Positions 1 to 20,322 of a stretch of 20,322 nucleotides of DNA are shown one piece after another (position 1 is the stretch's first letter; every line of letters starts with the position of its first letter). The stretch comes from a plasmid. The translations under genes were made by a program, and so were the position numbers. The notes beneath the pieces were generated by a model. The model made no database searches and was not told where the DNA came from. It saw only the letters and a program-made list of their open reading frames with translations. The stretch lies in the sequence record NZ_CP096917.1; one strand, 5' to 3'.

Positions 1-22
1 TAAATAAAGAAAGGAGGGCTGG

Positions 23-955
23 GTGAAGAGTCCGAACACATCGCAAGTTCCGGCCAAACTGGACGAGGACATCCAAAGCCGCATCGACAAGGCGAGGAAG
101 TCAGCCAGGGCGCGCAAACGCGAGGAATTGGCGGATCGTCACGCACAGGGCCAATTGGCCCTGTGGCCAGAGAGTGAGCGTGGTATTCCGAACGAGCTTG
201 TCCGGTGCGCCGTATTCTCAGCAAAGAATCGCAAGGAGCGGCGAGAGGTCTACCGAGCGAATGCACCGCTGATCGTGCCGGTTATCGGCGGTGGTGAGGT
301 CGTCTACATTGGCGAGGAACTGCGCCAGGATGACGAGACAGTTTGGATGCAGCTTGTCCACTTGGCCAAGGAGGCCCGATCAGAGAGCGTGAGCTTCACC
401 CCGTACAGCTTTCTGAAGGCGGTCAAATGGCCAATCAAGGGAACCAGCTATACCCGGCTTCTTACCTCTATCCGTCGCTTGGCCACGAGCGGGCTGGAGG
501 TCTACAGCAGCCGTTTCGACAAAGGGGTAAGCACCAAGCTTATTGCCAAGTATGAGTATTCCAAAGGGGCTGATACCCCTTGGAAGGTGCAAGTGTTCAA
601 CAAGGATGACGAGCTACTTTTCCTCTTTGACAAGCTTTACAGTCGATTGGATTGGGAGACGCGCCTCACTCTGCCCGAGGGTGTCTCGACCTGGCTGCAT
701 GGTTTTTTCTCATCCCACCGGGAGCCGTTCGACCACAAGATTGAGACACTGGCCGTGGGCGCGGGCTTGACCTTGGAATCTGAAGAGGATGCCCAGCTCG
801 ATGAAGCAGCGCGTACAGCCAAACGTAAGGCGCGACTGCGCGAGATAAAGCGGATCATCACGAAAGCACTGGAAGCCCTCCAAGAGTCTGGCTTCCTCAA
901 AAGCTTTGAGGTCACTCGTAGCGGCCTCGTCCGGGTGGTTCGGGCGCATCGGTGA
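23..955 (+). CDS. trfA: TrfA-family plasmid replication initiator (GTG start, RBS AAGGAGG)
   Basis: 310 aa. Motifs typical of IncP TrfA are seen (LWPE..R..PNELVRCAVFSAKNRK, VYIGEELRQDDETVWMQLVHLAK, FFSSHREPF). Iteron-type oriV lies immediately downstream. Confidence 0.88.
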   Translation: MKSPNTSQVPAKLDEDIQSRIDKARKSARARKREELADRHAQGQLALWPESERGIPNELVRCAVFSAKNRKERREVYRANAPLIVPVIGGGEVVYIGEELRQDDETVWMQLVHLAKEARSESVSFTPYSFLKAVKWPIKGTSYTRLLTSIRRLATSGLEVYSSRFDKGVSTKLIAKYEYSKGADTPWKVQVFNKDDELLFLFDKLYSRLDWETRLTLPEGVSTWLHGFFSSHREPFDHKIETLAVGAGLTLESEEDAQLDEAARTAKRKARLREIKRIITKALEALQESGFLKSFEVTRSGLVRVVRAHR

Positions 956-961
956 TCGAGT

Positions 962-1168
962 CACTATTGACCTTTGACCCGCGTTTTCGGCGCTGGGCCT
1001 TGGTACGCCGGCATCAAAAGCAAGGACGACCACACGATTTTGCCGCTATTGACGGTCAATAGTTTGGCTTCGTTGGCCAGTTTCCTGACTTGACCCATGA
1101 CCCACGCCCCATTGACCTTTGACACACGCCACTATTGACCTTTGACCCGCGCACTATTGACCTTTGAC
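962..1168 (+). repeat. Iteron cluster (3 full + 1 partial direct copies of CACTATTGACCTTTGAC; 22-bp spacing between the last two)
   Basis: Exact 17-mer repeated. The last two copies are in tandem with 5-bp spacers (CCGCG). Confidence 0.85.
1046..1062. repeat. Inverted pair of iteron half-sites (CTATTGAC G GTCAATAG)
   Basis: Perfect 8-bp arms matching the iteron core, located between iteron 1 and iterons 2-4. Confidence 0.7.
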
Positions 1169-1277
1169 ACACGGCCATGTTTTCCAACATGTTGTTCTAT
1201 ATAGTGTTTTGTCATCTGTCCACAGGCCATAACCGTTTTTAACCCTTTCTTTATTAACCGGTTTTTAACCCGCCGCC

Positions 1278-1286
1278 TGTGGATAA
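1278..1286 (-). promoter_or_regulatory. DnaA box (TTATCCACA)
   Basis: Perfect consensus on the minus strand (plus strand reads TGTGGATAA). A second, degenerate box CTGTCCACA is at 1216-1224 in opposite orientation, flanking the AT-rich segment. Confidence 0.7.
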
Positions 1287-2206
1287 CTTTGGGCGCGGCT
1301 TGGCCGAAAGAAACTGCGCCGCCTCTTGGGGCTTCGCCCCGCCGGCTCCTACGGGCCGCAAGCGGCCCTCCGCCCGCGCTTCGCGCTCCCGCCCGGCATC
1401 CCCAGGGGTTTCGCTTCGCTGCACCCCTCGCGCTACGCGCTCACCCGCAAATCGCGCCCCCCAAAGGGGGGAAGATGGTCCCCCGGTCGCTCAACCACCG
1501 GCAGAGCTGCAAACAAGCATCCTAGATGGGCCACCCTCTCCCATCCCCCCCGCCCCTTCCCGCTGGGAAGGGGAGCGAGTCGCCCTCTGTCGTCAGGGGT
1601 GCAGGCCGCGCGGCGCTTCGCTTGCTTCTCCTGCACCCTGCCGGTGAGCGTGGGGTCGTTCCAAGGGCATCAAGGGTTCGCTTCGCCTCGATCCTCACCC
1701 GTTCGGTGCTCGGGCTTCGCCCTGCGCTCCGCATGCGGCTTCCGGTCGAGCCCTTGACACCCTTTCCACTCCAACAGCCCACCAGACCCGCGCAACGGGC
1801 CGTGGTGCGATTCTTTGGGCCTCGGTGATGGCTTGGGGTGAACGGCCATGATTTACGGCCTTGACGGGCTTCTTATACGGTCGTAACGGTGATTCGGGCT
1901 GCTGTCGCTGGCCTGAGTGGCCTGCCGGTCTGGCCACGGCGGTAACAACAGGTGGCTCAAGCTCTGCGAGTGATTGAGCAGGTCGGCCAGCGGGCGGCCC
2001 ATCGCTTCATCGGCCAACCATGCCCACAGCACAGCGCCGGCCTGATTGCGGGCGACCAGGTGGCCACCCTCGAAATTCCAAACTGCATTCATGTCGTGCC
2101 CTCGATGCTGGGAAAATTCCCACGGCCCAAGGTAGCGTCACGACGCCGACAGCGGATCAGCTCGACCCTTAGGCTGGGCCGACAGCGATAGGCGGATAAA
2201 TATCGC

Positions 2207-2249
2207 TTGCATATCGTATCCGTATTGTGTATCATATCTGTATTAATAC
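2207..2249 (+). promoter_or_regulatory. kfrA promoter (TTGCAT-N17-TATCAT) with flanking inverted repeats
   Basis: -35 TTGCAT at 2207-2212 and -10 TATCAT at 2230-2235. Inverted repeat AGCGATA-N10-TATCGCT at 2184-2207 overlaps the -35. A 10-bp palindrome GTATTAATAC at 2240-2249 sits at the predicted transcription start. Confidence 0.55.
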
Positions 2250-2285
2250 GTTTTACATGGTACAAAATACGAAAGGGGTCTGATA

Positions 2286-3175
2286 TGGCACGAGAAGGCA
2301 TCACATTTGAGCAAGTCGCCGCCGCTGCTGATGCGCTGGTCGGTGAAGGGCAGCAGCCGACTATCCGCGCGATCCGCGAACGTCTAGGCACCGGCAGCCC
2401 CAACACCGTCCACAAGCACCTGACTGCCTGGCGAGAAGCCCGACCGGTGGCGGCCGCCGCTGCGCCGGAACTGCCCCAAGCATTGACGGCTGCCATTGCC
2501 GCCGAGATCGAGCGCGCAGCCGCCCAGGCCCGCGCCGAGATCGAGGGCCGCTTGGTGCAGGCTCAGGGCGAAGCCGCCGAGCTGGCCGCCGCTGGTGAGG
2601 TGATCGAGGCCGAGCGCGATGCCTTGGCCGAGCAGGTTGCAGAACTCACCCGCGAGCGTGACACCCTGGCCGGCAAGGCCGAGCAGCAAGCCGCCGACCT
2701 GGCCGACCAGGCGCAGCGCATCGAGCGCGAGCAACAGGCCGCCGAATCGGCACGGGTGGAGCTGGCCACGGCCCGTCTGAAGATCGAGGCGCAGGCCGAG
2801 CGGCAGACCGAGCAGGCCGAAGAAATCGGGCGCTTGCGCGCGGCACTGGAGGCCAGTCAGCAGGCCCGCACCGCTGCCGAACAGCAAGCCGCTGTCCTGA
2901 CTGCGAAGCTGGAGGGCGTCACGGCTCAACTCACCAACCAGGCAGAGGCCAATGCAGAGGCTCGCAAGCTGGCCGCACAAGAGGCCCACCGCGCAGCCGA
3001 GAGAGTGACGCAAGCCCAGGCCGAGCGGGACGAGGCGCGCAAGGTTGCCGCTGATGCCCGCGAACAGGCCGCCCGCCTCGCTGGCCAGCTCGAAGTCTTC
3101 ACGGCGCAGAAGGACAAGGCAGAAGGCCAACCGACAGCGGCGCCGCAGACCACCAAGGCGAAGAAGCAGGAATGA
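2286..3175 (+). CDS. kfrA: KfrA-like DNA-binding protein with long Ala/Glu/Gln-rich coiled coil
   Basis: Start ATG at 2286 is preceded by RBS GAAAGGGG. The N-terminus (ITFEQVAAAADALVGEGQQPTIRAIRERLGTGSPNTVHKHL) matches the KfrA N-terminal DNA-binding domain. The remainder is an alanine-rich heptad coiled coil. The ORF tracker's 2207 start is an upstream extension. Confidence 0.85.
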
Positions 3176-3430
3176 GCGGATGGCGGGTCAAGGGCCGTAG
3201 GGGTGGCTGGCGCGGCCCGCAGCCGAAGGCGAGGACACGGGCCACCCCGGAGGGCGAAGCGAACCCTTGACGCGACAGGAGCGACCCAAGCCTATTGGCA
3301 AGGGGGAGGTCAAGGGCAACGCCCGCCGTACCTGCCCCCGCTGCCAGTCGGGCAAGTACCGACGCGGGAAGTCCAGAAACCGAAGCGGTTTCTGGTTAAG
3401 CCCGAAGGGCGCGAAGAGCGAAGCGGGAGT

Positions 3431-3466
3431 GCAGAGGGGCGCAGCCCCTCTGCTGGCTCATTTTTT
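3431..3466 (+). terminator. Candidate rho-independent terminator after kfrA
   Basis: 10-bp perfect stem GCAGAGGGGC / GCCCCTCTGC with a 3-nt loop, followed 7 nt later by TTTTTT. Confidence 0.5.
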
Positions 3467-3474
3467 CGACCTGT

Positions 3475-3503
3475 TTGACAGATTCCGTGTCACGGAACAC
3501 AAT
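3475..3503 (+). promoter_or_regulatory. higBA promoter with palindromic operator
   Basis: -35 TTGACA at 3475-3480. 15-bp palindrome TTCCGTGTCACGGAA at 3483-3497. -10-like CACAAT at 3498-3503. The start codon lies only about 7 nt downstream, so the transcript is likely leaderless or has a very short leader. Confidence 0.5.
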
Positions 3504-3509
3504 GTGAAC

Positions 3510-3788
3510 ATGATTCATTCGTTCACTTGTCTCGATACCGAGGCGCTTTTCCGTAGCCAGGTCGTGCCTCGGTTCAAGAACATTGAACGTGTGGCGCGGC
3601 GAAAGCTCTTGCAAATACATGCCGCCACTGAATTGGCCAGCTTGAGGGTTCCACCTGGGAACCAGCTTGAGGCATTAAAGGGCGACCGCCGAGGGCAACA
3701 CAGTATCCGCATCAATGACCAGTGGCGAATCTGCTTCGTATGGCATGACGACGGTGCCCACCAGGTCGAAATTGTGGACTACCACTAG
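3510..3788 (+). CDS. higB: HigB-type toxin (plasmid maintenance system killer protein, RelE/ParE superfamily)
   Basis: 92 aa beginning MIHSF..., with the signature LKGDRRGQHSIRINDQWRICFVW...VEIVDYH typical of HigB. The long upstream ORF extension (3267) is rejected. Confidence 0.85.
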   Translation: MIHSFTCLDTEALFRSQVVPRFKNIERVARRKLLQIHAATELASLRVPPGNQLEALKGDRRGQHSIRINDQWRICFVWHDDGAHQVEIVDYH

Positions 3789-3797
3789 GAGGTAAAC

Positions 3798-4106
3798 ATG
3801 GCTGAACTACTTGACGAAATCCACCCCGGCGAAATCTTGCTGGAGGACTTCATGAAGCCGATGGGAATATCCGCCCGTCAGCTTGCGGCTGACATTGATG
3901 TTTCACCCAGCCGGATCAGTGATCTGGTGCATGGGAATCGTCCGATTACCGCCGACACGGCTTTGCGGCTTGGCTTGTTTTTCAACATGGAACCGCGTTT
4001 CTGGATGAACCTGCAAACCGAGTACGACATGCGCGTTGCGGCCCGTACCGTGCGTGAAAAAATCGCGCCAAGGATTCGTGTTTTCCATCATCACGCTGCT
4101 GCCTGA
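3798..4106 (+). CDS. higA: HigA-type antitoxin (XRE-family HTH)
   Basis: 102 aa. HTH ISARQLAADIDVSPSRISDLVHGNRPIT. RBS GGAGG 8 nt upstream. 9-bp gap after higB. Confidence 0.85.
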   Translation: MAELLDEIHPGEILLEDFMKPMGISARQLAADIDVSPSRISDLVHGNRPITADTALRLGLFFNMEPRFWMNLQTEYDMRVAARTVREKIAPRIRVFHHHAAA

Positions 4107-4214
4107 TTTTACTCTGATACAACAACGGCTAATCGGCAGGGGTGTTCTGTGAAGAGGCACTATTGAAGGGCAAGCCGGAGTGGTAGCCAGGCGCTGGATT
4201 TTGAATATTTGAAC

Positions 4215-4250
4215 GGGGGTCTTTCGCGTGCGAAAGACCCCCGTTTTTAC
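4215..4250. terminator. Bidirectional terminator-like hairpin built on a copy of the dispersed palindrome
   Basis: 28-bp perfect palindrome GGGGGTCTTTCGCGTGCGAAAGACCCCC at 4215-4242, followed by GTTTTTACTTT. Lies between convergent higA and the 90-aa minus-strand gene. Confidence 0.5.
4220..4237. repeat. Dispersed palindrome copy 1 (TCTTTCGCGTGCGAAAGA)
   Basis: Core TTTCGC-GT-GCGAAA. Confidence 0.8.
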
Positions 4251-4271
4251 TTTATTGGAAAACTGAGAAAA

Positions 4272-4291
4272 GACTTTCGCGCGCGAAAGTC
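4272..4291. repeat. Dispersed palindrome copy 2 (GACTTTCGCGCGCGAAAGTC)
   Basis: 20-bp perfect palindrome, 52 bp from copy 1. Confidence 0.8.
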
Positions 4292-4317
4292 GCGCGAGTT
4301 TTTGAGCACCACGATCC

Positions 4318-4590
4318 CTAGGATTGCTCCGATTGAACCGGCTGGGTGATCGCTTGAGGCGTGCCAAGCAAAGACGCCTTGTGCTGCGAAAGGAAAGACT
4401 TGAGCTTTGCCGGCTCGACACCGGATAGGCCAAGATCGACCAGGACTTTGAAAAGATCGTCCTTGGCCTTCGCCAGTTTCTTTGCCTCTTTTTCTTTTTC
4501 TCTAGCCTCGATGGCACGTAGCTTGGCCTGCATCTTTTGAATTTTGTCCTGGAGCTTCTGCTTCTCAGGGAGCGTCGTTTTTTCAGTCAT
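4318..4590 (-). CDS. Small Lys/Glu-rich coiled-coil protein (90 aa), divergent from oriT/trwA. Possible transfer or stability accessory DNA-binding protein.
   Basis: ATG at 4590 with a strong RBS AGGAG. Sequence MTEKTTLPEKQKLQDKIQKMQAKLRAIEAREKEKEAKKLAKAK... The longer ORF start at 4704 lacks an RBS. Confidence 0.6.
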   Translation of the reverse strand: MTEKTTLPEKQKLQDKIQKMQAKLRAIEAREKEKEAKKLAKAKDDLFKVLVDLGLSGVEPAKLKSFLSQHKASLLGTPQAITQPVQSEQS

Positions 4591-4699
4591 GTTGAGAACT
4601 CCTTGTTCTGTACCTCTTAGGATTTTACAGAACAAGTGAGCTTGGCGACAGTGGGGGACTTGGTGAAATCCGTCTTCTGATAGAGGTGGGCGGTGGGCT

Positions 4700-4986
4700 G
4701 TCATCTGGAGAGTTTGAGCTATCTTCGACAGGAGGCGACTCTAGCGGGTTGTCCACCTACGGCGGACGACCCGAAAAGGGAGATACCCCCTTCGGGGGCC
4801 CCAAAAATTTTTCCACACCATACGCAACTAGTAGTTGCATGGCTAAGTCATTGGTAAAAAAGAAGATTTTGTGTAGACAACGGGGCTGTGAGATACTTAA
4901 ATTGCTTTCATCATGAAAGCACAATAGCCGTTATAGATCAACAGGTTATTGCGTTTTTTAACGTAGTCACTATCATTGGAAACATT
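4700..4986. other. oriT: Candidate oriT (MOBF-type) upstream of trwA
   Basis: Lower-GC region between divergent genes. Contains inverted repeat GCTTTCAT C ATGAAAGC at 4904-4920, inverted repeat GCAACTA G TAGTTGC at 4824-4838 and hairpin CCCCC TTCG GGGGG at 4786-4798. ATAGCC / TATAG motifs at 4923-4940 are reminiscent of MOBF nic regions. The nic site is not assignable by eye. Confidence 0.5.
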
Positions 4987-5343
4987 ATGAGTCAGTCATC
5001 TATCCCATGCCGCTTCGATTCGAGCACCGCAGCCTTCCTGAAGGCGGAAGCGGCGCGCGAAGGCGTGTCTCAGTCGGAGTACATCCGGCGCATGGTAAGT
5101 AAGGGACTTTTGGTGCAGTCGCTAGAGGATGCAGTCTCGGAAATTCGCTCAGTTTCTCGGGCATCTGGGAGCGGCATAACCGAAGAAGGTTTCCGATTTT
5201 TGGCAACGAGTGTTCTTGAAGTCAGAAATCTTTTGCGCATAATTTCAGCAAAGAACTTCCCAACTGCTGTGACCGAAGCAAGGAAAGATGCAGAGGACGA
5301 AGTGAAGCGCCTTCTTGGCGATGGGGGTAGCAATGTCGGTTAG
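4987..5343 (+). CDS. TrwA/TraY-like ribbon-helix-helix relaxosome accessory protein
   Basis: 118 aa from ATG 4987. N-terminal RHH-like stretch (CRFDSSTAAFLKAEAAREGVSQSEYIRRMVSKGL). Immediately precedes the coupling protein and relaxase genes. Confidence 0.6.
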   Translation: MSQSSIPCRFDSSTAAFLKAEAAREGVSQSEYIRRMVSKGLLVQSLEDAVSEIRSVSRASGSGITEEGFRFLATSVLEVRNLLRIISAKNFPTAVTEARKDAEDEVKRLLGDGGSNVG

Positions 5344-7093
5344 AAGATCGACCAACACGGAGAACCTTGTACGTGGTGCGGATACTCTTCTGCACCAAGG
5401 GACGATGCTGGCAAAGGCCGCGCTTTGGGCTATCAGCTCAGGTGTTCTTGTTGGCTCTGTGGTGGTTTCAATCGGTGCCTCTCTCGTCACCACAGGCACT
5501 GAAAGGACGTTCGCTTACAAGCACATTGTCGCAAAGACAAAGGTATTTTTTTCACAGGAAAAGCACTTGGTTGATCTTGTCATCAACGGCAAAGAAGTGT
5601 CGCTTCCAGCCGACCAGGCTGCGATTGTCACAAGCGGTATTTTTGAGAAAGTGCGCGCGAGAGTTGCACTCGTCGGATTGTTCGGATTGATGGTTGGTGG
5701 TGCGACCTCTGGAGCCCTCGTTTTGTACTGGAGGCGGCGAGGAAGTAAGCAGGCCGAAGATGAATTTATCCGGGGCACTCGTCTCGTCGAAGGGCAACAG
5801 TTGGCGGGATTGATTCAGGCGGATAACAAAGAGAGCAAGATCACTATTGCGGGAGTGCCAACGCTTGCAGGTGGGGAGATGCTTCATACGATGATTTCGG
5901 GGGCAGTCGGAACCGGTAAATCCGTTTCGATTCTCGAAATTCTGGATAGCGTCAGGGCGCAAGGAAAGCGGGCGATTGTTTACGATCCGACAGGGGAGTT
6001 CACAGAGTATTACTACCGCGAAGGGCGGGATGTGATACTTAATCCGCTAGACGCAAGAAGCCCAAACTGGAACTTGTGGAGAGAGATAAGGAGCGACTTC
6101 GATTACCGTAGTTTTGCGACATCTTTGGTACAGGTAAAAAGCCAGACAGACCCATTTTTTGAACAGTCTGCACGGATCATCGCGGAAGAGCTTTTCAGAA
6201 AACTGGCTCAGATTGGCAGAGCGACGAACCAAGCTGTTTATGATGCAGCGGCCAAGCTGACATTACAGGAGCTTTTCGAGCTTTTGAAGGGAACCAGTGG
6301 GGCAAACTTGATTGATCCGGCTGGCGAGAGAACGGCGCTTTCTGTGCGCTCTGCTTTTCTGAATGCCATGAATGCTTTTCGTTATCTCCACGACGACGGC
6401 GAGGCGTTCTCAATCCGAGAATGGGTAGAAAACGACTCGGCTGATTCATGGCTCTTTATCCCATCTCGCGCTGATTACCATGAAGCGGTCAAACCGCTAA
6501 TCACCCTTTGGCTAGAGATCGCTACACGAGGTGTCATGAATCTGCCGCCGATTCGGGAGTCTCGGTTCTGGCTGGTGGTGGACGAGCTTCCCACCTTGCA
6601 AAAGATCGAGGCGCTGCAAACGCTCGTGACGGTAACCCGCAAGTATGGGATGTCCGGTGTATTCGGGATTCAGTCGGTTTCTCAGATGCGCGAGCTGTAC
6701 GGCAAGGACGGTGCGCAGACTGTTATGGGGATGTGCCAGACCTGGGTTGTGCTCCGTGTGGCGGATTCTGAAACAGCCAAGTACCTCTCCGAGACGCTTG
6801 GCCAAGCCGACATTCAGGAGAAGGATGAGGGCCTTTCCTTCGGCGCGGAATCCAACCGGGACGGGACAAATCTCGTCTCCAAACGGACAGAGCGCGCGAT
6901 TGTGCTGGCCTCGGAGATTCAGCACTTGCCCGACCTGGAGGGCTATATGCGGGTTCCTGGCCCGTATCCCGTGGCGAAGATCAAGCTCCAGTATCGTAAC
7001 CGGGAGAAGATTGCTGCGCCCTTTGTGCCGCGTCAGCAAGGCATGTTTGCGGCAGCGCCGGCCGAAGCCGTCGATGCCGATCCGTTCGCGTAG
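5321..7093 (+). CDS. Type IV coupling protein (TrwB/TraD family)
   Basis: Two N-terminal transmembrane segments. Walker A (GAVGTGKS). TraD/TrwB-like block LVVDELPTLQKI. The start is ambiguous among TTG 5315, ATG 5321 and ATG 5333. It overlaps the end of the trwA-like gene. Confidence 0.85.
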   Translation: MGVAMSVRRSTNTENLVRGADTLLHQGTMLAKAALWAISSGVLVGSVVVSIGASLVTTGTERTFAYKHIVAKTKVFFSQEKHLVDLVINGKEVSLPADQAAIVTSGIFEKVRARVALVGLFGLMVGGATSGALVLYWRRRGSKQAEDEFIRGTRLVEGQQLAGLIQADNKESKITIAGVPTLAGGEMLHTMISGAVGTGKSVSILEILDSVRAQGKRAIVYDPTGEFTEYYYREGRDVILNPLDARSPNWNLWREIRSDFDYRSFATSLVQVKSQTDPFFEQSARIIAEELFRKLAQIGRATNQAVYDAAAKLTLQELFELLKGTSGANLIDPAGERTALSVRSAFLNAMNAFRYLHDDGEAFSIREWVENDSADSWLFIPSRADYHEAVKPLITLWLEIATRGVMNLPPIRESRFWLVVDELPTLQKIEALQTLVTVTRKYGMSGVFGIQSVSQMRELYGKDGAQTVMGMCQTWVVLRVADSETAKYLSETLGQADIQEKDEGLSFGAESNRDGTNLVSKRTERAIVLASEIQHLPDLEGYMRVPGPYPVAKIKLQYRNREKIAAPFVPRQQGMFAAAPAEAVDADPFA

Positions 7094-7104
7094 GGGAAGA
7101 AACG

Positions 7105-10100
7105 ATGCTCTCCGCGAAGGTGATCGAGAACGCGCAACAGGCTGAACACTACTTCAGCCAGGACAACTACTACACGACCGAAGAAGGATTCGAGCAGTCC
7201 GCGTGGGCCGGTAAGGGCGCAGCGGCGCTGGGGTTGTCGGGTGGCGTTCATCGTGAGCAGTTCATGGAGCTGCTTGAGGGAAAGGTGGATGGCCAGGAGC
7301 TGGGCAAGTGGGTCAGGAACGAAGAGACTGGCCAGAAGGAGCGCGAACACCGCCCAGGAATAGACCTCACCTTTTCGGCCCCGAAAAGTGTTTCCTTGCT
7401 GGCTGAAGTCGCCGGCAACGAGGAAGTGAGCAAAGCCCATGATGTTGCGGTCGAGCGGGCCATTGCATACCTTGAACGTGTGGCCGCTCAGGCGCGGACT
7501 ACTGTTGATGGGGTTACGTCCCGAGAAGATACCGGCAACTTGGTCGTTGCCCAGTTTCGCCACGATACCAGCCGGGAACTTGATCCGCAGACCCATACCC
7601 ATGCGGTTGTTTTCAACCTTACCAAGCGTTCGGATGGTCAATGGCGCTCCCTTTCCAATGAGGAGTTGCTAGGCCACATCAAGGATGCCGGCGCCTACTA
7701 CCGCACCGAGCTGGCGGGGCAACTGTCTGCGCTGGGGTATGAAATCGAGCGCACGCACGCTGATGGGCGGTTCGAGGTAAAGGGCTTTACCAAGGAGCAG
7801 CTTGAGCACTTCAGCCAGCGCAGCGGGCAGATTGAGCATGCTTTGGCCGAGCGTGGGAAGAACCGTCAGACGGCTACTACCGAGGAAAAGCAGATGGCCG
7901 CCCTGGACACTCGCCAGGCGAAAAAAGAGGTGGATCGTGGCCCGCTGCGTGAGGAATGGCTTTCGCGTGCGAAAGATGTAGGGATCGAGTGGGACAAGAT
8001 ACCTCGTGACAAGGGCGTGACTTTCGCGCGCGAAAGTTCGGCAGAACTCTACCTCCGGGCTAAAGAGGCGGTTGATTACGCCACGAAGCACCTTAGCGAG
8101 CGGCAGGCAGCTTTTTCCGCAAAGGATCTGTATCGGCACGCCGTCGAGTTTGGGACTGGACGAACCACCATCCAGGCCATCGACAAGGCAATTCGTGAGT
8201 CCAAGAAGTCGGGCGACCTGATCCCGATCGGAGACAAGCAGGAACGACTGACCACCCGTGACGCTGTGACGGCAGAGCTGCGGATGCTGGATGCGCTCGA
8301 ACGCTCAAAGGGCGCGGTTTCTTCCGTGGTCGGCACCAACCGGCTAGATGCAAAGATCGAGGCGGCACAGAGCCGCTTGATCCGGGATGGCGTCATCGAT
8401 GCCCAGCTTAATGCCGGCCAGTTGGATGCAGCGAAACTGATCCTGGGCACCAATGATCGGTTTGTAGGCGTCCAGGGTTATGCCGGTACTGGCAAAACCA
8501 CAATGCTAAATGTGGTGAAGGCTGTTGCCGAAGAACAGGGATACGTGGTGCGTGGCCTCGCGCAAAGTGCTTCCGCTGCTGCCACGTTGGAGGCTGAAAC
8601 GGGGATCAAAAGCCAAACGGTGGAGAGCTTCCTCCTGGAGCGCCAGAGAGAGCGGGAAAAGGCCGAGAAAGAGGCGGAGCGCACCGCCAAGAGCAGTGAC
8701 AAGGACAAGCCAACCAGCCGGGATGTGATGGGGAATCGCTACCTGGAGATTCCGGGCGGAATGTTCAAGGAGCGGCAATTGTTGGTTGCTCGCGGAACCG
8801 TTACCAATGCGCTGGCCCTGGAAGCCGTGGACAGACTCCGCGAAATGAGGCCCAAAAACGCCTTGGCCAAAGAGGTGCGTGCCCATGCTCTTGCTACAGC
8901 CCGTGGCATGGTGAAGTGGGAGCGGGCAAGCACGACTGACCAAGTTCTTTTCAGAGCGGCCGAGGTGGCCTCCAAGGTGAAATCGCTTTTCCAAGGGGAG
9001 AAGCCACAGGAAGCAGCGAAGCCAAAGGGCGAAATCTGGACTGTTGATGAGGCCAGTTTGTTGGGGCAACGGGACATCAACCGCCTGTTGGCAGAGGCCG
9101 AGCGAGTCGGGGCCAGGGTTCAGTTCACGGGTGATGTTCGCCAGCTATCGGCTGTCAGCGCTGGCAAGCCGTTCGAGGTTATGCAAACGGCAGGTGGCAT
9201 GCAGACGGCCAAGATGACGGAGATTCACCGCCAGAAGAACGACCTACTCAAAGACACCGTTGCCGACATTATCGAGAAGCGCGAGCAGGATGCTTTCAAG
9301 AAGCTGGCCGGGAATACCGTCGAGCTGAAAGACAACGAGAAGTTGATAGCCCGCATCGTGGCGGATGTCCGCCAGGACGTTGGCCGGGAGATTCGGCACG
9401 AACTGTCTGGCGCTGGTGAAAAGTCCCACAAAGACACTTTGGTCATCACAGCCTTGAATGAAGACCGCCGGGCTATCAATAACGGCGTGCGGCAGGCGCT
9501 CAAGGAAGATGGCGTTATCTCTGGCCAGGCCCGTGATACCGAGGTGTTGGTTAATCGAGGCATGACCAAAGCGCAGGCATCCCACGCACAGAACTACCAC
9601 GAAGGCGACGTGGTGCGGTTTGGGCGTGACTATGAACGCCTCGGGGTGAAGGGTGGCGAGTATGCCCGCGTGGTTGGCGTGAGCGACCTTGGCACCGTAA
9701 AGCTGCAAAAAGCGGACGGGCAAACCCTGGACTGGCGACCCGCACAGACCTCAAAAATTGAGGTGTTCCATGCCGAGCGCCGGGAGCTGCAAGCCGGAGA
9801 CAAGATCAGATTCACGCGCAATGACAAGGATCGTGGCTTGAACAACGGCGATGTTGCCTATGTGAAAGCAATCAACGGCGACAAGGCCACGGTGCAGTTA
9901 AAGGGCAAGACCGTTGCGATTGATCTGCGCGAGGTCAAGCACCTGGACTACGCCTACGCATCCACGATCCATTCCAGCCAGGGGAAAACAGTGGACGCGA
10001 CCGCCTTCCACGTCCGGGGGAAGTCCGGCCAGGTCTTTGGCGACCGGGCCTTCTACGTTGGCGCAACCCGCTCTAGGCACGAGCTGCGCATCTACACCGA

Positions 10101-10215
10101 CGACAAAGACGCCGCATTGCGCGCTGTTTCCCGAGATCAGCACAAGGCGAGCGCATTGGAAGAGTTGAAGCAAGGCCAGAGCGCCGGCCGCCAGCGATCC
10201 GGGTATTCACGATAA
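7105..10215 (+). CDS. trwC: MOBF relaxase-helicase (TrwC/TraI family)
   Basis: 1036 aa. N-terminal relaxase motifs (GLDLTFSAPKSVS, RHDTSRELDPQTHTHAVVFN), C-terminal helicase Walker A (GYAGTGKTT) and TIHSSQGKTVD motif. Overall colinear with R388 TrwC. Confidence 0.93.
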   Translation: MLSAKVIENAQQAEHYFSQDNYYTTEEGFEQSAWAGKGAAALGLSGGVHREQFMELLEGKVDGQELGKWVRNEETGQKEREHRPGIDLTFSAPKSVSLLAEVAGNEEVSKAHDVAVERAIAYLERVAAQARTTVDGVTSREDTGNLVVAQFRHDTSRELDPQTHTHAVVFNLTKRSDGQWRSLSNEELLGHIKDAGAYYRTELAGQLSALGYEIERTHADGRFEVKGFTKEQLEHFSQRSGQIEHALAERGKNRQTATTEEKQMAALDTRQAKKEVDRGPLREEWLSRAKDVGIEWDKIPRDKGVTFARESSAELYLRAKEAVDYATKHLSERQAAFSAKDLYRHAVEFGTGRTTIQAIDKAIRESKKSGDLIPIGDKQERLTTRDAVTAELRMLDALERSKGAVSSVVGTNRLDAKIEAAQSRLIRDGVIDAQLNAGQLDAAKLILGTNDRFVGVQGYAGTGKTTMLNVVKAVAEEQGYVVRGLAQSASAAATLEAETGIKSQTVESFLLERQREREKAEKEAERTAKSSDKDKPTSRDVMGNRYLEIPGGMFKERQLLVARGTVTNALALEAVDRLREMRPKNALAKEVRAHALATARGMVKWERASTTDQVLFRAAEVASKVKSLFQGEKPQEAAKPKGEIWTVDEASLLGQRDINRLLAEAERVGARVQFTGDVRQLSAVSAGKPFEVMQTAGGMQTAKMTEIHRQKNDLLKDTVADIIEKREQDAFKKLAGNTVELKDNEKLIARIVADVRQDVGREIRHELSGAGEKSHKDTLVITALNEDRRAINNGVRQALKEDGVISGQARDTEVLVNRGMTKAQASHAQNYHEGDVVRFGRDYERLGVKGGEYARVVGVSDLGTVKLQKADGQTLDWRPAQTSKIEVFHAERRELQAGDKIRFTRNDKDRGLNNGDVAYVKAINGDKATVQLKGKTVAIDLREVKHLDYAYASTIHSSQGKTVDATAFHVRGKSGQVFGDRAFYVGATRSRHELRIYTDDKDAALRAVSRDQHKASALEELKQGQSAGRQRSGYSR
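7960..7975. repeat. Dispersed palindrome copy 3 (CTTTCGCGTGCGAAAG), inside trwC
   Basis: Encodes LSRAK within the relaxase-helicase linker. Confidence 0.8.
8019..8037. repeat. Dispersed palindrome copy 4 (GACTTTCGCGCGCGAAAGT), inside trwC
   Basis: Encodes VTFARES. 60 bp downstream of copy 3. Confidence 0.8.
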
Positions 10216-10224
10216 GGAGGAAGA

Positions 10225-11352
10225 ATGGAAAAACGATTCAGATTGACTTTGTTGGCTGGGGCGATGCTTGCCCTGTCGATGGGGGCTTACGGCCAGAAGA
10301 TGACCGACCAGGTTATCCAGCAGCAGAGGGCCGAGGCCATGAAAACCCCCTTTCAAGTTCGTCAGGAGAAGAACGAGGCCGATTACAAGAAGGCTAGGAG
10401 CTTCCTGGACGCCGGGAATTACACGGCGGCAATCCCCTACCTTCAGGCAGCGGCCGAACGTGACCACCTAGATTCAATACTTGAGCTGGGCATGATCTAT
10501 GAGGATGGGAAAGGGGTTCCCGTCAACATGGCTAAGGCACAGGAGTATTACGTTCGTGTAGCCGAACGGCACCCGGACATCACGCTAAAAATCAAGGCCG
10601 CGCAGCTCTTTTGTGGTGGCGAAGGGCTGTATGCCAATGATGGTGTGATCCGTGACCCTGAGCGCGGCTTGGCGATTCTGGCCAAAGAGTACAGCCGGGA
10701 ATGGAAGGTCGAAATGGACTGGTGGAAGTACGTGTGCTACACGCGGACGGCCAGCCCTGACCCCAAAAAAGCCGGGCAAATGCTCAATGAGGCAGCGAGT
10801 TATCTGACCGGCGGTGATCGGGATAACACCATCAACGACAAGGCGGTGAAGAAGGTCAAAGACGAGATTTTCAATCGGGTCTATGCCTTTCGTTTGTATG
10901 ACCGCGATGGAGCCTTGAAGAAGTACGGCGCGGCTGCCGAGGCCGGCGACAGCACGGCCCAGCGCGCACTGTACGAGGCATATAGCGATGGCCGCGGCGC
11001 ACCGCAGAGCAGGCAGCTTGCCTTTGAGTGGATCATGAAAGCCGCATCGACTGGCGATGGCTTTGCCGAAACCGTTGTCGGTGAAGCCTACCTGAATGGA
11101 TACACCCCCGTTGACCGCGATTACCAAGCGGCGATCCAGTGGCTCACGAAAGGCGCAGAGCATGGCCAGTGGCTTGCAGCCTGGATGTTGAGCGACCTCT
11201 ACAAAAAAGGTCTTGGTGGCAAGCCTGACAGCAGCCGCGCGCAATTTTGGGCGAACCGTTGCAACGAGCTGGGCGGGAAGTGCGGCGGACAGCGCCAGAC
11301 GGTTGCACCTGGTGCGCAAGGGTCGGCCATTAAGAGGGCTTTTCAGCAATGA
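10225..11352 (+). CDS. Exported Sel1-repeat (SLR/TPR-like) protein
   Basis: Signal peptide MEKRFRLTLLAGAMLALSMGAYG. Several Sel1-like repeats (e.g. LGMIYEDGKGVPVNMAKAQEYY, AEAGDSTAQRALYEAYSDGRG, GEAYLNGYTPVDRDYQAAIQWLTKGAEHG). RBS AAGGAGGA. Start is 9 bp after the trwC stop. Confidence 0.8.
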   Translation: MEKRFRLTLLAGAMLALSMGAYGQKMTDQVIQQQRAEAMKTPFQVRQEKNEADYKKARSFLDAGNYTAAIPYLQAAAERDHLDSILELGMIYEDGKGVPVNMAKAQEYYVRVAERHPDITLKIKAAQLFCGGEGLYANDGVIRDPERGLAILAKEYSREWKVEMDWWKYVCYTRTASPDPKKAGQMLNEAASYLTGGDRDNTINDKAVKKVKDEIFNRVYAFRLYDRDGALKKYGAAAEAGDSTAQRALYEAYSDGRGAPQSRQLAFEWIMKAASTGDGFAETVVGEAYLNGYTPVDRDYQAAIQWLTKGAEHGQWLAAWMLSDLYKKGLGGKPDSSRAQFWANRCNELGGKCGGQRQTVAPGAQGSAIKRAFQQ

Positions 11353-12503
11353 GGCGGGCTATCGTTTTTTTAGCCGTGATGGGCATTGCGGCCGGTGCGA
11401 GTGCTGCGAGTGTTGGCACGGAAACGCGGGAAGGCACCGACACGAAGCAGGGACAGACGATTGAGAACAGCCAAAACATCCAGCTCCGCAAGGGCAACAG
11501 CAAGCGGAATGTGACGGGTTCTGATCGCCGGGCCGCTGAGGAACGGGCACGCGAGAAGCGCCAGACCGATGACATTTCGGCCGAGCTGCAAGGAGCCGCG
11601 CTTTTCATCCCCATGCTTCAGGAGATCGAGCAGGGGCAGGTTGATACAGGGAGCAATCCTGTAGCCGAGTTGTTCCAGAGCTGCCGCTTCTTCACCAGCG
11701 CCCAGCCGGTTCCCGTAGCCCTGGGGGCTTCTCCGTCCCCAATGGAGGTGAACTACTTGGCAGGCGGCGATGTGTCGCTGGTTTGGGGCGCTCAAAACTC
11801 GGAAGTCAGCATATCCGCGAACGACAAAATTACTGTTCGCAGTTCTGATCCGGCTGTGCCGCGCGTGCGGGTATCTGGTGCATCTATCTGGCAGCGGTAC
11901 TACTGGCACGAGACAGCCAGTCTTTTCCGAGTAGGGGCAGCGCGTGACATTGCCCGCTGCTATTTCGCCTATGGGCTGACGATAGCCGGGGCCATGAAGA
12001 ATCTTGCCCAGGGGGGCCGTTTCCAGGAAACCAAGCTCAGTGAAAAGGTTGTGTTGGTTCGTGGCGACCTTCAAGAAAGGGCCGCCGGCGCGCTTGTCGC
12101 GGCCATGCGGGCACCGTCGCTACGCAAGGAGATCGAGGCCAACACCCTGCGCGTGACAAGTGCCGATTGCATTCTCCCCACCTTGGCCGGCTTGAACCAA
12201 GGCAGCACGGAGTGGCAATGCGGGAGCCTGAAGGTTGATCCCAGCCGAGTCATGGCCACCCTTGGGGGAATGACAGTGCTTGGCGAAAACCAATTCATGG
12301 GCCAGCGCCTGGCATTTGCACAAGTGACCGGGCAGAGCGTGACGGCACGCTCCAGCAACAGCCGTTCTACCTATGCCTCCCAAGATGCCACCAGCGAGAC
12401 CGGCCAGGATGTTTCGATGGCCAAGCGCAAGAGCACCACGGTTGACCGTTCGACTACGACCGGCGCGTCTGGCAAGGCCGATACCAACGCAACCCCGAAA
12501 TAA
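11349..12503 (+). CDS. Exported hypothetical protein (384 aa) with Ser/Thr-rich C-terminal tail
   Basis: Signal peptide MRRAIVFLAVMGIAAGASAAS. Start overlaps the upstream stop (ATGA). No recognisable family. Confidence 0.65.
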   Translation: MRRAIVFLAVMGIAAGASAASVGTETREGTDTKQGQTIENSQNIQLRKGNSKRNVTGSDRRAAEERAREKRQTDDISAELQGAALFIPMLQEIEQGQVDTGSNPVAELFQSCRFFTSAQPVPVALGASPSPMEVNYLAGGDVSLVWGAQNSEVSISANDKITVRSSDPAVPRVRVSGASIWQRYYWHETASLFRVGAARDIARCYFAYGLTIAGAMKNLAQGGRFQETKLSEKVVLVRGDLQERAAGALVAAMRAPSLRKEIEANTLRVTSADCILPTLAGLNQGSTEWQCGSLKVDPSRVMATLGGMTVLGENQFMGQRLAFAQVTGQSVTARSSNSRSTYASQDATSETGQDVSMAKRKSTTVDRSTTTGASGKADTNATPK

Positions 12504-12512
12504 GGAAATTCA

Positions 12513-12872
12513 ATGAAAGCCCTTACTGGAGCACTCATCGGCACAGGCGCAGGCGCGATTGTGCTACTGGCGTACCTCTCTCTTGGCCAGCAGGCGGAAA
12601 CGAAGAAAGAGATCCAAGTCGACAAAGCCAAGATCGAGCTGGAACAGGCCCGGTTCGATAAGCAGTTTGACGAGAAGTGGGCCGAGTTCGACGGGAAGAA
12701 GCCATCGAAAGAGGCGAAGGAAGCCCATGAGGAACGCATCCGGGAGGCCGGTAAGGACTTGGCCCAGGCGCGGGATGCTCTCGGGGTTGCATCGGCCAAG
12801 AACGCCAGCGACCTGGCCGAGATGAAAGCGGCCATCGATGCGATGGACAAAGAGTCCGCACCGCGCAAGTGA
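12513..12872 (+). CDS. Small membrane-anchored coiled-coil protein (119 aa)
   Basis: N-terminal hydrophobic helix (ALIGTGAGAIVLLAYLSL), then a K/E-rich coiled coil. RBS AAGGAAA. Confidence 0.6.
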   Translation: MKALTGALIGTGAGAIVLLAYLSLGQQAETKKEIQVDKAKIELEQARFDKQFDEKWAEFDGKKPSKEAKEAHEERIREAGKDLAQARDALGVASAKNASDLAEMKAAIDAMDKESAPRK

Positions 12873-12883
12873 AGGGGGGAAAC

Positions 12884-13573
12884 ATGAAACGCACTATCAC
12901 AGCCGCCTTGCTTATCTCATTGGGCCTTGGCGCTCATGCGACGGATGCCCCTTCGGCCGAGCCGATCCCGGCAACGGAGGCCAGCAGCGGCGGCATCAAG
13001 TTCGACCAGGTAGAGAGTCGCGGGGCCATGTCTCTGCCAGCCGGCACCAAGTCTGTGCCCCTGTACGTGGATTTCCAGGGTAGCCCGAAGCTGACGCGCC
13101 AACTCTCCGAGCAACTGGAGGCGATGGGCTGGCAGGTGACGGATGACCGCAATGCCACCCACTCCCTGACGGCGAAGGGCGAACTTCACGTTTGGGGCAA
13201 GGGATACGGCCTTGGCAGTAGTTCCCGTGTCACGGCCACGCTGGCCAGCTTTGTCGAGGAAAACAAAGTGCCCACCAGGCCAAAGCCTGGCGGCCTGTTT
13301 GGTGCCCTTGGCTCCATGCGGGAGAGCTTCAATTCTGCTGTCTCCGGATCGCCGGATGGTTGGTGCCTTTCCGACCAATGCCGCTTTGTCTGGCAGACCG
13401 CTGTTATCACGATGACCTATCGCAGCGCCAATAAAGACCAGCGCCTTGACGTGTCCGTGCGTGCCTCCGGCGACGCCTTGAACCTTGATGCCGTGGTGGC
13501 CGAGGCTGTCCGCAATTCGTTCTCTGCCATCAAGGCAAGTCCCGATCCTGTTGCTTCTACTCAAACCATGTGA
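12884..13573 (+). CDS. Exported hypothetical protein (about 229 aa)
   Basis: Signal peptide MKRTITAALLISLGLGAHA-TD. Alternative start at 12869 overlaps the upstream stop. RBS GGGGGGAAA. Confidence 0.65.
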   Translation: MKRTITAALLISLGLGAHATDAPSAEPIPATEASSGGIKFDQVESRGAMSLPAGTKSVPLYVDFQGSPKLTRQLSEQLEAMGWQVTDDRNATHSLTAKGELHVWGKGYGLGSSSRVTATLASFVEENKVPTRPKPGGLFGALGSMRESFNSAVSGSPDGWCLSDQCRFVWQTAVITMTYRSANKDQRLDVSVRASGDALNLDAVVAEAVRNSFSAIKASPDPVASTQTM

Positions 13574-13587
13574 AAGGAAAACCAGCC

Positions 13588-14130
13588 ATGAAGATCAAGA
13601 ACCTTCTCTCCATCATCGCCGTTGCCGCAATCGCGCAAGGCGCATTTGCGGCCGAGATCGACGCCGTAACCCTCTCCCACGATGGCCGCATTCTGCGCGC
13701 TCAGGGAGCGCCGGCAGCCGTCCAGGTTGCGGCTTTCAGCAGTACGGCCCCGGACTCGGTGCCGGCGACGTGCAAGGTGTTTGACATGGCCGGCTTTCTG
13801 AACCGGGACGATGCCAAGCCTGCGCTGCCTGTGGTCGAGGGGGTTCCCTATGGTTCCCGTCTCGTTTCTGCCTGGCACGAAGCGGCCGGCATTGTCGGCC
13901 GCGCGCCGGACTCCATGTTTTTCTGCATGACCAAGGACGGTGAACGGATGTTCGGAGAGGGTACGAGCTTCAACCCGTCCTATGAGTACCGGAAGGCGGC
14001 CGGCGCAGCGCCGGAGCGCGGCCAGATCGTCAGTGTGATCGGCGGCAGTGTGGTGATCGGTGTTGTGTTCTGGAACCCGGTGACGCCGGTTGCCGAATCC
14101 AAGTACGTCTCCATGAACTTCGGCCGCTGA
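13588..14130 (+). CDS. Exported hypothetical protein (about 180 aa)
   Basis: Signal peptide MKIKNLLSIIAVAAIAQGAFA-AE. Alternative start at 13570 overlaps the upstream stop. RBS AAAGGAAA. Confidence 0.65.
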   Translation: MKIKNLLSIIAVAAIAQGAFAAEIDAVTLSHDGRILRAQGAPAAVQVAAFSSTAPDSVPATCKVFDMAGFLNRDDAKPALPVVEGVPYGSRLVSAWHEAAGIVGRAPDSMFFCMTKDGERMFGEGTSFNPSYEYRKAAGAAPERGQIVSVIGGSVVIGVVFWNPVTPVAESKYVSMNFGR

Positions 14131-14147
14131 CTTTCGCGCGCGAAAGT
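14129..14147. repeat. Dispersed palindrome copy 5 (GACTTTCGCGCGCGAAAGT)
   Basis: Overlaps the stop codon of the last exported-protein gene. Confidence 0.8.
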
Positions 14148-14157
14148 GGAGGCTGGC

Positions 14158-14177
14158 GACTTTCGCATGCGAAAGTC
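14158..14177. repeat. Dispersed palindrome copy 6 (GACTTTCGCATGCGAAAGTC, AT centre variant)
   Basis: 29 bp from copy 5. Upstream of the eamA-like gene. Confidence 0.8.
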
Positions 14178-14212
14178 TGCTGGCCAGTCTATCGACTATC
14201 CAAGGATTGAAA

Positions 14213-15112
14213 ATGAGTTCAGGCTTTGCTCTCGGTAACAACCGGCCTCAGTGGGCCGACTGGCATTTCGCCCTGCCGCTTCTTTTTGTGGTGCTCTACG
14301 GCTCTGGTTTCGTTGGGGCCAAGCTGGGGCTTCCCGATGCCGGCCCCTTTACCTTCCTCGCGCTGCGCTTTGCGCTGGCCTCGATCATCATGGTTGTGAT
14401 CGCCCTGGCCATCAAAGCACCGTGGCCAACCACCCCGAAAGAGTGGCTGCACATTGCCGGTGCCGGGTTCTTCGGTGTGGGGGTTTTTTCGGCTGCGGCT
14501 TTCTCCAGTATCGCGCTGGGTGTGCCGCCCGCCGTTTCCGCCCTGATCGTGGCGCTTAACCCCATCGTGGTGGCTTTGGCAGCGGGGCCGCTCCTGGGCG
14601 AGCGCACCAACTACCGCCAGCTCCTGGGGTTGCTGCTGGGCTTCTGCGGCGTTTATCTGGTCTTGCGGGATCGGCTTGGGGTCGATGCGGGCTATACCAC
14701 GGCGGTACTGTTGTCCGTGCTGGCCCTGCTGGGCCTGGCTGTCGGCAACCTGTACCAGAAAAAGCACTGCACCAGCATGAACCTTTTTACCGGGGGAGCC
14801 TTGCAGTGCTGCGTGTGCGCCCTGGCCATGAGTGCGGGCATGATGATCTTTGACGAAGGCCCGGTTCACTGGACGGCTGAATTCATGGTGGCTTGGTTCT
14901 GGATGGCCATTGCTGTTTCGATTGGGGCTGTCAGCATCCTCTACATCATGATCCGCCGCGCCGAGGTCAGCCGGGTGGCCAGTGTGTTTTTCCTGATGCC
15001 GGTTAGCGCCGCTGTGATTGCCTATGCACTCTTTGGCCAAGCACTGACGGCCAGCGCGTTCCTGGGCATGGGCGTTACGGTTGCCGGCGTGATGCTGGCC
15101 CAGCGTAGGTAA
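14213..15112 (+). CDS. EamA/DMT-superfamily transporter (10 TMS-type)
   Basis: About 300 aa with repeated hydrophobic helices typical of EamA (e.g. GVYLVLRDRLG, FWMAIAVSIGAVSILYIMIRR). ATG at 14213 with RBS AAGGA. The ORF tracker's TTG start at 14207 is rejected. Confidence 0.8.
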   Translation: MSSGFALGNNRPQWADWHFALPLLFVVLYGSGFVGAKLGLPDAGPFTFLALRFALASIIMVVIALAIKAPWPTTPKEWLHIAGAGFFGVGVFSAAAFSSIALGVPPAVSALIVALNPIVVALAAGPLLGERTNYRQLLGLLLGFCGVYLVLRDRLGVDAGYTTAVLLSVLALLGLAVGNLYQKKHCTSMNLFTGGALQCCVCALAMSAGMMIFDEGPVHWTAEFMVAWFWMAIAVSIGAVSILYIMIRRAEVSRVASVFFLMPVSAAVIAYALFGQALTASAFLGMGVTVAGVMLAQRR

Positions 15113-15119
15113 GCCTCAT

Positions 15120-15137
15120 TCGTCTATCGCCGTACAT
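15120..15137. repeat. Left 18-bp inverted repeat flanking the RHH gene (TCGTCTATCGCCGTACAT)
   Basis: 17 of 18 positions form an inverted repeat with 15401-15418. Ends 12 bp before the RHH gene start. Confidence 0.75.
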
Positions 15138-15149
15138 TGGGAGAGAAGC

Positions 15150-15401
15150 ATGGAAAACCAACTTTTGGCCCCAGAGGCTGGCCAGGCAGAGCCGAAAGCG
15201 AAGCCGAGCAAGCGCCGGCGTGGCTCCATCTACAAAGACAGGCAGGTAGTGAGTTTGCGGCTTCCAGAGGGCTTGCACGCCGATCTACTGGCCTTTGCCG
15301 ACGAGCAGCAGGTGGTTTTGAATACGTACATCCTCGGACTGGTGGAGGCTGACTTGGCCGAGCGCCGGAAACTTTCGCGTGCGAAAGCCGGGAAAAAGTG
15401 A
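15150..15401 (+). CDS. Ribbon-helix-helix (CopG/Arc/ParG-like) DNA-binding protein
   Basis: 83 aa. Flexible basic N-terminus, then VVSLRLPEGLHADLLAFADEQQVVLNTYILGLVEADL (beta-alpha-alpha RHH pattern). RBS GGGAGAGAAG. Confidence 0.7.
   Translation: MENQLLAPEAGQAEPKAKPSKRRRGSIYKDRQVVSLRLPEGLHADLLAFADEQQVVLNTYILGLVEADLAERRKLSRAKAGKK
15371..15387. repeat. Dispersed palindrome copy 7 (ACTTTCGCGTGCGAAAG), inside the 3' end of the RHH gene
   Basis: Encodes KLSRAKAG. Confidence 0.8.
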
Positions 15402-15418
15402 TGTACCGCGATAGACGA
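15401..15418. repeat. Right 18-bp inverted repeat flanking the RHH gene (ATGTACCGCGATAGACGA)
   Basis: Begins at the last base of the RHH stop codon. Confidence 0.75.
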
Positions 15419-15426
15419 GTCCGGCC

Positions 15427-15445
15427 GACTTTCGCGCGCGAAAGT
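15427..15445. repeat. Dispersed palindrome copy 8 (GACTTTCGCGCGCGAAAGT)
   Basis: Shares a 22-bp identical stretch, including the 3' flank GTTCG, with copy 4. Confidence 0.8.
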
Positions 15446-15480
15446 TCGTCCGTGTCGGTGACACTGAAGCGAGGCGGGAC

Positions 15481-15894
15481 ATGAAAGACCGATGCCACGA
15501 TGAAGCAATGGCCGAGATGTTCAAGGAAGACCCAGCCTTTGCGGTCGAGCTGGTAAACAGCATCCTTGACGATGGCGACCAGGACGATTTGCAGATTGCC
15601 TTTCGGCAGATTGACAAGGCCGGGCTTTTTGACCGTGCCGGCGTGCTGTACGAGGTGGCTTGTGATGTCATTGGGGCGATCATCGCCCACTACTCCGAAG
15701 CACTCGCCCAAGAGCGCGGGAAGCCGGTTCCCGATGCTGCGGCCGTGGAACGGATCGAGGCCGCCAAGCGCGCCTTGCGGCTTGAGCGCGACGAGCTGGA
15801 CACCTCGAATGCAGAGGCAATCAAGTCAGTGATTCAGAAGTATGGGCCACAGGCGCGGGAACTCTACCAAGCCGGTAATGGGAGGCCGGTGTGA
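15481..15894 (+). CDS. Hypothetical acidic protein (137 aa). N-terminal stretch resembles 'addiction module antidote' proteins but lacks an evident HTH.
   Basis: EDPAFAVELVNSILDDGDQDDLQIAFRQIDKAG resembles the N-terminal region of ParE/RelE-partner antidote proteins. C-terminal part is a predicted coiled coil. Stop overlaps the next start (GTGA). Confidence 0.6.
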   Translation: MKDRCHDEAMAEMFKEDPAFAVELVNSILDDGDQDDLQIAFRQIDKAGLFDRAGVLYEVACDVIGAIIAHYSEALAQERGKPVPDAAAVERIEAAKRALRLERDELDTSNAEAIKSVIQKYGPQARELYQAGNGRPV

Positions 15895-16097
15895 AGTGTC
15901 CTTGCTGCGGTGGTGCCGAGCTTGTCCGTGATACCCGCGACATGCCCTATGCTTACAAAGGCGAAACGACCGCTGTTCTGGCTGTAACAGGAGACTTCTG
16001 CCCCGCCTGCGGCGAAGTCATCTTGGATCGGGAGAATGGCGACCGTTACATGCGCGAAATATCGTTCTTCTCGAAGGCTGTGGACGCCAGGCGCTGA
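15891..16097 (+). CDS. Stand-alone YgiT-type (MqsA N-terminal-like) zinc-ribbon protein, 68 aa
   Basis: MKCPCCGG...DFCPACGE matches the CxxC...CxxC YgiT/MqsA zinc-finger domain (MKCPVC...YTFRG...C..C). No HTH domain. GTG start translationally coupled to the upstream ORF. Confidence 0.6.
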   Translation: MKCPCCGGAELVRDTRDMPYAYKGETTAVLAVTGDFCPACGEVILDRENGDRYMREISFFSKAVDARR

Positions 16098-16117
16098 CTT
16101 TCGCGCGCGAAAGTCAG
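16094..16117. repeat. Dispersed palindrome copy 9 (CTGACTTTCGCGCGCGAAAGTCAG, 24-bp perfect)
   Basis: Overlaps the stop codons of both convergent genes (zinc-ribbon ORF and recombinase). Confidence 0.8.
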
Positions 16118-16668
16118 GCTGGCTTGTCCATCAGCCGGGAAATGGTGGACGGGTGGACGTTGAACAACCTGGCCACGTCAGCCGCCGACTTCTCCCCGCT
16201 GGCCACCATCCGGCGCGCTTCCTCTTTTTGTTCCTGGTTGAGCTTGCTACGTCGGCCGCCGATCCGGCCCTTCTGTCTGGCGACATCGAGGCCGGCGCGC
16301 GTCCTCTCCCGAGTCATCGCCCGCTCGAACTCCGCGAAAGCCCCCAGCATCTGCATCATCATCCGCCCGGCCGGTGTCGTTGTGTCGATGGCCTCGGTGA
16401 TGCTGCGAAAGCCAGCCTTCGCCAGCTCGATGCAATCCATGACGTGCAACAGATCCTTGAGTGACCGCGAGAGCCGATCCAGCTTCCAGACCACAAGGAC
16501 ATCGCCGGGCCGCAGTTGCTCTAACGCCCGGTGCAACTCCGGCCGATCCCAGCGCCCGCCAGAAGCCTTTTCCGTGTAAAGGCGTTCACATCCGGCCTGC
16601 CGTAGCGCAGCCTCTTGAATAGCTGTGTCCTGATCATCGGTGGACACACGGGCATAGCCGATCAACAT
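16114..16668 (-). CDS. Serine recombinase, small Gin/Hin-invertase / resolvase type (184 aa)
   Basis: MLIGYARVSTDDQ..., VVWKLDRLSRS, GRIGGRRSKL. C-terminal HTH (AADVARLFNVHPSTISRLM). Confidence 0.88.
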   Translation of the reverse strand: MLIGYARVSTDDQDTAIQEAALRQAGCERLYTEKASGGRWDRPELHRALEQLRPGDVLVVWKLDRLSRSLKDLLHVMDCIELAKAGFRSITEAIDTTTPAGRMMMQMLGAFAEFERAMTRERTRAGLDVARQKGRIGGRRSKLNQEQKEEARRMVASGEKSAADVARLFNVHPSTISRLMDKPA

Positions 16669-16686
16669 CTGTCGTGCCGCCTTCGG

Positions 16687-17094
16687 TCAGTAGCCGTAGG
16701 GGTCGCGGATTTGCCGAATGACCAGGAAGACCACTAGGGCGATCAAGCCGGCTTCAAGTCCGTACTTGAAAGCGTTGCCATTCCACCAGACTTCTTGAGG
16801 AAAGCGAAAGGCCAGCGTGTCGGGGTCGGCCCCGCCGTGCGCGATGCTGTCGAGGACTTTCCACCAGCCAGGCCACAAGGCTGCACCCGTTCCGCTGATG
16901 AGTACCGGGAAGCTGGGCTTGAGGGGTGTCCAGCAGAGTGCGCCGGCAATCAGGGCAACGACGACGCTATAGCCAACCGCGCCGAGGGTGACTTGGAAAT
17001 CCGCTCCGATGGAGCGGGAGAAATTGAAGATGGCGATCAGGGCAATGCCCAGCCCGATCAATAGCGCCGCTACCCGTGGGTCCATGTCTCTCAT
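16687..17094 (-). CDS. Small integral membrane protein (135 aa), co-transcribed upstream of the recombinase
   Basis: 3-4 hydrophobic helices. RBS AAGGAG 5 nt before ATG. 18-bp gap to the recombinase start. Confidence 0.6.
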   Translation of the reverse strand: MRDMDPRVAALLIGLGIALIAIFNFSRSIGADFQVTLGAVGYSVVVALIAGALCWTPLKPSFPVLISGTGAALWPGWWKVLDSIAHGGADPDTLAFRFPQEVWWNGNAFKYGLEAGLIALVVFLVIRQIRDPYGY

Positions 17095-17097
17095 GAG

Positions 17098-17180
17098 TGC
17101 TCCTTTCTGTTGCGAAAACGTATTGCGTTAATTTTATGTTTCGCAACAGGTTTGTGCAATGCTATTTGCAAGGCATTTGG
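17098..17180. promoter_or_regulatory. AT-rich repeat region (TTGCGAAA / TTTCGCAA / TTGTGCAA / TTTGCAA half-sites): promoter and/or recombination (res-like) site of the membrane-protein/recombinase operon
   Basis: Inverted repeat GTTGCGAAA...TTTCGCAAC at 17108-17145, plus further TTGYGCAA copies. Confidence 0.4.
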
Positions 17181-17248
17181 GGCATCCCTGTCATTTTCTG
17201 AAGGCGACTGCACGGAATATCAGGAGTCGGCTGCACTGCCTGTCGGGA

Positions 17249-17632
17249 CTACTTCTTGCAGGCGCGTTCCATGTGCAGAACGGCGTCAAGCAATGCCATT
17301 GAATCGCAAGCGTCAGAAGCGTAGACCGTGCGCGTCCTTGGGTCATAGGACACCATGACGAACGGCTCTGGTGTGCGTTCGGCACTCCGGGGCGCTTGAC
17401 GCTTGGAGCGGTAGGCTCGGCATACCTCCCTCTTTTCGGCAAGCTGCTGGCCGATCTTCTTCCAGTCGAAGAGATAGTCGGGATACAACCGGCGCATGTC
17501 GCGCTTATCCTGCGGCTCAAGCGTGTAATTGCGAATGCGCATGATGTTGTAATTGCTTCTGCCGACCTTGACCGTGAGGTAGCAAAAGCCTTTTCTGGTC
17601 GTGACGAAGGCGCTGCTTGGCTTGCGGCTCAT
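17249..17632 (-). CDS. Hypothetical protein (127 aa) translationally coupled downstream of resolvase 2
   Basis: ATGA start/stop overlap with the upstream resolvase. No recognisable family. Confidence 0.5.
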   Translation of the reverse strand: MSRKPSSAFVTTRKGFCYLTVKVGRSNYNIMRIRNYTLEPQDKRDMRRLYPDYLFDWKKIGQQLAEKREVCRAYRSKRQAPRSAERTPEPFVMVSYDPRTRTVYASDACDSMALLDAVLHMERACKK

Positions 17633-18201
17633 CGTTGCTCGCTCCCGCTTTGCAGCGCAGCGTATAGAGCCGTCTTGCTCACCTTAAGCCGCGTGGCGGC
17701 CTCGCGGACGTTCAGCCCGTTTGCGATGTGCTCCCGCGCCCGCTGTAGCTTGTCTGCGGTGACGACCGGCTTGCGCCCGCCCTTGCGACCGCGTGCGGCA
17801 GCAGCGGTCAACCCAGCTTTGGTGCGCTCGCGGATCAGGTCGCGCTCAAACTCGGCGAGGGCCGCAAAAATCCCGAAGACCAGCTTGCCGGGGGCCGTGG
17901 TGGTGTCGATAGCTGCGCCTTGTCCCGTTAGCACCTTGAGGCCGACACCGCGTGCGGCCAAGCCTTGCACGGTATTGACCAAGTGAACCATCGAGCGGCC
18001 TAAGCGGTCGAGTTTCCACACGACGAGGGCATCACCTTCGCGCAAATAGGCCAGCGCTGCATCCAGACCTTGCCGCTCTTTTTTCGCGCCGCTGATGATG
18101 TCCTCAAATACCCGCTCGCAGCCCGCCTTGCGCAGCGCGTCTTTCTGTAAATCGACGTGCTGACTCTCCGTCGATACCCGCGCATAGCCGATCAGTGCCA
18201 T
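17629..18201 (-). CDS. Serine recombinase / resolvase (TnpR-like, about 190 aa)
   Basis: MALIGYARVSTESQ, VVWKLDRLGRS, C-terminal HTH (VREAATRLKVSKTALYAAL). Start taken at ATG 18201. The ORF tracker's 18222 is an N-terminal extension. Confidence 0.85.
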   Translation of the reverse strand: MALIGYARVSTESQHVDLQKDALRKAGCERVFEDIISGAKKERQGLDAALAYLREGDALVVWKLDRLGRSMVHLVNTVQGLAARGVGLKVLTGQGAAIDTTTAPGKLVFGIFAALAEFERDLIRERTKAGLTAAAARGRKGGRKPVVTADKLQRAREHIANGLNVREAATRLKVSKTALYAALQSGSEQR

Positions 18202-18204
18202 TGC

Positions 18205-18300
18205 CGCCCCTTTTGTCCGCATTTCCGTCCGCCTATCTTAATGTCCGACAACCCATTAAACAAGCATGTTGCCGGACAATGTCCGGCTTGACCGGCTAAT
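18205..18300. promoter_or_regulatory. res-like site upstream of resolvase 2
   Basis: Repeated TGTCCG / CGGACA elements, including the perfect inverted repeat CCGGACA A TGTCCGG at 18282-18296 and TGTCCGACA at 18242-18250. This is the usual Tn3-family res position, immediately 5' of tnpR. Confidence 0.55.
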
Positions 18301-18416
18301 GATCGTTTTACGGACAGGGCGGCGCATTGGAACAGCGAACCGACTTAAGCCGGAACCCCAGATTTTTCCGGCCAGTGGCTAACGGTCGTGTCGCCGCCAC
18401 CATCTGACGGCTGGCG

Positions 18417-18698
18417 TCAGCCGAAAAGCTCGCTATGCGAGCCAAGCCGCGCCAGTCGCAGAGTGTCGGAATCGGACTTGCGGTAAATCAGCAGCAGGTC
18501 GGGCTTGATGTGGCACTCGCGGTAGCCCGCCCAATCGCCGGAAAGATCATGGTCGCGGTGGCGCGCGTCCAACGGCTGATCGGTCGCCAGCGCGAGCAGC
18601 ACCGGCTTGAGCGCGTCATCGAGCGTGGCACGGTGCTGTCCCTTGGCCTCGCGCTTGAAATCGCGCTTGAACGCGGACGAACGATCAATCGTCCGCAT
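18417..18698 (-). CDS. relE: RelE/YafQ-family toxin
   Basis: 93 aa. Motif ECHIKPDLLLIYRKSDSDTLRLARLGSHSELF is typical of YafQ/RelE. Overlaps the antitoxin gene. Confidence 0.82.
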   Translation of the reverse strand: MRTIDRSSAFKRDFKREAKGQHRATLDDALKPVLLALATDQPLDARHRDHDLSGDWAGYRECHIKPDLLLIYRKSDSDTLRLARLGSHSELFG

Positions 18699-18954
18699 GC
18701 AGGTCTGCCATTAGGTTGTCCACGCTGGCGAACTTCTTGCCCTTGCCCGCTTCCAGTTCGGCAATCGCCTTTTTGGTCGTGGCGTTGGGCACCTTCACGT
18801 CAAAAGGCAAGCGGTGCTCATCGGCGATGCGCAGCATCAACAGGCGGATGGCGTCGGAAATCGACAAGCCCATTGCTTCGAGTGCGCTGGCGGCGCGTTC
18901 CTTGGTGTTGGTGTCGATGCGGGCGCGGACGTAGGTGTCGGCTGTAGTGCTCAT
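18685..18954 (-). CDS. relB: RelB/DinJ-family antitoxin
   Basis: Start ATG 18954 with RBS GGAGA. MSTTADTYVRARIDTNTKERAASALEAMGLSISDAIRLLMLRIA matches the DinJ/RelB fold. Confidence 0.8.
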   Translation of the reverse strand: MSTTADTYVRARIDTNTKERAASALEAMGLSISDAIRLLMLRIADEHRLPFDVKVPNATTKKAIAELEAGKGKKFASVDNLMADLHADD

Positions 18955-19341
18955 GGCAATTCTCCGGGAATGGTTCAAACACCCATATTGTAGTCACAAT
19001 GCGACCACATAACAAGGCCGCATCGTGCAGGGGAGTTCTGAGCAATTCCGGTTCTTCGCGGCGCTTCGTGTATAGGACTGCTGACGCGGCCCGTTCAGAA
19101 GTCGGCTGCACACCGGGCGGCCAGCCCCGTGAACTGGTGCAGTCGTCTTCTGAAAATGACAATCCCCGGAGGCGTTGCATAAACGACCGTTTGCGCACCG
19201 TGCCTGCATGGGCGTTCCCCCGGCCGGATGGCCGGGGTCGGGCTGTCGTGCTGCGCATCGAGCCGCCTGCCGGCGTCTCGCCCCTTCGGGCTTCCATCCC
19301 TAACGTCTCCGCGCCGTTGGCGCTGCGCGCTCCGCTTGCCG

Positions 19342-19363
19342 AGACTTTCGCGCGCGAAAGTCT
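19342..19363. repeat. Dispersed palindrome copy 10 (AGACTTTCGCGCGCGAAAGTCT, 22-bp perfect), 16 bp upstream of the parA -35
   Basis: Lies in the parA promoter region. Confidence 0.8.
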
Positions 19364-19378
19364 AAGACGCCGACATGC

Positions 19379-19406
19379 TTGCATGATTTACGATTTTCTG
19401 TAAAAT
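19379..19406 (+). promoter_or_regulatory. parA promoter (TTGCAT-N16-TAAAAT)
   Basis: -35 at 19379-19384 and -10 at 19401-19406, preceded by TG. RBS AAGGA. ATG at 19439. Confidence 0.5.
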
Positions 19407-19438
19407 TACAAACACGCTAAAGCGGAAAGGATGAAAAC

Positions 19439-20068
19439 ATGATCGTCGGAATTTTGAATCAGAAGGGCGGAGTCGGTAAGACCACTCTCAGCGTGAGCCT
19501 AGCGGCCAGCCTGGCACGCACCGGGGCGCGTGTGTTGCTGATCGATGCCGATCCACAGGGCAGCGCGTTAGATTGGGCGGCCGCCCGCGAAGGGGAACCC
19601 CTCTTCTCCGTGGTTGGGTTGCCCAGGGCAACCGTGCATAAAGAAATTGGCCAGATCGGCCAAGGTTACGACCACATCATCATCGACGGCCCCCCGCGAG
19701 TCACCGACTTGGCGCGGTCGGCCATCATGGCCGCTGATGTCGTGTTGATTCCAGTGCAGCCATCTCCTTACGACATTTGGGCGGCTGAGGAGGTGGTGAA
19801 GTTGATTGATGAGGCGCGAGTCTACAAAGAAAACCTGAAAGCCGCTTTTGTGGTTAATCGTAAAATCGCAAATACAGCTATTGGGCGCGATGTTGGGGAG
19901 GCGCTGGCCGCTTATCCGGTGCCTGTGTTGGTGGCCAGTATTACTCAGCGAGTGGTTTTCGCGGAAGCTGCGGCCCGAGGGCTAGCCGTACATGAGATTG
20001 ACGACCAAGGGCCAGCAGCGGCCGAGATCGAGGCCGTGACGGCCGAACTGATGGAGTTAGCACGATGA
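19439..20068 (+). CDS. parA: Small ParA/ParF-type partition ATPase (type Ib)
   Basis: 209 aa. Deviant Walker [18 protein letters not shown]. No N-terminal HTH. Confidence 0.9.
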
Positions 20069-20301
20069 GCACAAAGAAGGTTTCGATTGGCACCAAACCG
20101 ACCAGTAAGCCCGCGCCGGCCGCCGCCGATGCGTGGGTGGAGAGCCGAAGCAATAGCGACGAGCCAGAGGCCATGAAGCGGCTTACCATCGACGTGCCGG
20201 CCAGTCTCCACCGCGCCATCAAGGCGCAATGCGCCATGCGTGGCACCAAGATCGCAGATGAAGTGCGGGAATTGCTTTTACAGAAATACGGAAACACATA
20301 A
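20065..20301 (+). CDS. ParG-like RHH centromere-binding protein (type Ib ParB)
   Basis: 78 aa. Basic flexible N-terminus. C-terminal RHH ([36 protein letters not shown]). Overlaps the parA stop (ATGA). Confidence 0.75.
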
Positions 20302-20322
20302 AAACGTGTAGGCGTTTTTCAG

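Follow-up and report, generated by a model that had tools for sequence, protein, structure and literature searches.

Which protein reads a family of perfect palindromes on a plasmid that encodes no ParB or KorB of its own is the question raised by this locus. The window, i.e. the whole 20.3-kb stretch of plasmid DNA analysed here, contains ten exact copies of TTTCGCNNGCGAAA (TTTCGC-NN-GCGAAA), whose cores start at positions 4222, 4275, 7961, 8022, 14132, 14161, 15373, 15430, 16099 and 19346. According to dinucleotide-preserving shuffles of the window 0.02 exact cores are expected. If up to two mismatches are allowed, the scan of the window adds two weak matches, which is chance level, and TTTCGC-NN-GCGAAA is the only recurrent palindrome family of the 6+N+6 type found there. 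The central dinucleotide is GC in six cores, GT in three and AT in one; in these centres as well as in the copy number our recount agrees with an earlier note on this DNA. All ten cores are preceded by C (position -1) and followed by G (position +1), which makes the 16-bp palindrome CTTTCGCNNGCGAAAG the invariant unit; base composition predicts 8.5e-5 copies of it per window. Perfect dyad symmetry extends over 34, 20, 16, 18, 18, 20, 16, 18, 24 and 22 bp in sites 1 to 10, respectively. Paired sites are 53, 61, 29 and 57 bp apart from start to start. In three pairs the GT-centre copy lies ahead of the GC-centre copy, as had been described before, an ordering which is statistically weak with three pairs.

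The positions of the individual sites, which are given without strand, reveal a preference for intergenic DNA. Site 1 (4212 to 4245, core 4222 to 4235, GT centre) folds into a hairpin with a T-run behind it and is a predicted intrinsic terminator for higBA on the plus strand; in pRWC72a its inner CGC is altered and the hairpin is retained. Site 2 (4272 to 4291, GC centre) has the sequence GACTTTCGCGCGCGAAAGTC. On the minus strand it is directly followed by TTTTCTCAGTTTT, a predicted terminator for the convergent 90/128-aa gene, and it is kept in pRWC72a, L126, L142 and L203. Only these two sites combine a GC-rich hairpin with a direct T-run. Sites 3 (7960 to 7975, GT centre, coding for LSRAK) and 4 (8020 to 8037, GC centre, coding for TFARES) lie within trwC, in the linker between relaxase and helicase, and the former is kept in L195 and L253-L256. 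Site 5 (14130 to 14147, GC centre) is situated between the 186-aa ORF and eamA, and 29 bp further on follows site 6 (14158 to 14177, AT centre), which is located upstream of the eamA-RHH operon. Site 7 (15372 to 15387, GT centre, coding for LSRAK) is found in the 3' end of a gene for an 83-aa ribbon-helix-helix (RHH) protein. Site 8 (15428 to 15445, GC centre), which is absent or changed in some variants, precedes the 137-aa ORF, with 38 nt between the site and the ATG. Site 9 (16094 to 16117, GC centre) separates the convergent stop codons of an MqsA-N-like gene and resolvase 1. Site 10 (19342 to 19363, GC centre) is placed upstream of parA, about 15 bp ahead of a TTGCAT -35-like hexamer and about 85 bp ahead of the ATG, and is kept in all variants compared. 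Since the close relatives are 85-98% identical, conservation of sites among them is weakly informative. Altogether seven of the ten sites are intergenic, while intergenic DNA makes up 16.6% of the plasmid (binomial P = 2.6e-4, in a test that treats the sites as independent), and the three intragenic ones are the two in trwC and the one in the RHH gene.

Judged from the sequence, the window is a complete circular, mobilizable plasmid of the TrfA/ParA-ParG/MOBF type, because contigs L142 and L253-L260 span its junction; the parG|trfA junction matches that of L001. Contigs encoding the plasmid's ParA have sizes of 20-31 kb, and none exceeds 50 kb. Neither Pfam nor six-frame tblastn revealed a ParB, KorB or KorA homologue in the window, ParB_N, KorB and KORA domains are likewise missing from the 20-31-kb variants (Pfam, tblastn), and a ParB was found in none of these relatives. 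The earlier observation that the window lacks a ParB/KorB homologue is thus confirmed. The accompanying suggestion that the binder is encoded elsewhere on the replicon fails, because the window is the entire plasmid and its relatives do not encode a ParB either. Mobilization genes are present (trwB, T4CP, and trwC, MOBF relaxase; 5315 to 10215, plus strand), and no mating-pair-formation genes were found on the plasmid. The plasmid also has its own type Ib partition pair parA-parG (19439 to 20301, plus strand). Its operator is likely the repeat TTTACGA-N4-TCGTAAA at the -10 region rather than the palindrome; this repeat is shared and conserved at the parA promoters of the window plasmid and L001, while site 10 is without counterpart in the homologous L001 promoter.

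The same palindrome is numerous on plasmids that do encode ParB. The 72.7-kb plasmid pAOVO01 contains 20 sites. Plasmids of this type are conjugative MOBF/MPF_F plasmids of Burkholderiales, which encode ParA, a ParB with KorB domain and a KorA/TrfB-like repressor. The pAOVO01 ParB scores 65.9 bits for ParB_N and 24.8 bits for the KorB domain PF08535 (cut-off 22.3), whereas a KorB_C domain was not detected in it. It aligns to Spo0J/ParB/Noc/KorB structures including the GERRFRA motif, and its 22 bits against 8qa8 indicate a distant relation to KorB. The gene beside parB encodes a repressor of the KORA/TrfB family (47.6 bits to the KORA family). Eighteen sites each are carried by Ralstonia pB1903 (ParB 56% identical) and by a plasmid of Massilia sp. 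H6 (ParB 35%, KorA-like protein 49% identical). In pAOVO01 and these two plasmids, which represent three diverged lineages, the par operon has one site 55-61 nt ahead of its first gene, and in pAOVO01 and pB1903 another one lies directly upstream of the KorA-like gene. A BLAST search of the palindrome against the 72,556 plasmids of PLSDB matched 20 records, and multi-copy matches are essentially confined to carriers of the pAOVO01-type ParB clade. The window plasmid is linked to this family of potential helpers by its TrwB and TrwC, which are 41% identical to pAOVO01 TraD and 48% identical to pAOVO01 TrwC, respectively, together with its lack of mating-pair genes.

Metagenomes were also scanned for paired core sites and the neighboring ORFs were clustered without prior assumptions; all figures refer to the matches listed. 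The top gene families beside paired sites are ParB-like proteins (at least 20 loci) and large ParA proteins (at least 15 loci), and small ParA+ParB cassettes were found at least 9-11 times. The parA-parB operons at which paired cores cluster represent three or more ParAB families unrelated to each other, and L025-type cassettes as well as about 30 metagenome loci combine the core with parAB. The sites occupy positions -23 and -60 to -80 of parA, the parA/parB junction or the region past parB, and several of the adjacent ParB proteins carry KorB/HTH_ParB domains. The idea that the sites are operators or parS of a KorB/ParB-like protein absent from the window finds comparative support in these core pairs flanking parAB and in the 18-20 copies on pAOVO01-type plasmids. 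The proposal that the network is particular to plasmids with TrfA + MOBF is not borne out. As part of a regulon or centromere vocabulary, the sites appear to belong to a separate and larger family, that of the pAOVO01-type plasmids.

The oriV of the window plasmid points in the same direction. Between trfA and the iterons a second orphan palindrome, CTATTGACGGTCAATAG, is found at 1046 to 1062 (no strand assigned), and it is identical to a palindrome dispersed in 4-6 copies on pAOVO01-type plasmids. This CTATTGACSGTCAATAG motif, the second palindrome of that family, occurs once in the window and is a candidate operator of the pAOVO01-type KorA/TrfB-like repressor.

Several other readings have to be weighed against a ParB-type binder. 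The 83-aa RHH protein (HicB-like, 15150 to 15401, plus strand) is the sole DNA-binding protein common to the window and the pAOVO01 family, and two of its dimers per 16-20-bp palindrome could constitute a self-contained regulon. Its homologues accompany the sites in 11 conjugative betaproteobacterial plasmids of PLSDB as well as in pB1903. In pAOVO01, L028, L030 and pB1903 the RHH start is preceded by a site at a distance of about 80-90 nt, and in the window the eamA-RHH operon has sites 5 and 6 ahead of it. We nevertheless regard this protein as an unlikely binder: in the Massilia sp. H6 plasmid with its 18 sites tblastn (E < 0.1) detects no RHH and an RHH-like ORF is missing past mobF, the deletion derivative pIPM3H3-GES5 retains nine sites without RHH, and in dozens of metagenome contigs among the matches listed core arrays stand in two-gene parAB cassettes without it. 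ParG is an unlikely binder as well, since L001 ParG is 95% identical and yet the L001 parA promoter lacks the palindrome. With that, both RHH candidates raised earlier lose ground, and comparison also argues against KfrA and the Xre HTH protein. It is conceivable, too, that the sites are functionless relics brought in with the MOBF/accessory module from a pAOVO01-like ancestor. Nine of the ten are located in the MOB/accessory half (4.2-16.1 kb), small plasmids which share only the ParA/ParG/KfrA backbone have one site each, and pIPM3H3-GES5, as a deletion derivative, still has its sites. The relic reading is quite improbable in view of all ten sites being perfect at 14 specified positions despite a divergence from the pAOVO01 family that must be old, because TrwB and TrwC identities are only 41-48%. 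Moreover, site positions are non-homologous (pAOVO01 trwC contains none), the density of 0.49 sites per kb is the highest seen, compared to 0.10-0.28 per kb elsewhere, and the intergenic enrichment points to selection.

An explanation without any dedicated protein, in which the palindromes act as terminators, as RNA or ssDNA hairpins or as a REP-like selfish repeat, would agree with the scoring of sites 1 and 2 as convergent intrinsic terminators and with the single site that, in L001, L261, L262 and the 30-kb variants, always adjoins an Xre-type HTH gene at its stop codon. In Muribaculaceae genomes this core also occurs in a REP-like hairpin, and a Muribaculum MAG has at least nine tiles among the matches listed, of a different flank class. 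We consider this explanation very unlikely, given that eight of the ten sites lack a T-tract, that primary sequence is conserved beyond pairing ability across elements with unrelated flanks, and that the Bacteroidales repeat differs in flanks and centres. Betaproteobacterial genomes have at most 3-4 matching tiles each among the matches listed, mostly in stretches with conjugative-transfer or other mobile-element genes. Serine recombinases cut palindromic sites at the centre with a 2-bp stagger, and the plasmid encodes two (16114 to 16668 and 17629 to 18222), for which the palindromes might serve as crossover sites. The 2-bp centres, symmetric (GC, AT) and asymmetric (GT), would fit, site 9 adjoins the stop codon of resolvase 1, and indel breakpoints in L228 and L255 are found a few bp from site 8. 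Sites of the res/hix type have 12-13-bp half-sites around a 2-bp overlap; they are accompanied by accessory subsites or an enhancer and are arranged so that resolution or inversion can take place. Here the conserved half-site measures only 7-9 bp and accessory subsites are lacking. Because most centres are symmetric, recombination would be directionless, and essential genes including trwC would be scrambled or lost. In addition, the insertion in L228 contains the extra site 100 bp away from its edge, and the same sites are numerous at par operons of plasmids. A role in recombination is therefore highly improbable.

The reading we prefer, and hold to be reasonably probable, is that a helper element provides a ParB/KorB-like clamp which binds the ten palindromes in trans, as orphan sites of the parS/OB type. 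Each CTTTCGC-NN-GCGAAAG would be the binding and loading site of a dimeric ParB-family protein with an N-terminal CTPase fold, including the GERRxRA motif, and a KorB-type helix-turn-helix domain. A candidate binder of CTTTCGCGCGCGAAAG is the pAOVO01-type ParB, e.g. Ajs_4223, which would be supplied together with ParA and the KorA/TrfB-like repressor by pAOVO01-type MOBF/MPF_F plasmids and probably also by related chromosomally integrated (ICE-like) elements. If such a helper shared the cell, all ten sites of the small plasmid would be occupied by the helper ParB, which, by analogy to RK2 KorB, might silence parA-parG, the eamA-RHH operon and the operon of the 137-aa ORF in step with the helper regulon; trwC read-through may be silenced as well. 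The CTATTGACGGTCAATAG palindrome in oriV would be read by the KorA-like repressor of the helper. Alternatively or additionally, the small plasmid could be coupled to the ParA-driven segregation of the helper. Physical binding and action in trans, as well as repression, partition or titration as the outcome, are what we infer from these comparisons.

The best known precedent is the IncP-1 plasmid RK2, whose KorB, a sliding clamp that depends on CTP, loads at OB (TTTAGCSGCTAAA) and is locked at promoters by KorA, the operator of which is OA (GTTTAGCTAAAC) (PMC11790492). As in the IncP-1 system, the replicon is dotted with short perfect palindromes that are T-rich outside and GC-rich inside, some of them promoter-proximal, others intragenic or distal. 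The pAOVO01 family also resembles IncP-1 in its parA-parB operon, in a ParB composed of CTPase fold and KorB domain, in the adjoining KorA/TrfB-like repressor and in a second palindrome family near the first one at the par-operon promoter. In contrast, the sites described here comprise 14/16 bp with a 2-bp centre instead of 13 bp, and neither TTTCGC-NN-GCGAAA nor CTATTGACSGTCAATAG is an RK2 operator. The pAOVO01 ParB also differs from RK2 KorB in its distant relation and in the lack of a detectable KorB_C, the plasmid backbone is MOBF/MPF_F instead of IncP-1, and the window replicon possesses sites without any of the proteins. A family of 16-bp Bsr parS sites is known from secondary replicons of Burkholderiales (PMC5450999). 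The palindromes of the window share with parS the 16-bp perfect symmetry, the T-rich 5' end and, in many contigs, the clustering beside parAB. Their half-site TTTCGC resembles TTTCAC of the chromosomal parS TGTTTCACGTGAAACA, while the half-site spacing differs by 2 bp, and their dyad centre is GC, GT or AT instead of the central CG of Bsr parS. Unlike the parS of ParABS systems, they are spread over a replicon with a different, ParG-type partition system. A search of the accessible literature found no paper that contains these palindrome sequences.

In its proposed dependence on a helper the plasmid can be compared to SGI1 and the MGIs, mobilizable elements which carry AcaCD/SetCD boxes for the regulator of their helper. 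Like these, it would be a non-self-transmissible element whose genes respond when a conjugative helper is present, since it carries cis sites on which a trans-acting helper protein can act. The differences are clear, as SGI1 and the MGIs are integrated islands with activator boxes at few promoters, whereas here an autonomous plasmid carries ten sites of the repressor/centromere (ParB) type, and its link to a helper is deduced. Because a second replicon would carry the centromere or operator of a helper ten times, partition incompatibility or repressor titration is to be expected; this could be costly, and stable co-residence with the helper is thereby less obvious. Even so, the small plasmid is probably connected to the regulatory or segregation machinery of a larger helper plasmid.

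An exact scan of the window recovers the ten-copy palindrome family described in the earlier note and confirms its counts of central dinucleotides. Copies of TTTCGCNNGCGAAA are found at 4222, 4275, 7961, 8022, 14132, 14161, 15373, 15430, 16099 and 19346 (sites 1 to 10), while 0.02 copies are expected from dinucleotide-preserving shuffles of the window. If two mismatches are allowed only two further matches appear, which is chance level. The centre is GC in six sites, GT in three and AT in one. Position -1 is C and position +1 is G in 10/10 sites, so that the part which never varies is a 16-bp palindrome, CTTTCGCNNGCGAAAG. The sites are perfectly symmetrical over 16-34 bp, and no other 6+N+6 palindrome recurs within the window.

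Seven of the ten sites are intergenic, compared with 16.6% of the window sequence (P = 2.6e-4). The remaining three lie within genes, two of them in the relaxase/helicase linker of trwC and one in the 3' end of the gene for an 83-aa ribbon-helix-helix (RHH) protein. Coding constraint was rejected as the cause of the sites, since the reading frames of the intragenic copies differ and most copies are intergenic. The spacers of the four site pairs are unrelated to one another, therefore what recurs is the palindrome alone, rather than some longer repeat or a MITE. Site 10 is located about 15 bp upstream of the -35-like TTGCAT of parA, and sites 1 and 2 also form convergent intrinsic terminators. 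An accessory region of the IncP-1 plasmid pRWC72a is 91% identical to window 3147-4826, comprising higBA, the terminator pair and a 90-aa coiled-coil gene; its first hairpin retains the stem with a different loop (GACTTTC-TCACAC-GAAAGTC). Module boundaries of the plasmid variants tend to fall near sites. Among the variants (L228 and L255) there are insertions of about 280-345 bp directly beside site 8 (window 15447-15481), and also a deletion of the MqsA-N-like gene (window 15876-16082) whose end is 17 bp from site 9.

The window begins 22 bp before trfA and ends 21 bp past parG. The corresponding order parA-parG-hairpin-RBS-rep is also found in the Cupriavidus plasmid L001, the end-to-start junction is spanned by metagenome contigs (L142 and L253-L260), and an index of public assemblies lists the exact ParA of the window in 311 blocks, the contigs being 20-31 kb long and never above 50 kb. 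For these three reasons the window is a complete, circular plasmid, and it is called mobilizable because it contains no mating-pair-formation genes. According to Pfam it encodes TrfA, which is accompanied by 22-bp iterons, KfrA, HigBA, YafQ/DinJ, the partition pair ParA and ParG, and two serine recombinases. Other genes code for a NikA/TrwA-like RHH protein, the coupling protein TrwB (T4CP), a 1036-aa TrwC (MOBF relaxase), Sel1-repeat and secreted proteins, EamA, the 83-aa HicB-like RHH protein, the 137-aa ORF and an MqsA-N-like zinc ribbon. No known RNA of Rfam was found in the window. The N-terminal part of the 137-aa ORF (15481-15894) is 60-64% identical to two proteins of pAOVO01, a plasmid of Acidovorax sp. 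JS42, one antidote-type beside a RelE/ParE toxin and the other a small protein upstream of a zeta toxin; in the window the ORF is paired with a truncated MqsA consisting of the zinc ribbon only. Homologues of ParB, KorB and KorA are absent from the window and from its 20-31-kb variants. The expectation that the binder is encoded elsewhere on the replicon is thus not borne out, the replicon being complete. Conservation of the sites among the window relatives adds little as footprinting evidence, because these relatives are 85-98% identical.

The RHH homologue was traced into PLSDB, which led to pAOVO01. BLAST of the palindrome against all 72,556 PLSDB plasmids yielded 20 records, and multi-copy matches are essentially restricted to carriers of the pAOVO01 ParB clade. 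The plasmid pAOVO01 itself (72.7 kb, MOBF/MPF_F), whose ParB served as the reference, contains 20 exact sites (0.28/kb) and the RHH gene. Ralstonia pB1903 (91.2 kb, ParB 56% identical to that of pAOVO01) also has the RHH gene and carries 18 sites (0.20/kb). Neither the Massilia sp. H6 plasmid (172.8 kb, ParB 35% identical, 18 sites, 0.10/kb) nor the deletion derivative pIPM3H3-GES5 (37.0 kb, ParB 100% identical, 9 sites, 0.24/kb) has the RHH gene. With ten sites on 20.3 kb the window plasmid reaches 0.49/kb, encoding the RHH protein and no ParB. Its ten sites have exactly the form that is found in many copies on this plasmid family, which encodes a KorB-domain ParB and a KorA-like repressor.

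We also scanned genomes with ACTTTCGCNNGCGAAAGT, using one genome per species, and the matches listed, whose numbers are lower bounds and give a semi-quantitative picture of chromosomal density, fall in two groups. Those from Burkholderiales and some Gammaproteobacteria are mostly on stretches with conjugative-transfer or mobile-element genes (TrwC, TraN/TraU, RadC, SSB). The other group, from Muribaculaceae, represents a REP-like hairpin with other flanks and centres, which appears unrelated to the plasmid sites. This hairpin, TTCAACTTTCGCWWGCGAAAGTTGAA, is built on the same core, and genomes of Muribaculaceae contain it frequently (loci L003, L014, L017, L055 and many more).

The plasmid pAOVO01 encodes ParA, a 430-aa ParB (Ajs_4223, WP_011798665.1) and a KORA/TrfB-family repressor (Ajs_4222; 47.6 bits), in that order. 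The ParB contains a ParB_N domain (65.9 bits) and the KorB DNA-binding domain PF08535 (24.8 bits, cut-off 22.3). Its alignment to Spo0J/ParB/Noc structures extends over the CTP-binding motif GERRxRA, and the one to the KorB structure 8qa8 is weak. One site is located 55-61 nt upstream of the first par-operon gene in pAOVO01, pB1903 and the Massilia sp. H6 plasmid, and a further site lies directly upstream of the korA-like gene in pAOVO01 and pB1903. As independent evidence, metagenomes were scanned for pairs of sites with a distance of 15-45 bp, which gave at least 120 loci, and the neighbouring ORFs were clustered without bias. The top neighbour families among the loci listed are ParB-like proteins (20), a large ParA (15) and a small ParA+ParB cassette (9-11). 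In the small cassettes 2-4 sites precede parA by 20-80 bp, a further site marks the parA/parB junction and another lies inside parB or behind it, and in the large-ParA family parB is bracketed by sites. Several of the metagenomic ParBs near sites comprise KorB, HTH_ParB or KorB_C domains; in the alignment the ParB_N motifs are present, and a V/L-S-K motif is shared in the DNA-binding region. The TTTCGC-NN-GCGAAA core is generally associated with parAB operons. Owing to this association, seen in the pAOVO01 family as well as in the metagenomic parAB loci, the core is on sequence grounds linked to ParB in three or more ParAB lineages that are unrelated to one another, as expected of a parS-type site.

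The earlier note had alternatively suggested that one of the RHH proteins of the window binds the palindrome, and this does not hold for ParG: the ParG of L001 is 95% identical, yet the parA promoter of L001 is without the palindrome. An inverted repeat around the parA -10 region (19384-19410, TTTACGA-N4-TCGTAAA), which is conserved with L001 as TTTACGA-N4-(C/T)(T/C)GTAAA, is likely the ParG operator or a centromere element. The 83-aa RHH protein is the strongest candidate binder encoded by the window itself, as it is common to the window and the pAOVO01 family (37% identity) and a site precedes its gene by about 85 nt in pAOVO01, pB1903 and two further compared loci (L028 and L030). However, tblastn and ORF inspection revealed neither an RHH match nor an RHH-like ORF after mobF in the Massilia sp. 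H6 plasmid with its 18 sites, the nine sites of pIPM3H3-GES5 are likewise without the gene, and the metagenomic parAB cassettes with sites also lack it. KfrA was rejected, because an identical KfrA (82% identical to that of the window) is encoded by L001 and by the small plasmids L261 and L262, each with a single site elsewhere on the plasmid. HigA and the MqsA-N-like protein do not co-occur with the sites. In several small plasmids of Comamonadaceae/Cupriavidus, as well as in the window-plasmid variants of 30 kb, a single palindrome always adjoins the stop codon of a gene for an 83-aa Xre-type HTH protein (L001 1111, L261 5704, L262 23566, L253 15182). This protein was also rejected as the binder, because neither the window nor pAOVO01, pB1903 or the Massilia sp. 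H6 plasmid encodes it.

In pAOVO01-type elements the palindrome is often found about 50 nt inside genes for T4SS or periplasmic proteins (traU, trbC and others), where it encodes the signal-peptide end '..A(T)FARES(L/M/V)A'. Examples are L123 (7725, 11037, 12035), L124 (15754), L088 (3703, 4701, 7863), L015 (2995) and L023 (5653), and the DNA site is apparently accommodated in the signal-peptide coding sequence. In Burkholderia singularis (L073, 2482-2639) six tandem ACTTTCGCACGCGAAAGT with a 28-bp period lie beside a tyrosine integrase and a PIN-domain gene, which is a centromere-like array on a genomic island. Similarly dense arrays are present in L183 (nine copies, 20-bp period) and L180 (13 copies in 12.7 kb).

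Plasmids of the pAOVO01 type contain a second dispersed palindrome, AAACTATTGACSGTCAATAGTTT, in 4-6 copies. In pAOVO01 and the Massilia sp. H6 plasmid the par-operon promoter has one such copy at a distance of about 70-110 bp from its site, and in pB1903 the flanks are consistently changed to GGGTTGACGGTCAACCC (flank covariation). The oriV of the window, between trfA and the iterons, carries a single copy of the perfect 17-bp palindrome CTATTGACGGTCAATAG (1046-1062), which is identical to this family and is kept in L142 as well as in every variant of the plasmid. The four iterons downstream of trfA (966-1173; at 966, 1111, 1134 and 1156) contain ATTGACCTTTGAC; ATTGAC is common to all of them, and in two copies CT stands before it. 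Those at 966 and 1134 have the octamer CTATTGAC in common with the palindrome, which would fit a TrfA half-iteron. But L001 has the same oriV palindrome downstream of an unrelated rep gene and beside unrelated iterons, therefore CTATTGACGGTCAATAG is no half-iteron of a Rep protein. Elimination and the analogy to OA, the KorA operator of RK2, make it a candidate operator for a repressor of the KorA/TrfB type, which is not encoded in the window, and CTATTGACSGTCAATAG is a candidate target of the KorA-like Ajs_4222.

Most likely, the binder is supplied by a helper plasmid of the pAOVO01 type. Such a relationship is plausible from the sequences, because TrwB and TrwC of the window are 41% and 48% identical to their pAOVO01 counterparts and mating-pair-formation genes are absent; between the oriT regions the similarity is short and no more than suggestive, and is centred on a GCAAC...GTTGC repeat. 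A dimer of the helper-encoded ParB would bind each 16-mer. RK2 KorB loads at its operator OB, slides, and is locked by KorA at promoters (PMC11790492). By analogy the helper ParB probably loads as a CTP-dependent clamp, as its GERRxRA motif is intact. Once bound, it would repress parA-parG of the small plasmid through site 10, the eamA-RHH operon through sites 5 and 6, and the operon of the 137-aa ORF through site 8, perhaps impede trwC, and the small plasmid could ride on the ParA of the helper. A second replicon with ten sites of the helper would be expected to be incompatible with it or to titrate its repressor, which may be a cost or the point itself. We consider it a tentative idea, with somewhat less than an even chance of being right, that this widespread family of 20-31-kb mobilizable plasmids evolved ten orphan ParB-clamp sites and one KorA-like operator to plug into, or manipulate, helpers of the pAOVO01 type. 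The small plasmids might silence their genes during repression of the helper, hitch-hike on its ParA-driven segregation, or titrate its repressor so as to trigger transfer. Such a plug-in would be regulatory parasitism via centromere and operator mimicry.

The sites of the window and of the pAOVO01 family are predicted to work like the KorB/OB-KorA/OA network of IncP-1 plasmids and like parS centromeres. They do not belong to the IncP-1 regulon, from which they differ in sequence and spacing: they are 14/16 bp long with a 2-bp centre, in contrast to 13 bp there, the pAOVO01 ParB is only distantly related to IncP-1 KorB, and the MOBF/MPF_F backbone is unlike that of IncP-1. The Bsr parS sites of Burkholderia are 16-bp palindromes as well, but have a central CG and another core (PMC5450999). 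Full-text searches of the literature library for the palindromes returned nothing relevant, the matches being E2F sites and primers, and found no regulatory work on pAOVO01-type plasmids; the paper on RA3 KorB contains no operator matching the palindrome. We rate the predicted parS/OB sequence class and its regulon as new. Less ordinary is a common mobilizable plasmid which has the sites and one OA-like site without the proteins.

If correct, CTTTCGC-NN-GCGAAAG is a previously undescribed parS/OB sequence class. Its core would then serve a number of divergent ParAB families, which range from cassettes like those of Campylobacterota up to megaplasmids of Burkholderiales. A further consequence would be a global network of the KorA/KorB kind in MOBF/MPF_F plasmids, a family with genes for catabolism, metal resistance and a carbapenemase (GES-5). 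The sites without their protein make it testable whether satellite plasmids read, exploit or sabotage the ParB-clamp regulon and the centromere of a helper, a question of relevance to the incompatibility of plasmids, to the joint transfer of resistance genes and to orthogonal ParB/parS tools and their design.

Follow-up and report, generated by a model that had tools for sequence, protein, structure and literature searches.

Several described systems have features of the locus reported here. Among classical intragenic operators are lac O2 in lacZ, gal OI in galE, the PurR operator in purB and the cre elements in Bacillus ORFs. Sites of this sort must satisfy protein and DNA constraints at once; they work through a loop to a primary operator or as a block to elongation, and intragenic roadblock operators (purB/PurR, cre/CcpA) are an established mechanism. 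The ribbon-helix-helix (RHH) regulators omega of pSM19035 and ParG of TP228 read arrays of 4–7 bp direct or inverted repeats at promoters. Regulator sites of a conjugative helper are known on non-self-transmissible elements, as with the AcaCD boxes on SGI1 and MGIs and the SetCD boxes, which are experimentally shown activator boxes at promoters and keep mobilization of the element in step with transfer of the helper. Class III OB sites of the KorB system are reportedly found in part within transfer regions, a long way from promoters. KorB forms a CTP-dependent clamp, which reaches promoters by sliding from distal OB sites (PMC11790492), and clamp sliding from distal sites is also the mechanistic model of PMC13584720.

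The window analysed here, the whole 20-kb stretch of NZ_CP096917.1 (20,322 nucleotides), looks like a complete mobilizable plasmid with a MOBF relaxase and a coupling protein and without a mating-pair apparatus. Its partition genes encode a type Ib ParA and a ParG-like RHH protein; there is no ParB. No near-identical plasmid was found in PLSDB, where matches were limited to a 2-kb transposon-like insert and the rep-kfrA-par module and the best TrwC was 46% identical. The small-plasmid relatives all come from metagenomes or metagenome-assembled genomes (MAGs).

Two copies of a palindrome lie inside trwC. Compared with Pfam, its product has a TrwC relaxase domain at residues 10–291 and AAA_30/UvrD helicase domains further along, with the Walker A motif GYAGTGKT at residues 467–474. 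In the preferred reading, to which we give about even odds, the trwC palindromes would be working copies of a 16–20 bp operator kept by selection at the DNA level and bound by a dimeric repressor, with the ParB of a helper plasmid as the favored candidate.

A dispersed operator-like palindrome

The operator consensus is GA-CTTTCGC-NN-GCGAAAG-TC. The pattern CTTTCGCRYGCGAAAG matches ten times in the window (Table 1), whereas 100 dinucleotide-preserving shuffles of the window averaged 0.09 matches and never gave more than 1. The operator is previously undescribed and is common on plasmids of Burkholderiales and Rhodocyclales; a literature search found no paper containing its sequence.

Table 1. 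Positions of trwC, its operon, the operator copies and further features in the window
Feature	Position	Strand	Sequence, context or content
Second shared palindrome	1046-1062		CTATTGAC-G-GTCAATAG; just downstream of rep in every small plasmid, one copy
Operator copy 1	4221-4236		Between convergent 3' ends of higA and 90-aa gene 4318-4590(-)
Operator copy 2	4272-4291		GACTTTCGCGCGCGAAAGTC; 53 bp from copy 1; ~600 bp upstream of oriT/PtrwA
Third shared palindrome	4903-4921		TGCTTTCAT-C-ATGAAAGCA; at oriT/PtrwA
Operon trwA-trwB-trwC-sel1-o384-o119-o234-o186	4987-14130	+	Tightly packed, conserved synteny
trwC, MOBF relaxase-helicase	7105-10215	+	1036-aa ORF; host of both intragenic sites
Operator copy 3 (trwC site 1)	7960-7975		CTTTCGCGTGCGAAAG; intragenic, encodes LSRAK, aa 286-290
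Operator copy 4 (trwC site 2)	8021-8036		CTTTCGCGCGCGAAAG, within ACTTTCGCGCGCGAAAGT (8020-8037); intragenic, encodes TFARES, aa 306-311
Operator copy 5	14130-14147		Directly after last trw-operon gene (stop 14130); upstream of eamA and RHH gene
Operator copy 6	14158-14177		Central AT; 29 bp from copy 5
83-aa RHH protein (o83)	15150-15401	+	Candidate cis-encoded binder; Pfam HicB PF05534, 21.9 bits vs cut-off 21
Operator copy 7	15372-15387		Within RHH gene 3' end; encodes KLSRAK, same frame as trwC site 1
Operator copy 8	15428-15445		Upstream of ORF 15481-15894
Operator copy 9	16094-16117		24-bp perfect palindrome; between convergent 3' ends of ORF 15481-15894 and resolvase gene 16114-16668(-)
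Operator copy 10	19342-19363		18 bp upstream of -35 of parA promoter TTGCAT-16-TAAAAT

Half of the window sites are not promoter-proximal, three lying between convergent 3' ends and two deep in trwC, which suits position-independent loading sites. Spacing in the window ranges from 0.7 to 6.1 kb and is not notably even. Sites on small plasmids are paired, 28–61 bp apart, whereas those on large plasmids almost never are; the pair spacings (28, 29, 47, 53, 57, 58, 60 and 61 bp) do not keep to one helical phase. Alignment of the copies with their flanks showed that flanks and spacers are unrelated among pairs and copies, and a duplicated module or a larger inserted repeat unit was ruled out on this basis.

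Across 69 operator sites, the inner 12 positions are invariant in every one, while the central two bases are free (GC 47, GT 11, AC 5, GG 3, AT 2, CT 1). One-mismatch variants are asymmetric, and a search of the 69 sites for compensatory changes or covariation found none. As judged from the sequences, this pattern points to sequence-specific recognition and not to hairpin formation. It is very improbable that the palindromes act as hairpins in the trwC mRNA or in the transferred ssDNA, be it for attenuation, RNase cleavage or pausing. Each could form a 6–7 bp stem with the free central 2 bp as its loop, and copy 1 is the top of a 16-bp terminator-like hairpin (4212–4245) followed by a T run. 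Nevertheless, T runs follow copies 1 and 2 only and are missing from the trwC copies, the identity of the inner positions and the uncompensated mismatches are not those of a stem, and the same sequence is found upstream of promoters and in an oriV region.

The same palindrome occurs in 19 copies on the conjugative plasmid pALIDE201, whose type comprises F-type conjugative plasmids of Betaproteobacteria. The operator family is therefore common to the small mobilizable plasmid and to helper-type plasmids of the pALIDE201 type. Copies on pALIDE201 are evenly spaced (CV 0.44, P = 1.5e-4 vs random placement), with none in a 9.8-kb stretch carrying RND efflux cargo. Eight of them are embedded in genes (the coupling-protein gene, traV, traU, trbC, traG and three hypotheticals), so a position within coding sequence is normal for this operator. 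The traU copy also encodes TFARES, and it is retained, as AFARES, in a TraU of 81% identity. A literature search on pALIDE201 regulation returned nothing relevant.

Further cis elements are shared. The small plasmids carry two additional pALIDE201 palindromes and copies of the pALIDE201 iteron, yet no ParB, KorA or matching Rep. The palindrome CTATTGAC-N-GTCAATAG has a single copy in the window, to which no promoter is assigned, and five on pALIDE201, at promoters, where it overlaps a TTGACG-17-TAGAAT promoter. The palindrome at oriT/PtrwA of the window also lies upstream of the pALIDE201 mating-pair-formation operon. TrwA was considered as the binder of the latter and rejected: the TrwA N-terminal regions of two small plasmids (L131 and L128) are near-identical, with an identical beta-strand, whereas their palindromes differ.

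Conservation and origin of the two trwC sites

Both 16-mers lie in trwC where the initial annotation had placed them, and they encode the peptides it gave. Site 1 is read as CTT TCG CGT GCG AAA G (LSRAK, in the context W-LSRAK-D) and site 2, in a different frame, as ACT TTC GCG CGC GAA AGT (TFARES, in the context V-TFARES-S). Both had been assigned to the relaxase–helicase linker. This holds for site 2, which lies in the linker proper, a variable region, but site 1 falls in the last helix of the relaxase domain, where it aligns with QATAK, residues 282–286, of the R388 TrwC N293 crystal construct. The spacing, given earlier as 60 bp, is 61 bp from start to start, with a spacer of 45 bp. A 22-bp identity with copy 8 had also been noted and is real (GACTTTCGCGCGCGAAAGTTCG at 8019–8040 and 15427–15448).

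Site 2 was found in 16 of 16 recovered trwC relatives (11 from assemblies or genomes and five from a metagenome scan) with 65–99% amino acid identity, always at the same trwC offset. Site 1 is kept in relatives of at least 69% identity. In a 10-sequence codon alignment of trwC, no invariant nucleotide run elsewhere in the 3.1-kb gene is as long as CTTTCGCGCGCGAAAGT at site 2, 17 nt compared with 13 for the next. Only 6.3% of the degenerate codons that are invariant in amino acid are also invariant in codon in this alignment, yet five consecutive ones are so at site 2; at that background, five running have a probability of about 1e-6 (0.063^5). Given TFARES and trwC codon usage, the codon string of site 2 has a probability of 2.7e-4, and it includes the rare codons ACT (11%) and AGT (9.5%). 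One relative (L139) appeared recombinant near the sites; its overlapping split matches suggest frameshifts in an old assembly.

Synonymous positions in the spacer between the sites drift freely among relatives. This bears on whether the pair flanks an internal promoter, driving expression of a helicase-only product or of the genes that follow the relaxase domain. Several other pairs do lie upstream of gene starts with spacers that would roughly fit a promoter (~30–45 bp), and in one small plasmid (L130, 10269/10327) the RHH start codon follows the second site by 14 nt. However, the 45-bp trwC spacer has no -35/-10 match on either strand, and the promoter-scan count was not above that of shuffles. 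The GTG that directly precedes site 2 is replaced in relatives by GCA, GCG, CAG or CCG, and the next Met is ~80 codons further downstream. Together with the freely varying spacer, these observations make an internal promoter improbable.

At the place of site 2, outgroup TrwCs (47% identity) and R388 TrwC show a gap and QRAQGG; at that of site 1 they have KERAK or QATAK. The outgroup proteins, which lack the peptides TFARES and LSRAK, are already fused and have no sites; the sites are therefore derived, and a relic of a relaxase/helicase gene fusion or a mobile repeat was ruled out by this comparison. Site 1 was gained later than site 2, through K->L and E->S replacements that turned WKERAKE into WLSRAKD, and the ancestral WKERAKE or WQQRAKE is still seen in L133, L134 and the outgroups. 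Because R-A-K-E/D is conserved, the outgroups already had the right half of site 1 (CGN GCN AAA GA).

Thus the trwC sites are non-random, are under purifying selection at the nucleotide level and arose de novo. Amino acid conservation does not force them, and at site 2 the synonymous positions are frozen. The initial annotation had argued for selected sites and named an alignment of TrwC homologues that could undo the claim if protein conservation alone dictated the sequence. That alignment failed to refute it, the outgroups lacking both peptides, and the claim stands on synonymous-position invariance across relatives of 65–99% identity, on de novo gain by amino acid changes and on a plasmid-wide operator family. 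One of its arguments does not survive, namely the GT-then-GC order of central bases within pairs: this order is present in three window pairs but not kept in relatives, and since the central two bases vary freely it is no evidence of selection. That the trwC sites have no function and reflect chance, protein constraint, a gene junction or an inserted mobile palindromic repeat is scarcely credible. The pre-existing right half of site 1 speaks for such an origin; the excess of ten copies over the 0.09 expected, the run of five invariant codons, the fused outgroup proteins without sites and the unrelated flanks of the copies speak against it.

Candidate binders and proposed mode of action

From these comparisons we infer that a protein binds the sites, which protein it is likely to be, and that its effect is repressive. 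A dimeric sequence-specific repressor is predicted to bind each palindrome. The trwA-to-o186 operon runs for ~9 kb with hardly any DNA between its genes, and it contains no operator copies other than the two trwC sites. Sites could be placed there only by embedding them in a sequence-tolerant stretch, for which the end of the relaxase domain and the TrwC linker would have served. From the trwC sites the bound protein would carry repression into the middle of the operon, either because they act as loading sites for a sliding or spreading clamp of the ParB/KorB type or because they form a roadblock to elongating RNA polymerase. Silencing or roadblocking at these sites, as first suggested from the sequence, fits the comparative picture.

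The preferred candidate binder is the ParB/KorB-type CTPase of a pALIDE201-like helper, probably acting in trans, ahead of the RHH protein of the window. It is preferred because the window encodes no ParB or KorA; it would hence require a co-resident helper plasmid, and with ParA and ParG but no ParB in the window a partition-type (ParB-family) binder is plausible only if a helper supplies one. In tblastn searches of the window and nine related small plasmids (pALIDE201 ParB and TrfB as queries, E<=1), no ParB or TrfB was detected except for a marginal 36-residue TrfB1 match in L125 (E 0.74). The operator half-site TTTCGC resembles those of RK2 OB (TTTAGC) and parS (TTTCAC). A ParB is encoded on the same replicon as the operator in pALIDE201 and four other large-plasmid lineages, and every diverged large-plasmid lineage with a visible par region has a ParB (35–99% identity) and a KorA-family gene adjoining palindromes. 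Relatives of the pALIDE201 type encode a ParB-family CTPase, IncC, two KorA-family proteins, KfrA and KleA. The pALIDE201 ParB has CTPase motifs (GERRYRAA) and a marginal KorB domain, and resembles chromosomal Spo0J/Noc more than KorB. Near the pALIDE201 par operon there was no further cluster of centromere-like repeats. Nevertheless, TTGCTTTCAC-N-GTGAAAGCAA, with three copies on pALIDE201, is even closer to canonical parS than the main operator and, from its sequence, could be the true ParB site of that plasmid, which would count against the operator being one. It would also be odd for the parA promoter of the window to depend on a foreign regulator, and the pairing of sites on small plasmids may suggest a small repressor that binds cooperatively, for instance an RHH protein.

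Binding by the plasmid's own 83-aa RHH protein, with no helper needed, is accordingly weighed as a possible though doubtful alternative. The protein would repress its own operon through the pair 14131/14160, together with other promoters, and the trwC pair would be a roadblock or auxiliary operator attenuating the distal half of the trw operon. RHH is the only DNA-binding protein family common to the window and the large palindrome-bearing plasmids, which makes it the cis-encoded candidate. Its gene is the commonest one directly downstream of a palindrome (11 loci). In pALIDE201-type plasmids it lies right after trwC with a palindrome 30–100 bp upstream, and one or two palindromes precede the RHH gene or operon in the window, L125, L127, L130, L133, L134, L141, pALIDE201 and six other large-plasmid loci. 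Overall identity is only ~37%, but the putative DNA-reading strand V-(S/T)-L-R is conserved, and paired sites are typical of cooperative small repressors. On the other hand, in three small plasmids, L131 (a closed circle), L128 and L132, a threshold as lax as E<50 reveals no RHH homologue, although 4–7 sites including the trwC pair are kept, which supports action in trans. A Massilia plasmid (L053) likewise has a palindrome after trwC and no RHH gene. The lack of constant helical phase among the pair spacings does not favor RHH binding, and 19 evenly spaced pALIDE201 sites, many deep in genes, would be unusual for a promoter repressor. The protein has the sequence pattern beta-strand-helix-helix, but its Pfam match is only at the cut-off and its AlphaFold monomer model was uninformative, being of low confidence with no strand formed. 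A PDB sequence search gave no match, and a protein search returned close relatives only.

Three other candidates were rejected. ParG types differ among plasmids with the same operator. The HTH regulator adjoining a single palindrome on Cupriavidus and Serratia plasmids (L001, L004) has no homologue in the window. An antidote-type HTH protein (MKDRSHDEA...) is intact in some plasmids only, the window copy being a fusion without the HTH.

If the helper ParB is indeed the binder, its supply in trans would link mobilization-gene expression to the transfer regulon of the helper. A wider reading, which we regard as tentative and well short of even odds, makes the small MOBF plasmids satellites that are connected to the central-control regulon of pALIDE201-type plasmids, with the trwC sites as clamp-loading sites for the helper ParB-CTPase. 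The helper elements carried would then be the ParB/KorB-type operator (10 copies), a KorA-type operator (one, at oriV), the mating-pair-formation palindrome (at oriT/PtrwA) and iteron copies. The trwC sites would silence the mobilization operon in step with the transfer genes of the helper. Moreover, a multicopy plasmid might titrate the helper's repressor and thereby derepress the helper's transfer apparatus.

Intragenic operators are usually dismissed as chance matches. Here, comparative data show a putative regulator site that was created within an essential conjugation gene by amino-acid-changing mutations and whose synonymous positions were then frozen. The operator also links small mobilizable plasmids to an F-type conjugative plasmid family. 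Should the binder be a helper-encoded ParB/KorB clamp, the locus would offer a natural system for studying the use of intragenic loading sites by sliding-clamp silencers, any effect of these on elongation, and the ways in which mobilizable plasmids plug into or parasitise the regulatory circuit of a helper.

Comparison with described systems

R388 TrwC has the same domain architecture, and its relaxase domain aligns at residues 13–296 (E = 1e-68); it has QATAK where the window protein has LSRAK. To our knowledge, no operator has been reported within R388 trwC. With the classical intragenic operators the trwC sites share the embedding of a repressor site, predicted in our case, in coding sequence. 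Unlike them, the trwC sites are two of at least 10 plasmid-wide copies, recently gained in a relaxase gene, whereas the classical sites serve one operon and one chromosomal regulator.

If the RHH protein is the binder, the plasmid would resemble the omega and ParG systems in having a small RHH protein control several promoters of one plasmid, including the par promoter. Its isolated 16–20 bp palindromes within genes nonetheless differ from those systems, as does the absence of the RHH gene from some plasmids that keep the sites. The parallel with AcaCD and SetCD is that the palindrome at oriT/PtrwA of the window recurs, identical, ahead of the mating-pair-formation operon of pALIDE201; the window sites differ in being presumably repressive and in part intragenic, and the link to a helper is drawn only from shared cis elements.

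RK2 (IncP-1), with KorB-OB, KorA/OA and TrbA/OT, differs in several respects. The window has no ParB/KorB or KorA and carries a type Ib ParA and a ParG-like RHH protein instead; the center of the operator is two bases long, that of OB one; the window sites are mostly paired, with binding only predicted here; and the pALIDE201 ParB is closer to Spo0J/Noc than to KorB. In both cases, however, a 16-bp palindrome is found in a dozen or more backbone copies, some promoter-adjacent and others 45 bp to >1 kb away. The half-site TTTCGC is one position off that of OB, TTTAGC, and the second palindrome, which on pALIDE201 overlaps a promoter, may be a counterpart of OA, which overlaps promoter cores.

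Two operator copies within the trwC reading frame

Two 16-mers of the dispersed palindrome were confirmed in trwC at the positions first reported (table). The trwC product (1036 aa) has a Pfam TrwC relaxase domain (residues 10–291) and RecD/UvrD-type helicase domains. The codon readings of the sites, which lie 61 bp apart, show that two different reading frames carry one DNA word. The initial annotation had placed both in the relaxase–helicase linker. This is true of site 2, while site 1, aligned with the crystallised N293 domain of R388 TrwC, falls in the final relaxase-domain helix, where R388 TrwC has QATAK. The reported 22-bp identity between the site 2 region and operator copy 8 is real. 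The 'GT-then-GC' order is not kept by relatives, the central two bases being unconstrained. The relaxase domain also contains another, 18-bp perfect palindrome.

Coordinates of features in the window and in related plasmids
Feature	Replicon	Coordinates	Details
trwC ORF	window	7105–10215
Site 1	window	7960–7975	CTT TCG CGT GCG AAA G; LSRAK, aa 286–290
Site 2	window	8020–8037	ACT TTC GCG CGC GAA AGT; TFARES, aa 306–311
Relaxase-domain palindrome	window	7371–7388	CTTTTCGGCCCCGAAAAG
Gapless operon	window	4987–14130	trwA-trwB-trwC-sel1, four unknown genes
Hairpin 3' of higA	window	4212–4245	16-bp perfect, then TTTTTACTTTATT
Likely oriT	window	4871–4921	minus strand CCCCGTTGTCT/ACAC
eamA gene	window	14207–15112
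RHH-tail region	window	15372–15401
137-aa ORF	window	15481–15894
Homologue of its first 55 aa	pALIDE201	49259–49570
Homologue of its remainder	pALIDE201	34967–35227
~2-kb segment	window	17189–19161	ends TGTCATTTTCTGAAGGCGACTGCAC
Second palindrome	window	1046–1062	CTATTGAC-G-GTCAATAG
20-nt element pair	window	15118–15137 (+), 15401–15420 (-)	A(C/T)TCGTCTATC(G/A)NNGTACAT
20-nt element pair	pALIDE201	50740–51060
20-nt element pair	L125, L127, L128, L130, L132–L134
Non-coding module	window	1659–1757, ~19270–19344
Non-coding module	pALIDE201	43319–43476, 63313–63437, 66653–66816, 63599–63694, 66924–67019
Non-coding module	L131	~4300–4355	oriV
Single palindrome	L001	1106–1129
Single palindrome	L004	12150–12173

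Selection was assessed with trwC DNA from relatives of 99, 99, 95, 81, 77, 72, 71, 69, 68, 66 and 65% protein identity. Five further relatives came from scanning metagenomes for the pair (61 bp), every match lying within trwC of this family. Site 2 was found at the same offset in all recovered relatives, and site 1 in those of at least 69% protein identity. In a codon alignment of ten trwC sequences, 36% of nucleotides were invariant and 28 of 444 amino-acid-invariant degenerate codons (6.3%) were codon-invariant; the site 2 codons TTC GCG CGC GAA AGT were all five frozen. The 17-nt CTTTCGCGCGCGAAAGT is the longest invariant run of the 3.1-kb gene; the runner-up, of 13 nt, is at the catalytic N-terminus. 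The exact codon string of site 2 includes the rare codons ACT and AGT, and its probability for this peptide and the codon usage of the gene is 2.7e-4.

In outgroup TrwCs of large plasmids (47% identity), QRAQGG and a gap of two codons replace TFARES, and WKERAKE replaces WLSRAKD. The relatives L133 and L134 retain the ancestral WKERAKE or WQQRAKE. Site 2 was therefore gained earlier and site 1 later, the left half-site of the latter being made by K→L and E→S replacements beside a pre-existing CGN GCN AAA GA. Amino-acid conservation as the sole cause of the sites, the refuting condition set in the initial annotation, was tested and is not supported, since the peptides are missing in outgroups and synonymous codons are frozen; the proposal that the sites are selected is thus upheld. 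Their existence is solid and the evidence for selection is unusually clean, while their function we infer.

The operator network and its probable recognition

The pattern CTTTCGCRYGCGAAAG had ten matches in the window versus 0.09 in shuffled sequence. Five are promoter-proximal, counting a copy encoding KLSRAK in the 3' end of the gene for the 83-aa ribbon-helix-helix (RHH) protein; three lie between convergent gene ends and two deep within trwC. Without the trwC pair, 9.9 kb (4274 to 14131) would be devoid of sites.

Scanning one genome per species for ACTTTCGCGCGCGAAAGT gave at least 120 stretches. Matches listed were mostly plasmid-like contigs of Burkholderiales and Rhodocyclales, often with several per contig. 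On the annotated plasmid pALIDE201 (NC_015423.1), which has a MOBF relaxase and F-type mating-pair formation, there are 19 copies. Their spacing is much more even than chance placement would give (CV 0.44, P = 1.5e-4), and none is in a 9.8-kb stretch with RND-efflux cargo. Eleven are intergenic. The other eight are in coding sequence, all of it in the compact transfer region: in traV, traU, trbC, traG, the gene for the coupling protein and three hypothetical genes. A place inside genes is therefore the rule for this operator wherever transfer genes have no intergenic DNA. In traU it is read as TFARES, within the signal peptide, and an 81%-identical TraU retains it as AFARES.

Among 69 sites of ten small plasmids, the inner twelve positions (TTTCGC / GCGAAA) showed no change, no compensated double changes were present, and one-mismatch variants were asymmetric. 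With the preferred flanks GA...TC the site is symmetric over 20 bp, its two central bases being free. Together these features are the signature of a dimeric sequence-specific DNA-binding protein and not of a nucleic-acid hairpin. The trwC spacer between the sites has no promoter-like hexamers and its synonymous positions drift among relatives; no conserved internal start codon follows the sites.

Operator copy 1 forms the top of the hairpin 3' of higA, a strong look-alike of an intrinsic terminator, and a single sequence may serve as operator and terminator; the extended stem is also found in L127. RHH proteins of all small plasmids with the gene (the window, L125, L127, L130, L133, L134 and L141) end in (K/R)LSRAK(A/V)..., for which an operator copy supplies the codons. 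Large-plasmid homologues have no such tail, and this is the third instance of the operator within a reading frame. A repeated non-coding module adjoins operator copy 10 and is also present in the window's oriV region; it occurs again next to three palindromes of pALIDE201, of which one is upstream of ssb, and in the L131 oriV, in what may be leading-region-like DNA. The small Cupriavidus and Serratia plasmids L001 and L004 share a rep-kfrA-par module with the window and carry one palindrome directly 3' of an 83-aa HTH regulator gene, of which no homologue was found in the window.

Replicon type and cargo

The window carries a TrfA-type rep with iterons, kfrA, higBA and a 90-aa minus-strand gene, then oriT and the trw operon. 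The operon is followed by eamA, the RHH gene, the 137-aa ORF, a resolvase, a ~2-kb insert, and parA with a ParG-like gene. No mating-pair-formation apparatus was found in the window, so the plasmid is mobilizable, not conjugative. Relatives are contigs of 17–23 kb with identical gene order, two of them self-closing. The parG-to-rep distance over the window ends is 43 nt, as in L127, so the window probably represents a complete circular plasmid.

The insert, bounded by 25-nt inverted repeats (92% match) and holding a second resolvase and the yafQ/dinJ toxin–antitoxin pair, is the sole part near-identically copied on many unrelated plasmids (Aeromonas, Pandoraea, Pseudomonas, Klebsiella) and thus looks like a small mobile cassette. 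Operator pair 14131/14160 and the RHH gene enclose a slot that in the window holds the EamA transporter gene. In relatives the slot is empty, or filled by a zinc-ribbon gene plus genes for chromate transporters, or by one for an M48 peptidase; cargo seems to be acquired at this operator-controlled place. The 137-aa ORF is chimeric. Residues 1–55 match the N-terminal part, without the HTH, of an 'addiction module antidote' protein of HigA type, and the remainder matches an 86-aa hypothetical protein encoded separately in L128 and L130.

Candidate binders and comparable systems

A ParB-type protein acting in trans, the ParB-family CTPase of large plasmids, is given about an even chance (roughly 0.5) of being the binder. 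Besides a 430-aa ParB with a GERRYRAA box and a marginal KorB domain, pALIDE201 encodes IncC, two KorA-family proteins, KfrA and KleA. Palindromes flank its par operon, near which no other centromere-like repeat was found, and adjoin ParB homologues of 35–99% identity in five diverged lineages. The operator half-site resembles RK2 OB and parS. KorB loads at its site as a clamp and then slides (PMC11790492; PMC13584720), and the even spacing and promoter-independent positions fit such a clamp. Nevertheless, a third shared palindrome, the one at oriT/PtrwA, is still more similar to parS and may be the genuine ParB target, and the window has no ParB or KorA genes, so this model requires a co-resident helper.

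Action in trans gains credibility from three observations. Another palindrome of pALIDE201, the second that it shares with the window, CTATTGAC-N-GTCAATAG, occurs exactly once per small plasmid, just downstream of rep, across the TrfA, RepA_C and RPA replicon families; on pALIDE201 five copies are at promoters, one over a TTGACG-17-TAGAAT core, and it is probably a KorA-type operator. The window oriT/PtrwA palindrome, TTGCTTTCA-N3-TGAAAGCA, also precedes the pALIDE201 mating-pair-formation operon. Finally, small plasmids contain inverted copies of the pALIDE201 iteron.

These copies are a 20-nt element, an inverted pair ~300 bp apart on either side of the RHH gene, or of a 70-aa zinc-ribbon gene in L128/L132; in several plasmids the two members of an operator pair enclose the element. 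Its 16-mer is the pALIDE201 oriV iteron (8 direct copies, 22–23 bp period, adjoining repA); the Rep and iterons of the window are of another type. At the likely oriT, the R388-like nic core is ~25 nt from TGCTTTCAT-C-ATGAAAGCA, a position taken by unrelated palindromes in L128/L132, L133 and L134. TrwA was rejected as binder of the oriT/PtrwA palindrome: its DNA-reading region is the same where these palindromes differ.

The RHH protein is a possible binder, though a less probable one. RHH is the one DNA-binding family that small plasmids share with large ones. No other gene so often directly follows a palindrome, and in pALIDE201-type plasmids the RHH gene comes straight after trwC, with a palindrome in between. 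However, L131 (a closed circle), L128 and L132 keep the trwC pair among their four to seven sites and have no RHH gene, and a Massilia plasmid has the post-trwC palindrome without it. Some other binder is more doubtful still.

Whichever protein binds, the trwC sites would be internal members of a repressive operator network, placed in the only sequence-tolerant part of a long operon without gaps. They could be a loading or high-occupancy point from which repression spreads to PtrwA, 3 kb upstream, and to distal genes, or a roadblock; binding and repression here we infer.

Our literature search found no paper with the operator sequence. The window lacks one defining feature of each candidate family, ParB not being on the replicon and the RHH gene not being universal, so the sites are described by what they work like and assigned to neither. 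The closest system is the KorB–OB network of RK2. Also comparable are the classical intragenic operators lac O2, gal OI and purB, the RHH global regulators omega and ParG, and the helper-regulator boxes on mobilizable islands, as in AcaCD/SGI1.

Follow-up and report, generated by a model that had tools for sequence, protein, structure and literature searches.

A five-gene cluster of predicted envelope proteins accompanies the orphan coupling protein of a small mobilisable plasmid and may serve in its mobilisation

Plasmids of the CloDF13 type encode a relaxase and their own coupling protein (T4CP) with no Mpf genes, and depend on a helper channel for transfer (PMC7434980). Some T4CPs require an adjacent small membrane partner, as in TraG-TraJ of IncH plasmids; docking to the type IV secretion system (T4SS) relies chiefly on VirB10/VirB4 and the transmembrane domain of the T4CP (PMC7434980). 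The plasmid described here resembles the CloDF13 type (MOBC1, with MobB as coupling protein and MobC as relaxase) in being small, Mpf-less, equipped with its own T4CP and, by its gene content, helper-dependent. It differs in carrying a MOBF TrwC-type relaxase; one branch of the plasmids bearing relatives of its genes O2 and O3 is also typed MOBC by MOB-suite. We know of no exported accessory proteins described for CloDF13, of no evidence that CloDF13-type plasmids with their own T4CP need a periplasmic adaptor, and of no such adaptor needed for T4CP docking in general.

Envelope proteins encoded beside T4CP or relaxase genes are familiar from exclusion systems. On the F plasmid traS/traT lie directly upstream of the T4CP gene traD, and ColE1, itself mobilisable, encodes the exclusion function MbeD. 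The exclusion proteins known so far act by recognising an Mpf component of the donor (TraG/VirB6), and no exclusion system known to us is as large as about 1,280 aa in three to five proteins. To our knowledge, all diderm conjugation systems require VirB4 and about 10 Mpf proteins.

The window analysed here, the whole stretch of 20,322 nt in record NZ_CP096917.1, is a complete circular plasmid of 20.3 kb, its end joining its start in contig L001. It carries a TrfA replicon, ParA partition, toxin-antitoxin genes, a T4CP and a MOBF relaxase; trwB and trwC are its only ORFs above 400 aa, and the remaining genes are assigned to replication, partition, toxin-antitoxin, resolvase and EamA functions. 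No type IV secretion or Mpf genes were found across the whole plasmid, VirB4, VirB6 and VirB8 included. Because T4CP and relaxase are present and type IV secretion genes absent, the plasmid is, on gene content, mobilisable and not conjugative, and its T4CP is an orphan. EamA, an obvious cargo gene, comes after the five-gene cluster, and larger variants of the plasmid carry chromate genes. The transfer region and the cluster comprise the following features.

4987..5343, + strand: trwA-like relaxosome accessory protein, ribbon-helix-helix/NikA-like, 118 aa (weak NikA-like Pfam match on the longer ORF 4888-5343)
5405..7093, + strand: trwB, T4CP (TrwB_AAD_bind, E 1e-128; two N-terminal TM segments; Walker A at residue 166)
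7105..10215, + strand: trwC, MOBF relaxase-helicase, 1036 aa (TrwC, E 2e-86, and AAA_30)
10225-11352, + strand: O1, exported Sel1-repeat protein, 375 aa (Sel1 E 3e-18, above the Pfam cutoff; signal peptide)
11349-12503, + strand: O2, exported core protein, 384 aa (signal peptide, polar N-tail, Cys-containing core, Ser/Thr-rich C-tail)
12513-12872, + strand: O3, predicted bitopic inner-membrane protein, 119 aa (hydrophobic segment 1-26, periplasmic coiled coil)
12869/12884-13573, + strand: O4, exported protein, 234/229 aa (signal peptide; lineage-specific insertion)
13570/13588-14130, + strand: O5, exported protein, 186/180 aa (signal peptide; two conserved Cys; Sel1-type clade only)
14131..14175, no strand: palindrome pair, 16 bp, CTTTCGCG(C/A)(G/T)GCGAAAG, closing the cluster

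The original prediction of five tightly packed genes 9 bp after trwC holds: the ORFs lie on the same strand from 10225 to 14130, and O1 starts 9 nt past the trwC stop at 10215, preceded by a GGAGGA site, a spacing too tight for a terminator or promoter. Of the two ATGA overlaps it listed, only that of O1/O2 exists; when ATG starts are taken from independent gene callers the remaining gaps are 9, 11 and 14 nt, and the other overlaps are GTGA, arising only with upstream GTG starts for O4 and O5. Upstream, trwB has an alternative TTG start at 5315, and the trwA-like gene is annotated at 118 aa throughout the related contigs, with 58-63% identity in relatives. The expectation of an N-terminal signal or anchor on every product was borne out, with Sec signal peptides of the n-region/h-region/AxA type predicted for O1, O2, O4 and O5 and a signal-anchor for O3.

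Annotated homologues are lacking for four of the five ORFs, which might suggest spurious or decaying frames, a reading to which we give practically no credence. All five genes share the coding-type pattern GC3>GC1>GC2 with trwC, and dN/dS against relatives lies far below 1 (0.03-0.30 for O1, O2, O3 and O5; 0.14 for O4). At least 23 independent metagenome contigs carry an identical cluster, and the search for conservation beside trwC returned diverged copies (40-70% aa identity) in synteny on other plasmids; gene order is kept at 25-70% aa identity. Synteny, dN/dS and codon-position GC refute spurious or decaying ORFs, and ribosome-binding sites and signal peptides speak against them too. By these sequence measures the five genes are real, with products predicted for the cell envelope. 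None of these matched known Mpf, exclusion or defence families in Pfam, NCBIfam, PHROGs, PADLOC or PDB sequences, as had been anticipated for Mpf and exclusion proteins, and only O1 has a known domain.

The cluster is not the uniform five-gene operon first supposed. A deeply conserved O2-O3 pair, together with an exported or lipoprotein partner that varies, stands beside a T4CP gene in five or more divergent plasmid lineages of 12-20 kb, which carry MOBF or MOBC relaxases and differing replicons; VirB4 was seen in none of the O2-O3 lineages examined. Identity among the adjoining T4CPs is only about 24-40%, and the relaxases that go with them belong to different families. The order trwABC-Sel1-O2-O3-O5 is common to TrfA, RepA_C and RPA replicons, and a complete 12.1-kb circle holds only rep/par/TA genes, trwABC and 53aa-194aa-O2-O3; since it has no other cargo, the module counts among the core genes of the plasmid itself and not as cargo. 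Elsewhere the order is trwB-trwC-protease-lipoprotein-O2-O3-lipoprotein (L029), lipoprotein-O2-O3 just upstream of trwA/T4CP (L026), or, on MOBC-type marine plasmids (Spongiibacter, L024, L036-L040), T4CP-MOBC-O3-(lipoprotein)-O2. The partner lipoboxes are canonical without Asp at +2 in L026 and L029, and non-canonical in L024. O3 adjoins an O2 homologue in all examined lineages but that of L027, the most divergent member, in which a 111-aa gene after the O2 homologue gave no BLAST match to O3.

Among the contigs of O2 and O3 clusters the pair was absent from chromosomes and large replicons; the longest is 36.9 kb, and the largest locus examined, a 31-kb contig of the same O3 cluster (L031), is the same backbone with cargo. 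The family was found in 1 of 72,556 PLSDB plasmids, typed mobilisable, by tblastn with O2-O5 of the window and a second, MOBC-branch O2 homologue. Gene context was placed for about 10 of 55 O2-family representatives, and two short contigs show no T4CP. On gene order, the evolutionary core is O2 plus O3, always with a rapidly exchanged exported partner: a Sel1 protein (O1) here, unrelated exported proteins or predicted outer-membrane lipoproteins in other lineages. A further small exported protein, O5 here, often accompanies the pair.

O1, called a Sel1-repeat protein from the outset, has four or more repeats, is 40-46% identical to its counterparts in 17-kb relatives, and has its body swapped in the otherwise close L022/L023 (30-60% nt identity); by this comparison it fills the module's variable partner slot. 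Like the periplasmic Sel1/TPR scaffolds AlgK, MotX, ExoR and PilF-type pilotins it combines Sel1 repeats with a signal peptide, but its matches to the AlgK, MotX and ExoR models are sub-threshold, scoring far below equivalog cutoffs, and it is not a lipoprotein. O2 does have the Ser/Thr-rich tail ascribed to it (39% Ser+Thr at 331-384) and is likely a soluble, periplasmic, disulfide-bonded protein, conserved Cys pairs being present in the products. Its N- and C-tails are conserved, hydrophilic and predicted disordered, flanking a hypervariable centre; in the AF2 model they run as long strands outward from the core, and the confident core matched no PDB structure. O3 is, as proposed, membrane-anchored with a coiled coil: a single N-terminal hydrophobic segment precedes a charged helical region, and the motif LYFxLxGQQE...FDxxF is kept across lineages. 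Its family comprises 64 clusters, every one annotated 'hypothetical'. Its likeness to TraJ of IncHI R27 (and to TraJ/TraI of pIP501) lies in being a small inner-membrane protein encoded near a T4CP gene; R27 TraJ, however, is about 200 aa long with as many as five TM helices and is part of complete conjugative systems, whereas O3 has one TM helix, a coiled coil, O2 as partner and Mpf-less plasmids as hosts, with no sequence similarity. O4 is restricted to a TrfA-type sub-lineage (window, L022/23, L031-34) and absent from the 17-kb relatives L012, L014 and L016, where O5 homologues, 43-46% identical, keep their position. Neither O4 (profile and sequence searches) nor O5 matched any family, and the AF2 model of O5 is unusable (pLDDT 43).

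The cluster ends, as described, at perfect 16-bp palindromes at 14131 and 14160, after the O5 stop. The window holds 10 copies against 0 expected, the pair recurs behind the O5 homologue in both L012 and L016, and the conjugative plasmid pALIDE201 has at least 13 exact copies. The nearest relaxases and T4CPs reside on MPF_F conjugative plasmids, the best PLSDB relatives of trwC being 46% identical. Kinship and common palindrome together suggest a link to F-type plasmids, a point in favour of the reading preferred below.

The reading we prefer, with a probability of roughly 0.4 and drawn from gene neighbourhood, is that O1-O5-type proteins are core plasmid products assembling as an envelope complex that acts with the orphan T4CP during conjugative mobilisation. 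O3 would most likely be the T4CP's neighbour in the inner membrane, and O2 with its partner would reach through the periplasm, so connecting T4CP and relaxosome to periplasmic and outer-membrane parts of the secretion channel of a hypothetical helper, possibly an F-type plasmid akin to pALIDE201; partner specificity would lie in the hypervariable parts of O1, O2 and O3. We favour this helper-linked complex because the plasmid is complete and lacks Mpf, O2-O3 synteny with the T4CP spans unrelated backbones, the family is confined to small replicons, signal peptides, signal-anchor, Cys pairs and partner lipoboxes give an envelope topology, selection is purifying (dN/dS 0.03-0.3), and O1, O2 and O3 are mosaic between near-identical plasmids. 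The membrane partners of some T4CPs count as a precedent. Against it count the docking route through the T4CP transmembrane domain and VirB10/VirB4, a T4CP periplasmic loop no different from that of the pALIDE201 T4CP, the absence of co-variation between O3 and trwB alleles in L031/L034, the two T4CP-less contigs and narrow context coverage, and the lack of O2-O3 homology to proteins of known function in our searches. VirB7-VirB9-VirB10 offer an analogy only, of lipoprotein, periplasmic Cys protein and inner-membrane-anchored protein communicating with the T4CP; there is no sequence or fold similarity to solved T4SS subunits, and O3 is without the VirB10 beta-barrel domain.

Hypervariability of the O1 body, O2 core and O3 TM segment fits exclusion or adhesion equally well. 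O3, with or in place of O2/O1, could bar the plasmid, or a related one, from entering a cell that already carries it, alleles defining exclusion groups, and envelope location, core-gene status and allelic O1, O2 and O3 on near-identical backbones accord with the F and ColE1 precedents, likewise envelope proteins with allelic specificity groups. We nevertheless regard exclusion as unlikely: our searches linked none of the products to the TraS, TraT, TrbK or Eex families, the module has no homology to traS/traT or MbeD and, at about 1,280 aa in three to five proteins, greatly exceeds any of them, the donor target TraG/VirB6 is not encoded on the plasmid, and the strict link to T4CP-bearing small plasmids would be left unexplained. 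It is improbable, too, that the proteins promote or stabilise donor-recipient contact for any helper pilus at hand, the variable O1/O2 regions binding variable recipient surfaces, as TraN-like factors in mating-pair stabilisation, adhesion or recipient-envelope modulation. Sel1 proteins are protein-protein interaction scaffolds, O2 shares with F-type TraN export, Cys and a hypervariable middle between conserved ends, and the Dtr-gene relatives lie on MPF_F plasmids, which use TraN/TraG stabilisation; yet TraN, an outer-membrane protein, is about 400-600 aa long and far richer in conserved Cys, neither Pfam nor HMM comparison links it to O2, O-family HMMs miss TraN and TraG of pALIDE201, and no product shows a beta-barrel, C-terminal aromatic OMP signal or autotransporter feature.

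Cargo unrelated to transfer, an envelope, host-interaction or stress module riding in the trw operon, seems about equally improbable. Host interaction and exopolysaccharide regulation are common roles of Sel1 proteins, and EamA and the chromate genes are cargo nearby, but the pair persists on minimal 12-kb plasmids, stays beside divergent T4CPs and, among the contigs of its clusters, is absent from chromosomes and large replicons. A VirB4-less, self-transmissible conduit, with T4CP as pump, O3 as anchor, O2 as periplasmic body and lipoprotein or Sel1 protein on the outer side, would place a component in each envelope layer and suit tiny plasmids that keep exactly T4CP, relaxase and the O2-O3 set, as well as O2 tails that might fold on oligomerisation. 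We consider it very unlikely given the requirements of diderm conjugation, the hydrophilic tails with no membrane-spanning barrel predicted, and the lack of any pilin, peptidoglycan hydrolase or membrane-embedded channel protein.

Of the original proposal, a transfer-linked envelope role survives as the best reading, carried by the O2-O3/T4CP association across replicons and relaxase families; its framing as stabilising or excluding the plasmid's own Mpf falls, because there is none. Judged from gene neighbourhoods, the O2-O3 pair is probably an unstudied part of how small plasmids move between bacteria.

The five genes proposed to follow the relaxase gene trwC are consecutive and share its strand, and the first of them, O1, starts 9 nt past the end of trwC (10215), as the original prediction had it, with GGAGGA in front of it. 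Their arrangement is as follows.

Genes of the cluster behind trwC
10225-11352, + strand: O1, open reading frame of 375 aa
11349-12503, + strand: O2, open reading frame of 384 aa
12513-12872, + strand: O3, open reading frame of 119 aa
12884-13573, + strand: O4, open reading frame of 229 aa
13588-14130, + strand: O5, open reading frame of 180 aa

Only one of the two ATGA overlaps described earlier stands, that between O1 and O2; the others read GTGA and need upstream GTG starts. With the ATG starts that independent gene callers picked on over 20 metagenome contigs, the gaps from O2 to O5 measure 9, 11 and 14 nt. O1-O5 are real genes and not spurious frames: their codon periodicity (GC3>GC1>GC2) is that of trwC, and their dN/dS values against relatives lie between 0.03 and 0.30. 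The export signals claimed for every product are predicted as classical signal peptides in O1, O2, O4 and O5 and as an N-terminal hydrophobic segment in O3. The cluster ends, as noted before, at two perfect 16-bp palindromes 3' of the O5 stop. Because neither a sigma-70-like promoter nor a convincing terminator was found from trwC to the end of O5, the sequence is consistent with co-transcription of the cluster with trwC. A search of Rfam families found nothing.

In contig L001, the last 1.3 kb of the window runs straight into the first 1.3 kb across a junction spanned by ParA-78aa-TrfA, which shows the window to be circular and complete, a replicon of 20.3 kb. The replication and stability genes comprise a TrfA-type replicon, KfrA, ParA with a small partner and two serine resolvases, together with three or more toxin-antitoxin pairs (among them HigBA, MqsA-type and PemK/MazE); the other genes are trwA-like, trwB (the coupling protein, T4CP), trwC (a MOBF relaxase-helicase), O1-O5 and an EamA transporter. 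A MOBF DNA-transfer (Dtr) module unites, within a single operon, a TrwC relaxase domain and helicase with a T4CP of the VirD4/TrwB type and a small accessory protein of the RHH type. Such a module is present (TrwC, E 2e-86; TrwB_AAD_bind, E 1e-128; a weak NikA-like match), and an R388-type nic sequence was not found. By ORF sizes and Pfam, the complete circle holds no VirB4-type ATPase or other mating-pair formation (Mpf) gene, and complete relatives of 12.1 kb and 17 kb are likewise without a VirB4-size ORF or an Mpf Pfam match. A plasmid counts as self-transmissible if its own replicon encodes both an Mpf set and an ATPase of the VirB4/TraC family; on that definition the window is not conjugative but mobilisable, and its coupling protein is an 'orphan'.

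Several details of this backbone deserve mention. The start of trwB is ambiguous within 5315-5405, with a TTG at 5315 that overlaps trwA and an ATG at 5405 used in most gene calls; a longer form of 586-591 aa is called in some relatives. The presumed oriT/promoter region that separates HigA from trwA contains a conserved lysine-rich ORF of 90 aa on the minus strand (4318-4590), which is called on all related contigs, and a similar 84-aa gene occupies the same place in a 12-kb relative (L019). The EamA-family transporter gene (14213-15112; 1-900 in L031) adjoins the 3' side of the cluster in the TrfA lineage only, and for that reason is taken as cargo. A 31-kb variant, L031, carries an insertion of chromate-transporter and TauE genes on the upstream side of HigB.

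Megablast against PLSDB found no related plasmid for the window and no match for the cluster. The nearest relaxases in that collection are only 46% identical and lie on MPF_F conjugative plasmids of about 70 kb from Comamonadaceae and Burkholderiales, for example pALIDE201. A further connection comes from the perfect 16-bp palindrome CTTTCGCNNGCGAAAG, which occurs in 10 copies in the window against 0 expected, mostly paired at module boundaries.

Sites of the palindrome in the window
4221, 4274, 7960, 8021, 14131, 14160, 15372, 15429, 16098, 19345: CTTTCGCNNGCGAAAG, 16 bp each

One pair lies inside trwC (7960-7975 and 8021-8036; codons ~285 and ~305), at the boundary of the relaxase and helicase domains, and is kept at those codons in the trwC of locus L012 (5005 and 5066), which is only 70% identical; the pair may serve as a regulatory site within the gene or as a roadblock. 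The ~64 kb of pALIDE201 that were examined contain at least 13 exact copies of CTTTCGCNNGCGAAAG and at least 15 with one mismatch allowed. The palindrome resembles an operator to which a global regulator or a ParB/KorB-like protein would bind, and its presence in both plasmids makes it a probable operator common to small plasmids and F-type conjugative plasmids. This points to the latter, which carry the nearest Dtr relatives, as probable relatives and candidate helpers or ancestors.

O1 is a Sel1-like repeat protein as claimed, with 65.9 bits over four stretches against Sel1 (PF08238; cutoff 30.7), and its homologues in loci L012, L014 and L016 also bear Sel1 repeats. Sel1/TPR in O1 is the only match for the cluster in Pfam, NCBIfam, PHROGs and PADLOC families, and the original impression that the other products resemble no known family held up: O2-O5 are unmatched in all four and in PDB sequences, where searches with an O2 profile, O4 and O5 were all empty. 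In an alignment of its family, O2 begins with a signal peptide and a polar N-terminal stretch of ~50-60 aa that is conserved, followed by a core in which C274, C291 and G318 are invariant across 35 sequences and C112 and C204 are kept in most, and a conserved Ser/Thr-rich tail ending in a motif like [ST]-A-[ST]-P-[KR]; the tail noted earlier is 39% Ser/Thr across the final 54 residues. Modelling predicts with confidence an O2 fold without a PDB match, and the AlphaFold2 model of O5 (pLDDT 43) was not used. In O3 a single hydrophobic segment at the N-terminus leads into a helical region rich in charged residues, and all lineages share an anchor/juxtamembrane motif (LYF/LAYLSLxGQQE, then FDxxF/W); outside it the protein is a generic coiled coil, which explains its sub-threshold matches to DUF4407 and DivIC. 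Other such matches of the cluster (MerG, AlgK, ExoR, MotX, PtuA and TraP_IncI1) were likewise set aside as repeat or coiled-coil similarity far under the cutoffs.

Searches for O2-O5 in Pfam and NCBIfam returned no Mpf or T4SS subunit (VirB1-11, F-type Tra/Trb, Dot/Icm). Profile HMMs of O2, O3 and O5, and phmmer with the window proteins including O1 and O4, gave only noise when compared with the proteins annotated on ~64 kb of pALIDE201, a stretch that includes the whole tra region; an origin of the module from F-type Mpf proteins of this nearest conjugative relative was accordingly rejected. An anti-phage defence system was also considered, and the sole PADLOC match was that of the O1 repeat region to the PtuA model (E 1e-6, 57 aa). 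In these comparisons, then, O2-O5 have no detectable homology to known Mpf, exclusion or defence proteins.

The distribution of O2 extends well beyond the window. A word index found 12 relatives and an exhaustive HMMER scan 55 representatives, all of ~360-410 aa and none annotated. Those placed in context belong to the following lineages.

Lineages with O2 and O3 relatives
(a) TrfA lineage: the window, L001-L010, L017, L022/23, L031-34
(b) circular plasmids of 17 kb whose replication gene is RepA_C or RPA, plus a contig from an Azonexus MAG: trwA-trwB-trwC-Sel1-O2-O3-O5-like, without O4
(c) complete 12.1-kb circle: rep, par, toxin-antitoxin pair, trwABC, 53-aa gene, 194-aa protein, O2-like, O3-like
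(d) L029: trwB-trwC, trypsin-like protease, 319-aa lipoprotein, O2-like, O3-like, 176-aa lipoprotein, nuclease
(e) L026: 341-aa lipoprotein, O2-like, O3-like and, immediately after them, RHH gene, TrwB-like T4CP
(f) marine/gammaproteobacterial lineage (Spongiibacter NZ_CP011478, L024/25, L036-L040): divergent T4CP, MOBC-type 260-aa gene, O3-like, O2-like

The check proposed earlier, for conservation beside trwC, comes out positive for O2 and O3, whose homologues are syntenic with it in lineages (a)-(d). The unit is not a uniform operon of five genes: O1 is exchanged outside lineages (a) and (b), O5 is specific to the Sel1 clade, and O4 is an insertion restricted to the TrfA sub-lineage. Gene content across the lineages indicates that the O2+O3 pair is the deep core of the cluster. 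The gene directly upstream of O2, often translationally coupled to it, encodes a fast-changing exported protein, Sel1 here and predicted outer-membrane lipoproteins elsewhere; in the other lineages, Pfam matched none of these partners except the trypsin-like protease in L029. The 12.1-kb circle carries nothing beyond the genes listed, its O2-like and O3-like proteins being 29% and 52% identical and its 194-aa exported protein unrelated. Lineage (f) plasmids are 12-15 kb, have an optional 290-aa lipoprotein gene between O3-like and O2-like and a very divergent T4CP with faint Pfam matches only, and include one cultured representative in PLSDB, the Spongiibacter plasmid.

Wherever the DNA stretch sufficed, O2/O3 had a T4CP gene no more than a few kb away and a VirB4-size ORF was absent; the longest contig bearing any O2 or O3 cluster is 36.9 kb, and the 31-kb variant is the same backbone with chromate/TauE cargo. 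Among the 72,556 plasmids of PLSDB, tblastn queries with two members of the family hit a single one (the Spongiibacter plasmid), and O3, O4 and O5 gave no match; the O2 family was absent from IMG/VR viral contigs, and a genome-collection scan with O2 yielded one near-identical MAG contig. The link of O2+O3 to an orphan T4CP holds in MOBF as well as MOBC plasmids and spans at least five divergent lineages. These were recovered from metagenomes of marine, groundwater and other origin, and their attributed hosts include Beta- and Gammaproteobacteria. The module makes up 15-20% of these very small replicons and belongs to the plasmid's own core gene set, tightly T4CP-linked.

Close relatives differ in a mosaic fashion. 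Against L022/L023, the window is 91-98% identical in nucleotides over the O1 end, the first ~100 codons and tail of O2, and O4-O5, but identity falls to 30-60% in the body of O1 (10300-11100) and the core of O2 (11650-12250). In L031 and L034, O2 is 98-99% identical to that of the window and O3 (12513-12872) just 86%, with the changes clustered in the transmembrane segment. Swaps are independent in trwB and trwC (91.5% vs 99.4% in L031; 99.5% vs 82.7% in L034), and O3 and trwB alleles do not co-vary. The O1, O2 and O3 variants are recombined allelic cassettes, a pattern typical of specificity determinants, whichever partner is recognised.

Our tentative reading, to which we give a probability of roughly 40%, is that the module adapts the plasmid's own T4CP and relaxosome to a helper channel, with the hypervariable regions setting specificity. 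O3 in the inner membrane, O2 in the periplasm and the Sel1 or lipoprotein partner toward the outer membrane would form an envelope complex acting with the T4CP in mobilisation. CloDF13-type mobilisable plasmids encode their own T4CP, and a T4CP with an adjacent small membrane partner is known in TraG-TraJ of IncH (PMC7434980). O3 is like TraJ in being encoded near the T4CP gene, but TraJ has ~200 aa and up to five TM helices, whereas O3 has 119 aa and one TM segment, so that O3 does not qualify as a TraJ-type accessory protein. Three points count against an adaptor: a distinctive periplasmic loop was looked for in module-linked T4CPs and not found, their loop being ordinary; O3 and trwB alleles vary separately; and no periplasmic adaptor is known to be required for T4CP docking (PMC7434980).

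The adaptor role is nevertheless favoured over exclusion, adhesion and cargo because the pair is linked to T4CP genes and missing from conjugative plasmids. F TraS/TraT and TraN resemble the module in position and variation, without homology. An exclusion system is unlikely, and the products had no Pfam/NCBIfam match at E<=1 to TraS, TraT, TrbK, Eex or MbeD. Adhesion or mating-pair stabilisation seems improbable: F-type TraN has its own Pfam domain, numerous conserved Cys and an outer-membrane location, whereas O2 has four Cys in total, no TraN match was found among 35 O2-family members, and the O2 HMM scored 0.3 bits against pALIDE201 TraN. Unrelated cargo, for a pair so closely tied to the T4CP, is equally improbable. 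None of these closest systems (CloDF13-type, TraG-TraJ, TraS/TraT, TraN) is homologous to the module. Least probable of these readings is a minimal trans-envelope DNA conduit, lacking VirB4 and pilus and built of T4CP, O3, O2 and the Sel1 or lipoprotein partner, even though its predicted parts span every envelope layer and the 12-kb plasmids hold nothing else. Were it true, these plasmids of 12-20 kb would be self-transmissible through a previously unknown diderm conjugation apparatus, and only such an autonomous conduit would be categorically new.

Mobilisable plasmids are more numerous than conjugative ones and, to our knowledge, how those with their own T4CP use foreign secretion channels is poorly understood. 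The cluster described here, in which an unannotated core of two proteins, O2 and O3, is joined by partners that can be exchanged, enlarges the mobilisation module by uncharacterised conserved envelope genes, and the 12.1-kb relative offers a minimal, genetically tractable test system. Should the cluster serve exclusion or adhesion, no such system would have been tied to Mpf-less plasmids before it; if it is needed for mobilisation, it would supply a missing part of the 'hitcher' lifestyle and a determinant of helper choice.

Follow-up and report, generated by a model that had tools for sequence, protein, structure and literature searches.

The window analysed here is the whole stretch of 20,322 nucleotides from sequence record NZ_CP096917.1, a mobilizable plasmid of ~20 kb with its own TrfA replicon. 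It carries a gene for an 83-aa ribbon-helix-helix (RHH) protein between the transporter gene eamA and a pair of small genes, followed by a serine recombinase gene on the opposite strand (Table 1). The RHH gene is enclosed by an 18-bp inverted repeat, whose left arm is TCGTCTATCGCCGTACAT and whose right arm reads ATGTACCGCGATAGACGA in the window sequence. Reverse-complemented, ATGTACCGCGATAGACGA matches TCGTCTATCGCCGTACAT at 17 of 18 positions, with C/G at position 12 as the sole mismatch. When up to three mismatches were allowed, the two arms were the only copies of the 18-mer in the window, where 0.02 would be expected by chance, so the repeat described in the initial annotation is real. The bracketing of the RHH gene by a unit of ~300 bp, also described there, was confirmed: the unit spanning both arms measures 299 bp and the enclosed segment 263 bp, 12 bp separate the left arm from the ATG, and the right arm starts at the final base of the TGA. 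The left arm begins 8 nt 3′ of the eamA stop codon and sits just upstream of the RHH ribosome-binding site. By inspection of the sequence, the arms are self-complementary at 6 of 18 positions and have no dyad symmetry.

Table 1. Features of the repeat-flanked RHH locus and related sites in the window
Feature	Positions	Strand	Basis or remark
Origin of the plasmid itself (oriV), with unrelated iterons TTGACCTTTGACMCRCG, an AT-rich stretch and a DnaA box (1278-1286), adjoining trfA (23-955)	960..1290	.	Sequence reading
Two palindromes upstream of eamA	14130..14147 and 14159..14176	.	Repeat family match
Iteron-like sequence, probably a decayed vestige, with core GTCTATCG (14187-14194), 8 bp 3′ of a palindrome	14185..14202	+	Below 8 bits on the iteron matrix
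eamA, DMT-family transporter, directly upstream of the left arm whenever present	14213..15112	+	Pfam EamA, E 8e-28
Left arm, one RPA-RepA iteron copy, TCGTCTATCGCCGTACAT	15120..15137	+	31.4 bits on the origin-iteron matrix; 1/18 variable columns
83-aa RHH gene between the arms	15150..15401	+	Weak match to a HicB-type RHH in Pfam
PAL1, inside the 3′ end of the RHH ORF, encoding its KLSRAKA tail	15371..15388	.	2/18 variable columns
Right arm, perfect consensus iteron, TCGTCTATCGCGGTACAT	15401..15418	-	33.8 bits, as high as any origin iteron; 1/18 variable columns
PAL2, separated by 9 bp from the right arm at its TCGTC end, giving a PAL-N9-iteron composite	15428..15445	.	Repeat family match
137-aa gene and 68-aa gene (for the latter, the match to the MqsA profile is confined to the N-terminal zinc-ribbon portion of that profile), located 3′ of the right-hand composite	15481..16097	+	Profile match
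Palindrome between the convergent zinc-ribbon and recombinase genes	16097..16114	.	Repeat family match
Gin-like serine recombinase, 184 aa	16114..16668	-	Nearest solved relative Gin invertase
Probable res site and promoter of the operon for a 135-aa protein and the recombinase, with 11-bp inverted repeat CTGTTGCGAAA (17107-17117, 17139-17149)	17100..17188	.	Tn402-type insertion target

The 18-mer is the origin iteron of the RPA-family RepA plasmids, i.e. the pAOVO01 / pDCB1 / Denitratisoma pI group (MOBF, MPF_F). These parent plasmids are conjugative betaproteobacterial plasmids with a MOBF relaxase and an F-type pilus. Seven to nine direct copies of the 18-mer, phased at 22-23 bp, are found at each of ten independent origins, whose arrays have the spacing pattern 23-23-22-50-133-23-45 in common. 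Three of the arrays (L028, Denitratisoma pI and pDCB1) were inspected, and each has DnaA boxes. An adjacent RPA-family repA was found or annotated at six of the ten origins (L028, L038, L041, L061, pI and pDCB1), and no repA match was found in the available stretch of the remaining four (L060, L063, L064 and L070). An iteron matrix was derived from 80 origin iterons taken from the 10 arrays, which have a median score of 31.0 bits and a maximum of 33.8 bits. The left arm exceeds this median and the right arm equals the maximum; no site in the rest of the window scores above 8 bits. The arms agree with the RepA iteron at every informative position, including positions 13-17, and the single position at which the arms vary also varies among true iterons. 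Judged by sequence, both arms are full-strength copies of the RPA-family RepA iteron and predicted RepA binding sites.

The plasmid itself does not encode the matching initiator. No RepA homolog was found in the window, and the rep gene on the same replicon as the arms is trfA, which is accompanied by unrelated iterons; TrfA and RepA share only 27% identity over 115 aa. The arms are iteron copies, yet they are not an origin: instead of a tandem array phased at ~22 bp, the window has two inverted copies, 263 bp apart, in GC-rich coding DNA. The relaxase/coupling-protein set of the plasmid is related to that of the parent family (TrwB and TrwC share 46-47% identity with their pI counterparts), and KorB and the mating-pore genes are absent. 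Since no near-identical plasmid was found in PLSDB, the comparisons described below rest on metagenome contigs.

We compared 24 related loci, which correspond to 23 distinct contigs and 10 sequence variants. Across the 10 variants (down to 79.7% identity), one of the 18 columns is variable in each arm, against 33% in the RHH ORF and 44-82% in the adjacent non-coding DNA. This comparison indicates that the arms are kept under strong selection on a plasmid without the cognate initiator. The cassette was also found in an integrative filamentous prophage (L086), which has its own Rep_trans, no RepA and no copy of the recombinase gene described here. With the L075 locus, the arms are thus retained on three backbones (TrfA plasmid, inovirus prophage and L075). 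In L075, whose RHH homolog is 47% identical, inverted sites containing TCGTCTATC lie at both ends of the RHH gene; these flanking copies retain TCGTCTATC and have lost the GTACAT end, consistent with a reader whose contacts are limited to the left half of the 18-mer. An equal inverted pair on contig L076 encloses an unrelated small zinc-ribbon gene in place of the RHH gene. In both L076 and L075, the left copy is located upstream of a palindrome and a probable promoter. The cassette variants L075 and L091 do not contain eamA. Every cassette-bearing element lacks the cognate RepA. The sole documented co-residence comes from the metagenome assembly APMI01, which contains one cassette contig and one RepA/oriV contig. 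We read these occurrences as movement of the cassette among dependent elements.

A second repeat family had been overlooked in the initial annotation. The window contains ten copies of an 18-bp palindrome, ACTTTCGCGCGCGAAAGT, two of which (PAL1 and PAL2) flank the right arm. The distance of 9 bp between palindrome and iteron is fixed in five lineages, namely the window, L011, L075, L076 and L091; it applies to one arm in the window and to both arms in the ancestral layout. On the parent plasmids, which encode KorA, KorB and IncC, the palindrome is scattered over ~21 positions, and it resembles a KorB-type operator. A text search of the literature for both motifs returned no relevant paper. Single matches to the 18-mer in unrelated genomes and metagenomes were classed as chance, because no palindromes are located nearby and their number is about that estimated for collections of this size. 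The initial annotation had also listed a third partial copy in front of eamA. The 8-mer GTCTATCG does exist there, but the match extends no further. Its position 8 bp after a palindrome is near the palindrome-N9-iteron geometry, yet its score on the matrix is low and the 8-mer is mutated in the close relative L023; it has thus probably decayed to a vestige that no longer works.

Our preferred explanation, to which we assign a probability of roughly 0.55, is that the orphan Rep-binding sites, together with the KorB-operator-like palindrome, act as a gate on the RHH gene, one that responds to a helper plasmid in the same cell. When a plasmid of the parent type shares the cell, its RepA and a palindrome-binding protein would occupy these sites. 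The RHH regulator and the downstream genes would then be expressed differently, owing either to a roadblock or to looping of the 280-bp segment, and the dependent element would thereby sense its helper. We infer both the protein that binds the arms and the regulatory outcome. Since all cassette-bearing elements lack the cognate RepA, its action in trans is an assumption. A broader version of this idea, which we put forward as speculative and rather doubtful, sees the RHH cassette as a helper-sensing switch common to elements that depend on one conjugative family, with palindrome-N9-iteron operators read by the RepA and a KorB-like repressor of the helper. The dependents would then be a mobilizable plasmid that cannot transfer without the helper pilus and a filamentous phage for which this pilus may be the receptor.

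Several results count against helper-responsive gating. Besides the lack of the cognate RepA in every cassette-bearing element and the single assembly that documents co-residence, the parent plasmids whose RHH region was examined offer no precedent for an iteron-flanked RHH gene, and the flanking copies in L075 have lost the GTACAT end. No sigma-70-like promoter was found near either arm; the consensus scan used for this provides weak evidence.

Iterons outside the origin are known from P1 incA, from the single iterons at the R6K alpha and beta origins and from the upstream iterons of RK2, where they serve Rep titration, handcuffing or looping. A general review is available (PMC4980987). The arms resemble them in being identical in sequence to origin iterons and present in few copies outside the origin, and the logic would be similar if Rep binds and loops the DNA between two sites. 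However, the sites described here are found on replicons lacking a gene for the cognate Rep (TrfA plasmid, inovirus prophage), and they form a convergent inverted pair that exactly encloses a small regulator gene at a fixed 9 bp from a palindromic site. The AcaCD boxes of SGI1, which respond to IncA/C plasmids, are similar in that a dependent element carries sites bound by proteins that its conjugative helper alone encodes. The dependence of SGI1 on IncA-IncC plasmids has been noted (PMC12217951). Unlike in SGI1, the proposed signals would be the replication initiator and a KorB-like repressor of the helper, not a transfer activator. In IncP-1 plasmids, KorB and its operator OB (TTTAGCSGCTAAA) form a global regulon. 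The 18-bp palindrome (TTTCGCGCGCGAAA) resembles OB in form and in its scattered occurrence on the parent plasmids, but the sequence differs and the window plasmid has its ten palindromes without a KorB; the palindrome is a putative operator.

Iterons are regarded as elements that serve the origin and the copy control of the plasmid encoding their Rep, whereas here full-strength iterons are conserved on replicons without that Rep. They surround a regulator gene and are paired with a second, putative orphan operator, an arrangement that suggests cross-talk of a conjugative plasmid with the mobilizable plasmid and the prophage that share the cassette. This cross-talk could take the form of sensing, titration (incompatibility) or tethering. 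If true, the switch would be the first case of initiator iterons co-opted in trans as a signal for the presence of a helper plasmid. If confirmed, Rep proteins would join the signals by which satellite elements detect their helpers, and iteron searches could predict plasmid-satellite partnerships in metagenomes.

The initial annotation had offered the alternative that the repeats are operators of the RHH protein, which would autoregulate its own gene and the downstream genes; in an extended form of this reading, the protein might bind at helper origins as well. The RHH family is tiny (45 representatives), and the protein had no match among solved structures at E values up to 10. Homologs are encoded on 11 of 72,556 PLSDB plasmids, all of them among the top RepA-family matches, so that the RHH and iteron families occur in one plasmid lineage. 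This narrow distribution also ties the window plasmid specifically to the parent family, which we count in favour of helper-responsive gating. The left arm just 5′ of the ribosome-binding site would suit an operator, and the association of inverted TCGTCTATC-containing sites with both gene ends persists in L075. What stood up is that conserved sites of a protein-binding type flank the gene. Their likely reader is not the RHH protein, because the 18-mer is the RepA iteron, the L076 pair encloses a zinc-ribbon gene unrelated to RHH, and the parent RHH homologs examined lack the sites. The RHH region was read in five parent plasmids; in each of them, the homolog lies directly 3′ of the relaxase gene and no 18-mer is found near it; the origins that bear the arrays, in turn, have no RHH gene nearby. 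A full match to the RepA iteron, positions 13-17 included, would also be unexpected for an operator that co-evolves with a protein diverged to 40-69% identity. RHH autorepressors such as CopG, Arc, ParG and omega are likewise small proteins with repeated sites next to their own genes, but their operators are clustered promoter subsites, and two sites 281 bp apart at the gene ends are atypical. We therefore regard autoregulation by the RHH protein as unlikely.

It is less plausible again that the repeats have no function and were left behind by past recombination with the replicon region of a pAOVO01-type plasmid. The decayed third copy would fit such a history, as would the fact that homologs of the downstream genes adjoin repA on parent plasmids: L038 has, between repA and korA, a gene that matches residues 1-47 of the 137-aa protein, and pDCB1 has an “addiction module antidote” gene and an MqsA gene just upstream of repA. 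However, relics would not be expected to stay essentially invariant next to highly variable non-coding bases, nor to be kept on three backbones. A mobile cassette bounded by the arms as terminal inverted repeats (MITE-like) was considered and rejected. No flanking direct repeats or target duplication were detected, and homology with other backbones continues through the right arm and stops inside PAL2, not at the arms. The motif occurs in 51 metagenome stretches, 13 genome-collection stretches and one viral contig, none of which shows an empty site.

The arms might also act at the RNA level, pairing as an 18-bp stem that would close the RHH cistron in an eamA-RHH transcript and lead to translational coupling or RNase III processing. 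They pair in both the minimum-free-energy and the centroid fold of positions 15105-15450 (z = -2.0), and the left arm, 8 nt past the eamA stop and 12 nt ahead of the RHH start, would be suitably placed. The variable position is matched in seven of the 10 variants, with C-G and G-C states both seen; but five of 10 would be matched by chance, the variants are related and both states occur in true iterons, and we do not count this single column as covariation evidence. The direct-repeat arrays at the origins argue that the 18-mer is recognised as a sequence, not as a pairing partner. In addition, the left copy is upstream of the probable promoter in L076 and L075, and a search with Rfam found no known RNA family in the window. 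We consider a role as an RNA stem quite improbable.

The 184-aa Gin/Hin-type recombinase named in the initial annotation is a genuine one (E 4e-49 to Gin invertase and E 9e-26 to gamma-delta resolvase among solved structures) and is encoded 696 bp away. Crossover sites of the gix/hix type are ~26 bp long and dyad-symmetric. That this enzyme flips a small cassette at the arms, as had been proposed from the 17/18 inverted repeat around a 263-bp segment, is extremely improbable, since the segment was inverted in none of the 24 related loci (compared as flank-interior-flank), the predicted inverted junction had no match in a metagenome collection in which seven contigs carry the normal orientation, dyad symmetry is missing from the arms, the 18-mer is also present at loci that lack the recombinase (e.g. 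L086), and the recombinase has a res-like region of its own. The likeness to the Gin/Hin/Cin/Pin segments is thus limited to short inverted repeats around a small segment with a Gin-like recombinase gene nearby; here the repeats belong to a Rep-binding family and the recombinase gene lies outside the segment. Even if the arms were inert, the locus would be a warning against equating every neat inverted repeat beside a Gin-like recombinase with an invertible switch. Upstream of the recombinase operon lie the CTGTTGCGAAA repeats, to which the arms bear no relation. The res-like region there, at ~17.1 kb, has been struck by Tn402-family insertions at no fewer than two positions, and transposons of this family are known as “res hunters” (PMC7765201). 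Because such insertions adjoin its operon, we read this region as the recombinase's own res site, and the enzyme would accordingly be the resolvase of the plasmid rather than an invertase of the 18-mers.

The 83-aa RHH gene, which has a weak ribbon-helix-helix (HicB-type) match in Pfam, lies between two 18-bp arms that form an inverted repeat with 17 of 18 matching positions. Its ATG is located 12 bp past the end of the left arm, and the right arm shares its first base with the end of the stop codon. A search of the 20.3 kb for the 18-mer with up to three mismatches returned just these two copies (0.02 expected). The repeat, the gene that it brackets from start to stop, and the Gin-like serine recombinase on the opposite strand are all as stated in the initial annotation, which is therefore accurate as a description.

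Its suggestion of an invertible cassette did not hold. The cassette was compared in 24 loci from 23 distinct contigs, which comprise ten sequence variants with nucleotide identities as low as 79.7%. None of the 24 was inverted: the interior (15138-15400 in the window) was always on the same strand as the eamA end and the downstream flank. The junction predicted for an inversion (left flank, arm and reverse complement of the interior) gave 0 matches in an exact search of the metagenome collection, seven contigs of which contain the normal arrangement. The arms also differ from gix and hix sites in having no internal dyad symmetry (just 6 of 18 positions). The recombinase shares an operon with the gene for a 135-aa membrane protein. 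Upstream of this operon is an AT-rich region of its own, which contains an 11-bp inverted repeat (CTGTTGCGAAA) and the sole promoter-like site of the area. Uniform orientation, absence of the junction, asymmetry and this upstream region all speak against the 18-mers as recombination sites.

Most simply, the Gin-like protein (Gin invertase 4e-49, gamma-delta resolvase 9e-26) would be the resolvase of the plasmid and act at about 17.1 kb. A miniature element of 1,973 bp directly adjoins the upstream region. It is bounded by 25-bp Tn402/Tn5053-type terminal inverted repeats (TGTCATTTTCTGAAGGCGACTGCAC), with 5 bp of the target duplicated (ATCCC), and its cargo is a YafQ/RelB toxin-antitoxin pair, a second resolvase and a gene for a 127-aa protein. 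Among the related stretches compared with the window (L-numbers), L002 is an empty site for this element, L001 has an element at another position with PemK/MazE instead of YafQ/RelB, and L003, L005 and L008 have further elements with different terminal repeats. Tn5053-family transposons, which have 25-bp ends and 5-bp duplications, are "res site hunters" that target res sites via the resident resolvase (PMC7765201). We interpret the insertions as marking a res-hunter hot spot beside the putative res site of the plasmid.

The identity of the arms was addressed by pattern searches for the 18-mer in genome, viral and metagenome collections. Many isolated matches without the palindrome PAL (see below) nearby were found, in a number close to the chance matches estimated for collections of this size. 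The searches also recovered a coherent set of loci with the 18-mer in arrays. These ten independent arrays (eight MAG or metagenome contigs, Denitratisoma oestradiolicum plasmid pI and Diaphorobacter plasmid pDCB1) contain 7-9 copies each, uniformly in direct orientation and with a common spacing of 23-23-22-50-133-23-45 bp. TGTGGATAA DnaA boxes are present in the three arrays inspected base by base (L028, pI and pDCB1). An RPA-family repA gene, found or annotated, adjoins the array in six of the ten (L028, with Pfam PF10134 at E 5e-76, L038, L041, L061, pI and pDCB1); the available stretches of L060, L063, L064 and L070 gave no repA match. This is the classic layout of an iteron origin. Scored with a matrix of the 80 array iterons, the arms reach 31.4 and 33.8 bits, compared to a median of 31.0 and a maximum of 33.8 for the arrays themselves; no other site in the window exceeds 8 bits. 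The sole difference between the arms, C/G at position 12, falls on a position that is also variable among genuine iterons. The iterons of the window's own oriV are unrelated to the 18-mer, and its TrfA is distant from RepA (27% over 115 aa). That the arms are iteron copies and not recombination sites is well supported.

A third partial copy had been noted in front of eamA. GTCTATCG is indeed present at 14187, but at less than 8 bits it is not iteron-grade, and it is mutated in L023. It lies 8 bp past the PAL copy at 14159, near the composite geometry of PAL, 9 bp and iteron, and is probably a decayed left-hand iteron, a remnant from the joining of the eamA block to the window backbone.

A second repeat family was overlooked in the initial annotation. 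PAL (ACTTTCGCGCGCGAAAGT), an 18-bp palindrome, has ten copies in the window (0.06 expected), often paired at a distance of 29-61 bp. Two copies flank the right arm, two further ones lie 5' of eamA, two within trwC and one within the RHH ORF. Plasmid pI, which encodes KorA, KorB and IncC homologs, has about 21 copies per ~67 kb, in a distribution resembling that of KorB operators. No KorB was found in the window, and PAL is probably a KorB-type operator bound in trans. PAL1 encodes the C-terminal KLSRAKA tail of the RHH protein. The homologs on the parent plasmids stop short of this tail, which may therefore exist because the DNA site was selected there.

Coordinates of repeats, genes and related features
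Feature	Stretch	Location	Strand	Remarks
Left arm	window	15120-15137		TCGTCTATCGCCGTACAT
Right arm	window	15401-15418		ATGTACCGCGATAGACGA
RHH ORF	window	15150-15401		
PAL copies	window	4220-4237, 4273-4290, 7959-7976, 8020-8037, 14130-14147, 14159-14176, 16097-16114, 19344-19361		
PAL1	window	15371-15388		in RHH coding sequence
PAL2	window	15428-15445		
68-aa gene	window	15891-16097		match limited to N-terminal zinc-ribbon part of MqsA profile (Pfam positions 1-67 of 131)
Serine recombinase	window	16114-16668	-	184 aa; best solved relative Gin invertase
11-bp inverted repeat	window	17107-17117, 17139-17149		upstream of recombinase operon
Miniature element	window	17189-19161		
Outward-facing pairs	L012	8289-8443		
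	L072	10255-10390		
	L030	7923-8058		
	L082	8101-8240		
	L085	3576-3752		
~100-nt element	L012	8128-8228		
	L072	10025-10128		

Homologs of RHH were found in 11 of the 72,556 plasmids in PLSDB, and all 11 are within the top RepA-family matches listed. These plasmids are conjugative (MOBF/MPF_F), come from Comamonadaceae, Burkholderiaceae and Sterolibacteriaceae, and include pAOVO01, pDCB1, pI and the Alicycliphilus K601 plasmid; members of the pAOVO01-type group are listed in PMC6357080. Five were inspected (pI, pAOVO01 and the plasmids of [Acidovorax] ebreus, Burkholderia savannae and Cupriavidus basilensis). In all five, RHH is located just 3' of the relaxase gene (directly adjacent in four, with one small ORF between in pI) and has PAL upstream, and no iterons flank it. 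TrwB and TrwC of the window are 46-47% identical to their pI counterparts. In the pI record, NZ_LR778302.1 (L082-L084; 124.8 kb, linear), protein accessions and palindrome positions repeat at an offset of ~66.9 kb, and the record appears to contain a ~67-kb plasmid about twice in tandem.

The cassette is also found in other elements. An integrative filamentous prophage in L086 (contig k119_337024, 177-10687), with a tyrosine integrase, a Rep_trans initiator, coat-like genes, Zot and secretin, has an eamA-iteron-RHH-PAL-iteron block at the end of its morphogenesis module. To find a transporter gene together with orphan plasmid iterons is unusual for an inovirus. In a prophage variant without eamA (L091), the order is secretin stop, PAL, 9 bp, iteron, RHH (whose tail contains PAL1), iteron, 9 bp, PAL. 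This layout, which is probably ancestral, forms a composite inverted repeat of about 45 bp. The 9-bp gap that separates PAL from the TCGTC end of an iteron occurs in five lineages and never in the origin arrays. In L076, the same inverted iteron pair surrounds an unrelated 70-aa zinc-ribbon gene. L075 encodes a 47% identical RHH protein, its gene flanked by inverted, partly decayed iteron-like sites and PALs, with a perfect iteron within the following gene.

A 20,369-nt Logan contig shows the same gene order as the window, which therefore corresponds to an essentially complete plasmid of about 20.3 kb; PLSDB contains no close relatives. The order begins with the replicon, made up of TrfA and an oriV in which iterons (TTGACCTTTGACMCRCG) are accompanied by an AT-rich stretch and a DnaA box. 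Next come KfrA and HigBA, a TrwA/TrwB/TrwC (MOBF) transfer set that has no mating-pore genes with it, several secreted proteins, the block of eamA, RHH, 137-aa and 68-aa genes, the recombinase operon, and finally ParA with a 78-aa gene. In the block, the start of the 68-aa gene overlaps the end of the 137-aa gene. The Pfam search reported no helix-turn-helix family in the 68-aa protein, and no MqsR toxin gene was recognized in the window. A metagenome variant of the plasmid (L004) is missing window positions 4820-10090, and thus trwA, trwB and most of trwC, with 8 bp of microhomology at the deletion junction.

Across the ten variants, one of 18 columns is variable in each arm. The share of variable columns is 33% in the RHH ORF, rising to 51% at third codon positions, and ranges from 44 to 82% in adjacent non-coding sequence. 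The arms have therefore been kept nearly unchanged while their neighbors varied, including on backbones that have no RepA. As to their function, we infer and favor a model in which the RepA of a helper plasmid would bind the arms in trans, together with a PAL-binding protein, and their occupancy would gate both the RHH regulator and the genes that follow it. This is favored because the arms agree with the RepA iteron at every informative position, because a different gene can occupy the space between them, and because both types of cassette-bearing element could depend on a pAOVO01-type plasmid. The mobilizable plasmid has no mating-pore genes and so needs a conjugative helper; use of the helper pilus as a receptor by the prophage is conjecture. 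In the main rival model, the 18-mer would be read by the RHH protein itself. Room for this is left by L075, where the homolog gene is still flanked by iteron-like sites, and by the lineage that the RHH and iteron families share. An RNA stem is physically plausible, as the minimum-free-energy fold contains the pairing of the two arms (z = -2.0), but would not account for the use of the same 18-mer in origins. The conservation of the arms is hard to square with a pure relic.

Extra-origin iterons and Rep-mediated looping or handcuffing are already known. However, we know of no description of replicons without the cognate Rep on which conserved full-strength iterons form an inverted pair on either side of a regulator gene and are joined to a second orphan operator. 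Text searches of the literature for the motifs gave nothing relevant. If the helper-sensing model is true, this arrangement would be of high interest.

Outward-facing pairs of iterons or half-iterons, 118-188 bp apart, were also observed beside the pI and pDCB1 origins and near the tRNA-side ends of prophages. Two prophage-like loci (L012 and L072) share a conserved element just 5' of the pair (GTCAAGGGACCGTGGAATAAATGGAGGGGACCC...CCCTTGAC). It is about 100 nt in length, is closed by a long stem, and could be a structured RNA or a ssDNA signal.
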